Shown piece after piece: positions 1 to 44,465 of a DNA stretch of 44,465 nucleotides. The translations under genes and the position numbers were made by a program. Source of the stretch: a virus. How positions within the stretch are numbered: the stretch's first letter is position 1; each line of letters opens with the position of its first letter. The notes below the pieces were generated by a model. It was not told where the DNA came from. It saw nothing but the letters and a program-made list of their open reading frames with translations, and ran no database searches. Location: IMG/VR virus record IMGVR_UViG_3300011435_000008, positions 1-44,465 of that record; one strand, written 5' to 3'.

Positions 1-123
1 ACGCCGCGCTACCACTACCGGGTCGTGGACCTGGAGACGGGGCGCGTCGTAAGTGAGCGTAAAAGTAATAGGCGCTACGTAGCTGCCACCCTGGACAGCC
101 GCCACTACTTTAGCCGGGTGGAC
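1..123. repeat. Terminal direct repeat, left copy (identical to 44343-44465). Most simply an assembly overlap of a circular or circularly permuted genome.
   Basis: Read directly: 1-123 (acgccgcgctaccactaccggg...tagccgggtggac) is repeated base for base at 44343-44465. Confidence 0.95.
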
Positions 124-213
124 CTAATCGGCAAAGGCCTGCACGGGAAACTAGTTAAAATACTCAGGGCGGCTGGTCTGGAGCCTGCACTAATAGCCTA
201 CCTGGAAAAATAA
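1..213 (+). CDS. 3' part of the junction-spanning small early protein (see 44298..44465).
   Basis: Open frame from position 1 to TAA at 211-213. Shares YHYxVxDxxGxVxSERxSNRxY...YFxRxDLxGKGxHGK with the 277..537 product. Confidence 0.7.
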   Translation, partial: TPRYHYRVVDLETGRVVSERKSNRRYVAATLDSRHYFSRVDLIGKGLHGKLVKILRAAGLEPALIAYLEK

Positions 214-224
214 TTTTATTTTTA

Positions 225-276
225 TTTGGTGGTTACGTTTCCGCTACCTATATTTGTGGAACAAAACACAAACAAA
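225..276 (+). promoter_or_regulatory. Promoter cassette copy 1: -33 TTTG (225-228), 20-nt spacer, -7 TATATTTG (249-256), conserved A-rich leader.
   Basis: TTTGGTGGTTACGTTTCCGCTACCTATATTTGTGGAACAAAACACAAACAAA followed by ATG at 277. Matches the Bacteroidota TTTG/TAnnTTTG promoter architecture. Confidence 0.8.
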
Positions 277-537
277 ATGACTTACACACTAAACGTAAAA
301 GAGACAGGAAACAAAAGCGCAAAATTTCATTATACCGTAACCGACGAAAACGGCGTGGTAATATCTGAGCGCAACAGTAATAGAGTATACGAGGCCTGCA
401 CCATTAACGGCGCGTACTACTTTGGCCGCCGCGACCTGGTAGGCAAAGGCGACCACGGCAAGACGTTAAAAATGAACTCGCACCAGCTGGCCGACGACCG
501 TATGGTGGGCTACGCTACAATAGCCTACAAAAAATAA
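277..537 (+). CDS. Hypothetical small early protein (86 aa); paralog of the junction-spanning gene.
   Basis: The ORF track starts at 226 (TTG), but that extension translates the promoter cassette. The ATG at 277 directly follows the conserved leader. Confidence 0.75.
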   Translation: MTYTLNVKETGNKSAKFHYTVTDENGVVISERNSNRVYEACTINGAYYFGRRDLVGKGDHGKTLKMNSHQLADDRMVGYATIAYKK

Positions 538-550
538 TCTTTCACCAGGT

Positions 551-574
551 CCAGGCCTCCAGGCCTGGGCCTTT
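551..574 (+). terminator. GC hairpin CCAGGCC-tcca-GGCCTGG with a weak T tract.
   Basis: 7-bp perfect stem 551-557/562-568, followed by gccttt. Confidence 0.4.
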
Positions 575-585
575 AACCAATATCT

Positions 586-804
586 ATGCTGGAAAAATTA
601 CTAGCTGAAAAAAAATCTTTGTACGTGGTGGCCCTGGAGTTAAATAGCGATATGACCAGGAAAATAACTAAGTTCCTTTTGACCCAGGAGGGCCGCCAGC
701 GTTTCCTCTACCGCCACCAGCATAAAATTAGAGTGCGGACCCTGGACGGGCTGCACCTGGACACACCAGCAAACCGTAAACGCTTAAGACGTAAAATTTA
801 TTAA
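586..804 (+). CDS. Hypothetical protein (72 aa).
   Basis: ATG ORF, tightly packed with its neighbours. No recognisable motif. Confidence 0.6.
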   Translation: MLEKLLAEKKSLYVVALELNSDMTRKITKFLLTQEGRQRFLYRHQHKIRVRTLDGLHLDTPANRKRLRRKIY

Positions 805-805
805 C

Positions 806-1159
806 ATGAATATAGAACTATTAGCAGGACCGCACGACCAGGTAACAGTAAGGCCCAGAGAGTTGGCCGTGGGCGACGTAATAACGGCCAGCTTTGGTAT
901 GCGCCGGGCCGTGGCAGGGCACCCTATTAGCGACGGTAGCAGCCACCTTTCCCCGATTAAGTACTGGCGCGTAATAGGTAAGTATTGCCGGGGCCGTAAG
1001 TGGTACATTAACATAAAGGCCGTAACGGTCCCCAGGGACCACCCGTACTATGGCCAGTACATTAACCAGGGCTGGAGCCTGGGCTACCAGATACAGGACA
1101 CCGAATTTTTAAGCATAGCCACGCCACGGTCGGCCTATAAAAAAATAGTTTTAAAATAA
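806..1159 (+). CDS. Hypothetical protein (117 aa).
   Basis: ATG 2 nt after the upstream stop. Ends just before cassette copy 2. Confidence 0.65.
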   Translation: MNIELLAGPHDQVTVRPRELAVGDVITASFGMRRAVAGHPISDGSSHLSPIKYWRVIGKYCRGRKWYINIKAVTVPRDHPYYGQYINQGWSLGYQIQDTEFLSIATPRSAYKKIVLK

Positions 1160-1160
1160 A

Positions 1161-1211
1161 TTTGGTGGTTACGTTTCCGCTACCTATATTTGTGGAACAA
1201 AAGCAAACAAT
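1161..1211 (+). promoter_or_regulatory. Promoter cassette copy 2 (-33 1161-1164, -7 1185-1192).
   Basis: TTTGGTGGTTACGTTTCCGCTACCTATATTTGTGGAACAAAAGCAAACAAT followed by ATG at 1212. Confidence 0.8.
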
Positions 1212-1376
1212 ATGACCGCAAATTTAGCCGCCGAAATAGCCGTACAAACCGTAATCCTGGACGCACTGGAGAAAGGGCACACCAACGTAAACGAAATGGT
1301 GGCCTACATGGAAACAAAAGTTTTTAACGACGCAGTAGCCCGCTACGTGCTGCTTTTAACCCAAACCTTTAACTAA
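1212..1376 (+). CDS. Hypothetical small protein (54 aa), below the ORF-track length cutoff.
   Basis: ATG sits exactly where the other cassette copies place their start. Translates MTANLAAEIAVQTVILDALEKGHTNVNEMVAYMETKVFNDAVARYVLLLTQTFN, stop TAA at 1374-1376. Confidence 0.6.
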   Translation: MTANLAAEIAVQTVILDALEKGHTNVNEMVAYMETKVFNDAVARYVLLLTQTFN

Positions 1377-1377
1377 T

Positions 1378-1584
1378 ATGGAAAACCAATACTTTTTCCA
1401 CTATCGCGACGTAAAGGTAACGGTAGAAAGGGTCCAGGAGGGCACAGACGCACCTACCTGGGACCTGGTAGTAGAAAACAAGGGCCGCGAACTTTACTGC
1501 GGCTTTGACTACCGCAGCCACCTGGAGGCCGAGGAAAGCGCCAGGACCTTTATAGACTCATACCTGGTATACCATTATTTATGA
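1378..1584 (+). CDS. Hypothetical protein (68 aa).
   Basis: ATG ORF 1 nt after the upstream stop. Confidence 0.6.
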   Translation: MENQYFFHYRDVKVTVERVQEGTDAPTWDLVVENKGRELYCGFDYRSHLEAEESARTFIDSYLVYHYL

Positions 1585-1871
1585 GAATGACTATTTACGC
1601 CAAAACCGAAATAAACCCAGGCCGGGGCCTACGCTCCTACACCAGAACCAGGCTGCGCGGCAGCGACGGCCAGCTATATTTCACCGACCAGGGCCTGGAG
1701 GAGTACACCAAAAGCCTGGACGAGTACGGGGCCATAAAGTTTACGCCTATACCCACCTACATAGGCCAGAGGCTAGAGGCCACCCGCTGGCACTCGCACA
1801 AAGTAAAGGGAGCAAATAAAATATTTCTAACGCACTTTAATTTGATACATGAGACCGACGCACAAAAATAA
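1581..1871 (+). CDS. Hypothetical protein (96 aa).
   Basis: ATGA overlap with the upstream stop. Confidence 0.6.
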   Translation: MRMTIYAKTEINPGRGLRSYTRTRLRGSDGQLYFTDQGLEEYTKSLDEYGAIKFTPIPTYIGQRLEATRWHSHKVKGANKIFLTHFNLIHETDAQK

Positions 1872-2157
1872 GGTAGGCGAAAAGGTTTGTTTTATTAGCG
1901 TTAAGTTTTACGTAGACGTGGACGCAATCGAAACGGCCATAATGTATTTACTGGAGGCAGACTACCAGGACAAGGCAAAGAAGATAACCAGGGCCAGGGT
2001 AGAAAAGGAACTGCGGCACCGCCTTTACAGGGGTGGGGACGAGGAGGTAAGAGGCTGCGGTATAATGGACCCAGGTAACTGGTTTACTAACCTGGACGCA
2101 CTAGTAAAGCAGGCGCAGTACTACGCTAAAAAACTATTTCCTGAATTTTATAATTAA
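1849..2157 (+). CDS. Hypothetical protein (102 aa).
   Basis: ORF overlaps the upstream gene by 23 nt. Start is uncertain. Confidence 0.55.
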   Translation: MRPTHKNKVGEKVCFISVKFYVDVDAIETAIMYLLEADYQDKAKKITRARVEKELRHRLYRGGDEEVRGCGIMDPGNWFTNLDALVKQAQYYAKKLFPEFYN

Positions 2158-2163
2158 ATCAAA

Positions 2164-2790
2164 ATGCAAAAAGACTACTACGCGCTAAATATTAGCGAAC
2201 CGCAAATAGACAAAATGATACAGCTAACTGAAACAGAAATGGCGGGCCAGATGGCCGCTATTTCCGTTAAGGAGGGACCGTTTAAGGAGGCCCAGGAACT
2301 CTACCAGATTTATAAGCGCGAATTTGACGCACTAACCGACGGGCTAGAGGCAAATAAATTGCTCCTGGAGAGTCTGAGCAGATTTAAACATAATACCAAA
2401 GCGTCTAAAGAAATTAGAGTTATGCGCACCACCAGCCACGTGGACCAAAAACCAGCTAAAAAACAACTTAGACAAATTAAGTGGGTTAAAATCATTATTG
2501 AGGCCCTCCAGGCGGAAAATAAGTTTTTGAGTTTCGAGGACCTGGTGCGACTACTGCCAAAGTACGGCGCACCGCAGCCCGACGTCCACCAGCGTAATAG
2601 TTTGCGAAATAATATGCTGCGCTCGGTTAAAATAGTAATGAGCGGCAACCAAAAGAAACAGTTTTTTAACGACAGCCTGGTACTGTATAAGGAGCGTTTC
2701 GGCCTCCTGAGTTGGTGCCTGGACGACTACACGCCAGACGCTACGCACATAAAAGAGTTTATGTACGACCGGGTAAAAAAAATAGTTTAA
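2164..2790 (+). CDS. Hypothetical protein (208 aa).
   Basis: Long ATG ORF. The antisense ORFs inside it are shorter and of low complexity. Confidence 0.7.
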   Translation: MQKDYYALNISEPQIDKMIQLTETEMAGQMAAISVKEGPFKEAQELYQIYKREFDALTDGLEANKLLLESLSRFKHNTKASKEIRVMRTTSHVDQKPAKKQLRQIKWVKIIIEALQAENKFLSFEDLVRLLPKYGAPQPDVHQRNSLRNNMLRSVKIVMSGNQKKQFFNDSLVLYKERFGLLSWCLDDYTPDATHIKEFMYDRVKKIV

Positions 2791-2796
2791 AATAAA

Positions 2797-2844
2797 TTAG
2801 GTGGTTACGCTAGCGCAGCCTATATTTGTGGAAACACAAACAAA
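2797..2844 (+). promoter_or_regulatory. Promoter cassette copy 3, with a degenerate -33 (TTAG) and -7 at 2821-2828.
   Basis: TTAGGTGGTTACGCTAGCGCAGCCTATATTTGTGGAAACACAAACAAA followed by ATG at 2845. Confidence 0.7.
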
Positions 2845-3081
2845 ATGACAATTTTTCAACAACTCGAAGCAGCCGCAAAAGCAAAAAATATCAGATATTC
2901 AATAATTGGCGACCAGATAGGCCTAGCCCTTAAGGACTGCGTTTTTTACTGGTTTATGGACCTGGGCGCGGGTGGCGTAATTTTCACGCATAAGTATTCG
3001 CAAAATACTGGAAAATCCAGCCGGGCTGGGCGCTATAAAGCCTATGAGTTTTTGAAACGCCGCACAGGCGTAGACGCATAA
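2845..3081 (+). CDS. Hypothetical protein (78 aa).
   Basis: ATG directly after the cassette leader; followed by a terminator. Confidence 0.7.
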   Translation: MTIFQQLEAAAKAKNIRYSIIGDQIGLALKDCVFYWFMDLGAGGVIFTHKYSQNTGKSSRAGRYKAYEFLKRRTGVDA

Positions 3082-3085
3082 AAAT

Positions 3086-3111
3086 AACCCGGCCACCAGG
3101 TCGGGTTTTTT
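3086..3111 (+). terminator. Intrinsic terminator.
   Basis: Stem CCCGGCC/GGTCGGG (one G-T pair), loop acca, then TTTTTT. Confidence 0.75.
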
Positions 3112-3125
3112 ATTATATTTAAACC

Positions 3126-3380
3126 ATGCAAACACTAGACAAAATAATAGACGCCTACCCAGAGGCCACGTTTTTAAAGGCCGACGGCCTGGACGCTGCC
3201 ATTATTGGCGTGGAGGCCGTGGACCTTCGCCTGGTATACGACGTTAATAAGGTTATCCAAATCCTAATGGACCGCGACGGCATGGAGGAGGGCGAGGCCT
3301 GGGAGTACTACACATTTAACATAGAGGGCGCGTTTGTGGGTCCGCAGACGCCTATCTGGTGCCAGGTATTTAAACATTAA
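3126..3380 (+). CDS. Hypothetical protein (84 aa).
   Basis: ATG ORF. The upstream TATATTTAAACCATG resembles the short-leader form of cassette copy 8. Confidence 0.65.
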   Translation: MQTLDKIIDAYPEATFLKADGLDAAIIGVEAVDLRLVYDVNKVIQILMDRDGMEEGEAWEYYTFNIEGAFVGPQTPIWCQVFKH

Positions 3381-3419
3381 ATATTTTTTTACCTTAACTT
3401 CGCTGGCAAACTTTACCTT

Positions 3420-4670
3420 TTGTCCTGGTTTTCCAATTTATTTGGCACGGCATACTTAAAGGACAGCATGTACCACCAGTGGTACCCCTACCACGTTTTC
3501 GGTGCTGCTCCTCAGTTTAATGACTACCACCGAGACACCGAAAAGCTGGCCGCCATTTTCTCAAACCCGGCGCTACTCAAAATTTTTTCTATCCAGTGCG
3601 ACCTTTTCAGCCTGGCGCGTCCTTATGTGTATAAGAAAAACGGCAACACTGCCGACGAGGACCCAGCCCTGGACCGCCTGGCGCAGCCAAACCCGCTACA
3701 ATCTACGGCAGATTGGCTCTGGTGCTATATGTTCTATAAAATGCTGGGAAATGCCTACCTATACGTAGATAGCGACCTGGTGGAGCGTCCAAACGCGCCA
3801 ATGTACTGGCTGGAAAATCATAAAATAGAGTGGCCCCTGGAACTGGAAAAGCAAAAGGACAAACTTTTTTTATCTGAGTCAAAGTTAAACAAGGTCCTGG
3901 GCACCCAGTTATTCTACCGCTACGAGGACGGCACCCGGTTTGAGTTTCCGCTAAAGCAGCTGGTAATTATAACCGACCTGACCAACGGCACGGGCAACTG
4001 GTTTAAAGGGTTTTCCAAAATAGACGCACTTTACAAAGTTATTTCTAATAGCGAGGCCAGCCTGGACTCAAAAAATATTAACGTGCGCTACGCGGGTAAG
4101 TTCCTGGTAGCTGGTACCACGGACCCCAACGACGTTACCCGCAAAATTATGGGCGAGGACGAGAAAAAGGACATAGAGGAAAAGACCAACGGCCCTAAAC
4201 AGGTGCACGCCGTAAAAAGCATGGTAGACATAAAGCGTTTTGTGGACGACCTAAAGGTGCTGGAACTGGACCGCTCCTACCTGGCCGACTATTTCCTAAT
4301 CGGTAATATGTACGGCATACCCAGGGACATACTAGAAGCCTATCAATCAAGCACTTACGAGAACCAGGAAAAGGCCCAGGCGCGGCACGTGGCCTATACT
4401 ATGGAGCCAGCTGGCGAAATGCTGGGCGCTGCACTGGCTAAACGCTGGGGCTACGCTGACAAGGGCAAACGTATAGCCTTTGGCTGGGACCATTTACCGT
4501 TTACCCAGGTATTTGAGAAAGAGCGGGCAGCTATCCAGCAAACCAGGGTGCAGACCCTGGCAAACTTGTTAAAAATTGGCGTACCGATAGAGCAGATAAA
4601 CGCATTTTTAGACACTAATTTTACGATAAATGCACCAGAAACAGAGCCAGAAACAGCAGGAAACGACTAA
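3420..4670 (+). CDS. Portal protein (HK97-family-like).
   Basis: 416-aa ORF (TTG start in the track) immediately upstream of the protease and capsid genes. General resemblance to phage portal proteins, from memory. Confidence 0.75.
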   Translation: MSWFSNLFGTAYLKDSMYHQWYPYHVFGAAPQFNDYHRDTEKLAAIFSNPALLKIFSIQCDLFSLARPYVYKKNGNTADEDPALDRLAQPNPLQSTADWLWCYMFYKMLGNAYLYVDSDLVERPNAPMYWLENHKIEWPLELEKQKDKLFLSESKLNKVLGTQLFYRYEDGTRFEFPLKQLVIITDLTNGTGNWFKGFSKIDALYKVISNSEASLDSKNINVRYAGKFLVAGTTDPNDVTRKIMGEDEKKDIEEKTNGPKQVHAVKSMVDIKRFVDDLKVLELDRSYLADYFLIGNMYGIPRDILEAYQSSTYENQEKAQARHVAYTMEPAGEMLGAALAKRWGYADKGKRIAFGWDHLPFTQVFEKERAAIQQTRVQTLANLLKIGVPIEQINAFLDTNFTINAPETEPETAGND

Positions 4671-4764
4671 AAAGCTGCAAGAAAAGGCAAAAAAGCTGGA
4701 CCCTAAGCTAAAGGCCCAGGCCCAGGAGAAAATTAAACACCTCGGTAAAGACTTTAAAAAATGA
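4630..4764 (+). CDS. Possible small, very basic protein (44 aa) bridging portal and protease.
   Basis: ATG at 4630; translates MHQKQSQKQQETTKKLQEKAKKLDPKLKAQAQEKIKHLGKDFKK. Its TGA overlaps the protease ATG (ATGA). It fills an otherwise unexplained 90-nt gap. Confidence 0.3.
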   Translation: MHQKQSQKQQETTKKLQEKAKKLDPKLKAQAQEKIKHLGKDFKK

Positions 4765-5609
4765 CCTGTAAAGAACTAAACCAGCAGTTTTCTACCCAGG
4801 GCCAGTTATTTGCCGCGCTCAAAGCCAATAAGGCCCAGCTTATAAACCTGAAAAAGGCCGCCATTAAGTGCTCGGACCCCGTAGACTTTACCATAGTGGA
4901 GGCCACGCTGAAAAACGGCGAAGTAATAAAAGGCGAACCGGGCCAGACCCTCAGCTACGGGGACTATATCTACCCGGTTATAAATACCACGGGCTACCTG
5001 GACAGCCATAAGGACCTCCACCTGGCAGGCATTTGGGACAAGAGCGCCACGGAGCAAAACGGAAAAACATACTACTTAATAAACCATAACCTGGCCATAG
5101 GTAAAGTAATAAGTTACCCCAACGAGGTGGAAATTATGTTAAAGACTATGGACTGGCGGGAACTGGGCCGCGACTATGAAGGGAGCACCCAGGCGCTAAT
5201 CTTTAAAGCCAGACTTACTGAGAACTCTAACCAGGACGCCTACCGCGCCATAAAGGCCGGGGCACCTATCCAGAACTCGGTGCGCATGGTCTACGTAAAC
5301 CTGGACCTGGCCATTAACTCAAAGGATAAGGACCTGGCAGCGGAAAAGAAACTTTGGGACACTTACTACCCCACAATAGCAAATAAAGAAGCTGCCGACA
5401 CAGACGGCTATTTTTGGCCAGTCTACGAGGCGAAAATTTATAAGGAGGGCAGCGCCGTGCTCTTTGGCTCCAATGACGCCACGGGCATTTTATACGACGC
5501 ACCCAAACAGACTGAGCCGCCAGCTGGCACTCAGAGCCGGGCCGCTACTGACCGCACCCGCGTTAAAGAGGAATTACAAAAGTTATTACTAAAAACCAAA
5601 AAATTATGA
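4761..5609 (+). CDS. Prohead (capsid maturation) protease, HK97/S78-like.
   Basis: Lies between portal and capsid. Segments ...TGYLDSHKDLHLAGIWDKS... and ...KEGSAVLFGSNDAT resemble conserved prohead-protease blocks. Confidence 0.7.
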   Translation: MTCKELNQQFSTQGQLFAALKANKAQLINLKKAAIKCSDPVDFTIVEATLKNGEVIKGEPGQTLSYGDYIYPVINTTGYLDSHKDLHLAGIWDKSATEQNGKTYYLINHNLAIGKVISYPNEVEIMLKTMDWRELGRDYEGSTQALIFKARLTENSNQDAYRAIKAGAPIQNSVRMVYVNLDLAINSKDKDLAAEKKLWDTYYPTIANKEAADTDGYFWPVYEAKIYKEGSAVLFGSNDATGILYDAPKQTEPPAGTQSRAATDRTRVKEELQKLLLKTKKL

Positions 5610-7075
5610 AACGTAAATTTTTAAACTTTCCTGCGCGGTCCGTCAGCTATCTGCCCAAGATACAGAGCCGCCGCCAGCGTATTGGCACCAGCCGCCATAA
5701 TATCGCGTACAAAACCGACGCACCGCCAGCCGACGAACTGACCGAGGCCGAGGCCATAGCCGCCATAGGTAAACAGGTGGACGGCTTCCAGGTTATGCTC
5801 GGAGAAAAGGCCGACAAGGCCGAAATAGACACCTTAAAGGCCGTTATTAACGACCTCCAGGCCAATATCGGTAAAATGGAGTCAGACAAGATAAACCAGG
5901 CCCTTAAGACCATTAACGACGGTAACGAGAGCCTGCACCGCCAGATTATCGAAATACAGGAAAAGCAGGCGGCAAATAAAGAGGGTGGCACGGGTGCCTC
6001 AGCAGGCCCCAGGATAACTACTAAGCAAGTGCAGGATTTTATTAAGGCGACCTTTGAGGACGGCAGAAAGACCAATAACAAAGCCGAAATAGAAATAGAG
6101 ACCGCCAAAGCTGCGGAAATTTTCAGCACTGCCACCTTTTACATGGGTGGCGCGGGTACTGACATTAGCGCAGTAACTGGCCGGGTGGTGGACCCAGAAC
6201 TACATTTCAGAAAAAGAAAAACCAATATAGTACTGGACTACTTTAATATTCAGGGTATAGGCGTACCTACAATAGTTTACCTTATTAAAGTAGAGGACGG
6301 CACGGACCCCGACAGCCTCAGCGGCGACAGCGGCGGAGCAGCCTGGATAACTTGCGGGGAGCAGAAACCAATGCGCAGCTTTAGGGTAACCACTGGCACG
6401 GCAACGGCTAAAAAGGTGGCCATTTTCGGCACCGTGGAGGATTGCCTTTTACAGGACGTCCCTAGCCTGGAGCGGTGGATAAGGGAGGACTTTATGGCAG
6501 AAATGAGGGAAGAAATAAACAACGGCCTTTTAAATAATAACCCTGCCGTAGACCCCGACGCGCCCCTGGGCATTAAGCAGAACGCCACCCAGTACATAGT
6601 TACGCCTGGCTATAATAATAAGTTTACGGCCAATACGACCAATTATATTGACCAGCTTATTGCCGTTTTTGCCATGATGCGCTACCGCAAAGAGGAGGCA
6701 GGCGTGGCCTTTGTTTCCTCAGACGTTTGGTACCAGATTTTACATTTAAAAGATACTCAGCAGCGTTACCAAAACCAGAACCTGGTTTATACCTCCAACA
6801 CAGGCCGCATTTATATTGCTGGCGTGGAAGTGGTGGCAGTAGACGAGGAGGACGTGCCTAGCACCCACGTTTTGGTAATAGCTAAAGAATTAGGTTTTAA
6901 AATTTATGCGTACGGGTCTATGGTTTTCGAGCGTGGCCTAAATGGTGAGGACTTCCGCTATGACCGCACCAGCTTTAGGGGCTACCAGCGTTTCCTTTCC
7001 TTTATTCCTGAGAATAGGGAAAACTCGGTGGTATACGACACCTGGGCCAACATTAAGGCGGCTATTGAAGCATAA
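5606..7075 (+). CDS. Major capsid protein (HK97 fold) with an N-terminal coiled-coil delta/scaffold-like region.
   Basis: 489 aa directly after the protease (ATGA overlap). Coiled-coil N-terminal ~130 aa (EIDTLKAVINDLQANIGKMESDKINQALK...), then a capsid-like body. Confidence 0.8.
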   Translation: MKRKFLNFPARSVSYLPKIQSRRQRIGTSRHNIAYKTDAPPADELTEAEAIAAIGKQVDGFQVMLGEKADKAEIDTLKAVINDLQANIGKMESDKINQALKTINDGNESLHRQIIEIQEKQAANKEGGTGASAGPRITTKQVQDFIKATFEDGRKTNNKAEIEIETAKAAEIFSTATFYMGGAGTDISAVTGRVVDPELHFRKRKTNIVLDYFNIQGIGVPTIVYLIKVEDGTDPDSLSGDSGGAAWITCGEQKPMRSFRVTTGTATAKKVAIFGTVEDCLLQDVPSLERWIREDFMAEMREEINNGLLNNNPAVDPDAPLGIKQNATQYIVTPGYNNKFTANTTNYIDQLIAVFAMMRYRKEEAGVAFVSSDVWYQILHLKDTQQRYQNQNLVYTSNTGRIYIAGVEVVAVDEEDVPSTHVLVIAKELGFKIYAYGSMVFERGLNGEDFRYDRTSFRGYQRFLSFIPENRENSVVYDTWANIKAAIEA

Positions 7076-7105
7076 CGCCGTCGTTTCTATGCCAAAAAAT
7101 TAAAC

Positions 7106-7357
7106 ATGAATAACAAAGAAAAAAACACCCGTATAGTCGTCTTTAAGGAGGACTATATGAGCGCACCAGGAAAAGCAAAGGAGCCGCAGGAAATAATTTA
7201 CCGCAAAGGGTCCACGCACGCCATACACTATTCGATAGTTAAAAAACTGGAGGCAAAAGGCGTAAAGATGGAAGTTAAAAAACATGACCCGGAGCCAATA
7301 ATAAGGCGGCTAAAGGCTGAAAAAAAGGCAAACCTAATAAACGCCACAGGCAAGTAA
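7106..7357 (+). CDS. Hypothetical head-module protein (83 aa, Lys-rich).
   Basis: ATG ORF after the capsid gene. Confidence 0.6.
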   Translation: MNNKEKNTRIVVFKEDYMSAPGKAKEPQEIIYRKGSTHAIHYSIVKKLEAKGVKMEVKKHDPEPIIRRLKAEKKANLINATGK

Positions 7358-7939
7358 ATGTTAATAGATAGCACATACTTTACCAATAAGCGAAACCTAC
7401 CCCAGACGGGTAACACCGAGGGACTGGCCGACGTGGACGCATTTATAGAGGAGTACGAACCCCAATATTTACAATGTGTTTTAGGCTATAACCTTTGGCA
7501 GCTTTTCGACGCTGCCACCTCTGGGTCGGGCCTGCCAGCCGAGGACAGGTACCTGGCGCTGCTAAACGGCGGCACCTTTACCCAAAACGGCTGCACTTAC
7601 CGCTGGCCTGGCTTTATGGCTAGGCCCAGCCCGATAGCTTACTTTGTTTATTACCAGTACGTGGACAACAAGGTAACCGACTTCGCCCTAACGGGCATGG
7701 TCGTTTCGGAGACTGATAATAACAGGCGCGTGGCCAGCGTGGACCGCCTGGTGGATAGCTGGAATAGAATGTGCGACCTCAACAACTTGCTAAAAGGCTA
7801 TATGACGGCAAACGCCAGTATTTACCCGGAGTGGCAGATATGTAACTACCCAGGACACTGCGAATGTGGGTGCAGCTGCCACGACGAGCCGCCAGGGTGC
7901 GACGACCTGTTTAAAAAAATAAACTCGTTAGGATTATGA
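7358..7939 (+). CDS. Hypothetical head-tail connector-region protein with a Cys-rich C-terminus.
   Basis: TAAATG junction. C-terminal CNYPGHCECGCSCHDEPPGC cluster. Confidence 0.65.
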   Translation: MLIDSTYFTNKRNLPQTGNTEGLADVDAFIEEYEPQYLQCVLGYNLWQLFDAATSGSGLPAEDRYLALLNGGTFTQNGCTYRWPGFMARPSPIAYFVYYQYVDNKVTDFALTGMVVSETDNNRRVASVDRLVDSWNRMCDLNNLLKGYMTANASIYPEWQICNYPGHCECGCSCHDEPPGCDDLFKKINSLGL

Positions 7940-8499
7940 TAGCCCCCGTTCGCATAGTGGACCTAATGCGCGGCCTGGTAGCAAAAACCAGTGCCGCCGT
8001 TTTGCCCACTTTGCAAGCGGTGGACCCTGGTATAACTGGCGTGCATTATGAGTACGGGCACTATAACGACGTAAAGGAGCGGCTAATGGCAAAGGGTAAA
8101 ACCGATAAGCCAAACCGCTACCCGCTGGTGGTACTGTTTGAGGACTTTGGAGTAACCAACGGGGCGCTGGGCATTTACGGGGTGGTGGACGTTAAGCTAA
8201 TGGTTTTGCACACCAGCCGTAAAGACATTACCAGGCCACAAAGGGAGGCCAATGTTTTTAACCCCGTGCTGGTGCCTATCTACGACGAGTTAATGGCGCA
8301 GCTTAAATTTTCTGGTTTATTCATGCAATACGGGCCTTTTCAACACAGGCGCATAGACCGCCCCCACTGGGGCGACCCGGCGCTATACGGAAACGCGGGC
8401 TATTTATTTGACGACATACTGGACGGCATAGAGATAGCGGATTTACAGCTGAGAACTTATTTAAATAACTGCATAAATTTTAAAACATGGAAGGCTTAA
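7936..8499 (+). CDS. Hypothetical head-tail joining / tail-completion-position protein (187 aa).
   Basis: ATGA overlap; call rests on gene order. Confidence 0.6.
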   Translation: MIAPVRIVDLMRGLVAKTSAAVLPTLQAVDPGITGVHYEYGHYNDVKERLMAKGKTDKPNRYPLVVLFEDFGVTNGALGIYGVVDVKLMVLHTSRKDITRPQREANVFNPVLVPIYDELMAQLKFSGLFMQYGPFQHRRIDRPHWGDPALYGNAGYLFDDILDGIEIADLQLRTYLNNCINFKTWKA

Positions 8500-9443
8500 A
8501 CAAAATTTTTTGCGGGTCCGACGTCAAAAATACTGGCATTTGCGAGTGTTATTTTGACCCGCGTTTAATTATCGGGGCTATTTACGTCCCCAAAAACAAA
8601 GTATTTACCGAGGAGGAGTTAAGCGACGCCAACATAGCTGAAACTTTAGGCGACGCGGTTATGGCCCCAGAGGGCCAGCGAATTTACCCTTTTCAGCCTT
8701 TCGAGGCTATAACCGATAACACCGAGGACCCAACGCGCCAGACCTTTGGCTACGGCACGGTTAAAACGGTGCGGGAGGGTAAATATAACTGGGCGTTTCA
8801 GTTTATCCAGGGAGGGCTGAACCTTTCCAATGCGCTGCGCTCGTTTAACGGTTTAATCGGTAAATTTAACGTCATTTTTATAGAGAGTGCCAACACGCTA
8901 CTGGGGACCAGTAAACGAGACGAAAACGGGGCCTGGGGCCTGGCTGGCGTGCCAATGAGCGATATTTATACGCGCCCCTGGAGGCCCTCAGACGGCACCA
9001 ATGTAACCAATTACACCACGGAGTTTTCGTTTGACCCGGTTTATATTAACGAGGCCATAGCCTTTAAGCGTGTAGGCACTGACGCCTACATTTTACACCA
9101 GCTGGCGGGCCTGGAGGATATTAAACTAACCGTACTGGCCGTGGCAGGCAGCACTGCCAACGTAACGGCTGCCACCGACTGCGGCAGTACAGATATGTAC
9201 GACCTCTATAAAACCGAGTTAAGCGGCTTAACGGCCTGGAAAGCCTATACCGCTGCCGGGGCAGTTAAGACCATTAGTACGGTAACGGCCAACGACACGA
9301 CCAAAAGCTGGGCGCTGGCAGCTGGCACACCGTGGGCCGACGGCGACACCATAGAGTTAGCCGCGCCTGCCGTGCTGGCGGGTCCGCCTATAAACCTGGT
9401 GGGCTATGAGAGCGTAAAGGCTACCGTAGACCTGGGCAGCTAA
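8487..9443 (+). CDS. Candidate major tail (tube) protein.
   Basis: 318 aa, located just upstream of the two chaperone-position genes and the tape measure; followed by a hairpin/T-run. Confidence 0.5.
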   Translation: MEGLNKIFCGSDVKNTGICECYFDPRLIIGAIYVPKNKVFTEEELSDANIAETLGDAVMAPEGQRIYPFQPFEAITDNTEDPTRQTFGYGTVKTVREGKYNWAFQFIQGGLNLSNALRSFNGLIGKFNVIFIESANTLLGTSKRDENGAWGLAGVPMSDIYTRPWRPSDGTNVTNYTTEFSFDPVYINEAIAFKRVGTDAYILHQLAGLEDIKLTVLAVAGSTANVTAATDCGSTDMYDLYKTELSGLTAWKAYTAAGAVKTISTVTANDTTKSWALAAGTPWADGDTIELAAPAVLAGPPINLVGYESVKATVDLGS

Positions 9444-9464
9444 ATTTTTTCGTCAGGGTTTTGC

Positions 9465-9494
9465 GGGGCGGCCTCAGTAGGGCGGCCCCTTTTT
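9465..9494 (+). terminator. Probable intrinsic terminator or attenuator.
   Basis: GGGGC(g)GCC...GGC(g)GCCCC stem with a 1x1 mismatch, followed by TTTTT. Confidence 0.5.
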
Positions 9495-9501
9495 GCTTAT
9501 T

Positions 9502-9915
9502 ATGACTACGTGCCAGGATATGCTAGATAAATTGGAGCGTTTGGACCTTCCAAAGGCTATGGCCCAGGCCGTGGCCGACACCGACGACGACATAGCCGCC
9601 TTACAACGGGGCCAAATGTTTAAAGGCGTGCGCTCAGACGACAGCATAATGCCAAACTATGCGCCTATATCAGTTACGCAGTATGGTAAACCACCTGGGC
9701 CTATTAAACTTTTTGACACTGGGGCCTTTTACGCTGGTATTAAGGTAGACGTGCGCCAGGATATTTTTATAATAGATAGCAGCGACCCAAAGAGCACTAT
9801 GTTAAAGAGAAGGTACGGCGGTAATATATTTGGCCTGGGCACAGCTGCTACACAGGCCTACCTTTTAACCCTGGAGCCTGTTTTTATACAAACGGTAAAA
9901 AATGACCTGCTATAA
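9502..9915 (+). CDS. Tail assembly chaperone-position protein (hypothetical).
   Basis: The track starts at TTG 9493; the first ATG is at 9502 (MTTCQDMLDK...). Lies upstream of the tape measure. Confidence 0.55.
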   Translation: MTTCQDMLDKLERLDLPKAMAQAVADTDDDIAALQRGQMFKGVRSDDSIMPNYAPISVTQYGKPPGPIKLFDTGAFYAGIKVDVRQDIFIIDSSDPKSTMLKRRYGGNIFGLGTAATQAYLLTLEPVFIQTVKNDLL

Positions 9916-10498
9916 TACTAAAATGGTGCAGTTTATGGCCTGGCTCCTGGAGGAGGAGCCGCTGCCGGAGTGCTGGAACGACCTTTACAGCGAGTACATA
10001 AGCCTACGCGAGAATAAGGGCAGCCAGTATATTTTAAGCCTGGTAAAGGAAATAGTTTTTTTAAAAGCAAAGTACCAGATAGTAGAACAGTGCTGCACCA
10101 CCCTGCTAATATGTTTTAAAAACGTCCTGCTACCCTCGTACCAGGAACTTAAGGAGGTCCTGCGCTGGTATAATTTCCGCCAGGCGCTGCCGATGGATAA
10201 CGAGGCCCTTTTTACTCGCGACGTGCGGGCCATACTTTCCGCAAATAAAAAAATGATAACCACCTGGCAGCGTAAAGAACAGGAGTTAAAGGAGTACCAG
10301 GAAAAACACAGCGGCAAAAGCTGGGACAGAAAGGCCTTTTATGTTTGGGCCATTACCCTGGGAGAGCACCAGGGTTACCGGGTGGACCTGGACGTAACGA
10401 CGGTGGCCGAGTGGTGCCACTTACTAAACAATTACGAAAAGTACTGCGAGGTAGTGAACGCGCAGCAAAAATCTAAAAACTATGCCCAGCGCAAATAG
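9902..10498 (+). CDS. Tail assembly chaperone-position protein (hypothetical, 198 aa).
   Basis: ATG ORF overlapping the upstream gene by 14 nt and the tape-measure start by 17 nt. Confidence 0.55.
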   Translation: MTCYNTKMVQFMAWLLEEEPLPECWNDLYSEYISLRENKGSQYILSLVKEIVFLKAKYQIVEQCCTTLLICFKNVLLPSYQELKEVLRWYNFRQALPMDNEALFTRDVRAILSANKKMITTWQRKEQELKEYQEKHSGKSWDRKAFYVWAITLGEHQGYRVDLDVTTVAEWCHLLNNYEKYCEVVNAQQKSKNYAQRK

Positions 10499-13211
10499 GA
10501 TAGACAGTATTTACGACGTGGCGGCCATAGCTGCCGAACAGGCCAAAGTAGAGGCCCTGGTGCGCGATAGCGTGGAGCAAATAAAGGCGGCACGGTCGCA
10601 AAATATTTCCTTTAATGTAGACACTAAAACCATATCGGATTTAAATACTAAGGTGGCGGAGTTAGAGGCGGCGCTAAAGAAATTACAAGCCACCACGACA
10701 GCCGCCACCCAGGCCACCGTCGCACACTCGCAGGCCATAGTGCAGGAAAGTAAAACCCTGGAGGAGAATATAAAAACACGCCGCGAGTTACAGGGAGCCA
10801 TTACCCGCCAGACCAAAGCGCAAAAGGAAAACATAGAACTCTATAAAAAGGGAGCCATTACCTACACCGAGTTAAATAAACGGCTAACGGAGAGCCAGGT
10901 AAAAATTGAGCAATCAAAGGTTAAAATCCAGGAACTAAACCGGGTAATTAAGGAGGACATAGCACTAAGCGGCAAGGCTGGCGACGCCTATAAACAACTT
11001 TCCGCACAGTACAATAAGGCCGCCCTGGCAGCTAAAAACTACACTATCCAGCTGGGTGCAAACCACCCTAAGACCATACAGGCCGTTAGCGACGCCAAAG
11101 CATTAAGCGACCAATTAAAGGCCGTGGACGCCTCAGTGGGTCAGAACCAGCGAAACGTCGGTAACTACGGCAGTGCAATAGCTGGAGCCTTTAAAAGTAT
11201 CTGGGGCGGTATGCGTACAGCTGCCAACCTAATACCCGGTCTGGGCATAGGTGGAATAGTGGGCGGCATAGCCACCGCCATAGGTACGCTAGTTTCAGCG
11301 GTAGCCAATGCCTCGACGCCTTTTAATAAGCTGGCCAGAGATATGAAAATAGTTAGCGAAGTACAAAAGGAGGCCACCGCCAACTCAAAGGCTGAGATAG
11401 TTACCCTGGACGGTTTAATAGCCGTGGCCAGGGACGAAACGGAGAGCCGGGTAAACAGAAATAAGGCAGTAACGGCGCTGCAAAATATGTACCCCGACTA
11501 TCTAAAAAATATTAGCCTGGAGACCATTAACAGCCAGGCCGCCCAGCTGGCCATAGACGAGTTAAAAAACTCTATTTTACAGAAAGCGGTAGCCGAGGCC
11601 TACGCCGACAAAATAGCGGCGGCAAGTATTAAAAACGCCGAAATAAAACAAAAAATCCAGGACCGGGAAATAAAGGACTTAAATAACGCTATTGCCTTTA
11701 GAAACCAAATGACAGAGGCCCAGCGCAAAGGCGACCAGGCCACTATATCGGCACTTAATAAGTATGGACTGGCTAACGACCAGGCTAAAATTGATATGCA
11801 CGGTTTAAACGAGGAGTTAGAGCAATCCAACTCAGAACTGGAACTGCTACAAAAAAATTATACCGCTGCCGTTTCTGCTACTCTCAGCCTTAACAAAGCC
11901 ACAAAGGAAAAAACAGTAAGGGAAAAGAAAGAGCCAAAAGGCCGCGACCTGGAGGAGGCAAACAGAAAGGCCGTTTTTGATGCGCTAAAAGCCACCACCG
12001 AGGCCCAGGCGGCTGCGCAAAAGGCGGTCCTGGATAACGACCAGGCAAGCTACGGCGAGCGTATAGCCGCCTTTACAAAGTATATCCAGGAGCGTTTCGA
12101 CCTTATCAACATAGAGGCCTATTACGAGAAAGGGAAAAAAGGCGCTACCACTAAGGAAATACTGGCCATAGAGGAAAAGGCCGAGGCTGACCGCATAAAG
12201 TTACGCCTGGAAGCAAACAAGATAATAAACGACATAGAGATAAAAGCTATGGATGCGCGGCAAAAAGCCATAGACGACGCGCAAAAGGAAAAGGAAAAGG
12301 ACGACGCCAATATGCGGGCCATATCTGACGAGGTGCTGGACGGGCAGATAAAAAAGAACGAAACCAGGATAAAAACCGACGTAGAAAAGCAAAAAGAGGC
12401 GGATAAAAAACGGGAGGAATTAATTAAAAAGCGCCACGAGGTAGAAAAACAAATAGCCGAGGAGGCCCAGGCGTTTTTATTTGACATTTTCGAGAGCCGG
12501 ATAGAAAAGGAAAAGAACCTGGTACAGGAACAAATAGACGCGCTGGAGGTCCAAAAGCAAAAGGACATAGAGGTAGCAAACCAGACCATAACAAACGCCC
12601 AGGACAAAGCCAACGCCATAGCCGTTATAGAGGCACGCGCCCAGGCCAAACGGGAACAGCTGGAAATGCGCCAGCGGGAACTGGACCAGAAAAAGGCCAG
12701 GTACGAGAAAGCCAGGGCCGTGGCCGAAATAACGCAGGGTACGGCCATAGCCGTTATAGGTGCCCTGGGTGCAAAACCCTGGTCCCCTGCCAATATTGCC
12801 CTGGCCGTGGCGGTCGGTGCCCTGGGAGCCATACAAATAGCCCGCACCCTGGCCCAGCCTATACCAAAGTATGCGGAAGGTACAGCCAACCACCCAGGCG
12901 GCGCGGCCATAGTGGGAGACGCCGGACGCTCAGAGGGCATAGTGCTGCCCGACGGCACGGTATACCGCACGCCAGCCACCAGCACCCTGGTAGACCTACC
13001 ACGGGGCGCAAAAGTTTTCCCGGATTATAGCACCATGCCTACCTTTAACGTAAAGGCGGTGGACACCACCGACGAGTTAAAACGAGGCTTTAACCAGGTA
13101 GTGGGAGCCATTAAACGTATACCTCAGCCAATAATAAGAGCAGAAAGGGCCTGGACGGCAGCGCATAAAATAGGGTCAAGTTATAGAACGTATTTAAATA
13201 GGAGCATTTGA
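10482..13211 (+). CDS. Tape measure protein.
   Basis: 909 aa with long coiled-coil stretches and a Gly-rich hydrophobic segment (GLGIGGIVGGIATAIGTLVSAV). Canonical position. Confidence 0.85.
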   Translation: MPSANRIDSIYDVAAIAAEQAKVEALVRDSVEQIKAARSQNISFNVDTKTISDLNTKVAELEAALKKLQATTTAATQATVAHSQAIVQESKTLEENIKTRRELQGAITRQTKAQKENIELYKKGAITYTELNKRLTESQVKIEQSKVKIQELNRVIKEDIALSGKAGDAYKQLSAQYNKAALAAKNYTIQLGANHPKTIQAVSDAKALSDQLKAVDASVGQNQRNVGNYGSAIAGAFKSIWGGMRTAANLIPGLGIGGIVGGIATAIGTLVSAVANASTPFNKLARDMKIVSEVQKEATANSKAEIVTLDGLIAVARDETESRVNRNKAVTALQNMYPDYLKNISLETINSQAAQLAIDELKNSILQKAVAEAYADKIAAASIKNAEIKQKIQDREIKDLNNAIAFRNQMTEAQRKGDQATISALNKYGLANDQAKIDMHGLNEELEQSNSELELLQKNYTAAVSATLSLNKATKEKTVREKKEPKGRDLEEANRKAVFDALKATTEAQAAAQKAVLDNDQASYGERIAAFTKYIQERFDLINIEAYYEKGKKGATTKEILAIEEKAEADRIKLRLEANKIINDIEIKAMDARQKAIDDAQKEKEKDDANMRAISDEVLDGQIKKNETRIKTDVEKQKEADKKREELIKKRHEVEKQIAEEAQAFLFDIFESRIEKEKNLVQEQIDALEVQKQKDIEVANQTITNAQDKANAIAVIEARAQAKREQLEMRQRELDQKKARYEKARAVAEITQGTAIAVIGALGAKPWSPANIALAVAVGALGAIQIARTLAQPIPKYAEGTANHPGGAAIVGDAGRSEGIVLPDGTVYRTPATSTLVDLPRGAKVFPDYSTMPTFNVKAVDTTDELKRGFNQVVGAIKRIPQPIIRAERAWTAAHKIGSSYRTYLNRSI

Positions 13212-15484
13212 AAAAGTTTTTATATTTCCTGACAGAAAAGGACGGCAGGAGCCGCACGGTAATAAACGGGGTGGTAACCTCCACCAGCACGCCTACGCCG
13301 CTGGCCCAGGCTCCTGACGGTAACCAGGAAATAAGCATAGGCTGGGAGCGGTCCCCGGTTTACTACGGAAACATTCGTAACTTTTCCCTGCCCCTGGGTT
13401 TTTTAATGGACGGGCGGAAAATACTAGCTAATGACTGGTATAAATTCAATAACGACCGGGAACTATACCTACTAATAAAAAGGCTGACCTACGAATTTAC
13501 CCCAGTTACATTTAAGGAGTTTTATAAACAACTATACAAGGGTCAGCTGGATTTTTCCACCAGTGCAGACGACCAGGGCGGCTACCGTTTCAACATTGGC
13601 ATAATGGAGGGCGGCACCCAGCGCCTACTCAAAGCAAACGAGGGTACAAATTATGAGTTTCCCTTTGACACCGACGCCAAAAACGTGCGCATGGACGGCC
13701 TGCTACTGCACGGCGTCTACGAGTGGATAGTGGCGGCGTATGGCGGACCCGGCCAGGGCTACCCAGGTATGTTTCAGTCTACCACTGAGAACACCATACC
13801 AGGGCTGGCCGTTTTCAACGTAACGCAAACCACAAACCTACTGCCCGATAGCACGGACGAGACCTATTTTGCCAGGGCCACCCAGGATATACCAGGCGTA
13901 AAAATTACCGGGCTGCTACCAGGTTTTAATAACGCTGGCTCGGCTGGTCCTTTGTTTGTGGCCCTGTATGTGTTTAATACTGTATCTAACACGCTGCGCC
14001 TGGGCATAGAACTGACCCCGGCGGACCCTTACCCGGAAAACTATACCCTGGAAATAGACCAGACCATAGACGTACTGGCAGGCGACCGCCTTTTTTTGCA
14101 TACCCAGAGCGCATTTACTGGCGACGGTAATTTAAAAATGGTGGCCTTTTCTAAACCACTGGATAGCACCATATCGGGCTTTACGGTCTACGACCTGGGG
14201 CGTAAAATAGTGGAGCGCATGACAGGCAGCGCCGAAAATTTCCAGTCAGATACTTTGCAAACCTTAAACATAATACTTACCTCTGGCGACGGCGTGCGGG
14301 GTCTAGCCAACGCTGCAATAAAAACCAACTGGCGCGACTACTTTAAATTTGTGGACTCTCTTATAATGGCCGAAATGACCATAGAGGCGGGTATTATAAG
14401 GGTAGAGGGCAGGGTCAGGGCCTTTACGCCAACGCCTGCCGTGCCGCTCGGAGAAATTAGGGGCCTTAAAGTTACTGCCGCCCTGGACCTCCTGGCCACC
14501 CGCGTTAAGGTAGGCCATGCAGACCAGGAGGTGGACGACCTTAACGGAAAGTACGACTTTAACGGCAATATGATTTTTAACACGCCGCTAAAAGCCATAC
14601 CAGAGAAAGAGTACGACATAATGCACAGCTACAAGGCCAGCCCGTATGAGATAGAGCACACCAGGGCCAACTACCTGGGCAAAACTACCACGGACAAAAG
14701 CACGGATAACGACACTTTTGTACTGGCGGTCCTGCCAGACGCTGCCAGTGATAGCTTTAACACAGGTGCCGTTTTCCAGGCCGACGGTGCGCCCCTGGCA
14801 CCAGGCTACCCACTTATGGCCATAGAGGCCACCGTGCCGCAGCTGCGCCCAGGCCAGGTTATACAGGTAACTGGCAGCGCCTCCAACGACGGCCAGTACA
14901 GCATACGCACCGCCCAGGGCTGGATTTTCGGCCAGCTTATAACCTTTAACGAGCCAGTGGTGGACGAGGCCAGCGTGCCCGTAACCATTGAAATACTGGA
15001 GGGCCAGTACTATATCCTGGACCGCAGTATAGCTATTGACCAGCTGACGGCACCCGACGACGCACCAGACGAGGTAAAGGCCAGCGTTTTTAACGTGCCG
15101 CTGACGCCAAAACGTATGCTCCTGGCGCATGCGCCCTGGCTGGCTGGCATTTGCTACAACTACGCGCCAGGCGTTTTAAAATTCGGGTCCGCTAATAGAA
15201 ACAAAGAGTTAATAGCTGGCGGCATTGTGGAAAAGGCCGACGTGCCAGTGGCCGACCTGGGGCCGCCAATGTTTCTGCCGTTTTACTTCGAGTTTGACAC
15301 CACTACGCCAGTGGATATGACCGCCACGCTAGAGGCAAACCCAAACCCGGTTTTTAGCTTTACATGGAAAAACCACGGCTATACCGGATTTTTTTACCGG
15401 GGCGGCATAGCACTAAACGACCTGGAGGAGCAGACGTTTAAACTTTTAGCGTGCCCAGATAATAATTTACTTTTGCTAATCTAA
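13208..15484 (+). CDS. Large tail protein (distal tail / baseplate-hub position).
   Basis: 758 aa. TTG start overlaps the tape-measure stop. Call rests on gene order only. Confidence 0.6.
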   Translation: MKKFLYFLTEKDGRSRTVINGVVTSTSTPTPLAQAPDGNQEISIGWERSPVYYGNIRNFSLPLGFLMDGRKILANDWYKFNNDRELYLLIKRLTYEFTPVTFKEFYKQLYKGQLDFSTSADDQGGYRFNIGIMEGGTQRLLKANEGTNYEFPFDTDAKNVRMDGLLLHGVYEWIVAAYGGPGQGYPGMFQSTTENTIPGLAVFNVTQTTNLLPDSTDETYFARATQDIPGVKITGLLPGFNNAGSAGPLFVALYVFNTVSNTLRLGIELTPADPYPENYTLEIDQTIDVLAGDRLFLHTQSAFTGDGNLKMVAFSKPLDSTISGFTVYDLGRKIVERMTGSAENFQSDTLQTLNIILTSGDGVRGLANAAIKTNWRDYFKFVDSLIMAEMTIEAGIIRVEGRVRAFTPTPAVPLGEIRGLKVTAALDLLATRVKVGHADQEVDDLNGKYDFNGNMIFNTPLKAIPEKEYDIMHSYKASPYEIEHTRANYLGKTTTDKSTDNDTFVLAVLPDAASDSFNTGAVFQADGAPLAPGYPLMAIEATVPQLRPGQVIQVTGSASNDGQYSIRTAQGWIFGQLITFNEPVVDEASVPVTIEILEGQYYILDRSIAIDQLTAPDDAPDEVKASVFNVPLTPKRMLLAHAPWLAGICYNYAPGVLKFGSANRNKELIAGGIVEKADVPVADLGPPMFLPFYFEFDTTTPVDMTATLEANPNPVFSFTWKNHGYTGFFYRGGIALNDLEEQTFKLLACPDNNLLLLI

Positions 15485-15489
15485 ATAAC

Positions 15490-16449
15490 ATGCCTAACGT
15501 CTTATACGACCCGTTTTTAAACCCAGTAAAATTTCATAAACTGGATAACGTGCAGCTGGATAGCTACCTTTCCAGGTTTATGGACGACTGGGCTTTTCGT
15601 CGTACTATTCAGCCCTGGGAGCAAAAGGTTTGCTTTTACCAGCCCTGGCTACCCAGCGACAGCGTGCGGCTGCAATACACCAGTAACTTTGGCCCTATCA
15701 CGCTGCGTATGTACGACCAGGGCGGCTACCTGGTACATACGCAGGCCTTTGTTACCTTGCAGCAGGACGAACTGCGGCCCACTTATTATATTCGCCAGAT
15801 ACAGGTAAACCTAAACCCGTTTAGCCCAGGTAAGTACTTTTTTACCCGCGACACTGGCGGCAGCCTGACCTACTCAGAACCTTTTGAGATACTGGAGCCG
15901 CCACTGGACCGTAATAGCGTTTACCTGGAGGACGAAAACCCAACGCTTTACCTGGAGTATACGCACTATGAGAGTAAGGAGGGTATAAAATTCTTTGCGC
16001 CCTTTGCCCCGACTATGCGCGTGCCAGCTATACTACGCTACAAAAACCCGGCAGCTAAGGACAACGTATACGAGGACCAGCTGCTAAACCAGACCCTTAT
16101 AAATTCGGTGCCTTTTAGAGTTTGGGAGTTTGTGGTAGGCGGCGCGTACGGCGTGCCGCCTTATTTTATTGACCGGGTGGCCAGGATATTTGGCTGCTCA
16201 GACCTTTCCATAGACGGTAGGCTATACACCAAAAACGAGGGTGCCAACTTTGAGGCCGCAGGCCTGGAGGGCTACCCAATGGCTGGCTGGGCCATAGAAC
16301 TGCGCGAGAAACTCAACAGGGACAGCATTATTAACGAGGACGAAAATATTATAGAGGGCATAGCCGCCGCAGCCCTTTTGATAGATAACAAAGGTTTTGG
16401 CCTGGAGGGCGGGCCGACCACTTACCAGGAAATTAATTATTTGCAATAA
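15490..16449 (+). CDS. Tail/baseplate protein (hypothetical, 319 aa).
   Basis: ATG ORF in the tail module. Confidence 0.6.
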   Translation: MPNVLYDPFLNPVKFHKLDNVQLDSYLSRFMDDWAFRRTIQPWEQKVCFYQPWLPSDSVRLQYTSNFGPITLRMYDQGGYLVHTQAFVTLQQDELRPTYYIRQIQVNLNPFSPGKYFFTRDTGGSLTYSEPFEILEPPLDRNSVYLEDENPTLYLEYTHYESKEGIKFFAPFAPTMRVPAILRYKNPAAKDNVYEDQLLNQTLINSVPFRVWEFVVGGAYGVPPYFIDRVARIFGCSDLSIDGRLYTKNEGANFEAAGLEGYPMAGWAIELREKLNRDSIINEDENIIEGIAAAALLIDNKGFGLEGGPTTYQEINYLQ

Positions 16450-16459
16450 ACTGATTATC

Positions 16460-17914
16460 ATGGGTTTAGGATTCTTAAATATTTCGTCCAACTTTACTGG
16501 AGAGAGCCAGTTTATAGTCGTGGAGTGGGTCCGCTCCACCGCCCAGGGTACCCCAGTTATTGGCCACGTGGACGGCCAGGGGCTGGGCGCACAGGACGAC
16601 ACAAACCAGACCCAGATTTTTTATACTGCGCCGCACTCAAACCGGGCGCTGCAAGTTACGCAGCTGCCAGAGGTTTGGATGGTGGTAAGGTTTTGGCGGT
16701 CCTCGGACGGCGTGGCAAAGGACACGCTACTACTGGAACTAGCCGGAAACGCACGCACTGGGGCCTTGTACCCTTTAACCAGGTTTGAGTACGTGGTGGA
16801 CCGGGGCATGAGCGACGGGGACATTTGGGGCGACCCAGAGGACGGGGACCACGGGCTGCGCGACCAGCGCCTGGAGGGCGGGGAGTACTGGATAGAGGAG
16901 CGGGGCACGGGCACACTGCTAACCACCGAAATAGTGGACCGTTCGGACGTGGGCGGCGGGTTTGACTTTGCCGACCCGTTAAAAACCATGAACAGCGGCG
17001 CGGTTTACATAGCGTTTTTAATTACCCGCATGGACCTACCAGGGGAGGACAGCGGCAGCGCACCGCCGCCCGCTGAGGTAGTGGACGACATTTTTATACT
17101 GACCGTAAACCAGGACTATAACCCGGTTACTATGGGAGGTAAGACACTTATAGCCAACTACGCCGCGACCATAGGCACGTTATTTATACAGGACCTGGCC
17201 CTGGTGGCAGATAGTCGTTTTAAACTGCAAAGCCACTACGGGGCGCAGCGTAATGTAGTTATACAGTTCTCGGCTGGCAATACGATAAGGTTTTACGGCA
17301 CCGACGTAAACGCTATTGTCCTGGGAAACTACGAGGACATAGAGATATTATTTAAAACCGGGGTGGCCTACGTTATGCAGAGCCGCACGGCGCACGGCGA
17401 CCTTGCAAAACTGGTCTGGAGTTATAAGGACCAGGCCAACACGCTACCAGCCGACGGTGCGCTGCTATCAGAAGCTAGTTACCCCAGGGTGGTGCAGATA
17501 CTTGACAGCCTGCCAGCGTCCAGCGTGGTGGGGTCGGTGGCCTGGTCCACGTCGAGCGTGGCAGCCGACGGGCAGACCGTTTTTGCAAATAAGGGTAAAT
17601 GGATGCGAGAGGGCGGGAACTTTAGACCGCCAGACCTACGCACCAGGGTTATAAAAGCCTTATCTGCCCTGGACGGGTCGGTGGCAGCTGGGCGCTACGA
17701 GCACCAGGAAACTATGAGCCATGACCACTGGATGGCAAACGCCACCGACAACGGCGGCACGCCGTACCTGAGCACAAACCACAGCACGGGAGGAAATACT
17801 GGTTATGCCCTTAACGGGTCCAGCGTCCTGCCAGCGCAGTTTAAGACTGGACCCAGTGGTGGGTCAGCCAACATAGTTAATAATATCGGCTTATTACCAT
17901 TAATAAGTATATGA
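16460..17914 (+). CDS. Tail fibre protein with a phage tail-collar-like C-terminal region.
   Basis: The track starts at 16397, overlapping the previous gene; the ATG at 16460 (MGLGFLNISS...) follows the upstream stop. ...LPADGALLSEASYPRVVQIL...FRPPDLRTRVIKA...HQETMSHDHWM resembles the tail-collar signature (GWxxCDG...Y..L...FxLPDLRGRF). Confidence 0.6.
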   Translation: MGLGFLNISSNFTGESQFIVVEWVRSTAQGTPVIGHVDGQGLGAQDDTNQTQIFYTAPHSNRALQVTQLPEVWMVVRFWRSSDGVAKDTLLLELAGNARTGALYPLTRFEYVVDRGMSDGDIWGDPEDGDHGLRDQRLEGGEYWIEERGTGTLLTTEIVDRSDVGGGFDFADPLKTMNSGAVYIAFLITRMDLPGEDSGSAPPPAEVVDDIFILTVNQDYNPVTMGGKTLIANYAATIGTLFIQDLALVADSRFKLQSHYGAQRNVVIQFSAGNTIRFYGTDVNAIVLGNYEDIEILFKTGVAYVMQSRTAHGDLAKLVWSYKDQANTLPADGALLSEASYPRVVQILDSLPASSVVGSVAWSTSSVAADGQTVFANKGKWMREGGNFRPPDLRTRVIKALSALDGSVAAGRYEHQETMSHDHWMANATDNGGTPYLSTNHSTGGNTGYALNGSSVLPAQFKTGPSGGSANIVNNIGLLPLISI

Positions 17915-19629
17915 AAAAAATACTATTGATAGGGCTATTACTGGCCAGCCTGGCCACGAGTGCCCAGACCTACACCTACATAGCCCAGCGTAACGAGTGG
18001 CTGGCTGGTATGTTTAGAGCCTTTAATTTGCCTGCCGGACCGGGGCCAGCTGCGTTTCAGTCGGGGCAGATTGTACGGGCTGGTGCGTTATACTACGATA
18101 GCAGCGGAGTGGACGCTGGCCTATACGTCTGGGATGGTGCGGCCTGGGTGGTCAGTGGTGGAGGAGGTGGCGCAGCGGTTTGGGGTGGTATTACGGGAAG
18201 CCTGCCCAGCCAGATAGATTTATGGGACAGTTTAAAAACCAGAGTAGACAACAGCCGAAACCAGACCGCCCTAGCCGGGACAAAAAGCTGGACGGCAAAG
18301 CATACGTTTACAATCGGGGCTACGTCTGGCGTGGCTATGGAACTAAACACGGGAGGCTTTGGCAGTACAAAATTTATTGAGTTTAAAAATAGTGGGTCGG
18401 CAACAGGAGAAATTTTACGCCACTCGTCTGGCGGTTTAACTATTAGTACTACGGCTGGCGGTGCAGCCGAAATGAATATAACTAATAACGGGTCGGCAGG
18501 CATAAGAGTAAATTCGTCCCACGCCTCTGGACTAATTGAATTTATGACTAATACCATACGACGAGGCATATTTAACTCTAGTGGTTTAACACTCGGACAG
18601 TCTGGCACGGCAGTAGGTTTATTAAACCTAGCAGGGGCAACCAGTGGCACGGTAAGCCTGAGAGGACAGCCAGCCGCAGGAACGTGGACGCTGCAACTAC
18701 CCAACGCCTTACCAGCGGCAGACGGTTACGTGCTAAAATCCAGTACGGCAGGCGTAAGCTATTGGGACGTGGACGGGGGAGGCACACCTGTAAATATTTA
18801 CACCGCTGACGGTGCGCTACCTACGAGCGCCAACCGTTTTATAAACTTAGACCTCGGTAGCACCCAGTGGTATAACGGTCGTTTTGGTATAGGGTACAGG
18901 CTACCAGAGGATTTATTTGAGGTTACCAACGAGGACGCTGTGCCGTTAATTGTAGCGCACACCACGGCAGGCGAACAGTACACCGCCATAGGTGCAGCCA
19001 ATACAACGGCAGACGGCTGGGGCCAGTTTTTCACACAGAGCACAGACGACCATACCGAGGTAAATATGTACGCCACCTACGGCACAACACCAGACCCACA
19101 GTACACCGTGGACATAGTGGGCTACGTGGACGCTGATACCTCGTATGTAACCTACCAAGCAGGACAGCATATTTTTGCCGGACCCGTACGGGTGGACGTC
19201 CTTAGCGGTGGTAGCGGTGGCGTGGTGGTAGCCGATGGCGTGGGTAATATATCGGTAGCACCCGCTGGCTCGGCTGACGTGCCAGCCTCGTTAATTATAC
19301 CAGTGGGCGACGAACTAACCAGTATAAGTACGGGCACGGCAAAACGTACTTTTCGCATACCCTACGATATGGCAATAACGGAAGTTTTCGCCAGCCTTTC
19401 CACGGCCTCCAGTAGTGGCCTGCCCACCATAGATATTAAACGAAATGGCACTACCATACTGAGCACGTTAATAACACTGGACGCCACCGAGAAAATAAGC
19501 ACCACCGCAGTTACGCCTCCCGTTATTTCCACCTCCACGCTGACCAAGTACGAGGAAATAACCATAGATATTACCGTGGCAGGCACAGGCGCAAAGGGAC
19601 TAGTTATTTACTTAAACGGCACACGATGA
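17911..19629 (+). CDS. Tail fibre-like protein with an N-terminal Sec-type signal peptide.
   Basis: MKKILLIGLLLASLATSAQ at the N-terminus. Also has a Gly run and the fibre-like segment WGGITGSLPSQIDLWDSLKTR. ATGA overlap with the upstream fibre gene. Confidence 0.6.
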   Translation: MKKILLIGLLLASLATSAQTYTYIAQRNEWLAGMFRAFNLPAGPGPAAFQSGQIVRAGALYYDSSGVDAGLYVWDGAAWVVSGGGGGAAVWGGITGSLPSQIDLWDSLKTRVDNSRNQTALAGTKSWTAKHTFTIGATSGVAMELNTGGFGSTKFIEFKNSGSATGEILRHSSGGLTISTTAGGAAEMNITNNGSAGIRVNSSHASGLIEFMTNTIRRGIFNSSGLTLGQSGTAVGLLNLAGATSGTVSLRGQPAAGTWTLQLPNALPAADGYVLKSSTAGVSYWDVDGGGTPVNIYTADGALPTSANRFINLDLGSTQWYNGRFGIGYRLPEDLFEVTNEDAVPLIVAHTTAGEQYTAIGAANTTADGWGQFFTQSTDDHTEVNMYATYGTTPDPQYTVDIVGYVDADTSYVTYQAGQHIFAGPVRVDVLSGGSGGVVVADGVGNISVAPAGSADVPASLIIPVGDELTSISTGTAKRTFRIPYDMAITEVFASLSTASSSGLPTIDIKRNGTTILSTLITLDATEKISTTAVTPPVISTSTLTKYEEITIDITVAGTGAKGLVIYLNGTR

Positions 19630-21371
19630 AATTATTTTTTTTAATAATACTACTACTCGTTTTTTTCTTCGCCAGTGCGCAGGACGTGGCCTACGTGGGA
19701 GAGCCAGGCCAGCGCCCTGGAGACTTAGACAGCTGCAAGGTGGCCTTATCCATGCGGCTAATTAAAAGCAGCTATACGGGGCCGTGCGTGAAGGTGCGAA
19801 GGTCTAGCGATAACACCACGCAGGATATTGGTTTTGTGGGCACAGACTTTGACGTGGACGCCTTTAACACCTTTGTAGGTGGCGGCAGCGGGTTTGTGGA
19901 GGTATGGTATAACCAGTCTGGCGGCATAGTAAACCCAAACCAGACCACGCTAGCAAACCAGCCACAGGTTACCCTAAACCAGAAAAACGGCCACCCTACG
20001 CTTTACTTTGACGGCACGGACTACTTAGAGTTTGCCGCCAGTACCACCACCTTTAACTTTATACACGTAGTGGGTGGTACTATAAACGTGGTGGCGCAGG
20101 CTGGCACAACGGCAGACCCTAATAACTTTTATTCGTTTTTGGGCAGCAACGGAGTTGCAAGTACAAAGGCTGGTTTTAATGTTTCTTATGATGACCGTGC
20201 AGCGTCCTCTATGAATAACGCGCACGTTTTTCAAGCGTCAAAAGCAGTAAGTGGGCGGCTTGTTTCTGGACATACTTTACTCAATTCGCTAACACCAAAC
20301 GCCTACCACTTAATACAAAATTTTGCGTCCTCGTCCTCGGCCATAGTGGCCGTAGGCTGGACAAAGTGGGACGGGGTAGTAGATAGTGTAAACGTAGTGC
20401 AGACAACGCCAGCTATAACATTGGAAGCAGCGGCAAACGTAAACGCTACGCATAACCTTTGGATAGGCGGTAATGGCGTGGCTGCAAATTTTCCGCTTGT
20501 CGGCTATATTGCAGAAATTACAATTTTTGGCGGCATAAACTACTCGTGGCAGCGAGAAACGGCCATTAATACAAACCAGTACTGGGGCCTATGGATAGGC
20601 AACCAGATAGACCAAGACGCACAGGCCTATATTGACAGGGTGGCAGCGGCAGGCTACGCTATGACCGAGGCCGAAAAGGTGGCCGTAAATAAATACATTA
20701 TAGCCCTAAAGGACGCAAATATTTGGCTTTTCATTATAGACCGGGGCCTACCTATCTGGGGCACTACCACGCCAGCGGCTGCGCTGGTTACGTTTAAGGC
20801 GTCCACAACTTTGGCAGCTTTTAACTCGCCAACATTCAGCACGGATGGCGTGGACTTTAACGGCACAAACCAGTACATAACCACCACCTATAATCCCGGC
20901 ACCATGTCAGGAATAAATAGCCAGCATATTGGTTTTTATTGCACCGAAAACCAAAGTTTGGGTAATATTGATATGGGGTCTATAACGAGCGCACAGTGGG
21001 GTATTATTAGCCTTTATAGCGCAGGGTCAGCACTGGCCAGAATGTGGAACAGCACCACGGGCGCAGTGAGCACAACCGCACCAGCTGACCTACGGGGCTA
21101 CATGATAGGAAGCAGGACAGCGGCAGCGGATTTGCGTTTATTCTGGAACGGTGCGCAGCTAGGTGCTACCCAGACGGGCGCACTGGGCACGAGGCCGACA
21201 CACGCCTACTACATAGGGGCACGAAACAACGGTGGCACAGCGGACGCCTTTAGCGTCAGAAAGTGCGCCATGTGGAGTATTGGCCTGGGCCTTACTGCCG
21301 CACAGGTAGCGCTGGATAATCAGATAACAGAACAATTTTTTGACGACCTCGGTATAGGGGTACAACCTTAA
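19626..21371 (+). CDS. Signal-peptide protein with two LamG/concanavalin-like lectin-type regions.
   Basis: MKLFFLIILLLVFFFASAQ at the N-terminus. Segments ...GHPTLYFDGTDYLEF...LWIGGNG...GYIAEITIFGG and ...GVDFNGTNQYITT...YIGARNNGG...MWSIGLGL resemble LamG-type domains. Confidence 0.5.
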   Translation: MKLFFLIILLLVFFFASAQDVAYVGEPGQRPGDLDSCKVALSMRLIKSSYTGPCVKVRRSSDNTTQDIGFVGTDFDVDAFNTFVGGGSGFVEVWYNQSGGIVNPNQTTLANQPQVTLNQKNGHPTLYFDGTDYLEFAASTTTFNFIHVVGGTINVVAQAGTTADPNNFYSFLGSNGVASTKAGFNVSYDDRAASSMNNAHVFQASKAVSGRLVSGHTLLNSLTPNAYHLIQNFASSSSAIVAVGWTKWDGVVDSVNVVQTTPAITLEAAANVNATHNLWIGGNGVAANFPLVGYIAEITIFGGINYSWQRETAINTNQYWGLWIGNQIDQDAQAYIDRVAAAGYAMTEAEKVAVNKYIIALKDANIWLFIIDRGLPIWGTTTPAAALVTFKASTTLAAFNSPTFSTDGVDFNGTNQYITTTYNPGTMSGINSQHIGFYCTENQSLGNIDMGSITSAQWGIISLYSAGSALARMWNSTTGAVSTTAPADLRGYMIGSRTAAADLRLFWNGAQLGATQTGALGTRPTHAYYIGARNNGGTADAFSVRKCAMWSIGLGLTAAQVALDNQITEQFFDDLGIGVQP

Positions 21372-21377
21372 AAATGT

Positions 21378-21974
21378 ATGAAATATATTTTTTTATTCTT
21401 GTTTATGGCTTTGGCCATAACTACCAGCGCACAAAAAGGCAAACGGGTAAAAGCCGCAGTAAAAGAAAAAATAGAGAGCAGGGACACCGTGCCCAACAAA
21501 CGAAACTGGATGAAAAAGGGCACGGTGCGCACCGAGCCAGTGGACACCGTAGGCGTACCAGCACCACAGGCTGGTAGCCCTCCGTTTAATCTGGACACGG
21601 CAATAATAAACGGCCTAACTTTAAAGGCCAGAGACTGGGCATACCTGACGGCCAGCGTGGATTTAAACCGCAGAGATAGCGCCACCTGGAGCCGTCTCAG
21701 GATTATGAAAAACCAAATAGAGGCGCAGGCCATTAGCGGAGGGTGGAACGCCAACATAACTGTAAACGGTCTGCCAGCCGAGTGGATAGTGAAGGTTTAC
21801 GAGTTTTTGCAGTTAATGACCGTGGGTATGTCAAAGCAAATGGACCCGGCAGCTATTACGGCAATAAGGGCAAAAACAAACTTGCAGTTTTGGTTTGACG
21901 AAATAGACGCGGCATTTCCGCTAAATTATACCCGCGACCGAGACATAGGTAAGCACGTACTTTTAGAACAATAA
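21378..21974 (+). CDS. Hypothetical protein with a signal peptide (198 aa).
   Basis: MKYIFLFLFMALAITTSAQ at the N-terminus. Preferred over the overlapping 67-aa ORF at 21374. Confidence 0.6.
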   Translation: MKYIFLFLFMALAITTSAQKGKRVKAAVKEKIESRDTVPNKRNWMKKGTVRTEPVDTVGVPAPQAGSPPFNLDTAIINGLTLKARDWAYLTASVDLNRRDSATWSRLRIMKNQIEAQAISGGWNANITVNGLPAEWIVKVYEFLQLMTVGMSKQMDPAAITAIRAKTNLQFWFDEIDAAFPLNYTRDRDIGKHVLLEQ

Positions 21975-21985
21975 AAACCAGCACC

Positions 21986-23779
21986 ATGCCAAATATAACA
22001 CTACAAACGCAAGACTTTGACACCGACAAAATAAGGCCTGGGGCAGGCCCAGAGCAGTGGCACAACTCTACTGCACGCATACCTTACCCGACCGACGACC
22101 AGGACGTAAACCAAGAGAACAGCCTGGAAGTTTACTACCGTTTCCAGTGGGCCAGGATAGGCTCGGCCACCGAGGGCCAGTACGATTTTGACTACCTGGA
22201 CAACCTGGTGCGCGACGCCATAGACCACGGCCAAAAACTCAGCTTTGGTATTATGCCCTACAACAGCGACGGCGGAGACGCGCAGTACGACGGGGCCAGT
22301 AGTGCCTACCCGGAGTGGCTGCACAATAAAATGCAGGCCGAGAGTAACCCAGACTGGGTTTATAACGGGGTCTGGATAGCCAACTATAACAGCCAGCACT
22401 ACATAAAGGCACTGCGCGACCTACATACAGCCATTAAGGAGCACTTACTAACCAGCGAGTATAACGGCGTAAAGTACGCAGACGCCATTTTTGTTATAGA
22501 CATTAGAGGTTTTGGCGACTGGGGAGAGTGGCACAGCGGCACGGTGCCCTGGGTAGATTTCCCCAACGGACGCCAGCCCACAGTTTCGGCCCTAAAGGCA
22601 ATAGTGGACGCACACACCCAGATATTTGACCGCTGGCCCCTGGTGCACATGGTGGCAATTTATGACGGTGGTTTTACGGGTATAAACTCGTTTCCACCTT
22701 ACCCGGAACTGGCCCACTATGCCCTTAAAAGTAAAAACGACTGGGGGGACACAGGATTCAGAAAGGACCAGTACGGCGACCCGTCAGAGTACCTGGGCCG
22801 TCTACTGGAGAATAACGAGCAAACGTACGCCGGGTCTGCACCGTTTAAGGAGTACATACTGGCTAAATGGAAAACGGCCCCTATAACTGGAGAGCCTTTA
22901 CCAGGCGGGCTGGATATGACCGACCTAATGCGCCAGGTACAGACCTACCATACTACCAGCGTGGGTAATGGTAACTATGGTCCCTACCCGTCGGACCCTA
23001 ACACCAGGGCACGCATACGGGCCGCCTTTGCAGCCTGCGGCTATAAGCTGCGCGTAAGTGGCGGCACCTTCACCAATACGGCCAGCGCCTTATCGCTGAC
23101 CCTTAACTGGGAAAACGGCGGCATAGGCGTACCCCTGGAGCAGTGGGACGTCGAGGTGCTGGTTAAAGACAGTGGCGGCCAGGTGGTGGAGACTTTGGTT
23201 AGTGAGTTTACCCCGTTTTTAATGCTACCCGGCACCGTGGCAGCCGTGGACAGCCTGCCGCTAACGCTGCCAGCTGGAGACTACACGCTGGCCGTACGGG
23301 TAGTGGACCCGGCAGGCTACCGTGCCCCTATGCCCCTGTATAACGAGGGCCAGGCGGACAGCTACACGCTGGGCAGCTTTACCCTGACCGGGGAGCAGCC
23401 TGGACCTAACGAGCCGCCAGTGGTGGACGCCGGGGCGGACGTGGAAATAACTTTACCGCTGAACGTGGTGCAGCTGGCCGGGTCGGCCACTGACGCCGAC
23501 GGCATGGTAAAAACGGCACGCTGGGAAAAAGTCAGCGGGTCGGGCTGGCTACGTTCGCCGCACGGCCTGGCCTCAGAGGTGCGCGGCCTGGCGGCTGGTA
23601 CCAGCGTCTTTAAGCTGGTCGTTACCGATAACCAGGGAGCCGCTGCCGAGGACCTGGTGGAGGTGCACGTGGCGGCTGCACCAGTTAGCACCCGGCAGCT
23701 GGTAGACGTCCAGGTGAGCACCGAAACCACGACCATTAAAACCTACTCAGATGGCAGTAGTGAAACGACTAAGGCCTAA
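21986..23779 (+). CDS. Glycoside-hydrolase-like (TIM-barrel, GH42/DUF4832-like) protein with a C-terminal PKD/Ig-like domain. Candidate depolymerase or lysis enzyme.
   Basis: ...YYRFQWARIGSATEGQYDFDYLDNLVRDAIDHGQKLSFGIM...IDIRGFGDWGEWH... resembles clan GH-A / DUF4832 blocks. EPPVVDAGADVEITLPLNVVQLAGSATDADG...LVVTDNQGAAAEDLVEVHV is PKD-like. Confidence 0.5.
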   Translation: MPNITLQTQDFDTDKIRPGAGPEQWHNSTARIPYPTDDQDVNQENSLEVYYRFQWARIGSATEGQYDFDYLDNLVRDAIDHGQKLSFGIMPYNSDGGDAQYDGASSAYPEWLHNKMQAESNPDWVYNGVWIANYNSQHYIKALRDLHTAIKEHLLTSEYNGVKYADAIFVIDIRGFGDWGEWHSGTVPWVDFPNGRQPTVSALKAIVDAHTQIFDRWPLVHMVAIYDGGFTGINSFPPYPELAHYALKSKNDWGDTGFRKDQYGDPSEYLGRLLENNEQTYAGSAPFKEYILAKWKTAPITGEPLPGGLDMTDLMRQVQTYHTTSVGNGNYGPYPSDPNTRARIRAAFAACGYKLRVSGGTFTNTASALSLTLNWENGGIGVPLEQWDVEVLVKDSGGQVVETLVSEFTPFLMLPGTVAAVDSLPLTLPAGDYTLAVRVVDPAGYRAPMPLYNEGQADSYTLGSFTLTGEQPGPNEPPVVDAGADVEITLPLNVVQLAGSATDADGMVKTARWEKVSGSGWLRSPHGLASEVRGLAAGTSVFKLVVTDNQGAAAEDLVEVHVAAAPVSTRQLVDVQVSTETTTIKTYSDGSSETTKA

Positions 23780-23850
23780 GCCGTGGCCAAAGCTACTGGT
23801 GGCCGCAGCGGTGCTGGTGGTTACCTTAATTTACTTTAAAGCCTGTAAAA

Positions 23851-24054
23851 ATGAAAACATGGGTCTGGCTGCTTATAATAGCGTTTTTACTGGGCGCTAC
23901 CTGGTGCCTGGTTAAGCATTATTTTCTATGGCTGGAGTACAGGGCCAGCACCAAGCCAGATAAGGCGCTAGATTTTAGCTACCTTACCGTGGGCCTGGGC
24001 CTGGGCCTGGTGGTGGCGGCGGCTACAATTATCTACACAGCATTAAAAAATTAA
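23851..24054 (+). CDS. Small membrane protein with two predicted TM segments; holin candidate.
   Basis: MKTWVWLLIIAFLLGATWCLV... and ...VGLGLGLVVAAATIIYTAL are both hydrophobic. Lies at the end of the late operon. Confidence 0.45.
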   Translation: MKTWVWLLIIAFLLGATWCLVKHYFLWLEYRASTKPDKALDFSYLTVGLGLGLVVAAATIIYTALKN

Positions 24055-24058
24055 GACT

Positions 24059-24220
24059 ATGAGACAGACAATAATTAGACTTTTATTAGTGGTCTTATTC
24101 TTTTTATTACTTGAGTACGTTATTAAGCGCGGCAACGTGGACAGCTTGCTACTGGCCTTTGTCCTGGCCTGGATTTTAGAGGGCGCAGTAGGCGCACTAT
24201 TGACAAAGGGCGGCGTGTAG
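24059..24220 (+). CDS. Small membrane protein (53 aa, 2 TM); second holin/antiholin-like candidate.
   Basis: ATG at 24059; translates MRQTIIRLLLVVLFFLLLEYVIKRGNVDSLLLAFVLAWILEGAVGALLTKGGV, TAG at 24218-24220. Below the ORF-track cutoff. Confidence 0.4.
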   Translation: MRQTIIRLLLVVLFFLLLEYVIKRGNVDSLLLAFVLAWILEGAVGALLTKGGV

Positions 24221-24271
24221 CCAGTAATAAAAATACGTAAGGGGTGGCGGCGACGGCGGCCAGGGTAACGA

Positions 24272-24499
24272 CTAGAGAGAACATATTTGATTTAATAATT
24301 GTTTACCTAACTGAGTTTCGAGTTTTTCGCGGTGGCCATTTTTTACCTGGTCCTTAATTTCCTTTACCACCTGTTTTACCAGGCCCGTTTCGCAGGCCTC
24401 CTGCCAGGCCTTAATCTGCACGGACTGGCTTTTTACTTGTTGCAGCTGGACCGATACGTGGAGCAGGCCTAAATATATTTGCATAGACGTTCTACCCAT
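24272..24499 (-). CDS. Hypothetical coiled-coil protein (75 aa, or shorter from the internal Met).
   Basis: One of only two convincing minus-strand ORFs. Overlaps the stop of the upstream HTH gene. Confidence 0.5.
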   Translation of the reverse strand: MGRTSMQIYLGLLHVSVQLQQVKSQSVQIKAWQEACETGLVKQVVKEIKDQVKNGHREKLETQLGKQLLNQICSL

Positions 24500-24674
24500 T
24501 TTTAGCGGTTAAAAATTCCTTTACTTTTTTCTCGTCTACGTGCAGCACGTGGGCACGGCCAAACTTTTTACGGGCAGTTACGCCGGGTAACTTGTGGCCC
24601 TTTATAATAGCTTTACGCACCGCTGCGTCGGAAATACCGCGCATGGCTGCGTATTGCTGGGTGGTTATTATCAT
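24492..24674 (-). CDS. Small helix-turn-helix DNA-binding protein (excisionase/MerR-like HTH); candidate transcriptional regulator.
   Basis: MIITTQQYAAMRGISDAAVRKAIIKGHKLPGV... is typical of short Xis/AlpA-type HTH proteins. Divergent from the replication operon. Confidence 0.55.
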   Translation of the reverse strand: MIITTQQYAAMRGISDAAVRKAIIKGHKLPGVTARKKFGRAHVLHVDEKKVKEFLTAKNG

Positions 24675-24745
24675 TTTTAAAGTATTTTGACAAATGTATA
24701 AATTAATTTTGGAAGTTACGCAAAAGTTTCTATTTTTGTTTTCTC
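24675..24745 (-). promoter_or_regulatory. Minus-strand promoter for the HTH gene, overlapping the plus-strand promoter.
   Basis: The minus strand reads ...TTTTGcgtaacttccaaaattaatttaTACATTTGtcaaaatactttaaaaATG. The -7 TAcaTTTG is perfect; the -33 spacing (about 22 nt) is slightly long. Confidence 0.5.
24708..24738 (+). promoter_or_regulatory. Plus-strand promoter (variant of the cassette) for the replication operon.
   Basis: TTTG(24708-24711)-gaagttacgcaaaagtttc-TATTTTTG(24731-24738), 19-nt spacer. GAAGTTACGC echoes the cassette GGTGGTTACGC. A direct repeat aaacgcta x2 follows. Confidence 0.6.
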
Positions 24746-24819
24746 AAACGCTAAAACGCTAAACGATGGACGAAACCCACCTTTACCTTTTCAGCGCATT
24801 TTTTAAACTTAATAATTAA

Positions 24820-25185
24820 ATGTTTATGCAAGTAAATGTAACTGTTACACTTGACGCCAGCCCAGCCCTACTGGCAGCTTTACAGGCCCTGGGTGCTAGT
24901 ATTAAACCAGAACCCGCAAAACCCACAAAACCCACCACAAAACCCGCTAAGGTGGAGCCAGTGGAAGTAATAGAGGCGCAGCTGGAGGCTGTGGGCGCAC
25001 TGGAGCCGAGCCAAAACGGCCAGGCCCTTACTATGGAAAAGCTGAGAGCCATAGCAGTACCTAAAAGCAAAGCAGGCCACAGGGACACTATTAAACGCTG
25101 GCTATCTGCCAGAGCCTACGCCAGCCTCCAGGATTTACGCGAGGAGGATTTTGGAGCCTTTCACGAATTTATAAATAGCTTATGA
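24820..25185 (+). CDS. Hypothetical protein with a Pro/Lys-rich linker (121 aa).
   Basis: ATG ORF, first gene of the replication operon. Contains KPEPAKPTKPTTKPAKVEP. Confidence 0.65.
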   Translation: MFMQVNVTVTLDASPALLAALQALGASIKPEPAKPTKPTTKPAKVEPVEVIEAQLEAVGALEPSQNGQALTMEKLRAIAVPKSKAGHRDTIKRWLSARAYASLQDLREEDFGAFHEFINSL

Positions 25186-26333
25186 GCCACGCCATACTTT
25201 CCCCGTCAAGTGCCCACAGGTGGTTAAAGTGCACACCTTCCGCTCAGCTGGAGGCGCTGGAGCCTTATAGTACCTCGTCGTATGCTGACGAGGGCACCCT
25301 GGCCCACCGCCTGGCAGAACTACTGATAAAAAAGCAGCTGGGGCATATTACTACACCTATTTATAAAAACCACCTTTTAGCTATTCAGCACGACGACCTT
25401 TACACGCTGGAAATGGCAGACTACTGCCAGAACTTTGCCGACTATGTTATAGAGCAGTTTAATACCCTGGGCCTGGACGCCATGATTTTTACCGAGGACC
25501 GGGTGGACCTTTCGGAGTTTGTCCCTGGTGGCTTTGGTACGGTGGATATTAGGATAGTGGCCAGCGGCGTGCTGCACGTAATAGACCTGAAATACGGTAA
25601 AGGCGTGCCCGTTTTCGCTGACGACAACCCACAGTTAAAACTCTATGCCCTGGGCGCAGTGCTGGAAATGGAGCATATTTATAACATGGCCGACGTGGTG
25701 CTGACCATTTACCAGCCCAGGCTAGAAAACATAAGCAGCTATTTACTCAGCGTGGAGGAGTTAAAGGCCTGGGGAGAGAGTGAACTGCGGCCACGTGCCG
25801 CCCTGGCCTGGGAAGGAAAGGGAGACTTTGTACCAGGTACGCACTGCCAGTTTTGCAAGATAAAACACAAGTGCCGCGCCCTGGCCGAGTATAACCTGGC
25901 CACTGTCCGGGAGGCGTTTAAAAACCCAGCCCTCCTGGAGCCGGACGAAATAGCCGAAATAGTGCAGGGACAGAAAGCGTTTACTGACTGGATAGGCTCG
26001 GTAGCAGACTACGCCTACGACCAGGCGGTAAACCACGGGGTAACCTGGCCAGGCCTAAAGCTGGTGGAGGGCCGTAGTAACCGGGTCTACACTGACGAGG
26101 TACGTATAACCGAGGTACTACTGGCGCACGGCCTGAGCCTGGAGGAAATACACACCTTAAAGCTAAAGGGCATAACGGAAATGAGTAAGCTACTGGGCAA
26201 GGGAGACTTTGAGCGCATACTAGGGGACTTTATAACAAAACCAGCGGGTAAACCCGTGCTGGTGCCAGAGGCCGACAAACGCGCCGCCTTTGGTGCAGCT
26301 GAGAGAGCAAAGGACGCATTTAAAAATTTTTAA
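25182..26333 (+). CDS. PD-(D/E)XK (Cas4/RecB-like) nuclease, DUF2800-type.
   Basis: N-terminal SPSSAHRWLKCTPS, central ...VDIRIV...HVIDLKYGKG..., and QLKLYAL, plus a C-terminal Cys cluster CQFCKIKHKC. Sits in the usual DUF2800/DUF2815/PolA context. Confidence 0.75.
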   Translation: MSHAILSPSSAHRWLKCTPSAQLEALEPYSTSSYADEGTLAHRLAELLIKKQLGHITTPIYKNHLLAIQHDDLYTLEMADYCQNFADYVIEQFNTLGLDAMIFTEDRVDLSEFVPGGFGTVDIRIVASGVLHVIDLKYGKGVPVFADDNPQLKLYALGAVLEMEHIYNMADVVLTIYQPRLENISSYLLSVEELKAWGESELRPRAALAWEGKGDFVPGTHCQFCKIKHKCRALAEYNLATVREAFKNPALLEPDEIAEIVQGQKAFTDWIGSVADYAYDQAVNHGVTWPGLKLVEGRSNRVYTDEVRITEVLLAHGLSLEEIHTLKLKGITEMSKLLGKGDFERILGDFITKPAGKPVLVPEADKRAAFGAAERAKDAFKNF

Positions 26334-26353
26334 TAATCTAAAACGAGTAAAAC

Positions 26354-26902
26354 ATGGAAACAAAAAACTTAACAAAAGTTATCACTGGCACAGTACGCTT
26401 ATCTTATCTGCATGTATGGGAGCCTACAAGCATGCAGGACGGCGGACCAAAAAAGTACAGCGCCGCGCTGCTTATCCCTAAGAGCGACAAAGCCACAGTA
26501 AAGAAAATTAAGGCCGCCGTGGACGCTGCCGTAGAGGCTGGCGTGCCGAAGTGGGGCGGTAAAAAACCGCCAGCGTTAAAGCTGCCGCTCAGAGACGGGG
26601 ACGCCGAGAGGGCAGACGACCCGGTATACAAAGGGCACTACTTTTTAAATGCGAGTAGTAACCAGCAGCCAGGCGTCCTGGACCGCGATAAAAACGAAAT
26701 GCTGGACAAGGCCCAGCTTTACAGCGGCTGCTACGGCCTGGTAGATATTAATTTTTACCCGTTCAATACCAACGGAAACCGTGGGGTAGCGTGCGGGTTA
26801 AATAATATTTTAAAGGTGAAGGACGGCCCAGCCCTGGGAGGTAAGGAGGCCGCCAGCGTAGCCTTTGCCGACGTCCAGGTGGACGAGGACGAGGACATTT
26901 AA
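26354..26902 (+). CDS. DUF2815-like protein (putative ssDNA-binding protein of this replication module).
   Basis: N-terminus ...VITGTVRLSYLHVWEP... and an acidic C-terminal tail VDEDEDI. Conserved position next to the nuclease and the polymerase. Confidence 0.65.
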   Translation: METKNLTKVITGTVRLSYLHVWEPTSMQDGGPKKYSAALLIPKSDKATVKKIKAAVDAAVEAGVPKWGGKKPPALKLPLRDGDAERADDPVYKGHYFLNASSNQQPGVLDRDKNEMLDKAQLYSGCYGLVDINFYPFNTNGNRGVACGLNNILKVKDGPALGGKEAASVAFADVQVDEDEDI

Positions 26903-26926
26903 CTTTAATGTTTGGATTCATAGTAC

Positions 26927-26953
26927 GGGCTGCGTTTCTACGCGGCCCTTTTT
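26927..26953 (+). terminator. Intrinsic terminator (CGTTTCTAC-loop family).
   Basis: GGGCTGCG-tttcta-CGCGGCCC (one G-T pair) followed by TTTTT. Confidence 0.8.
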
Positions 26954-26955
26954 AA

Positions 26956-26964
26956 TGTGGATAA
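26956..26964 (-). promoter_or_regulatory. Perfect DnaA-box 9-mer (TGTGGATAA, the reverse complement of TTATCCACA).
   Basis: Read directly. Part of the 14-nt string AATGTGGATAACTT, which recurs at 35463-35476. Confidence 0.55.
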
Positions 26965-26970
26965 CTTATA

Positions 26971-27021
26971 TTTGGTGGTTACGTGCGCGTAGCCTATATT
27001 TGTAAGACAAAAGCAAACAAC
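26971..27021 (+). promoter_or_regulatory. Promoter cassette copy 4 (-33 26971-26974, -7 26995-27002).
   Basis: TTTGGTGGTTACGTGCGCGTAGCCTATATTTGTAAGACAAAAGCAAACAAC followed by ATG at 27022. Confidence 0.8.
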
Positions 27022-27195
27022 ATGAACCTCCCAAAAAACATAGCCAGCCAAACGACCTACGAAAACGGAGTTATTTTAATTGTAGCCTACGCGCAAAAGA
27101 AAGGAGGCCGTGCACCTTATCCAGTTATCTGGGGCTACGTTTTCAACGGCGTTAAATACACCTCTAAAAAGAAAGCCGACGAGGCGGCAAAATAA
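27022..27195 (+). CDS. Hypothetical small protein (57 aa).
   Basis: ATG follows the cassette leader. The track's 26983 start translates the cassette itself. Confidence 0.65.
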   Translation: MNLPKNIASQTTYENGVILIVAYAQKKGGRAPYPVIWGYVFNGVKYTSKKKADEAAK

Positions 27196-27196
27196 A

Positions 27197-27247
27197 TTTG
27201 GTGGTTACGCTGGAGTAACCTATATTTACACTTCAAACGACAACATT
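27197..27247 (+). promoter_or_regulatory. Promoter cassette copy 5 (-33 27197-27200; -7 TATATTTA at 27221-27228).
   Basis: TTTGGTGGTTACGCTGGAGTAACCTATATTTACACTTCAAACGACAACATT followed by ATG at 27248. Confidence 0.7.
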
Positions 27248-27736
27248 ATGAAAATCGAAAAGTTAGAAAACGGGTACTACGAGTTACATATCTCTGAAAC
27301 TGAGCGCGTTAGCGGGTCTTTGGAGACTATGACAGAGGTACGCGATATTATCCTGGCCGAGCAAAAAGCAAAGACAGCCCGCCAGGTAGGTTACGGTGAA
27401 TTTTATTGCTGCCCCAGGTGCAAAGGCAAAGGGTACGGCAGCTGGTACGTAGAGAATGGCATGTGCTTTAAATGCGCTGGGCATGGTATAGTTAGAAAAG
27501 AGGACCCTAACGCACCCGTGCGGGTGGCCACTATCTACAAGGTACAGGTGGGCGCGTATGTTTACCAGTGTAATACCCGCGATAGTTTCAACCAGTTTGT
27601 AAACCCTGCCCTTTGGCTAGGCGACCGCGTAACCTTTCAACAATCAAAAAACGGTTTGCCCCTGGAGGGCGTAATAGTCGGCAAAATGAAAGGCGACAAA
27701 AAAAGTAAAAACTTCGACCAAATTTCTTTTATATGA
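27248..27736 (+). CDS. Zinc-finger protein with two DnaJ-type CxxCxGxG motifs (162 aa).
   Basis: CPRCKGKG and CFKCAGHG lie 20 aa apart. ATG follows the cassette; ATGA overlap with the polymerase gene. Confidence 0.65.
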   Translation: MKIEKLENGYYELHISETERVSGSLETMTEVRDIILAEQKAKTARQVGYGEFYCCPRCKGKGYGSWYVENGMCFKCAGHGIVRKEDPNAPVRVATIYKVQVGAYVYQCNTRDSFNQFVNPALWLGDRVTFQQSKNGLPLEGVIVGKMKGDKKSKNFDQISFI

Positions 27737-29676
27737 CTTTATCAATAGACATAGAAACCTACTCTAGTACGGACCTGGTAAAAACAAACGTCTATAAGTA
27801 CGTCGAGGCGGAGGACTTCGACGTGCTGCTTATAGGGTTAAGGTACGACGACGGCCCGGTGCGGGTAATAGACACGCACGACAAAACGCCACTGCTAGGC
27901 CTGCGCCAGCTAATGGCCGACCTGGTGGACCCGACGGTGGTTAAAACGGCTTACAATGCGCAGTTTGAAATAGTGTGCTTATCGCGGTATTTTAACCTGG
28001 TGCTGGACCCGGCCCAGTGGCGCTGCACGATGGCCGGAGCCGCTCGGCTGGGCCTGCCCTTTGGCCTGGACAAGGTGGCCGAGGTGCTGGGCCTGGGAAC
28101 AAAAAAGGACACACGAGGCCGTGCCCTTATTAAATACTTTTCCGTACCTTGTAAACCCACCGCTATTAATGGTGGACGGGTGCGAAATTTACCCCACCAC
28201 GCGCCCGACAAATGGGACCAGTTTATAGAGTACTGCCGCAAGGACGTAGAGGTAGAGACGGCAATAAAAAAAATAATTTCGTTTTACGACGTGCCCGGCT
28301 TTGAGCGGCCAATGTTTGCCCTGGACCAGGCCATTAACTCGCGTGGCGTCCTGGTGGACCTGGTGCTGGTGCGTGCGGCCATTAAAATTAACGACGCCTA
28401 TACGGAGCGCATGATAGCCGAGGCGGTCAAAATAACAGGCCTGGCAAACCCTAATAGCGTGGCCCAGCTGCGCGGGTGGCTGGAACGCCAGACCGGGGAC
28501 CAGGTGGAGGACCTTAGAAAGGAAAACATACCCGCCATGATTGCGGCAGCTGGAGAGTGGAACGTGCGGCGGGTCCTGCAAATACGGCAACTGATTAGTA
28601 AAAGCAGTATTAAAAAATATTATGCCATGCTAAACGGTGCAAGTGCAGACGGTCGCGTGCGTGGACTGTTTCAATACTACGGTGCCAACCGTACGGGCCG
28701 CTGGGCGGGCCGACAGGTCCAAATGCAAAATTTAATTAAGAACTCTATGCCAGACCTCGACCTGGCCCGCGCACTGGTACGGGCAGGCGACCTGGACACG
28801 CTGGAGTTAGTCTACGGCAGCGTGCCTGGCGTACTTTCCCAACTTATACGCACGGCCTTTGTGCCCTCGGAGGGTAAGGTGCTGCTCGTCTCGGACTTTT
28901 CCGCCATAGAGGCCAGGGTAATAGCCTGGCTGGCCGGGGAGGAGTGGCGGCTGGGCGTATTTAGGGGCGGCGGTAAAATATACGAGGCCTCAGCGGCTAC
29001 TATGTTTTTTGTGCCGCTGGAGGAGGTAACCAGGGAAATGAGGGCAAAGGGTAAAATAGCAGAACTGGCTTTAGGGTACCAGGGCGGCGTCGGTGCCCTG
29101 CTTAAAATGGGTGCCCTGGCTATGGGCCTGGTCGAGGACGAACTGCCGGGAATAGTAGAGCGGTGGCGGTCGGCAAATAAACGGATAGTGGGCCTATGGC
29201 AGCGGGCCGAGAACGCCGCACGGTCGGCAGTGGCAGACCCTGGGCGGGTGGTGGTTTGTGGCCGGGTGGCGTACCAGGTGCGGCAGGATATACTATTTTG
29301 CAGGCTGCCCAGTGGTCGAGAGTTAGCGTACATGCGCCCACGGGTGGAGGCGGGTAAGTTTGGCTATGCCCAGGTAACGTATGAGGGTATGAACCAGACG
29401 ACCAAAAAGTGGGGAAGGTCGGCGGCCTATGGTGGTCTACTGGTCGAGAACATGACCCAGGCCATAGCCCGCGACATACTGGCCGAGAAAATAAAAATTT
29501 GTGAGGCTGCGGACTTATTCGTAACTTTTCACGTGCACGACGAAATAGTGGTAGAGGCCCCCAAAAATTTCAATCTTAACATAATGGACGAAATAATGGC
29601 CAGGCCCGTACCCTGGGCCGAGGGCCTACCCCTGGCAGCTGAGAGTTTTAAAACTAACTACTACAAAAAAGACTAA
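27733..29676 (+). CDS. polA: Family A DNA polymerase with a 3'-5' exonuclease domain.
   Basis: ExoI SIDIETYS; YYGANRTGRWAGRQVQMQNL; motif A LLVSDFSAIEARV; motif B KGKIAELALGYQGG; motif C FHVHDEIVVE. Confidence 0.93.
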   Translation: MTLSIDIETYSSTDLVKTNVYKYVEAEDFDVLLIGLRYDDGPVRVIDTHDKTPLLGLRQLMADLVDPTVVKTAYNAQFEIVCLSRYFNLVLDPAQWRCTMAGAARLGLPFGLDKVAEVLGLGTKKDTRGRALIKYFSVPCKPTAINGGRVRNLPHHAPDKWDQFIEYCRKDVEVETAIKKIISFYDVPGFERPMFALDQAINSRGVLVDLVLVRAAIKINDAYTERMIAEAVKITGLANPNSVAQLRGWLERQTGDQVEDLRKENIPAMIAAAGEWNVRRVLQIRQLISKSSIKKYYAMLNGASADGRVRGLFQYYGANRTGRWAGRQVQMQNLIKNSMPDLDLARALVRAGDLDTLELVYGSVPGVLSQLIRTAFVPSEGKVLLVSDFSAIEARVIAWLAGEEWRLGVFRGGGKIYEASAATMFFVPLEEVTREMRAKGKIAELALGYQGGVGALLKMGALAMGLVEDELPGIVERWRSANKRIVGLWQRAENAARSAVADPGRVVVCGRVAYQVRQDILFCRLPSGRELAYMRPRVEAGKFGYAQVTYEGMNQTTKKWGRSAAYGGLLVENMTQAIARDILAEKIKICEAADLFVTFHVHDEIVVEAPKNFNLNIMDEIMARPVPWAEGLPLAAESFKTNYYKKD

Positions 29677-30188
29677 TGAATTTTAAAGATTTAACCGGGC
29701 TGGAGTTTGGCCGCCTAAAAGTTATTAAGCGTGTAGAGAACTCTAAAAACGGCCACTCGAAATGGCAATGCTTATGTAAATGCGGAAAAATTACGGTCGT
29801 TTTTGGCAGCAATTTAAAGAGGGGCCATACTACCAGCTGCGAGTGCCTAAACGATGAGGTAATAGAAAAACACGGCCTTTGGGGTACGTCTACGTATAAC
29901 ACCTGGCACGGCATGGTAGGCCGCTGCACGCACCAAAAAAACAAAAGGTATAAATATTATGGTGGGCGTGGTATAACGGTAGACCCAAACTGGTTAAACT
30001 TTAAAAATTTTCTAAATGATATGGGAGTACGACCCGCAAAGCATTTGACCCTCGATAGAATAAATAACGACCTGGGTTATTTTAAAGCAAATTGTAGGTG
30101 GGCGACCTGGGAGGAGCAACGAGCAAACCAGCGGCCCAGAACTAAATTAGAAAAACCGGGGTCTGTACCCTATGTTTATGAAAAATAA
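29676..30188 (+). CDS. HNH-like (homing-type) endonuclease.
   Basis: GRLKVIKR, WQCLCKCG...TSCEC, YYGGRGITV, and LTLDRINNDLGYFKANCRWAT. This is the free-standing phage family usually annotated HNH/AP2-like. TAATG overlap with polA. Confidence 0.55.
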   Translation: MNFKDLTGLEFGRLKVIKRVENSKNGHSKWQCLCKCGKITVVFGSNLKRGHTTSCECLNDEVIEKHGLWGTSTYNTWHGMVGRCTHQKNKRYKYYGGRGITVDPNWLNFKNFLNDMGVRPAKHLTLDRINNDLGYFKANCRWATWEEQRANQRPRTKLEKPGSVPYVYEK

Positions 30189-30256
30189 AAGCTACTTTTA
30201 CGTATCTGTTTTTTTACTGGCTGCCCCTGGTAAATATTACAAACCTATTTTCTAAA

Positions 30257-30303
30257 CCTTATGCGTGGAGGCGGGCAGGCCGAAGCGCGTAAGGTTTTTT
30301 TTT
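30257..30303 (+). terminator. Strong intrinsic terminator or attenuator immediately upstream of the primase gene.
   Basis: CCTTATGCG (30257-30265) pairs with CGCGTAAGG (30286-30294), one G-T pair; followed by T9 (30295-30303). Confidence 0.8.
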
Positions 30304-30309
30304 ATTCTT

Positions 30310-32601
30310 ATGGATATTTGTATAGCCACGGCTACAAACCGTAAAGCGACCAACTGGAAAAACGAAACTATAACCTGGGACGCGCTGGTGGTCAGGTTAA
30401 AAAAGTGTAAGAGAACAGAGGAGACGGTGGCCGAGTACAAGGCTATGACAAAGGACAGGCAGGCCGAGGTTAAGGACGTCGGCGGCTTTGTCGGTGGCGT
30501 GCTCGACGGACCCAGGCGAAGAAAGGTAGCCGTGCGGTCCAGGTCTATAATAACGCTGGACATAGACTACGCGCCCCAGGACCTTTGGGTGCAGCTGGAA
30601 CTAGAATATAGCTGCAAAATGGCTATGTATACTACGCACTCGCACACGCCAGAGCGGCCCAGGTTAAGGCTTTTAATACAGCTGGACCGCCTGGTGAGCG
30701 TGGACGAGTACGACGCTATTAGTAGACGGGTGGCGGCAGATATTGGCCTGGACTACTTTGACCCGTCTACCTTTCAAGTGGAGCGGCTAATGTACTGGCC
30801 CTCGGCACCCAGGGACGGGGAGTATTTGATAGAGAGCCAGGACGGCGACGAACTGGTGGCCGACGAGGTGCTGGCCCAGTACACCAACTGGCTGGACGTA
30901 ACCGAGCGGCCAGGGTATGAGCAGGCCGAGGCCAGGGCTGCCGCTGAGGTGGCAAAGTTGGGCGACCCAGGCCAAAAGGACGGCGTAATAGGTGCGTTTT
31001 GCCGGGCCTTTTCTATGGCCGAGGTACTCGACCAGTTCCTGGCTGACGTCTACGAGCCTGGCCAGGGTGGTAAATACAGCTACACCAAAGGCTCTGGAGT
31101 TAATGGCCTCTACCTATACCCCGACGGCTGGCACGCCTTTTCCCACCACTCGACCGACCCGGCAGGAGCAGGGACCCGGCACGCACGCAACGCCTTTGAC
31201 CTGGTACGGCTGCACAAGTTTGGCCACCTGGACGAGAACGCAAAGGAGGGCACACCCAGCCATAAACTGCCGTCATTTAAGGAAATGACCGCCTGGGCCG
31301 TGGAGCAAAATAGCGTTAAAATTGAAATGGACGCAGCACGTTTTAAAGGCGCGGTAAAGGCCTTTGAAAAAGTGGGGACCGTAACCGAGTGCAGGGCCAT
31401 ATTAATAAGGGACAAAAAAGGAAATATTTTACAGTCAGCTGAAAACATAAAAACCATACTGGAAGTGGACCCAGACCTGGCGGGGAAATTTGCCTATAAT
31501 GAATTTTCAATACGAAACATGATACTAGGCCCTATACCCTGGGCACCAAAAAATAAAGAGCGGGAGTATAAAAATAAAGATAACAAAAGGCTTCGCCAGT
31601 ACATAGAGTTACACTACGGCATAGTTTCGCCCCTAAAGATAGCTGACGCCATAGACGGGGTATGCGAGGACAACAGCTACCACCCGGTAAAGGACTACCT
31701 GGCGACGCTAAAGTGGGACGGCGTGGAGCGGCTGGACACCATGCTAACGTATTATTTCGACGCTGAGAACACCGAACTAAACCGGGCCTTTTCCCGTAAA
31801 ACTATGGTGGCGGCAATAGCCAGGATAATGGAGCCAGGCATTAAATTTGACCACGTGCTGGTCCTGGCCGGAGAGGGTGGAAAGGGTAAAAGTTTTTTTA
31901 TAAATAAGCTGGCCGGGGACTGGTTTAGCGACGACGTGGGAGACATAGAAAACAAAACCAGTATAGAAAGCCTCCAGGGCGTCTGGTTAATGGAAGTAGG
32001 AGAATTGGCAAAGTTTAATAAGAAAGAGGACGAGGACGTAAAAAAATATATTACTCGCAGAATAGACAAGTGCAGGCCAGCCTATGGTCAAATACGCGAG
32101 GACTTCCCGCGCCAGTGCATTTTTATAGGTACCTCCAATAATACAGAGTTTTTAAAGGACCCGACCGGGAACCGTAGGTTTTGGCCCGTGGTAGCCATAC
32201 CAAATAATAAAAGGGTTTTCGGTATGACGCAAGGAGAAGTAGACCAGCTATGGGCTGAGGCCCTGGTATACTACCAGGCCGGAGAAAAGCTATACCTGGA
32301 CGAAAGACTGGAAGAAATGGCGCAAAACAAACAGGCACAACATACCGAAATCAATAGCACCGCTGAACTGATAAACACCTACCTGGAAAAGGAACGCCTG
32401 GACGTGGTAACGGCGGCAGACATTTGGGAGCACTGTTTTTTTGGTGCAAGGGAAAGGCTGCTAACGGGAGCCGTGGGCCGGAAAATTTGTCAGGCTATCC
32501 TAAGCCTTAAAAACTGGGAACGGTCAGATAAAAAAGAGCGGTATAAGGGCGGGAACGTGACCTGGGTTTATAAGCGAAAGCCTTTAAAATCAAACACTTA
32601 A
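30310..32601 (+). CDS. Primase/helicase: N-terminal prim-pol-like region plus a C-terminal VirE-type P-loop NTPase.
   Basis: The track start 30265 lies inside the terminator stem; the ATG at 30310 (MDICIATATNRK...) is preferred. Motifs: ITLDIDY, Walker A GEGGKGKS, and the VirE signature TGNRRFWPV. Confidence 0.85.
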   Translation: MDICIATATNRKATNWKNETITWDALVVRLKKCKRTEETVAEYKAMTKDRQAEVKDVGGFVGGVLDGPRRRKVAVRSRSIITLDIDYAPQDLWVQLELEYSCKMAMYTTHSHTPERPRLRLLIQLDRLVSVDEYDAISRRVAADIGLDYFDPSTFQVERLMYWPSAPRDGEYLIESQDGDELVADEVLAQYTNWLDVTERPGYEQAEARAAAEVAKLGDPGQKDGVIGAFCRAFSMAEVLDQFLADVYEPGQGGKYSYTKGSGVNGLYLYPDGWHAFSHHSTDPAGAGTRHARNAFDLVRLHKFGHLDENAKEGTPSHKLPSFKEMTAWAVEQNSVKIEMDAARFKGAVKAFEKVGTVTECRAILIRDKKGNILQSAENIKTILEVDPDLAGKFAYNEFSIRNMILGPIPWAPKNKEREYKNKDNKRLRQYIELHYGIVSPLKIADAIDGVCEDNSYHPVKDYLATLKWDGVERLDTMLTYYFDAENTELNRAFSRKTMVAAIARIMEPGIKFDHVLVLAGEGGKGKSFFINKLAGDWFSDDVGDIENKTSIESLQGVWLMEVGELAKFNKKEDEDVKKYITRRIDKCRPAYGQIREDFPRQCIFIGTSNNTEFLKDPTGNRRFWPVVAIPNNKRVFGMTQGEVDQLWAEALVYYQAGEKLYLDERLEEMAQNKQAQHTEINSTAELINTYLEKERLDVVTAADIWEHCFFGARERLLTGAVGRKICQAILSLKNWERSDKKERYKGGNVTWVYKRKPLKSNT

Positions 32602-32654
32602 ACTACGAAACATTACGTGGAACGCTTAATTTTCTTATGTGTTGAAAAAAAAAC

Positions 32655-32910
32655 TATCTGCAACACTGATTTGTTGCAGCTAGTTGCAGATAGCGAGCAG
32701 ATAAAAAAAAGGTATCTGCAACAGGTCTGGCACATTGAAAATCAGCTCTTTAACATTGCTTGTTGCAGATGTTGCAGATAAATATCTAGTAGAGAATTAT
32801 AAAGCCGTTTTAAGGGTAATATAGCCTACGAAATAATACGTAGTTCTCTTTAAACGCCTTTTTCATATCTATATAGAAAAATGCTGCAACAACTGCAACA
32901 ACTGCAACAA
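32655..32910. repeat. Iteron array: nine CTGCAAC/GTTGCAG cores in both orientations, including a 10-bp inverted repeat and a triple tandem repeat. Candidate replication origin or operator array.
   Basis: TATCTGCAAC at 32655 and 32713; GTTGCAG at 32673; GTTGCAGATA at 32683 and 32771; GTTGCAGAT at 32762; CTGCAACAA x3 at 32884-32910. Flanked by A8 runs, in a 323-nt non-coding gap. Confidence 0.75.
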
Positions 32911-32924
32911 ACAAAATTAAAAAT

Positions 32925-33296
32925 ATGAGACAAAAAGGCATGAATGAGAAAAAAAGAAAATTGACGTGGGTTTGGGATGATTATAACACCAAGTTTACGC
33001 CGGAGAGAGAACGTAAAATTATTAACGTGCTTTGCACCTTTGACCTTTACGTAGACCGGGGGCAAATTTGGGTCGGTAGCCCTTTACCGTGGGATAAGGG
33101 GGCGCGCTATGGAAATCTATTTTGGAATAATAGTGACGACGCTTGTTTGCGGTACCTTTTAGAGGTAGAACATGGAATTGAAAACCCGCGATACCGAAGC
33201 TGCTACCAAAACGCTTGGTTGGCTTTTATTGCCAACGGTAAAACAGAAAAAGAAATGACAAAAGTTTGGATTGGTTACAGAAACTATACTTACTGA
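32925..33296 (+). CDS. Hypothetical protein (123 aa).
   Basis: ATG ORF after the iteron array. Alternative ATG at 32940. Confidence 0.6.
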   Translation: MRQKGMNEKKRKLTWVWDDYNTKFTPERERKIINVLCTFDLYVDRGQIWVGSPLPWDKGARYGNLFWNNSDDACLRYLLEVEHGIENPRYRSCYQNAWLAFIANGKTEKEMTKVWIGYRNYTY

Positions 33297-33298
33297 TT

Positions 33299-33589
33299 AT
33301 GGAAAAAACACTAGAGAAACGGCTGCGCCTGGCCGTAGAGAAATTAGGCGGTAAGTGCCTTAAATTTGTCTCGCCTGGAAATGCTGGCGTACCTGACCGC
33401 ATGGTGCTGCTACGTGGCCGGGTCTGGTTTGTGGAAGTAAAGACCGAGCACGGCGTACTTTCAGCCCTCCAGGTGGCGGTGCACAAGATACTAGCCGCCA
33501 CGGGGCACGAGGTTAGGATAATTAAAAATGAGCAGGACCTTAGAAACTTATTACATGAGATTGCACCCGTACCAGGTCCAGGCCTGTAA
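33299..33589 (+). CDS. VRR-NUC domain nuclease.
   Basis: ATG at 33299 (MEKTLEKRL...) is preferred to the TTG at 33266. ...GVPDRMVLL...VWFVEVKTEHGVLSALQ... matches the VRR-NUC D...ExK core. Confidence 0.8.
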   Translation: MEKTLEKRLRLAVEKLGGKCLKFVSPGNAGVPDRMVLLRGRVWFVEVKTEHGVLSALQVAVHKILAATGHEVRIIKNEQDLRNLLHEIAPVPGPGL

Positions 33590-34904
33590 GCATATTATTG
33601 ATAACCCGGCAGCGGGTTTGTTCCTGAGCATGGGTACCGGGAAAACGGCAGCCACTTTAAAGGCCCTGGACCAGCTGCTAAATGAAACCTTTGAAATTAC
33701 CCGCGTGCTGGTAATAGCGCCCAAATTTGTGGCCCGTACGGTCTGGACGGCTGAGATAGCCAAGTGGTACCCGCACCTTAAGGCCTCGGTGGTCCTGGGC
33801 ACGGCACGCCAGAGGGCTGACGCACTACGCAAAAAGGCTGATATTTATATTATAAACCGGGAAAACGTGGACTGGCTGGTAAGTTTTTACGGCGCACGCT
33901 GGGACTTTGATATGGTTATCATAGACGAGTTAAGCAGCTTTAAGAGTGCCAGCGCCAGGCGGTTTAGGGCACTGCGCACGGTGCGGCCCTTAATTAAGCG
34001 TATAGTGGGTCTTACTGGTACGCCAGCGCCTAACGGCGTTTCAGACCTATGGCCGCAGCTTTACCTGTTGGACCAGGGCAAAAGGTTAGGTAAGACCTTA
34101 ACGGCCTTTAGAGAGGCTTATTTAACCCCAGATAAGCGCGACGCCTTTAGAGTTTTCAGCTATAAACCAAGAGAGGGGGCCGAAGCAGTGATTTATAAGA
34201 AAATAGCAGATATTTGTATAAGCATGAAAGCAGCCGATTATTTACAGCTACCTGGACGCATAGAGCACGAGGTGGTAATAGACCTGGAGCCAGAGACGCT
34301 GGCCGGGTATGAAAGTTTTGAACGCGACCAGGTAATGGCCCTGGAGGGTCAGGATATAACGGCGTTAAATGCTGGAGTATTAGCGGGCAAATTATTACAG
34401 TACAGTAATGGCGCGGTTTACGACGCTGAGCGCACGGTGCACAAGGTACACGACCAAAAGCTGGAGGCCCTGGAGGAACTAGTAGAGGAGGCCAGCGGCA
34501 ACCAGGTACTAATATTTTATAATTTTTTGCATGACCGCGACCGCATACTGGAGCGCCTGCCAGGGGCCAGACAGTTAAAAACCGCCCAGGATATAATAGA
34601 CTGGAACGCCGGAAAGGTAGGCGTTATGGTAGCGCACCCTGCCAGTGCAGGGCACGGGCTAAACCTCCAGGCTGGTGGTAATATCATTATATGGTTTGGG
34701 CTGCCCTGGAGCCTGGAACTATACGAACAGGCCAACGCCAGACTAGACAGACAGGGCCAGACCAGGCCCGTAGTTATTTTTAAATTGCTCTCAGGTGGTA
34801 CCCTGGACCAGTCGGTGGCCTCTGTCCTGGAAAGGAAAGCAGGCGGCCAGGCGGCACTACTTGAAGCAGTAAAAGCTAAAATTTATGAGTACAAACGGGC
34901 ATAA
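33528..34904 (+). CDS. SNF2/DEAD-like superfamily 2 helicase.
   Basis: Walker A LSMGTGKT, DExx IIDELSSF, C-terminal HPASAGHGLNLQ. Alternative start at 33555 (MRLHPYQ). Confidence 0.9.
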   Translation: MSRTLETYYMRLHPYQVQACKHIIDNPAAGLFLSMGTGKTAATLKALDQLLNETFEITRVLVIAPKFVARTVWTAEIAKWYPHLKASVVLGTARQRADALRKKADIYIINRENVDWLVSFYGARWDFDMVIIDELSSFKSASARRFRALRTVRPLIKRIVGLTGTPAPNGVSDLWPQLYLLDQGKRLGKTLTAFREAYLTPDKRDAFRVFSYKPREGAEAVIYKKIADICISMKAADYLQLPGRIEHEVVIDLEPETLAGYESFERDQVMALEGQDITALNAGVLAGKLLQYSNGAVYDAERTVHKVHDQKLEALEELVEEASGNQVLIFYNFLHDRDRILERLPGARQLKTAQDIIDWNAGKVGVMVAHPASAGHGLNLQAGGNIIIWFGLPWSLELYEQANARLDRQGQTRPVVIFKLLSGGTLDQSVASVLERKAGGQAALLEAVKAKIYEYKRA

Positions 34905-35463
34905 AGTTTTGGAGCAGGCTAAACTAACGCCAAAGCTGGAAAACTTTTGCCGCGAGTACCTGGTGGACTTTAACGCAACTCAGGCCGCTATTAGAGCGGG
35001 GTATAGCCGGGCTAGTGCGCACGTGCAGGCATTTGACCACTTAAAGAAACCTAGAGTTATTTCCAGGATAGCCGAGTTAAGGGCTGCGACGGCCAAAGAG
35101 TACAACATAACAAAGGAAAAGTTAATGCGTAACCTAATGGAAATAGCTGGCACCAGGCTGGAGGACATAACGGACCCAGTAACGGGTGCGGTGCTGCCGA
35201 TGCACGACTGGCCCGAACACATGAAGGGCACCGTTTCAGGTATTGACCTGGAAGAAATACGCGAGGGCCGGGGCAAAACCCGGCGCGTGGTCGGCTATAA
35301 TAAAAAAGTACGCCTTTGGGAAAAGACCAAAGCTATTGAGGTCCTCAACAAAATGCTAGGCTTTAACGCACCTGAAAAGGTCGCGCCAGTTACCCCAGAC
35401 GGCGAAGCCCTGGCCCCAGTCATTAACATTATAACCATAATGCCTAAGCAGGAAGATTTCTAA
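34885..35463 (+). CDS. terS: Terminase small subunit (Terminase_2-like).
   Basis: LTPKLENFCREYLVDFNATQAAIRAGYSRASAHVQAFDHLKKPRV matches the N-terminal HTH signature of this family. Confidence 0.8.
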   Translation: MSTNGHKVLEQAKLTPKLENFCREYLVDFNATQAAIRAGYSRASAHVQAFDHLKKPRVISRIAELRAATAKEYNITKEKLMRNLMEIAGTRLEDITDPVTGAVLPMHDWPEHMKGTVSGIDLEEIREGRGKTRRVVGYNKKVRLWEKTKAIEVLNKMLGFNAPEKVAPVTPDGEALAPVINIITIMPKQEDF

Positions 35464-35464
35464 A

Positions 35465-35473
35465 TGTGGATAA
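35465..35473 (-). promoter_or_regulatory. Perfect DnaA-box 9-mer (TGTGGATAA).
   Basis: Read directly. Same AATGTGGATAACTT context as at 26954-26967, immediately upstream of cassette copy 6. Confidence 0.55.
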
Positions 35474-35479
35474 CTTTTG

Positions 35480-35530
35480 TTTGGTGGTTACGCTAGCGTG
35501 CCCTATATTTGTGGAACAAAAGCAGAAAAT
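35480..35530 (+). promoter_or_regulatory. Promoter cassette copy 6 (-33 35480-35483, -7 35504-35511).
   Basis: TTTGGTGGTTACGCTAGCGTGCCCTATATTTGTGGAACAAAAGCAGAAAAT followed by ATG at 35531. Confidence 0.8.
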
Positions 35531-35719
35531 ATGATAACAGCTACCACTTACCAGCCTAACCATTTTGAAGTTAAAGTACGCATAGGTAAAGATATTGACG
35601 GCGTTTATTTCCAGACCATTATAACAGTAGAAAAAGGTTTTTCCAGCCTGGAAGCAGCCGAGAAATTTATAGCCTCTAAAGCGTGTAAATCATTAATCAA
35701 ATTAGCCGAAAAAATATGA
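35531..35719 (+). CDS. Hypothetical small protein (62 aa).
   Basis: ATG after the cassette leader. The track start 35477 translates the cassette. Confidence 0.65.
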   Translation: MITATTYQPNHFEVKVRIGKDIDGVYFQTIITVEKGFSSLEAAEKFIASKACKSLIKLAEKI

Positions 35720-35865
35720 AAGCTGAAAAACTAGCCAGGTGCCGCGCCTATGCCCAGGCGCACCCTGGAGCCAAAGGTATTGAGGTGGCAAAGGCCATGA
35801 AAGTTTCCACCTACTTTGTAGAAAAGAACTGGTACGAAATATTTTTAGCCTGGAAAATAAAATAA
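35716..35865 (+). CDS. Hypothetical small protein (49 aa), possibly HTH-like.
   Basis: ATGA overlap with the upstream gene. Translates MKAEKLARCRAYAQAHPGAKGIEVAKAMKVSTYFVEKNWYEIFLAWKIK and ends right before cassette copy 7. Confidence 0.5.
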   Translation: MKAEKLARCRAYAQAHPGAKGIEVAKAMKVSTYFVEKNWYEIFLAWKIK

Positions 35866-35866
35866 A

Positions 35867-35917
35867 TTTGGTGGTTACGTACCCGCAACCTATATTTGTG
35901 GAACAAAAGCAGAAAAT
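35867..35917 (+). promoter_or_regulatory. Promoter cassette copy 7 (-33 35867-35870, -7 35891-35898).
   Basis: TTTGGTGGTTACGTACCCGCAACCTATATTTGTGGAACAAAAGCAGAAAAT followed by ATG at 35918. Confidence 0.8.
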
Positions 35918-36172
35918 ATGAAAACTTTAAATCTGAACGGCCAAAAAGTAAAAGTAGATGCGGAATTTTTAGTGGGCGAGGTTATAGCTGGAAAATACCA
36001 GGTAACAGTAGTTATTAATGGTAAGAGATACTCTAACGCCTTTACAGGCACGTGCAATATTAGTGCAACTACTGGCCGCTACTCAGTAACTTTTGTCTGT
36101 AATACGACTGGCGCAAAATTTGGAGACAGCGAAAAAAAGTGCATGGAGCACCTTTTAAATAATAATCTTTAA
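35918..36172 (+). CDS. Hypothetical protein (84 aa).
   Basis: ATG after the cassette leader. Confidence 0.7.
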   Translation: MKTLNLNGQKVKVDAEFLVGEVIAGKYQVTVVINGKRYSNAFTGTCNISATTGRYSVTFVCNTTGAKFGDSEKKCMEHLLNNNL

Positions 36173-36179
36173 ACCACCA

Positions 36180-36197
36180 GGCCCCTACCCAGGGGCC
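36180..36197 (+). terminator. GC hairpin GGCCCCT-accc-AGGGGCC with no T tract. Possible weak terminator or RNA-stability element.
   Basis: Perfect 7-bp stem read directly. Confidence 0.3.
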
Positions 36198-36211
36198 ACA
36201 AAATAAAAACT

Positions 36212-36448
36212 ATGACCCTGAAAGCTAAGAAAGCCAACGCCACCAAACTAGTAAACAAGGCCCGCACTACCCTGGGCTACGACATTCTCGACGCCATAGA
36301 CCTGACCCTGGGCAATATACACTACCAGATACCAGAGCAGCGGGCCTGGTTTGAGACGCTTATAACTGCGCGCCTGGCAGACAGCATAAACCATTTAAAT
36401 TTTTTCGAGGACCAGAGAAAAAAACTTTTGGTAGTTACCGCGGGGTAA
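36212..36448 (+). CDS. Hypothetical protein (78 aa).
   Basis: ATG ORF. Confidence 0.6.
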   Translation: MTLKAKKANATKLVNKARTTLGYDILDAIDLTLGNIHYQIPEQRAWFETLITARLADSINHLNFFEDQRKKLLVVTAG

Positions 36449-36518
36449 CTATCTTTACGGGGTCCAGGTAAGTGGACGCAAAACGGGGCCAAACCATACC
36501 ATTATAGCCTTAACCTTT

Positions 36519-36578
36519 TTGCCGCTGGATATTGCGGCACCTCTTACCAGGTGCCAATATTGAAGGCGGCAATTTTTT
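36519..36578 (+). terminator. Long, imperfect ~20-bp hairpin followed by T6. Terminator or regulatory structure ahead of the glycan cassette.
   Basis: The outer TTGCCGC/GCGGCAA, middle ATATT/AATAT and inner GGCACCT/AGGTGCC segments pair around the loop cttacc, followed by TTTTTT. Confidence 0.7.
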
Positions 36579-36582
36579 ATTT

Positions 36583-37233
36583 ATGCAACTCAGTATTATT
36601 TCAGCCATTATAGGGGGCATAGACCAGCCTAAGACACTACCCACGCAGCTGGGCATTAACGGCCACGACCTGAGCCACTACCTGGTAACGACCGTGGAGG
36701 GCCTGAACGAGGGACGCACTGACCGGGAAAAGGCCCTGTTTTACAAGTGCCAGCCGCACCGTAATTTCCCTGGGGACGTTTACATTTGGGTAGATGGTAA
36801 GGTACAGGTGCAGGCCTCAGACTTTGCCACCCAGGTACTGGCAGCCCTCCAGGGTAGCCACCTGGCGGTCCTTAAGCATGGCAGCCGGGCCTGTATATAC
36901 GAGGAGGTAACGTACATAGAGCAGCAAATAGCCAGGGGTAGTAAGTACCTGGCCACCCGCTACGCAGCCAAACCAATACGCGCCCAGGTAGAGGCCTACC
37001 GCCAGATAGGCTACCCTGCTGGAGCCGGGTTATACGACTGCTGCATAGTGGCGGCACGTAACACGCCAGAGGCGCAGGACGTACTTAACTACTGGTGGGC
37101 CGAGGTACGCGATTATAACGCATTTGACCAGACCGCGCTACCCTTTGCCGCCTGGAGGCTAGGGGTAGAAATAAAGCCTATAACTTTGAGGCCTGGGACC
37201 ATTAGCCACGTACCGCACACACTACTGAAATGA
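36583..37233 (+). CDS. DUF616 / TOD1-MUCI70-like glycosyltransferase-like protein.
   Basis: The track start 36532 (TTG) lies inside the hairpin; ATG 36583 (MQLSIISAIIGGIDQP...) is preferred. ...FPGDVYIWVDGKVQV..., ...CIYEE... and ...FDQTALPFAAW... resemble DUF616 blocks. Confidence 0.5.
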   Translation: MQLSIISAIIGGIDQPKTLPTQLGINGHDLSHYLVTTVEGLNEGRTDREKALFYKCQPHRNFPGDVYIWVDGKVQVQASDFATQVLAALQGSHLAVLKHGSRACIYEEVTYIEQQIARGSKYLATRYAAKPIRAQVEAYRQIGYPAGAGLYDCCIVAARNTPEAQDVLNYWWAEVRDYNAFDQTALPFAAWRLGVEIKPITLRPGTISHVPHTLLK

Positions 37234-37406
37234 AAAAGATTTTTATATTCTATCTGGCCTGGGTGGCCATAATTTACACCTTACTGGCCCTATGGTTTAA
37301 CGCCTTAAACCCCTGGGCCTGGGACTGGCCAGGGCAGTATTTATTTATCGTAATAGGTTTAATTATTGGGGCCGTCCTGGCAGTAACAAACAGTTTTAGA
37401 CAATGA
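37230..37406 (+). CDS. Small membrane protein (58 aa, 2 TM).
   Basis: ATGA overlap. Translates MKKIFIFYLAWVAIIYTLLALWFNALNPWAWDWPGQYLFIVIGLIIGAVLAVTNSFRQ. Its stop overlaps the next ATG. Confidence 0.5.
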   Translation: MKKIFIFYLAWVAIIYTLLALWFNALNPWAWDWPGQYLFIVIGLIIGAVLAVTNSFRQ

Positions 37407-37585
37407 CATACCAAAACATACAAGGCTTTATATTTTGTGGCGGAGCCGCAAACGCCAGCCAGCTATACCGTATAAGAAAGGCACATATTAACGCTACCCA
37501 AATGCTCTGGCTGACCACGGGCCACGTGGTCCAGGACGGCAGGATTTATAATAAAGAAACACCTATATTAATATTTTTGAACTAA
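37403..37585 (+). CDS. Hypothetical protein (60 aa).
   Basis: ATG ORF, translationally coupled on both sides. Confidence 0.5.
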   Translation: MTYQNIQGFIFCGGAANASQLYRIRKAHINATQMLWLTTGHVVQDGRIYNKETPILIFLN

Positions 37586-37761
37586 TGAGAGCGCAAATAA
37601 TAGGACGACAGCACCCGCACCTGGTTTACGTCTATGGCCGTACTCTACCCGTTTTTATGGTACGCCTAAAGGAAAAGGACAGACCACCGCACCCAGACGG
37701 GCTGACAGCAATATTTAAAATTAAATACCATGCGTCTACCAAAACCACCAGGGCTAAGTAA
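37585..37761 (+). CDS. Possible small protein (58 aa).
   Basis: ATG at 37585 overlaps the upstream stop. Translates MRAQIIGRQHPHLVYVYGRTLPVFMVRLKEKDRPPHPDGLTAIFKIKYHASTKTTRAK. A competing 45-aa ORF (37728-37865) with a C-terminal TM overlaps it. Confidence 0.35.
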   Translation: MRAQIIGRQHPHLVYVYGRTLPVFMVRLKEKDRPPHPDGLTAIFKIKYHASTKTTRAK

Positions 37762-37869
37762 GGAGGCCAGCGACCGCTGGGACAAAAGCGACCGCATAAA
37801 CGCCAGGGTAACTGGCGTGGGTATGGTCGTAGTAATAGGGTTTTTTCTCACATTAATATTTTTAAAACT

Positions 37870-38547
37870 ATGCTGAGTGTCTGCATACCAACGTATGAGC
37901 AGCGAGGCGTCGGGCCTTTCCTGTTTAATATGCTGCTTAAAACGATTGAAAACCAGCGTTATAGCAGGCCTTATGAAATAATAGTTTCAGATAATAGCAG
38001 TAACTCGCTGATATTCAGGGAAATAAAGAACTTTCCCCACTTACCAATAGTTTACTATCAAAACCCGGTGCAGGGTGCAGCTGAGAACCTTAACTTTTCC
38101 CTGGACCATGCCACAGGCGACCGGGTAAAAATAATGTGCCAGGACGACGTTTTTATGGTACGCGACGCGCTGCAACAATTCGACCAGGGCCTGGACCAGG
38201 CGGGCTGGGCCATTTCAAACGCCGTGCAGATAAACGCCAGCGGCATAAAGACAGGACGCAGCCGGGCCAGGTACGTGCACGGCAATTTTGATAAAAATAC
38301 GGTGGGCATGCCCTCAGTCATAGCCTTTAGAAAAAACCCTTTACGCTTTGACACCAGGCTACGGACCTTTTGCGACCTGTATTTTTATTACCAGCTTTAC
38401 GAGTTGTACGGGCCGCCCTTTGTCATACAGGACTTTCCAGTGGGCCAGAGGTACCACCCGGCCAGCCAGTCGCGTAACCAGCCACCCAGCCACCAGGCAG
38501 ACAAAAATTTTTTACTTTCGCATGGCTTAATAAAGTGCAATGTTTAA
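37870..38547 (+). CDS. Family 2 (GT-A fold) glycosyltransferase.
   Basis: N-terminal LSVCIPTYEQ...YEIIVSDNSS and the DxD-type CQDDVF are typical of GT2. Confidence 0.7.
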   Translation: MLSVCIPTYEQRGVGPFLFNMLLKTIENQRYSRPYEIIVSDNSSNSLIFREIKNFPHLPIVYYQNPVQGAAENLNFSLDHATGDRVKIMCQDDVFMVRDALQQFDQGLDQAGWAISNAVQINASGIKTGRSRARYVHGNFDKNTVGMPSVIAFRKNPLRFDTRLRTFCDLYFYYQLYELYGPPFVIQDFPVGQRYHPASQSRNQPPSHQADKNFLLSHGLIKCNV

Positions 38548-39757
38548 AAATCATACCAGCTGCCGCGTGTGCAATAGCCCAAACCTGGAGCAATACCTGG
38601 ACCTGGGTTTAATGCCCCTATCAAATAACCTCCTGGACGACCCAGGCGAAATAGCGCCACGCTACCCACTGCGCGTTATGCTTTGCCCACGCTGCGGCCT
38701 TAGCCAGCTATCCATAGTCATAGACCCGCAAACCCTTTTCGGCCACTATGTTTATCGCTCGTCCATTAGCCAGTCGTTTAAAGACCATTGCAGAGAAATG
38801 GCCCACGAACTGGCGGCCACCTACCAGCTGGGGCCAGATAGTTTTCATATAGACATAGCCGGAAACGACGGGGCGCTGCTGGTGGAGTTTCGCCAGGTGC
38901 TGCACCACCGTACGCTCTCGGTGGACCCGGCAGCAAACCTGGCCCCTATCTGCGAGGCCCAGGGTATAAGAGCCTACCAGGCATTTTGGGGCCTGGAGGC
39001 GGCAGAGCACCTGGCTGCTACCGGGTGGCCGAGGGCGGACCTAATAACGGCTACCAATGTTTTTGCCCACGTGGACGACGTTAAGGAGTTTTTAACCGCC
39101 GTGCGCCAGACCCTGGCACCTGGCGGCGTACTGGTCCTGGAGTTTCCGTACCTCCTGGACTTTATAGACAAGGGAGAGTTCGACACCGTATATTTTGAGC
39201 ACCTCAGCTATTTTTCCATAGTGCCCCTGGCCTACTTGTGTATACAGTGCGGCCTGGAACTGGTGGAGGTAAGCCACCAGGATATACACGGCGGCAGCGT
39301 GCGCTGCCACGTCCAGCACAAGGGCCAGCGGCCCCAGGTAGGCGTGCAGGAGTTTTTGCGCCGGGAAATCCACGGCGGCTATGCAGATATAAAAACCTAT
39401 TACGCCTGGGCCAGGAAGGTAGACAAAATAGTGGTCGGGTTTAATAAGCTACTGGACCACCTTAAGGGCGCGAAGATTTACGGTTTTGCAGCCTCGGCCA
39501 AAGGTAATACGCTGCTAAACGTGGCAGGGGTAACAGTAAAGCAGATACCTTTCATAGTGGACCAGACCCCGGAAAAGGTGGGCAAGTTTTCACCTGGTAC
39601 GGGTATACCTATAATTGACTTACCCGCCATGATAGACGACCCGCCAGAGTACCTGGTGCTACTGGCCTGGAACTTTGCCGAGGAGGTCGTAGCTAAGACG
39701 CGCCGGGCTGGCTACCTGGGGCACTACATTATGCCATTAACTGCACAAATAATATGA
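38540..39757 (+). CDS. SAM-dependent methyltransferase of the NDP-hexose C-methyltransferase family (Zn-ribbon + class I MTase + C-terminal domain).
   Basis: CRVCNS...CPRCGLSQL zinc ribbon; SAM motif HIDIAGNDGALL; C-terminal ...GFAASAKGNTLLNVAG...VDQTPEKVGKFSPGTGIPI..., as in TylCIII-like sugar C-methyltransferases. Confidence 0.7.
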   Translation: MFKNHTSCRVCNSPNLEQYLDLGLMPLSNNLLDDPGEIAPRYPLRVMLCPRCGLSQLSIVIDPQTLFGHYVYRSSISQSFKDHCREMAHELAATYQLGPDSFHIDIAGNDGALLVEFRQVLHHRTLSVDPAANLAPICEAQGIRAYQAFWGLEAAEHLAATGWPRADLITATNVFAHVDDVKEFLTAVRQTLAPGGVLVLEFPYLLDFIDKGEFDTVYFEHLSYFSIVPLAYLCIQCGLELVEVSHQDIHGGSVRCHVQHKGQRPQVGVQEFLRREIHGGYADIKTYYAWARKVDKIVVGFNKLLDHLKGAKIYGFAASAKGNTLLNVAGVTVKQIPFIVDQTPEKVGKFSPGTGIPIIDLPAMIDDPPEYLVLLAWNFAEEVVAKTRRAGYLGHYIMPLTAQII

Positions 39758-39951
39758 CAGAAAACACTAATTTTTTACAGGACCAGGCCGAAATAGTAGA
39801 AAAACTGGGCGAAATTGACCAGTTATTGCAACTTTTCGAGGATAAGTACGGCGTAACGCCAATAATTGAGAACGCACGCAAGGACCGCAGCGACGGCGAC
39901 GAGTGGAGCGGGGCCGAGCTGCGCCTGGTAATATCCAAATATGAAAGATGA
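39754..39951 (+). CDS. Hypothetical acidic protein (65 aa).
   Basis: ATGA overlaps on both sides. Confidence 0.55.
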   Translation: MTENTNFLQDQAEIVEKLGEIDQLLQLFEDKYGVTPIIENARKDRSDGDEWSGAELRLVISKYER

Positions 39952-40595
39952 GGCTAGTAATACCGTACAGGCTGGCCGGGGACGGCCTGGAGTTAAAGTA
40001 CGCTATACGCTCTATGGTCCGCCATTTTAACGCACTTACCGGGGTGCTACTGATAGGCGACCGCCCAGAGTGGTACGACGGGGACCATATAGCCAGGGCG
40101 GACTTCGAGGGCGAGAAAGAGAAAAGTATGCAGATAAAGGTAATGGCCTGCCAGGACCCGGTTTTTTTATACTCTAACGACGACTACTACGCACTGGAGG
40201 ACTTTGGCATAGACCTACCTAACTACCACGACACGACATGCGAGGACCTGGCAGTGCGCCACCAGCGTAAAGATTATAGGCGCATGTATGAAAACTGCGG
40301 CCCTGGGTGGCTAAATTATGATATTCATGTACCAATGATTATGCGCCGCGACCGTTTCCTGGCTACCTTTGAGGCTATGGACGGACAGACACCAATAAAA
40401 ACCACCTACGCAAATGGACTGGTCCCTGGGCCGTACCTGGCCGACTGTAAAGTGCGGGGGGAGCACAACCTGGGCGAACTGGAGGACCTGGTGAAAGATA
40501 GGCCGTTTTTTTCCACCCACGAGAGCGTTATAAACCACGACTTTTTGTATTTTATAAATAAACTCTACCCCAATGCAAGTAAATGGGAACGCTGA
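39948..40595 (+). CDS. Stealth-CR2-like putative sugar(-phosphate) transferase.
   Basis: ELKYAIRSMVRHFNALTGVLLIGDRPEWY resembles the Stealth CR2 block (ELRYSLRS...P.W). Also has YSNDDYY and DIHVP. Weak call, from memory only. Confidence 0.35.
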   Translation: MRLVIPYRLAGDGLELKYAIRSMVRHFNALTGVLLIGDRPEWYDGDHIARADFEGEKEKSMQIKVMACQDPVFLYSNDDYYALEDFGIDLPNYHDTTCEDLAVRHQRKDYRRMYENCGPGWLNYDIHVPMIMRRDRFLATFEAMDGQTPIKTTYANGLVPGPYLADCKVRGEHNLGELEDLVKDRPFFSTHESVINHDFLYFINKLYPNASKWER

Positions 40596-41979
40596 GGAGA
40601 GGCCCGTAATAGAAATGCGCGTTACCAGTGTATTTAACCGTAACTGGGACGCCGTGCACGCCGTAAATCCAGACGGCACCAGGCGGTATAAGTACATAGT
40701 AAATAAAGGGTCCAGCCGCTCGTCTAAAACCTACTCGTTAATAGATTGTTTTGATACCCTGGCACGCAAAGAGAAAAATAAACGCTTTACTATCTGGCGC
40801 GATACAAAAGTGGATTGTGTAGATACGGTCTGGAACGACCTGGAAAAGCGTTTAATGGCTACGGGCCGCTGGCAGTTCCAGAATAAATTTAACGCCACAA
40901 AGACCTACCTACGCTACGCTACCGGGTCCAGGGTGGAGACGCACGGGGCCGACGACAGCGTGAGCGTGCACGGGCTGAACCAGAACGCGGCCTGGTTAAA
41001 TGAGCCATACAAAATAAGTAAGGACGTTTTCGACCAGATAGACCAGCGTACAGAGGACTTTATTTTTATAGACTGGAACCCACGCCAGGCGCACTGGGTA
41101 GAGGACCTGGAGAGAGACGAGCGCACCATAGTTATAAACTCGACCTTTAGGGACAATCCATTTTGCCCAGAGGCCCAGCGGGAGAAAATCCTAAGCTACC
41201 AGACCATAAAGGACAGCCACGCAGTGCTCCACAAGTTACTAACGCCTGGGGAGGCTGAGACGTACAGCTGCGTAGCAAACCCAAAGGGCCTGGCGGGTAA
41301 GTATACCACCGAACTGGCACGCTGTCAAAATAACGAGTATAAACGCAGCGCAAACGCCTATAATTGGAGCGTCTACGGCCTGGGCCTGAGAGCCGAAAAG
41401 CCAAACCGTATTTTTTCCTGGTCTGAAATTTCCCTGGCTGAGTACCTGGCCCTGGACGTGCCACTTTATTACGGGTGCGACTGGGGAATTTGCGACCCCT
41501 GGGCTATTAGTGAGGTGAAGTACTACGACGGTGGTCTGTACGTCAGAGAACTTAATTATAGCAGCGAAAACACGCTGCGCGATAAAATGACCTTAACGGA
41601 CCGGGAGCAGATACTGGGGGCCGAGGAGGGTATAGTAAACTGGCTCTTTAGCCACCTGGCGGTCCCTTTCACCAGTGAAATTATTTGCGACCCAAACCGA
41701 CGGCTTAAAATACTGGCGCTGCGCCAGGCTGGCTGGGAGTACGCCATAGCTGCCCCAAAGCCTCCAGGGTCCATAATAGACGGCATTAGCCTGCTATCTA
41801 ATCTAAGGGTATACTTTACCGCTGACAGCGTAAACGTGCGCCAGGAGCAGGAGAATTACAGCCGCAAGGTGGACCGCTACGGCATAGTGCTGGAGGAGCC
41901 AGAGGACCTGGACAACCATCACATGGACGCCGTACGCTACGTGGCCACGTATCTGCAAACCCAGGGCGTTATAAAATAG
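40573..41979 (+). CDS. terL: Terminase large subunit.
   Basis: Walker-A-like NKGSSRSSKT near the N-terminus; the C-terminal acidic block LDNHHMDAVRYV is typical of the terminase nuclease domain. Alternative start at 40615. Confidence 0.85.
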   Translation: MQVNGNAEERPVIEMRVTSVFNRNWDAVHAVNPDGTRRYKYIVNKGSSRSSKTYSLIDCFDTLARKEKNKRFTIWRDTKVDCVDTVWNDLEKRLMATGRWQFQNKFNATKTYLRYATGSRVETHGADDSVSVHGLNQNAAWLNEPYKISKDVFDQIDQRTEDFIFIDWNPRQAHWVEDLERDERTIVINSTFRDNPFCPEAQREKILSYQTIKDSHAVLHKLLTPGEAETYSCVANPKGLAGKYTTELARCQNNEYKRSANAYNWSVYGLGLRAEKPNRIFSWSEISLAEYLALDVPLYYGCDWGICDPWAISEVKYYDGGLYVRELNYSSENTLRDKMTLTDREQILGAEEGIVNWLFSHLAVPFTSEIICDPNRRLKILALRQAGWEYAIAAPKPPGSIIDGISLLSNLRVYFTADSVNVRQEQENYSRKVDRYGIVLEEPEDLDNHHMDAVRYVATYLQTQGVIK

Positions 41980-42002
41980 TGTTGCTTTTTCTTACTTTCC
42001 AC

Positions 42003-42032
42003 GGCCCCGGCGTTTCTACCTGGGGCCTTTTT
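42003..42032 (+). terminator. Intrinsic terminator (CGTTTCTAC-loop family), first of five in tandem.
   Basis: GGCCCC-ggcgtttctacct-GGGGCC followed by TTTTT. Confidence 0.75.
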
Positions 42033-42091
42033 CGTATATTGTGGCGGGCCTTTGTCTCTACTTTGGCCGGAAAAATTTGTTTGTTGTTTGC

Positions 42092-42123
42092 GCCAGCCTC
42101 TCGTCCAGGCTGGCCTTTTTTTT
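42092..42123 (+). terminator. Intrinsic terminator.
   Basis: GCCAGCC-tctcgtcca-GGCTGGC followed by c and T8. Confidence 0.85.
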
Positions 42124-42182
42124 GCTGCTACTTTATACCAAGTTTTGATAACAGTACGACTATTTTTGAAGGTGAAAACCTC

Positions 42183-42217
42183 GGCCCGCCGTTTTTACGC
42201 TGCGGGCCTTTATCTTT
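42183..42217 (+). terminator. Intrinsic terminator-like hairpin.
   Basis: GGCCCGC-cgtttttacgct-GCGGGCC followed by tttatcttt. Confidence 0.6.
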
Positions 42218-42253
42218 GTATGGTAACAACTAGAGCCTTTTTATTTAACTCTA

Positions 42254-42285
42254 GGGCCGGACGTTTCCACGTTTGGCCCTTTTTT
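42254..42285 (+). terminator. Intrinsic terminator-like hairpin.
   Basis: GGGCC-ggacgtttccacgttt-GGCCC followed by T6. Confidence 0.65.
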
Positions 42286-42333
42286 ATTATATTTAAATCC
42301 TAGTTTTTCAGAGGGTATACGGATAAAGAAATT

Positions 42334-42363
42334 ACCGGGTATTTTTATGCCTGGTTTTTTTTT
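42334..42363 (+). terminator. Hairpin plus a long T-run immediately before cassette copy 8.
   Basis: ACCGGG-tatttttatg-CCTGGT (one G-T pair) followed by T9. Confidence 0.55.
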
Positions 42364-42370
42364 ATTTTTA

Positions 42371-42406
42371 TTTGGTGGTTACGATACCGCACCCTATATT
42401 TGCACC
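42371..42406 (+). promoter_or_regulatory. Promoter cassette copy 8, short-leader form (-33 42371-42374, -7 42395-42402, ATG 4 nt later).
   Basis: TTTGGTGGTTACGATACCGCACCCTATATTTGCACC followed by ATG at 42407. Confidence 0.75.
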
Positions 42407-42790
42407 ATGACAAACAACTGGACCCAGCCCTACAAACCCAGCACCCGCGCCCTGGTAACGACTAAGCTAGTGCCCTTTATCTGCACTGGCGGCAACGTCT
42501 ACACTATTAAAAACGCGGTTACTGCCCGCTCGTTTACTTACAAGGCCGTAGCGCCAAAGGACGGCCAGACGGACATAGTATTTATACACGCCTTATTTGG
42601 TCCAGCCATAGGCCGCGGCCAGTTTAATTATATCGGCTTTGTCCGTGGTGGCCAGTTCTACTGGGGCGGTGCTAAAGCTGCGGCCAGCCAGGACGACCTT
42701 AAGGTGGTAGCCTGGGCGCACGTTTTTAACCAGCTTATGGACGGTAAGCAGCACCCGGCGCTGGAAATTTGGAACGAGTACGGGAAGTAA
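42407..42790 (+). CDS. Hypothetical early protein (127 aa).
   Basis: ATG after the cassette. The track start 42347 translates the T-run and the cassette. Confidence 0.7.
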   Translation: MTNNWTQPYKPSTRALVTTKLVPFICTGGNVYTIKNAVTARSFTYKAVAPKDGQTDIVFIHALFGPAIGRGQFNYIGFVRGGQFYWGGAKAAASQDDLKVVAWAHVFNQLMDGKQHPALEIWNEYGK

Positions 42791-42843
42791 CCAGAATAAC
42801 CATAACGCCACCAAAAAATAACTTTGTATTTTTAAAGTTTTAT

Positions 42844-42894
42844 TTTGGTGGTTACGATACCGCACCCGATATTTGCAATCTAAACAACAAACAA
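42844..42894 (+). promoter_or_regulatory. Promoter cassette copy 9 (-33 42844-42847; -7 GATATTTG at 42868-42875).
   Basis: TTTGGTGGTTACGATACCGCACCCGATATTTGCAATCTAAACAACAAACAA followed by ATG at 42895. Confidence 0.7.
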
Positions 42895-43197
42895 ATGAAT
42901 TTAGCAGTAGCTACCGAAATCTTAAACCAGCTGGGTGGTAAAATGTTTATCTTAATGACTGGCAGTAAGAACTTTACCAGCGATAAGTGCGCCCTATCTT
43001 TCCACCTGGCTAAAAATGCCAGCCGCGCAAAATATTGCCGTATTGAGTTAATGCCTAACGACACCTATACCGTAACTTTCCTGGCCAGGGCTGACAAAAA
43101 TTTTAATTTCGCTGAGGTCGCAAAATTTGAGGGCGCATACTGCGACCAGCTGCAAAATATTTTTTCTGGCGTAACAGGCCTCTATACTAAACTTTAA
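42895..43197 (+). CDS. Hypothetical early protein (100 aa).
   Basis: ATG after the cassette leader (MNLAVATEILNQLGGKMFILMTGSKNF...). Confidence 0.7.
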   Translation: MNLAVATEILNQLGGKMFILMTGSKNFTSDKCALSFHLAKNASRAKYCRIELMPNDTYTVTFLARADKNFNFAEVAKFEGAYCDQLQNIFSGVTGLYTKL

Positions 43198-43203
43198 TAA
43201 ATT

Positions 43204-43446
43204 ATGAACTTTTCAGACCGCATTTGCATTAGATACCGCCTTTTTAGTAATAACTGGGAAATTAAACTTTGCCAGGAGGGCCTCGGTTTTGCCGTGCTCC
43301 TGGCCCAGGACGGGAACCAGACCACTAAACGCTTTTACGTTAGCCTGGAGGAGGCGGACCGCTACTACGCTAAGGTTTGCCGGGTCCTGGCCCAGGCGGC
43401 GGACCGCGCCATTTTTGCCTCCACCGCTAAATATAATACGAAATGA
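43204..43446 (+). CDS. Hypothetical protein (80 aa).
   Basis: ATG ORF. Confidence 0.6.
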   Translation: MNFSDRICIRYRLFSNNWEIKLCQEGLGFAVLLAQDGNQTTKRFYVSLEEADRYYAKVCRVLAQAADRAIFASTAKYNTK

Positions 43447-43649
43447 AAAAAAGCTATACCATGCGCATAAATGAGGAGGTCCTGGCCCAGCTGGAGGTCG
43501 AGGCCGTGCGCCAGAACCGTACCGTAGCTAACCTGGTGGACACTATCCTAAAAAAATATTTTGCCGAAAATTTGGTGGTTACGTTACCGCAACCTATATT
43601 TGTGGAACAAAAGCAAACAAATGAAAAAAATCACCCGCACCACAGTTAA
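43443..43649 (+). CDS. Ribbon-helix-helix (CopG/Arc-like) DNA-binding protein whose 3' end runs through promoter cassette copy 10.
   Basis: MRINEEVLAQLEVEAVRQNRTVANLVDTILKKYF has the strand-helix-helix pattern of RHH repressors. The C-terminal LVVTLPQPIFVEQKQTN is the translated cassette. Confidence 0.5.
   Translation: MKKSYTMRINEEVLAQLEVEAVRQNRTVANLVDTILKKYFAENLVVTLPQPIFVEQKQTNEKNHPHHS
43571..43620 (+). promoter_or_regulatory. Promoter cassette copy 10 (-33 43571-43574, -7 43595-43602), embedded in the 3' end of the RHH ORF.
   Basis: TTTGGTGGTTACGTTACCGCAACCTATATTTGTGGAACAAAAGCAAACAA followed by ATG at 43621. Confidence 0.8.
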
Positions 43650-43914
43650 GACCTTCATTAAGAAAAACCAGGCCGACCTTTACATTAACGTAAAAAGCGC
43701 ATTTTCCGGCATGACCGACGGCTGCGAGTGCGTCCACGGCGGTTTTAAAATGGCCTACGGCACGCTAGCAAACCTGGACGAGACGCTGGGCGTTGAAGGT
43801 GCCTGGTTTGTAGGCTCCAGCCGCGACTACTTCACGGCCTACGAGGACAGTATTTTCACAGGCATAGAGGTTTATAACAGCTGCGGCAAGTTTATACTGG
43901 CCGTTAAAAAATAA
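43621..43914 (+). CDS. Hypothetical early protein (97 aa).
   Basis: ATG after the cassette leader (MKKITRTTVKTFIKKNQADLY...). Confidence 0.7.
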   Translation: MKKITRTTVKTFIKKNQADLYINVKSAFSGMTDGCECVHGGFKMAYGTLANLDETLGVEGAWFVGSSRDYFTAYEDSIFTGIEVYNSCGKFILAVKK

Positions 43915-43925
43915 TTTACTAACCA

Positions 43926-43950
43926 GGGCTACCCGGCCAACGGGTGGCCC
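43926..43950 (+). terminator. 10-bp hairpin GGGCTACCCG-gccaa-CGGGTGGCCC with a weak T tract.
   Basis: Read directly; one G-T pair; followed by ttaatt. Confidence 0.4.
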
Positions 43951-43963
43951 TTAATTCAAACCC

Positions 43964-44305
43964 ATGACAAGAGAGGAGCAAAAAATCAACAGTCAGTTTA
44001 ATGAAATGCTACGCCGCCACGGCCACGCACTGGTCGAGGAAACGCCAGCGCCCAGGTATGCCAACGACCGCCTATACGGGGCGCACCGTTTTGGCCTGGA
44101 CCCGGCCCTGGTAGTTGAGTACCACAGGGGCCAGTACTACGACCGCATACTGCTAAGGACCCGCGCAGCTGCCGACCAGGTAACGGCCAGGGTAAAGCAT
44201 GGCACGGTAGAGGGCGGCCTGCTAAAGGGCATGATACTGGGCCGCCAGGTGCAAAGGCCTGACCCGGACCGCCAGGAGGCTGTATTTATTGAGGTCTATG
44301 TATAA
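43964..44305 (+). CDS. Hypothetical protein (113 aa).
   Basis: ATG ORF. Its stop overlaps the start of the junction-spanning gene. Confidence 0.65.
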   Translation: MTREEQKINSQFNEMLRRHGHALVEETPAPRYANDRLYGAHRFGLDPALVVEYHRGQYYDRILLRTRAAADQVTARVKHGTVEGGLLKGMILGRQVQRPDPDRQEAVFIEVYV

Positions 44306-44465
44306 GCTGACCGTGCAAATAAGGGCCAACGGGGCACGCACTACGCCGCGCTACCACTACCGGGTCGTGGACCTGGAGACGGGGCGCGTCGTAAGTGAGC
44401 GTAAAAGTAATAGGCGCTACGTAGCTGCCACCCTGGACAGCCGCCACTACTTTAGCCGGGTGGAC
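44298..44465 (+). CDS. 5' part of a small early protein that spans the circular junction and continues as 124-213 of the left end. Hypothetical; paralog of 277..537.
   Basis: ATG at 44298 overlaps the stop of the upstream ORF (ATGTATAA). The frame stays open into the terminal repeat and joins the frame of ORF 25..213. Translation MYKLTVQIRANGARTTPRYHYRVVDLETGRVVSERKSNRRY... Confidence 0.7.
   Translation, partial: MYKLTVQIRANGARTTPRYHYRVVDLETGRVVSERKSNRRYVAATLDSRHYFSRVD
44343..44465. repeat. Terminal direct repeat, right copy.
   Basis: Identical to 1-123. Confidence 0.95.

Follow-up and report, generated by a model that had tools for sequence, protein, structure and literature searches.

The window, meaning the whole analysed stretch of 44,465 nucleotides, holds the complete circular genome (44,342 bp) of a siphovirus-like, virulent-looking phage, here phage W. 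No RNA polymerase or sigma factor gene was found in its gene set. Features other than the repeats described below support Bacteroidota as the probable host phylum: Shine-Dalgarno-like 4-mers precede 2 of 63 genes where about 10 are expected (a genome-wide depletion), gene starts are enriched in A at -3, -6 and -11 to -13, and three phage proteins carry SA|Q signal peptides (Q-rule; PMC5837995). The phage has a relative, R, with 70% amino acid identity in PolA, 83% in portal and 77% in TerL.

Ten copies of a promoter-like cassette lie on the plus strand, each running up to an ATG. The first (225-276) has TTTG at 225-228, the -7 box TATATTTG at 249-256, a predicted transcription start site (TSS) at 261 and a 16-nt leader before the ATG at 277. 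The second (1161-1211) has its -7 box at 1185-1192, a predicted TSS at 1197, a 15-nt leader and an ATG at 1212, and the third (2797-2844), in which TTAG replaces TTTG, has its -7 box at 2821-2828, a predicted TSS at 2833, a 12-nt leader and an ATG at 2845. The third serves one gene only, followed by an intrinsic terminator (3086-3107, plus strand) that separates it from the portal/structural operon and is kept in R. Cassette 26971 (26971-27021; -7 box 26995-27002, predicted TSS 27007, ATG 27022) lies downstream of a terminator (26927-26948) and a perfect DnaA box (26956-26964), and the nearby cassette 27197 (27197-27247; -7 box 27221-27228, type-C leader, ATG 27248) heads the PolA/primase-helicase operon. 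A second perfect DnaA box (35465-35473) lies 6 nt upstream of cassette 35480 (35480-35530; -7 box 35504-35511, ATG 35531), which is followed by cassette 35867 (35867-35917; -7 box 35891-35898, ATG 35918). Cassette 42371 (42371-42406) has a terminator directly upstream (42334-42355), and its transcript is predicted to be leaderless, the predicted TSS (42407) coinciding with the first base of its ATG. The leader of cassette 42844 (42844-42894, ATG 42895) is CTAAACAACAAACAA, of type B, the type that predominates in R. The last copy (43571-43620; -7 box 43595-43602, 14-nt leader, ATG 43621) is overlapped by the 3′ end of an RHH open reading frame (43443-43649).

Two looser copies are also on the plus strand. 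The promoter at 24708-24765 (TTTGGAAGTTACG; 19-nt spacer, -7 box TATTTTTG at 24731-24738, 23-nt leader) heads an exonuclease/SSB unit and has an orthologue in R. It shares a GTTACG box with a divergent promoter on the minus strand (24675-24724; -7 box TACATTTG at 24691-24698, ATG 24674) that belongs to the gene for a 60-aa winged-helix (HTH) DNA-binding protein (24492-24674, minus strand). The other, recognised by sequence match at 36427-36457, reads TTTGGTAGTTACC-N-GGTAAC-TATCTTTA and precedes a conserved, structured non-coding stretch of about 125 nt; it had been overlooked in the first-pass annotation.

The 13-mer TTTGGTGGTTACG, allowing at most 2 mismatches, has 12 matches in the window (the ten cassettes plus 24708 and 36427), all on the plus strand, against 1.98 expected, and none of 100 shuffles reached 12; counts across copies are not independent since the copies are paralogues. 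The first-pass annotation had placed all ten cassettes exactly (only 2797 differs, by its TTAG), and the looser copy that it listed at 24708 is real. It also gave the spacing between TTTG and the TA that opens the -7 box correctly (exactly 20 nt in 10 of 10 copies), but its consensus string with N10 was wrong: the actual order is the 13-mer, N9, CC and TATATTTG, with variant -7 boxes at 27197 (TATATTTA) and 42844 (GATATTTG). The description of the copies as near-identical suits the promoter half and has to be limited to it, because the leaders differ. Identity to the reference copy is 61-81% (over 67-77 nt), the full leader GTGGAACAAAAGCAAACAA occurs within 3 mismatches in only 5 copies, 225 and 2797 have indel variants of it, and 27197, 42371 and 42844 have leaders of other types. 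Seven open reading frames of the program-made list (226, 26983, 27110, 35477, 42347, 42769 and 43561) do run through a cassette, as had been reported; VVTFPLPIFVEQ, for example, is the translation of cassette 225. The corresponding start-codon corrections stand, given that the box-to-ATG distance is fixed and the R orthologues begin at the same ATG. The structural module (3468 to 24220) is free of copies, again as claimed.

The ten copies are probably compact expression cassettes for host RNA polymerase with its Bacteroidota housekeeping sigma factor. The proposed geometry, a -33 TTTG, 20 nt and a -7 TAnnTTTG, does fit the published Bacteroidota sigma-A promoter (PMC6847099; PMC7366714), and the cassettes resemble sigma-ABfr promoters in having both elements, a 19-21-nt spacing, no G at “nn” and an expected TSS 5 nt downstream of the G (PMC6847099; PMC7366714), which in the published register is -5 (PMC6847099). 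Read in this way, each cassette would follow an A/T-rich stretch (often holding the stop codon of the preceding gene) and would consist of an extended -33 element (TTTG plus GTGGTTACG), a G+C-rich spacer ending in CC, the -7 box and a start site 5 nt past its G. The leader, 12-16 nt long (once 0 nt), would be unstructured, A/C-rich and without a Shine-Dalgarno sequence, setting adenines at positions known to favour initiation in Bacteroidota. The cassettes would thereby drive the replication operon and the small early genes; their activity as promoters, their start sites and their timing are predictions from sequence. Two features depart from published sigma-ABfr promoters, whose spacer is A/T-rich and whose -33 is weak (PMC7366714; PMC6847099): the invariant GTGGTTACG extends the cassette -33, and the cassette spacer, with its CGY core and terminal CC, is G+C-rich. 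The spacer composition was counted against the promoter reading.

The first-pass annotation had also suggested a shared translation-initiation leader, and this idea agrees with the data. The leaders have a minimum folding energy of about 0 kcal/mol, where random 45-mers from the genome give -8.45, and they resemble the adenine-rich, Kozak-like initiation regions of Bacteroidota, which lack Shine-Dalgarno sequences and have low secondary structure; in the main leader type, adenines occupy -3, -6, -12 and -13 (PMC6847099). They are unlike those regions in that the 5′ UTR is only 12-16 nt, its sequence is nearly fixed and one copy is predicted to be leaderless. A similar pairing of phage promoter and native ribosome-binding leader is PBfP1E6 from a Bacteroides fragilis phage, a promoter that keeps its own RBS and is described as a strong constitutive part, expressed at very high levels in different Bacteroides species (PMC11554821, which cites Whitaker et al., 2017). 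That description, on which the comparison is based, is of a single part, whereas phage W has a repeated family.

What the sigma factor does not explain is the conservation beyond its two elements. Relative R has about 12 cassettes with the same 13-mer and different spacers, and leader types A, B and C are common to both phages, at non-orthologous sites. Across phages whose proteins are 40-90% identical, 17 of the 20 aligned copies keep exactly the same 13-mer (and with it GTGGTTACG) next to a 10-nt spacer that varies freely, and this is evidence for purifying selection on the 13-mer. The extra conservation is not peculiar to this phage. A scan of IMG/VR for the 13-mer in register with a -7 box found 17 stretches; five belong to R, and the other 12 come from about 8 unrelated contigs (30-50% G+C), in which most of the matches are promoter-like; controls with a shuffled extension and with an off-register N14 spacing each gave 0 matches in IMG/VR. 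A GGAAG variant gave 8 further unrelated matches, and one of the unrelated contigs is kin to Flavobacterium phages. The -33 extension is therefore not private, and most likely it is read by conserved host transcription machinery within a very strong promoter. Its recurrence across unrelated phages of one phylum hints at an undescribed promoter element.

T4 middle promoters, in which sigma appropriation lets a phage without its own polymerase combine a MotA box at -30 with the host -10, offer a precedent for a different reading. Phage W likewise combines a conserved extra box near -30 with a host -10-type element and lacks a polymerase gene. A factor-dependent promoter class, in which a phage protein on the spacer dyad GTTACG-N4-CGYAAC represses or activates all cassettes together (a Cro/Cox-like or MerR-like switch, or something like MotA/AsiA), is a tentative possibility, and it is compatible with host-polymerase cassettes. 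The dyad is imperfect, with a clade-specific right half-site, but it is register-specific (4.1 of 6 positions complementary in register versus 0.2-1.75 with the right half slid) and perfect in L109, a more distant relative. It may be an operator for the 60-aa winged-helix protein, the candidate regulator, and this is the weakest step of the argument. The gene, divergent beside a promoter that shares its GTTACG box, is kept in W, R, L106, L108 and L109, and in every relative with GTTAC-type dyads. Its fold model (pLDDT 85; beta-alpha-alpha-beta-beta-alpha) has weak Foldseek matches (E at least 0.07), the best of them to ArsR/SmtB repressors, P2 Cox, RdfS excisionase, BldC and MerR-type proteins. 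Against this, the left half, which is invariant, is also explained by the general -33 extension and is present in unrelated phages with no proteins in common with W, while the right half is missing from those phages and from three R cassettes (GGATCC type). The host TTTG is retained, unlike in T4 middle promoters; no MotA/AsiA homologue was found in the phage gene set; and an activator would be unneeded because the -33 and -7 elements are already consensus at optimal spacing. The RHH protein, Arc-like and the alternative candidate in W, is a poor choice for a general cassette factor, as R has no homologue of it and yet retains the same 13-mer.

Gene shuffling at the cassettes, also overlooked earlier, was apparent from comparison with relatives. 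At cassette boundaries, genes have been gained, lost or exchanged, and the cassettes act as recombination substrates because the copies are long and alike. In variant L113, which shares 90% identity with W, a single hybrid cassette stands in for the cassette, 57-aa gene and cassette of W; absent is the stretch from that gene (27022-27195) to the ATG after cassette 27197. R cassettes 26189 and 26480 (coordinates of the R assembly made in this analysis) have the same sequence from the promoter through the leader to the ATG, and the gene between them is missing in W. Paralogous genes flank cassette 225, one R cassette is inverted along with its gene, and 11 of 23 cassette-zone genes have no R homologue, compared with 7 of 37 elsewhere (Fisher p = 0.023). 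The promoter-early stem-loop (PeSL) cassettes of T4-type phages behave similarly: these strong early promoters for the host sigma factor occur in many copies among small genes without a known function, and indels and replacements between related phages end at them (PMC2839356; PMC4122927). It is conceivable, if rather doubtful, that the W cassettes are likewise composite terminator-promoter units whose chief role is to move genes by recombination, and the terminators directly upstream of 26971 and 42371 would suit this. The stem-loop terminator is integral to PeSL, however, and in W it is outside the repeated unit and at only 2 of 10 cassettes. The two also differ in the type of promoter, the phage lineage and the phylum of the host, and the W cassette has in addition a translation leader that reaches the ATG. 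Other phages keep the 13-mer in promoters present as single copies, which points to transcription as the first function, and recombination is a by-product to be expected of repeats this long and similar.

It is unlikely that the extra conservation is non-functional, reflecting young duplicates or gene conversion around a TTTG and TAnnTTTG that alone matter. Neighbouring cassettes do share private variants (225 and 1161; 42371 and 42844; 35480 and 35867; R26189 and R26480), and exchange between W and R is possible, since both phages turn up in the same samples; the free variation of the spacer beside an unchanged GTGGTTACG, and the in-register 13-mer in unrelated contigs with both controls at zero, argue otherwise. 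Highly uniform repeats typify single-subunit phage polymerase promoters and iterons, but promoters of a phage-encoded polymerase or sigma factor, replication iterons or packaging signals are very improbable here given the gene content of W, the host-type -33 and -7 elements within the repeats, and their dispersed, non-tandem placement at a fixed distance from an ATG, all in gene direction.

Mycobacteriophages, too, have short conserved sequences that recur many times in a single orientation. The start-associated sequences of Cluster K lie at fixed distances from start codons and overlap Shine-Dalgarno sites, and the stoperators of Cluster A are bound by the phage repressor and lie mostly outside promoters. 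The W cassettes share the repetition and the single orientation with both, and differ from them in sequence, host and logic.

A motif scan of the window recovered the repeated promoter-plus-leader units (cassettes, each named by the position of its TTTG) at the ten positions listed in the first-pass annotation (225, 1161, 2797, 26971, 27197, 35480, 35867, 42371, 42844 and 43571), along with the looser copy listed at 24708, and added a second looser copy at 36427 that had been overlooked. At two mismatches or fewer, TTTGGTGGTTACG has 12 matches in the window, all on the plus strand, where 1.98 are expected; none of 100 shuffled sequences reaches 12. A 4.8-kb block of small genes running across the window junction (42371 to 2797) holds six of the cassettes; of the other four, two stand ahead of the PolA operon and two after TerS. 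The distance from TTTG to the TA of the -7 box is exactly 20 nt in 10/10 full copies (2797 reads TTAG) and 19 nt at 24708 and 36427, which places the -33 element within the 19-21 nt range of a Bacteroidota sigma-A promoter. The -7 box itself is TATATTTG in eight of the ten copies, TATATTTA at 27197 and GATATTTG at 42844. These boxes conform to TAnnTTTG and lack G at both middle positions; the -7 element of F. johnsoniae, T-12 A-11 .. T-8 T-7 T-6 G-5, likewise avoids G there (PMC6847099). Judged by sequence, the layout matches the published Bacteroidota housekeeping sigma promoter type in its two elements and their spacing and departs from it in the spacer, which reads GTGGTTACG + N4 + CGYNNCC and is G+C-rich. 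Published descriptions of these promoters give an A/T-rich spacer and mention nothing further (PMC7366714). The gap ahead of CC is N9, one shorter than first annotated.

The cassettes had been described as near-identical. This holds for the promoter half, which is almost invariant, and not for the leader: GTGGAACAAAAGCAAACAA (three mismatches or fewer) is found in five copies only, 225 and 2797 carry indel variants, and 27197, 42371 and 42844 have other leaders. With the transcription start set about 5 nt past the G of the -7 box (after PMC6847099), the predicted start falls 12-16 nt ahead of the ATG in nine copies; at 42371 it coincides with the first base of the ATG, which predicts a leaderless transcript for that copy. 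In the main leader, ACAAAAGCAAACAAT-ATG, A occupies -3, -6, -12 and -13, the four positions at which A favors initiation (PMC6847099); leaders of types B and C (sequences below) have C at -3. Folding of the initial 45 nt of the predicted transcripts yields about 0 kcal/mol, compared with -8.45 for random 45-mers of the genome. The cassettes thereby show the features of Bacteroidota initiation that lacks a Shine-Dalgarno sequence: none is present, A occupies the favored positions, and there is little structure. Seven ORFs of the mechanical list do begin in or upstream of a cassette and run through it, as had been claimed (226, 26983, 27110, 35477, 42347, 42769 and 43561). The central proposal of the first-pass annotation, a Bacteroidota host-type promoter joined to a Shine-Dalgarno-less leader with corrected starts, appears sound on these sequence grounds.

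Three signals independent of the cassettes agree and point to Bacteroidota as the host phylum. First, Shine-Dalgarno-like 4-mers stand upstream of 2 of 63 genes, where about 10 are expected. Second, the positions upstream of genes show A peaks at -3, -6 and -11 to -13 and almost no G from -14 to -1. Third, three structural-region proteins (17911-19629, 19626-21371 and 21378-21974) have signal peptides ending in SA|Q, endings that correspond to the Bacteroidetes 'Q-rule' (PMC5837995). Such signal peptides are unusual in proteins of a virion module.

The closest distinct relative of this phage (R, reassembled from L088, L104 and L093) is syntenic with it, with amino acid identities of 70% for PolA, 83% for the portal and 77% for TerL, and carries about 12 cassettes, one of them inverted along with its gene. 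Across 20 aligned copies from the two phages, the 13-mer formed by TTTG and its 9-nt extension, which includes GTTACG, is unaltered in 17, and the -7 box is retained. The spacers of R differ, being ATCCCGCAAC or N5-GGATCC. Three leader types are common to both phages at non-orthologous places: type A, GTGGAACAAAAGCAAACAAT; type B, TTCTAAACAACAAACAA; and type C, ACACTTCAAACGACAA. In the more distant L108, L109 and L095 (PolA identity 57%) the corresponding sequence is TTTGGAAGT(A/T)(A/G)CG-NTAG-CGTTACC-TATCTTTG; some 75 other PolA-related loci that were examined have no comparable repeat family.

The extension of the -33 element also occurs well outside this group. IMG/VR was scanned for the 13-mer in the correct register, TTTGGTGGTTACG-N11-TANNTTTG. 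The 13-mer pattern matched 17 stretches, 5 from R and 12 from about 8 unrelated contigs, and the variant TTTGGAAGTTACG + N11 + TANNTTTG added 8 further stretches, also unrelated. Two controls in IMG/VR, a same-composition shuffle of the 9-nt extension at the same spacing and the true 13-mer at N14, each gave 0 stretches. Of the metagenome matches at N12, two (L084 and L087) look promoter-like. The unrelated contigs come from gut and environmental samples, range from 30 to 50% G+C, and have no proteins in common with W (the phage of the window) or R; one carries a gene 81% identical to cultured Flavobacterium phages. At most of these matches the upstream sequence is A/T-rich and an A-rich leader is followed by a small ORF, and those in one group (L130/L134/L138) may lie within coding sequence. 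The cultured Flavobacterium phage mumin6-1 has no exact 13-mer, only TTTGGTAGTATC at one promoter, and a literature search for the 10-mer returned unrelated primers only. A position-frequency survey of -33 extensions at other loci comprised 12 promoters, too few to be of use. Together the scans indicate that TTTG-G-NN-GTTACG, placed 11 nt from the -7 box, recurs across phages of the phylum, and the simplest reading would be that conserved host machinery reads it.

Carried further, and put forward tentatively, GTTACG (about -29 to -24; TTTG-G-NN-GTTACG-N11-TAnnTTTG) could be a third core-promoter element of Bacteroidota, one that has not yet been described. The sigma-A holoenzyme or a phylum-wide host factor would read it in fixed register, phages would use it to build 'super-promoters', and the clade of W would have made it half of an operator. 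The main value of the analysis lies in this hypothesis of a new promoter element, which can be tested.

The promoters of this clade may in addition contain a repressor operator, a dyad recognized by a DNA-binding protein encoded nearby. Beyond GTTACG, the spacers of W and R read N4-CGYAAC-C, and in register 4.1 of the 6 positions of this right half complement GTTACG, compared with 0.2-1.75 when slid; L109 has a perfect dyad (GTAACG-TTAG-CGTTAC). A candidate for the cognate protein adjoins one such promoter. The 60-aa product of 24492-24674 (minus strand), conserved in W, R, L106, L108 and L109, is modeled as a beta-alpha-alpha-beta-beta-alpha winged helix (pLDDT 85); its gene diverges from the 24708 promoter, and the -7 box of the gene shares the GTTACG box of that promoter. 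Foldseek matches to the model are weak (ArsR/SmtB repressors, P2 Cox, RdfS excisionase, BldC and MerR-type proteins). Against an operator, the right half is missing from the GGATCC-type cassettes of R and from the unrelated phages. The ribbon-helix-helix (RHH) protein encoded at 43443-43649, which had been suggested as the cassette factor, has no homologue in R. An additional clade-specific regulator acting on the putative operator is conceivable, though less likely than not.

Several other readings did not hold up. Middle promoters of T4 have a MotA box in place of the -35 element, and the phage encodes MotA and AsiA; the cassettes differ in retaining TTTG, and neither protein is found among all ORFs of the window (PHROG, Pfam). 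A sigma-54 promoter (GG-N10-GC) fits some copies and fails for the CGT and GGATCC copies and for the unrelated phages. An ECF-type promoter through the leader GGAAC was rejected since no conserved -10 element lies downstream, and repressor operators of a temperate phage were rejected with no integrase or partition genes found. The dyad as an RNA hairpin or terminator was also rejected: there is no covariation, because the left half is invariant, and the 'terminator-like' scanner calls within cassettes are weak.

Comparison between related phages shows that gene content changes at the cassettes. At the 26971/27197 site, W has a cassette, a 57-aa gene and a second cassette; the variant L113, with DNA 90% identical to that of W, carries just one cassette there, a hybrid whose upstream portion and leader are those of 26971 and which is fused at the ATG to the gene found after 27197. 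Cassettes 26189 and 26480 of R (R-assembly coordinates) are identical through promoter and leader to the ATG and flank a gene absent from W. An 85-aa ORF spanning the window junction (44298-44342 + 1-213) is 40% identical to the gene after cassette 225 (277-537), making the two a tandem duplicate pair with the cassette between them; R has one copy of the paralogue and no cassette at the equivalent site. Neighboring cassettes also have private variants in common. Genes without an R homologue make up 11 of 23 in cassette-rich zones and 7 of 37 elsewhere (Fisher p = 0.023), and those with one average 56% identity in these zones compared with 72% elsewhere. Almost no gene of the cassette-rich regions is functionally annotated (PHROGs, Pfam), the exceptions being the Arc-like RHH protein and the replication enzymes downstream of 27197. 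W and R were assembled from the same samples (L110/L090, ENA ERZ27267681; L112/L091, SRR6448217; L111/L001, JGI 3300011416), which makes co-infection and cassette-mediated exchange plausible; the shared samples in which the two phages recur are of sediment or soil type.

Promoter-early stem-loop (PeSL) cassettes of T4-type phages behave likewise, with shuffling at the cassettes (PMC2839356, PMC4122927). The resemblance lies in repeated predicted early promoters amid small unannotated genes in plastic regions, and in indels or replacements between related phages that end at cassettes (L113, R26189/R26480 and 225). They differ in the stem-loop terminator, which is not integral to the repeat of W: terminator-like hairpins lie immediately 5' of only 2 of 10 cassettes (26971 and 42371), outside the repeated sequence. 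Gene shuffling mediated by repeated early-promoter cassettes is already known. New here are an architecture of Bacteroidota type, a promoter fused to a fixed mini-leader, and the invariant -33 extension, also present in unrelated phages of the phylum. For phage evolution, this extends the cassette-mediated shuffling of T4-type coliphages to another phage type and host phylum. For promoter biology, the fixed register of the extension makes it testable whether Bacteroidota RNA polymerase reads beyond TTTG and TAnnTTTG. For annotation, gene callers that run through such cassettes in Bacteroidota phages produce wrong N-termini; the cassette corrects seven starts in W and can serve as a rule for relatives. 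Few strong, portable parts that combine promoter and leader exist for Bacteroidota, and the 50-nt units are natural candidates for synthetic biology.

Bases 1-123 of the window equal 44343-44465, which indicates a complete circular assembly of 44,342 bp; an identical genome (100% identity) is present in several samples. The genome is 50% G+C with nearly all genes on the plus strand. It encodes a structural module (portal 3468, capsid 5606, tape measure 10482 and tail proteins), a replication module (exonuclease 25182, gp2.5-like SSB 26354, PolA 27733, HNH 29676, primase-helicase 30310 and SNF2 helicase 33528) and a packaging module (TerS 34885, TerL 40573). No RNA polymerase, sigma factor, integrase or tRNA genes were found in the window, Rfam and tRNA searches over it gave no match, and megablast of the entire window found no match among GenBank phages. 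The HNH homing-type endonuclease gene (29676-30188), between PolA and primase-helicase, is absent from R and L113. The small (34885-35463) and large (40573-41979) terminase genes are about 5 kb apart, separated by cassette-driven small genes and a glycosyltransferase/methyltransferase cluster.

Several smaller observations concern the promoters and their surroundings. The -33 region is similar to the -7 region (TAAATTTGGTGG vs TATATTTGTGGA), and in five promoters the -33 TTTG ends a second -7-like box (TAAATTTG, TATATTTG or TAATTTTG; 1157-1164, 26967-26974, 27193-27200, 35863-35870 and 24704-24711), where tandem start sites may occur. Past the 24708 promoter, the first ATG begins a mini-ORF of only 17 codons (24766-24819), followed by a 121-aa gene; R carries a 63-aa gene in place of the mini-ORF. 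A strong intrinsic terminator (3086-3107), kept in R, follows the single gene of cassette 2797. The stretch before the portal (3381-3467) has no TAnnTTTG box, and TTATTYGGCACSGCRTAYTTA is common to W and R there; a different promoter or leader may serve the structural (late) operon. The only two perfect DnaA boxes in the genome (TTATCCACA; 26956-26964 and 35465-35473, minus strand) each end 6 nt upstream of a cassette TTTG (26971 and 35480), an arrangement retained in R (inverted pair ATCCACAAAATGTGGATAAC), L108 and L109, which suggests control of these promoters by host DnaA or a transcription-linked origin. Downstream of the looser promoter 36427, a non-coding stretch (36460-36582) without an Rfam match is conserved in R (L088 18865-19010) and L108 (18440-18544). 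It contains a pair of hairpins whose stems covary, and the loops (GGUAAG and CUUACC) are fully complementary to one another, so that a kissing-loop interaction is possible; the stretch may be a structured leader or small RNA before the glycosyltransferase-like gene at 36583.

Follow-up and report, generated by a model that had tools for sequence, protein, structure and literature searches.

We analysed a window of 44,465 nucleotides (the whole stretch of viral DNA under study), which represents an essentially complete phage genome of 44 kb. Ahead of the large terminase gene (terL) it carries a cassette encoding four soluble enzymes and several small proteins. The features of the region are as follows.

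34885..35463 (+), terS, small terminase (phrog_51, E 1.1e-31; PF03592 Terminase_2 on the identical gene of L004)
36422..36477 (+), repeated promoter-plus-leader element (TTTGGTAGTTACC...TATCTTTA), the most degenerate of 12 copies
36519..36581 (+), long imperfect hairpin with a T6 run, terminator-like, in the operon leader, closely followed by the first cassette ATG
36583..37233 (+), TOD1/MUCI70 (DUF616)-type GT-A glycosyltransferase, 216 aa, soluble (PF04765, TOD1_MUCI70, E 2.6e-9)
37230..37406 (+), 58-aa hydrophobic protein (KD19 2.39)
37403..37585 (+), 60-aa protein (homologue in L006, E 7.9e-22)
37585..37761 (+), 58-aa basic protein, pI 10.8 (phmmer matches in L006, L009, L016, L017 and L018)
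37730..37876 (+), 48-aa ORF with a hydrophobic C-terminus (KD19 2.58; 32-nt overlap with the preceding ORF)
37870..38547 (+), GT2 glycosyltransferase, 225 aa, without membrane segment (PF00535, Glycos_transf_2, E 1.9e-8)
38540..39757 (+), NDP-4-keto-hexose 3-C-methyltransferase (TylC3/TcaB9/MtmC family) with an N-terminal Zn ribbon (Pfam Methyltransf_13/23/14)
39754..39951 (+), 65-aa acidic protein, pI 4.4 (homologue in L006, E 7.8e-13)
39948..40595 (+), compact Stealth-fold enzyme, 215 aa, predicted hexose-1-phosphate transferase (overlaps terL by 23 nt)
40573..41979 (+), terL, large terminase, final gene of the unit (PF04466, E 2.8e-10; PHROG terminase large subunit families)
42028..42365 (+), cluster of 3-4 intrinsic-terminator-like hairpins at the end of the cassette-terL unit

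Organisation of the cassette-terL unit

All cassette elements named in the initial annotation were located where it had placed them. Between 36583 and 41979 the genes overlap at every junction and the cassette continues directly into terL; the initial description of most junctions as ATGA was slightly too strong, since this applies to four of nine, the remaining overlaps being 1, 32, 7, 8 and 23 nt. The block had also been placed between terS and terL. It does run into terL but is not contiguous with terS, as four small ORFs and two strong copies of the promoter lie in the gap; terS itself closes the replication operon, and the SNF2 helicase gene before it overlaps its start. The unit is delimited by the leader hairpin on the 5' side and by the terminators after terL, and the block is most likely a glycan-biosynthesis island co-transcribed with terL.

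The sole promoter copy ahead of the operon is the most degenerate one, which may possibly serve as a weak promoter of the cassette-terL unit, and the structural genes share this promoter type. Hence the timing of cassette expression cannot be read from the sequence, a point that we count against the virion as target of the glycan (see below). The leader hairpin (36519-36572), already noticed in the initial annotation together with its T6 run, has an RNA minimum free energy of -27.7 kcal/mol (z = -3.0 against shuffles) and is followed by AATTTTTTATTT and then by the ATG at 36583. It is kept in relatives: a homologous hairpin with T-run and ATTT(T)ATG is found in L006, L017/L018 and L009, where the stem changes preserve pairing, and analogous hairpins in L012, L021 and L024.

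The host is probably a member of the Bacteroidota, to judge from the 12 copies of the TTTG...TAnnTTTG-type promoter in the phage genome and from the closest cultured relatives by terL, which are phages of Flavobacterium, Bacteroides and Cellulophaga. The phage encodes a tape-measure-sized ORF of 909 aa, and scans of ORFs of 100 aa or longer, which took in all those of 200 aa and above, gave no match to a tail-sheath family. These observations agree with the earlier designation as a Bacteroidota siphophage.

Enzymes and small proteins of the cassette

The identities given initially to the four enzymes stand on Pfam and PDB matches and, for the Stealth-like protein, on fold and family profile; none of the four contains a membrane segment (maximum KD19 <=1.57). 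The TOD1_MUCI70 match of the first glycosyltransferase exceeds the Pfam cut-off, and its AF2 model (pLDDT 94.0) finds retaining GT-A enzymes (UGGT, XXYLT1, GT6) as best Foldseek matches; several of its 24 homologues lie on phage-sized contigs of ~44 kb. The GT2 protein (KD19 0.64) shows weak NCBIfam matches to PglI and EpsD. The C-methyltransferase aligns over residues 6-390 with PDB entries 4rv9 (MtmC, 6.3e-71) and 3ndi (TcaB9, 9.7e-62). All four of its Zn cysteines, its Y-x-E-H motif and a His aligning with that of TcaB9 are conserved, and it is an intact NDP-hexose 3-C-methyltransferase, an enzyme class that no paper found by full-text search connects with phages.

The Stealth-CR2-like call was the hardest assignment, and here fold, profile and family-level Pfam matches agree. 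The AF2 model (pLDDT 96.7) has CpsY (1.6e-8) and GNPTAB (9e-7) as best Foldseek matches (TMq 0.58-0.66), profile A1 matched only Stealth proteins among PDB sequences, and Pfam Stealth_CR2 (PF11380) is matched by 119 of 138 family representatives, the window's own protein falling below detection in Pfam. The protein corresponds to phrog_7999, labelled 'unknown function' in PHROGs, and its compact family is large (about 3,900 clusters at 50% identity) and unannotated. All family loci examined lie on phage or viral contigs, and a pattern scan of 185,579 species-representative genomes found no relative.

Among the small ORFs, the hydrophobic protein at 37230..37406 has no homologue in relatives beyond near-identical contigs. 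The ORF at 37730..37876 has none in relatives, was passed over by gene callers and is uncalled in L004; its 32-nt overlap and the missing call make it doubtful as a gene. The slot of the 65-aa acidic protein is also filled by a small ORF in L010.

Conservation of the Stealth-terL pair

A terS-sized ORF adjoins terL in 59 of the 67 terL relatives and a Stealth-like gene is found in only one of them; relative to this set the placement is unusual, as had been claimed, but it is recurrent rather than unique. Within the window's clade the Stealth-like gene is always immediately 5' of terL, even beside terL proteins that phmmer with the window's terL does not recognise (Walker A present). The genes upstream of it are swapped among relatives, with Methyltransf_24/23/21, GT2, GT1-like, SDR epimerase/dehydratase, polysaccharide deacetylase and HAD proteins occurring there. 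From these comparisons the Stealth-like gene is the conserved anchor of the island, and a fixed Stealth-terL anchor combined with swapped tailoring genes is the pattern expected for a surface glycan under diversifying selection.

In distant phages, glycosyltransferases and methyltransferases dominate the neighbours of compact Stealth genes, which lie within or bordering virion modules. For instance, gp22 of Streptomyces phage TurkishDelight has the major tail protein on one side and the head-tail adaptor on the other, with a 678-aa glycosyltransferase one gene away, and gp6 of Mycobacterium phage Fionnbharth is found two genes ahead of terS-terL-portal. In other phages, homologues of the C-methyltransferase (~55% identity) are paired with a GT2 enzyme and placed either immediately ahead of terL or between portal and MuF. 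The compact Stealth family spans phages of unrelated hosts, Actinobacteria included, which argues for a phage-intrinsic acceptor.

Proposed target of the glycan

The most likely function of the cassette, with a probability that we place slightly short of even, would be to glycosylate virion proteins, its genes being expressed together with terL as a single unit. We infer the identity of the sugar, the order of steps and the acceptor. A host 4,6-dehydratase pathway, e.g. via RmlA/RmlB, would provide NDP-4-keto-6-deoxyhexose, from which the phage C-methyltransferase would make a sugar nucleotide methylated at C-3. Reduction of its 4-keto group might then fall to the C-methyltransferase itself, as with the bifunctional MtmC, or to a reductase of the host. 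The three soluble transferases would then assemble a short glycan on a cytoplasmic acceptor, to which the compact Stealth enzyme would contribute a sugar-1-phosphate, with further sugars coming from the TOD1-type GT-A and GT2 enzymes. The acceptor would most likely be a virion structural protein, so that progeny would be coated with a methylated, phosphodiester-containing glycan. A precedent comes from mycobacteriophages, whose capsid and tail tube are glycosylated by phage glycosyltransferases plus an O-methyltransferase according to PMC11600133 and PMC12363180 (citing Freeman 2023), which also describe cluster O phages such as Corndog as lytic.

Several observations count against a virion target. 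Relatives with and without the cassette could not be told apart by a Ser/Thr-rich tail or insertion in their capsid and tail-tube sequences, and the last 60 capsid residues of L104, which has no cassette, closely match those of the window. No 4-ketoreductase is encoded in the phage, and none of the phages whose virion glycosylation is proven (Che8, Corndog, Myrna) is among the 40 listed of 50 cultured-phage matches to the compact Stealth family. Furthermore, GT2 enzymes that lack membrane segments can also use acceptors that are lipid-linked, on the inner face of the membrane. It is conceivable, though unlikely, that the enzymes modify precursors of host envelope glycans (undecaprenyl-linked CPS, LPS or O-glycan intermediates) on the cytoplasmic side of the membrane, and the altered surface of the infected cell would then block superinfection or keep progeny off debris. 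Bacterial capsule and EPS loci are a typical setting for Stealth, GT2 (given the weak PglI/EpsD similarity) and DUF616 proteins, the block contains two small hydrophobic ORFs, its variable gene content resembles serotype loci, and glycan-hydrolase-like domains in the tail region suggest a polysaccharide receptor. However, the hydrophobic ORFs are not kept in relatives, GtrA/GtrB/GtrC-like multi-pass membrane proteins and a flippase are absent, and classical seroconversion would be without its setting, as the scanned ORFs included neither an integrase nor any other lysogeny gene. The compact Stealth family also occurs, often within virion modules, in phages of Actinobacteria with their very different envelopes, and the genome scan recovered no relative of the Stealth-like protein.

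Glycosylation of phage DNA, as in T-even phages or 5mYOX/ThyS-linked DNA-glycan clusters, would couple modification to packaging through the terminase adjacency. DNA-modifying glycosyltransferases of GT-A/GT-B fold are diverse and some lie close to terminase genes (bioRxiv 10.1101/2023.12.21.572611); the island adjoins terL in several lineages, and one relative has an N6/N4 DNA methylase within its cassette. Nevertheless, the scanned ORFs of at least 100 aa did not include any ThyA/ThyX-like hydroxymethylase, TET/5mYOX or DNA methyltransferase, and the 86 neighbours in distant loci gave only one ThyX and one dNMP kinase. To our knowledge, every characterised DNA glycosylation requires a hydroxymethylated base (hmC/hmU) from a ThyA-like hydroxymethylase or from a C5-MTase with TET/5mYOX, enzymes absent from this essentially complete genome, and we know of no DNA counterpart of a sugar C-methyltransferase or sugar-phosphate transferase, which counts further against DNA. 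The initial conclusion that DNA is probably not the target is supported, and we consider DNA glycosylation very improbable.

The enzymes might also act elsewhere, on a non-structural phage or host protein, on a small molecule or by diverting the host nucleotide-sugar pools for takeover or anti-defence. Fionnbharth-type mycobacteriophages have a lone compact Stealth gene with no annotated glycosyltransferase nearby, so a full glycan pathway is not required by the family, and the 65-aa acidic and 58-aa basic proteins are conserved yet unexplained. Three transferases with a sugar-tailoring enzyme imply oligosaccharide assembly rather than a sink, and glycosyltransferases and methyltransferases are strongly enriched among neighbours across the Stealth family, which makes such a role rather improbable. 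Taken together, the evidence leans to the virion, or to some other phage-intrinsic target, rather than to seroconversion, host envelope and DNA being less likely targets than the virion.

Comparison with known systems

The phage Stealth enzyme shares its fold with M. tuberculosis CpsY (8j2n) and GNPTAB (7s05/7s6n/9bgf; Foldseek E 1.6e-8 to 1e-5), and it has the CR2 motif ELRYxxRS...NDD, an H-x-P at the CR3 position and a C-terminal YPxxSxYE resembling CR4. Unlike known Stealth proteins it comprises only 215 aa, without accessory or spacer domains or a membrane anchor. The Neisseria capsule polymerases CsaB and CsxA are hexose-1-phosphate transferases of this family. The phage C-methyltransferase aligns over its full length with MtmC, TcaB9 and KijD1 (4rv9, 3ndi, 5t64) and has their Zn ribbon, SAM domain, C-terminal domain and catalytic Tyr/Glu/His. 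Those enzymes come from actinomycete antibiotic deoxysugar pathways in which dehydratases and reductases are encoded as well, whereas the phage has no such partners and its substrate must thus be host-supplied.

Chlorovirus PBCV-1, a eukaryotic giant virus with enzymes unrelated to those of the cassette, builds an atypical methylated glycan on its major capsid protein with cytoplasmic virus-encoded glycosyltransferases and a sugar methyltransferase. The Gtr-type and related seroconversion modules of temperate phages alter a glycan through a phage GT2-family enzyme, but they comprise GtrA/GtrB/GtrC membrane proteins, are located close to attP/integrase and are expressed during lysogeny; the cassette shares none of these features. 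T4 alpha/beta-GT and the 5mYOX/ThyS-associated clusters combine glycosyltransferases with sugar-tailoring enzymes, some near terminase (bioRxiv 10.1101/2023.12.21.572611); such DNA glycan hypermodification needs a hydroxymethyl-pyrimidine-generating enzyme, which the window does not have. The Che8/Corndog/Myrna system works in a different host phylum and, according to the papers cited above, uses other enzyme families and an O-methyltransferase in place of the NDP-sugar C-methyltransferase; no Stealth-type enzyme was detected in it among the 40 listed of 50 family matches, whereas the cassette has one, and the island-terL fusion is a feature of the window, whose virion target is our proposal. 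Like the cassette, this system consists, according to the same papers, of phage-encoded tandem glycosyltransferases and a methyltransferase, and it acts on capsid and tail-tube subunits and puts methylated sugars on the particle.

Organization of the cassette and the packaging region

The window represents an essentially complete phage contig of ~44.5 kb, the same sequence being present in an ENA assembly as a 44,483-bp contig, and its convincing genes all lie on the + strand. The initial annotation had described a sugar-modification cassette between terS and terL; its coordinates proved accurate and all of its elements, the ORFs, the hairpin and the overlaps, were confirmed.

Main features of the terS-terL region
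34885-35463, + strand, terS (phrog_51, 1.1e-31), end of the replication operon, upstream of the cassette
36519-36581, leader hairpin and T-run
36583-37233, + strand, TOD1/MUCI70-type glycosyltransferase (GT)
37870-38547, + strand, GT2 glycosyltransferase
38540-39757, + strand, C-methyltransferase
39948-40595, + strand, compact Stealth-like enzyme (215 aa)
40573-41979, + strand, terL

Not a single intergenic base occurs between position 36583 and the stop codon of terL at 41979, the nine junctions being overlaps of 4 nt (ATGA, four times), 1, 32, 7, 8 and 23 nt, and terL is followed by three to four hairpins resembling terminators (42028-42365). Since the cassette and terL run on without gaps and are closed by these hairpins, they form one compact transcription unit. 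The small terminase gene belongs elsewhere. It ends a replication operon encoding a DUF2800 nuclease, an Enc34-type SSB, PolA, HNH, a VapE primase-helicase and an SNF2 helicase, and its first 20 nt overlap the 3' end of the SNF2 helicase gene (34885-34904), which implies that the small terminase is expressed with the replication operon, separately from terL. It is set apart from the cassette by four small ORFs and by two copies of the promoter. The GC content of the block (0.47-0.53) equals that of the remaining genome and recent foreign acquisition was therefore rejected.

Two further features of the layout were noted. Of the ORFs 29676-30188 and 33266-33589, the first is the HNH endonuclease gene, with PolA on one side and the VapE primase-helicase on the other, and the second is VRR-NUC/endonuclease-like and precedes the SNF2 helicase; in relatives the HNH slot holds a Dam methylase or other genes instead. 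In addition, terL and portal are kept apart by a ~5.9-kb stretch (41980-44465 plus 1-3420) of ~20 small ORFs without database matches, arranged in clusters with a promoter copy each, whereas in most relatives portal directly follows terL.

A compact Stealth-family enzyme

The 215-aa protein encoded directly upstream of terL had no direct match in Pfam, NCBIfam or PDB sequences and belongs to phrog_7999, annotated as "unknown function"; its identity emerged only from a profile of the family, a structural model and a scan of the family members. The profile of 31 homologues retrieved from the PDB Stealth proteins alone (CpsY, GNPTAB and fly GNPT), aligning over their CR2 and weakly also over the C-terminal YPxxSxYE. 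The CR2 motif (ELRYSLRS ... NDD) is present, with E15, L16, R21, S22 and D78/D79 invariant or nearly so, while H127-x-P129 resembles CR3 and YPxxSxYE resembles CR4. The AF2 model reached a pLDDT of 96.7 and its 12 best Foldseek matches in the PDB were all Stealth structures (CpsY, GNPTAB and Drosophila GNPT; E 1.6e-8 to 1.9e-5, TMq 0.58-0.66). Finally, among 138 scanned sequences (137 family representatives and the window protein), PF11380 (Stealth_CR2) was matched by 119, with a best E of 2.8e-12, PF17103 (Stealth_CR4) by five, and the CR1 and CR3 models by none. Thus three independent lines, profile, model and family scan, identify the protein at the level of sequence and predicted fold as a compact Stealth-family enzyme. 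An exhaustive profile search extended the family to 3,912 clusters at 50% identity, and nearly all of the best 150 of these have lengths of 200-250 aa. Compact Stealth enzymes are a large, unannotated and apparently undescribed family, whose members were confined to contigs of phages or viruses at the loci examined.

The C-methyltransferase and the other cassette proteins

The C-methyltransferase belongs to the NDP-hexose 3-C-methyltransferases of the TylC3/TcaB9/MtmC type; it aligns end to end with the crystal structures of MtmC (4rv9, 6.3e-71), TcaB9 (3ndi, 9.7e-62) and KijD1, and shows the architecture of a Zn ribbon (PF08421, 5.9e-17), a SAM domain (PF13489, 2.1e-12) and a C-terminal domain (PF08484, 8.5e-38). 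Compared with 4rv9 and 3ndi, the Zn ligands C8, C11, C49 and C52 are kept, as are the Y-F-E-H motif and the active-site His in the alignment; the catalytic roles of the Tyr, Glu and His residues were reportedly established in TcaB9 mutant studies. The longer start at 38540 is correct, because the shorter call drops the first Zn cysteine. The family scan of the ORFs detected neither a 4,6-dehydratase nor a nucleotidyltransferase in the window, so the substrate NDP-4-keto-6-deoxyhexose would be supplied by the host; an SDR epimerase/dehydratase occurs in the cassette of one relative. Homologues ~55% identical are also phage-borne, each beside a GT2 of ~400 aa, in phages with different terminases.

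GT2 and C-methyltransferase pairs in other phage loci
L160, 7787-10260, and L161, 7754-10269: one pair between portal and MuF, the other just before terL

A full-text literature search for C-methyltransferase and phage gave no phage-related paper, and an NDP-sugar C-methyltransferase in phages is apparently undescribed. The window points to a phage-borne C-methyl sugar chemistry.

The first cassette protein matched PF04765 with 37.2 bits (cut-off 21.4) over profile positions 150-290 of 314, so that the match is confined to the C-terminal half of the profile. Its AF2 model (pLDDT 94.0) has a GT-A fold, with the retaining glycosyltransferases UGGT, XXYLT1 and GT6 as nearest structures. A search of PDB sequences with the TOD1-like family profile returned DARPin matches only, which were judged spurious. 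The GT2 enzyme matched PF00535 above the cut-off (E 1.9e-8), carries VSDNSS and CQDDVF as acidic DxD-type candidates and has no membrane segment. Profile searches and Foldseek thus upheld the GT-A, GT2, C-methyltransferase and Stealth-family identities. The 58-aa basic, 60-aa and 65-aa acidic proteins of the cassette recur in relatives, whereas two hydrophobic ORFs do not.

Promoter copies and the leader hairpin

A ~45-nt element, TTTGGTGGTTACG-N-CCTATATTTGTGGAACAAAAGCAAACAA, occurs in 12 copies in the window.

Copies of the ~45-nt element
220-275, + strand
1156-1211, + strand
2792-2847, + strand
24703-24758, + strand
26966-27021, + strand
27192-27247, + strand
35475-35530, + strand
35862-35917, + strand
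36422-36477, + strand, before the cassette-terL unit, most degenerate of the 12
42366-42421, + strand
42839-42894, + strand
43566-43621, + strand

The looser consensus TTTG-N18-21-TAnnTTTG was observed nine times against 0.93 expected. The element, which agrees with the Bacteroidota -33/-7 promoter consensus, looks like a promoter of this type followed by a conserved leader, and small-ORF clusters follow most of the copies. When translated, the element yields a spurious peptide "FGGY..APYIC" in several of the listed ORFs. Dating of expression by promoter type was rejected, since the cassette and the structural genes all lie behind variants of one promoter.

The cassette is preceded by a long imperfect hairpin at 36519-36572 (RNA MFE -27.7 kcal/mol, z = -3.0), followed by AATTTTTTATTT and then by the ATG at 36583, so that hairpin and T-run end a few bases before the first cassette start. 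Homologous hairpins with a T-run, their stems altered yet pairing, lie directly before the first cassette ATG in four related loci, and three more loci (L012, L021 and L024) have analogous hairpins at this position.

Homologues of the leader hairpin in related phage loci
L006, ~6390-6460
L017, ~300-374
L018, ~3915-3990
L009, ~6526-6600

In a six-sequence covariation analysis the basal stem alone aligned and the distant sequences spoiled the alignment; the conservation is treated as qualitative. A terminator-like hairpin in the leader suggests that expression of the unit may rely on read-through or antitermination, and it may be a regulated terminator.

Host and lifestyle

Start codons lack Shine-Dalgarno sequences, and the nearest cultured terL proteins (at most 38% identity) belong to Flavobacterium, Bacteroides, Phocaeicola and Cellulophaga phages; no cultured phage resembled the window at the DNA level. 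A siphovirus is indicated by a 909-aa ORF of tape-measure size and by a putative tail-tube protein of 318 aa (8487-9443), the capsid protein being encoded at 5606-7075; none of the proteins matched a tail-sheath family. Neither an integrase nor Gtr-like membrane proteins turned up in a scan that took in every ORF of 200 aa or longer and the majority of those reaching 100 aa. The same scan, complete for ORFs of 200 aa or longer, gave no enzyme generating 5hmC or 5hmU (ThyA-like hydroxymethylase, C5-MTase with TET/5mYOX) and no DNA-methylating enzyme; the 208-aa ORFs 2164-2790 and 27110-27736 had no family match. A pattern scan of GTDB genomes with the compact Stealth alignment A1 detected no prophage copies, and no host could be read from prophages. 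The distal tail proteins 19626-21371 (weak ArabFuran-catal) and 21986-23779 (DUF4832 and PKD) carry glycan-hydrolase-like domains, which suggest a polysaccharide receptor.

Conservation of the cassette in other phages

Close relatives (59-78% protein identity) retain this block, and more distant clade members keep the order terS, variable genes, Stealth-like gene, terL. A Pfam census of 48 variable cassette proteins revealed Methyltransf_24, 23 and 21, further GT2, GT1-like, SDR epimerase/dehydratase, polysaccharide deacetylase, HAD hydrolase, O-methyltransferase and homing endonucleases. In IMG/VR the Stealth-like gene lay immediately 5' of terL, or nearly so, in 15 of 60 assessable loci, including every assessable locus above 30% identity; in L020, L021, L027 and L035 the adjoining terL was missed by phmmer with the window terL, yet a Walker A motif is present. 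At the other 45 loci the commonest neighbours were GT2 (12), Methyltransf_24 (7), GT1/GT4 (5), TOD1 (3) and other glycosyltransferase or methyltransferase families. When relatives were instead collected by terL (67 assessable, 32-59% identity), a terS-sized ORF abutted terL in 59 and a Stealth-like gene was present in just one, implying that the island is an accessory insertion marking one sub-lineage. The position in the packaging module, already singled out as unusual in the initial annotation, is thus borne out.

Family members were also found in 50 cultured actinophages, annotated as "hypothetical protein" among the matches listed, and two of these genes were checked with the family HMM (TurkishDelight gp22, 118 bits; Cece gp215, 124 bits).

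Compact Stealth genes in cultured actinophages
Fionnbharth (Mycobacterium phage, L162), 1273-1959
TurkishDelight (Streptomyces phage, L013), 6986-7696
Cece (Microbacterium phage, L014), 5968-6654

TurkishDelight gp22 is flanked by the major tail protein and head-tail adaptor genes, with a 678-aa glycosyltransferase one gene away, and Fionnbharth gp6 stands alone, two genes ahead of terS-terL-portal. In phages of both Bacteroidota and Actinobacteria, compact Stealth genes are repeatedly located at the borders of packaging or virion modules. A literature search for Stealth and phage returned nothing relevant, and the recurrent tie of the island to the packaging module appears to be undescribed.

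Probable acceptor and proposed mechanism

The block is almost certainly a glycan-building cassette. As its acceptor we tentatively favour virion proteins, because the unit, whose enzymes are soluble, is coupled to terL both physically and in translation, and because no lysogeny genes were found among the ORFs scanned. Furthermore, the Stealth family spans phages of hosts with unrelated envelopes, its genes repeatedly lie within head and tail modules or at their borders, and a constant anchor gene combined with exchangeable tailoring genes is the expectation for an exposed glycan. A precedent also exists in mycobacteriophages, whose virions are glycosylated by phage glycosyltransferases and a methyltransferase (PMC11600133, PMC12363180). 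Against virion proteins stands the comparison of cassette-positive with cassette-negative relatives, in which capsid and tail-tube proteins showed no acceptor signature in length, Ser/Thr content or C-termini; nor does promoter type set the cassette unit apart from other genes. Modification of host envelope precursors, the other acceptor proposed in the initial annotation, is considered rather unlikely. Still more doubtful is another cytoplasmic target or diversion of the sugar-nucleotide pool. Glycosylation of DNA is very improbable, since described phage DNA-glycan clusters depend on a hydroxymethyl-base pathway (bioRxiv 10.1101/2023.12.21.572611), of which no enzyme was found among the ORFs scanned here. 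The initial annotation stands in its observation and is partly supported in its interpretation.

By analogy with characterized relatives, a host NDP-4-keto-6-deoxyhexose would be C-methylated by the phage enzyme, as family biochemistry suggests, and the 4-keto group would be reduced by the same enzyme, as in MtmC, which is bifunctional in C-methylation and 4-keto reduction, or by a host reductase. The Stealth enzyme would add a sugar-1-phosphate, the activity expected of its family being transfer of this group from a UDP-sugar to an acceptor hydroxyl, and the two GT-A enzymes would add further sugars. In the most specific form of this model, an unlikely one as a whole, the Stealth enzyme would phosphoglycosylate Ser, Thr or Tyr of virion proteins, and variable glycosyltransferases would extend this primer and cap it with a 3-C-methyl-6-deoxyhexose. 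A wilder and speculative variant has the Stealth enzyme capping terminase-generated DNA ends with sugar phosphate.

If phosphoglycosylation of the virion were true, this would be the first known virus particle with a phosphodiester-linked glycan and would provide a function for a large unannotated family (~3,900 clusters at 50% identity). Hexose-1-phosphate transferase is a testable annotation for PHROG 7999 and for thousands of phage proteins now called "hypothetical", some of them encoded by well-studied mycobacteriophages such as Fionnbharth. To our knowledge, virion glycosylation has so far been documented just for a few actinobacteriophages, in which it alters antibody recognition. If phages of Bacteroidota, a phylum common in samples from the gut and the environment, had a second system built from unrelated enzymes, this would suggest that coats of glycan are widespread on phage particles, which would bear on phage therapy, on phage-mucus and phage-immune interactions and on host-range studies.

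Comparison with known systems

The system belongs to phage-encoded glycan modification, already known as such. Gtr-type seroconversion modules consist of a GtrA flippase, a membrane-anchored GtrB and a multi-pass GtrC and lie near the integrase of temperate phages; in contrast, the four cassette enzymes have no membrane segments and no integrase was found among the ORFs scanned.
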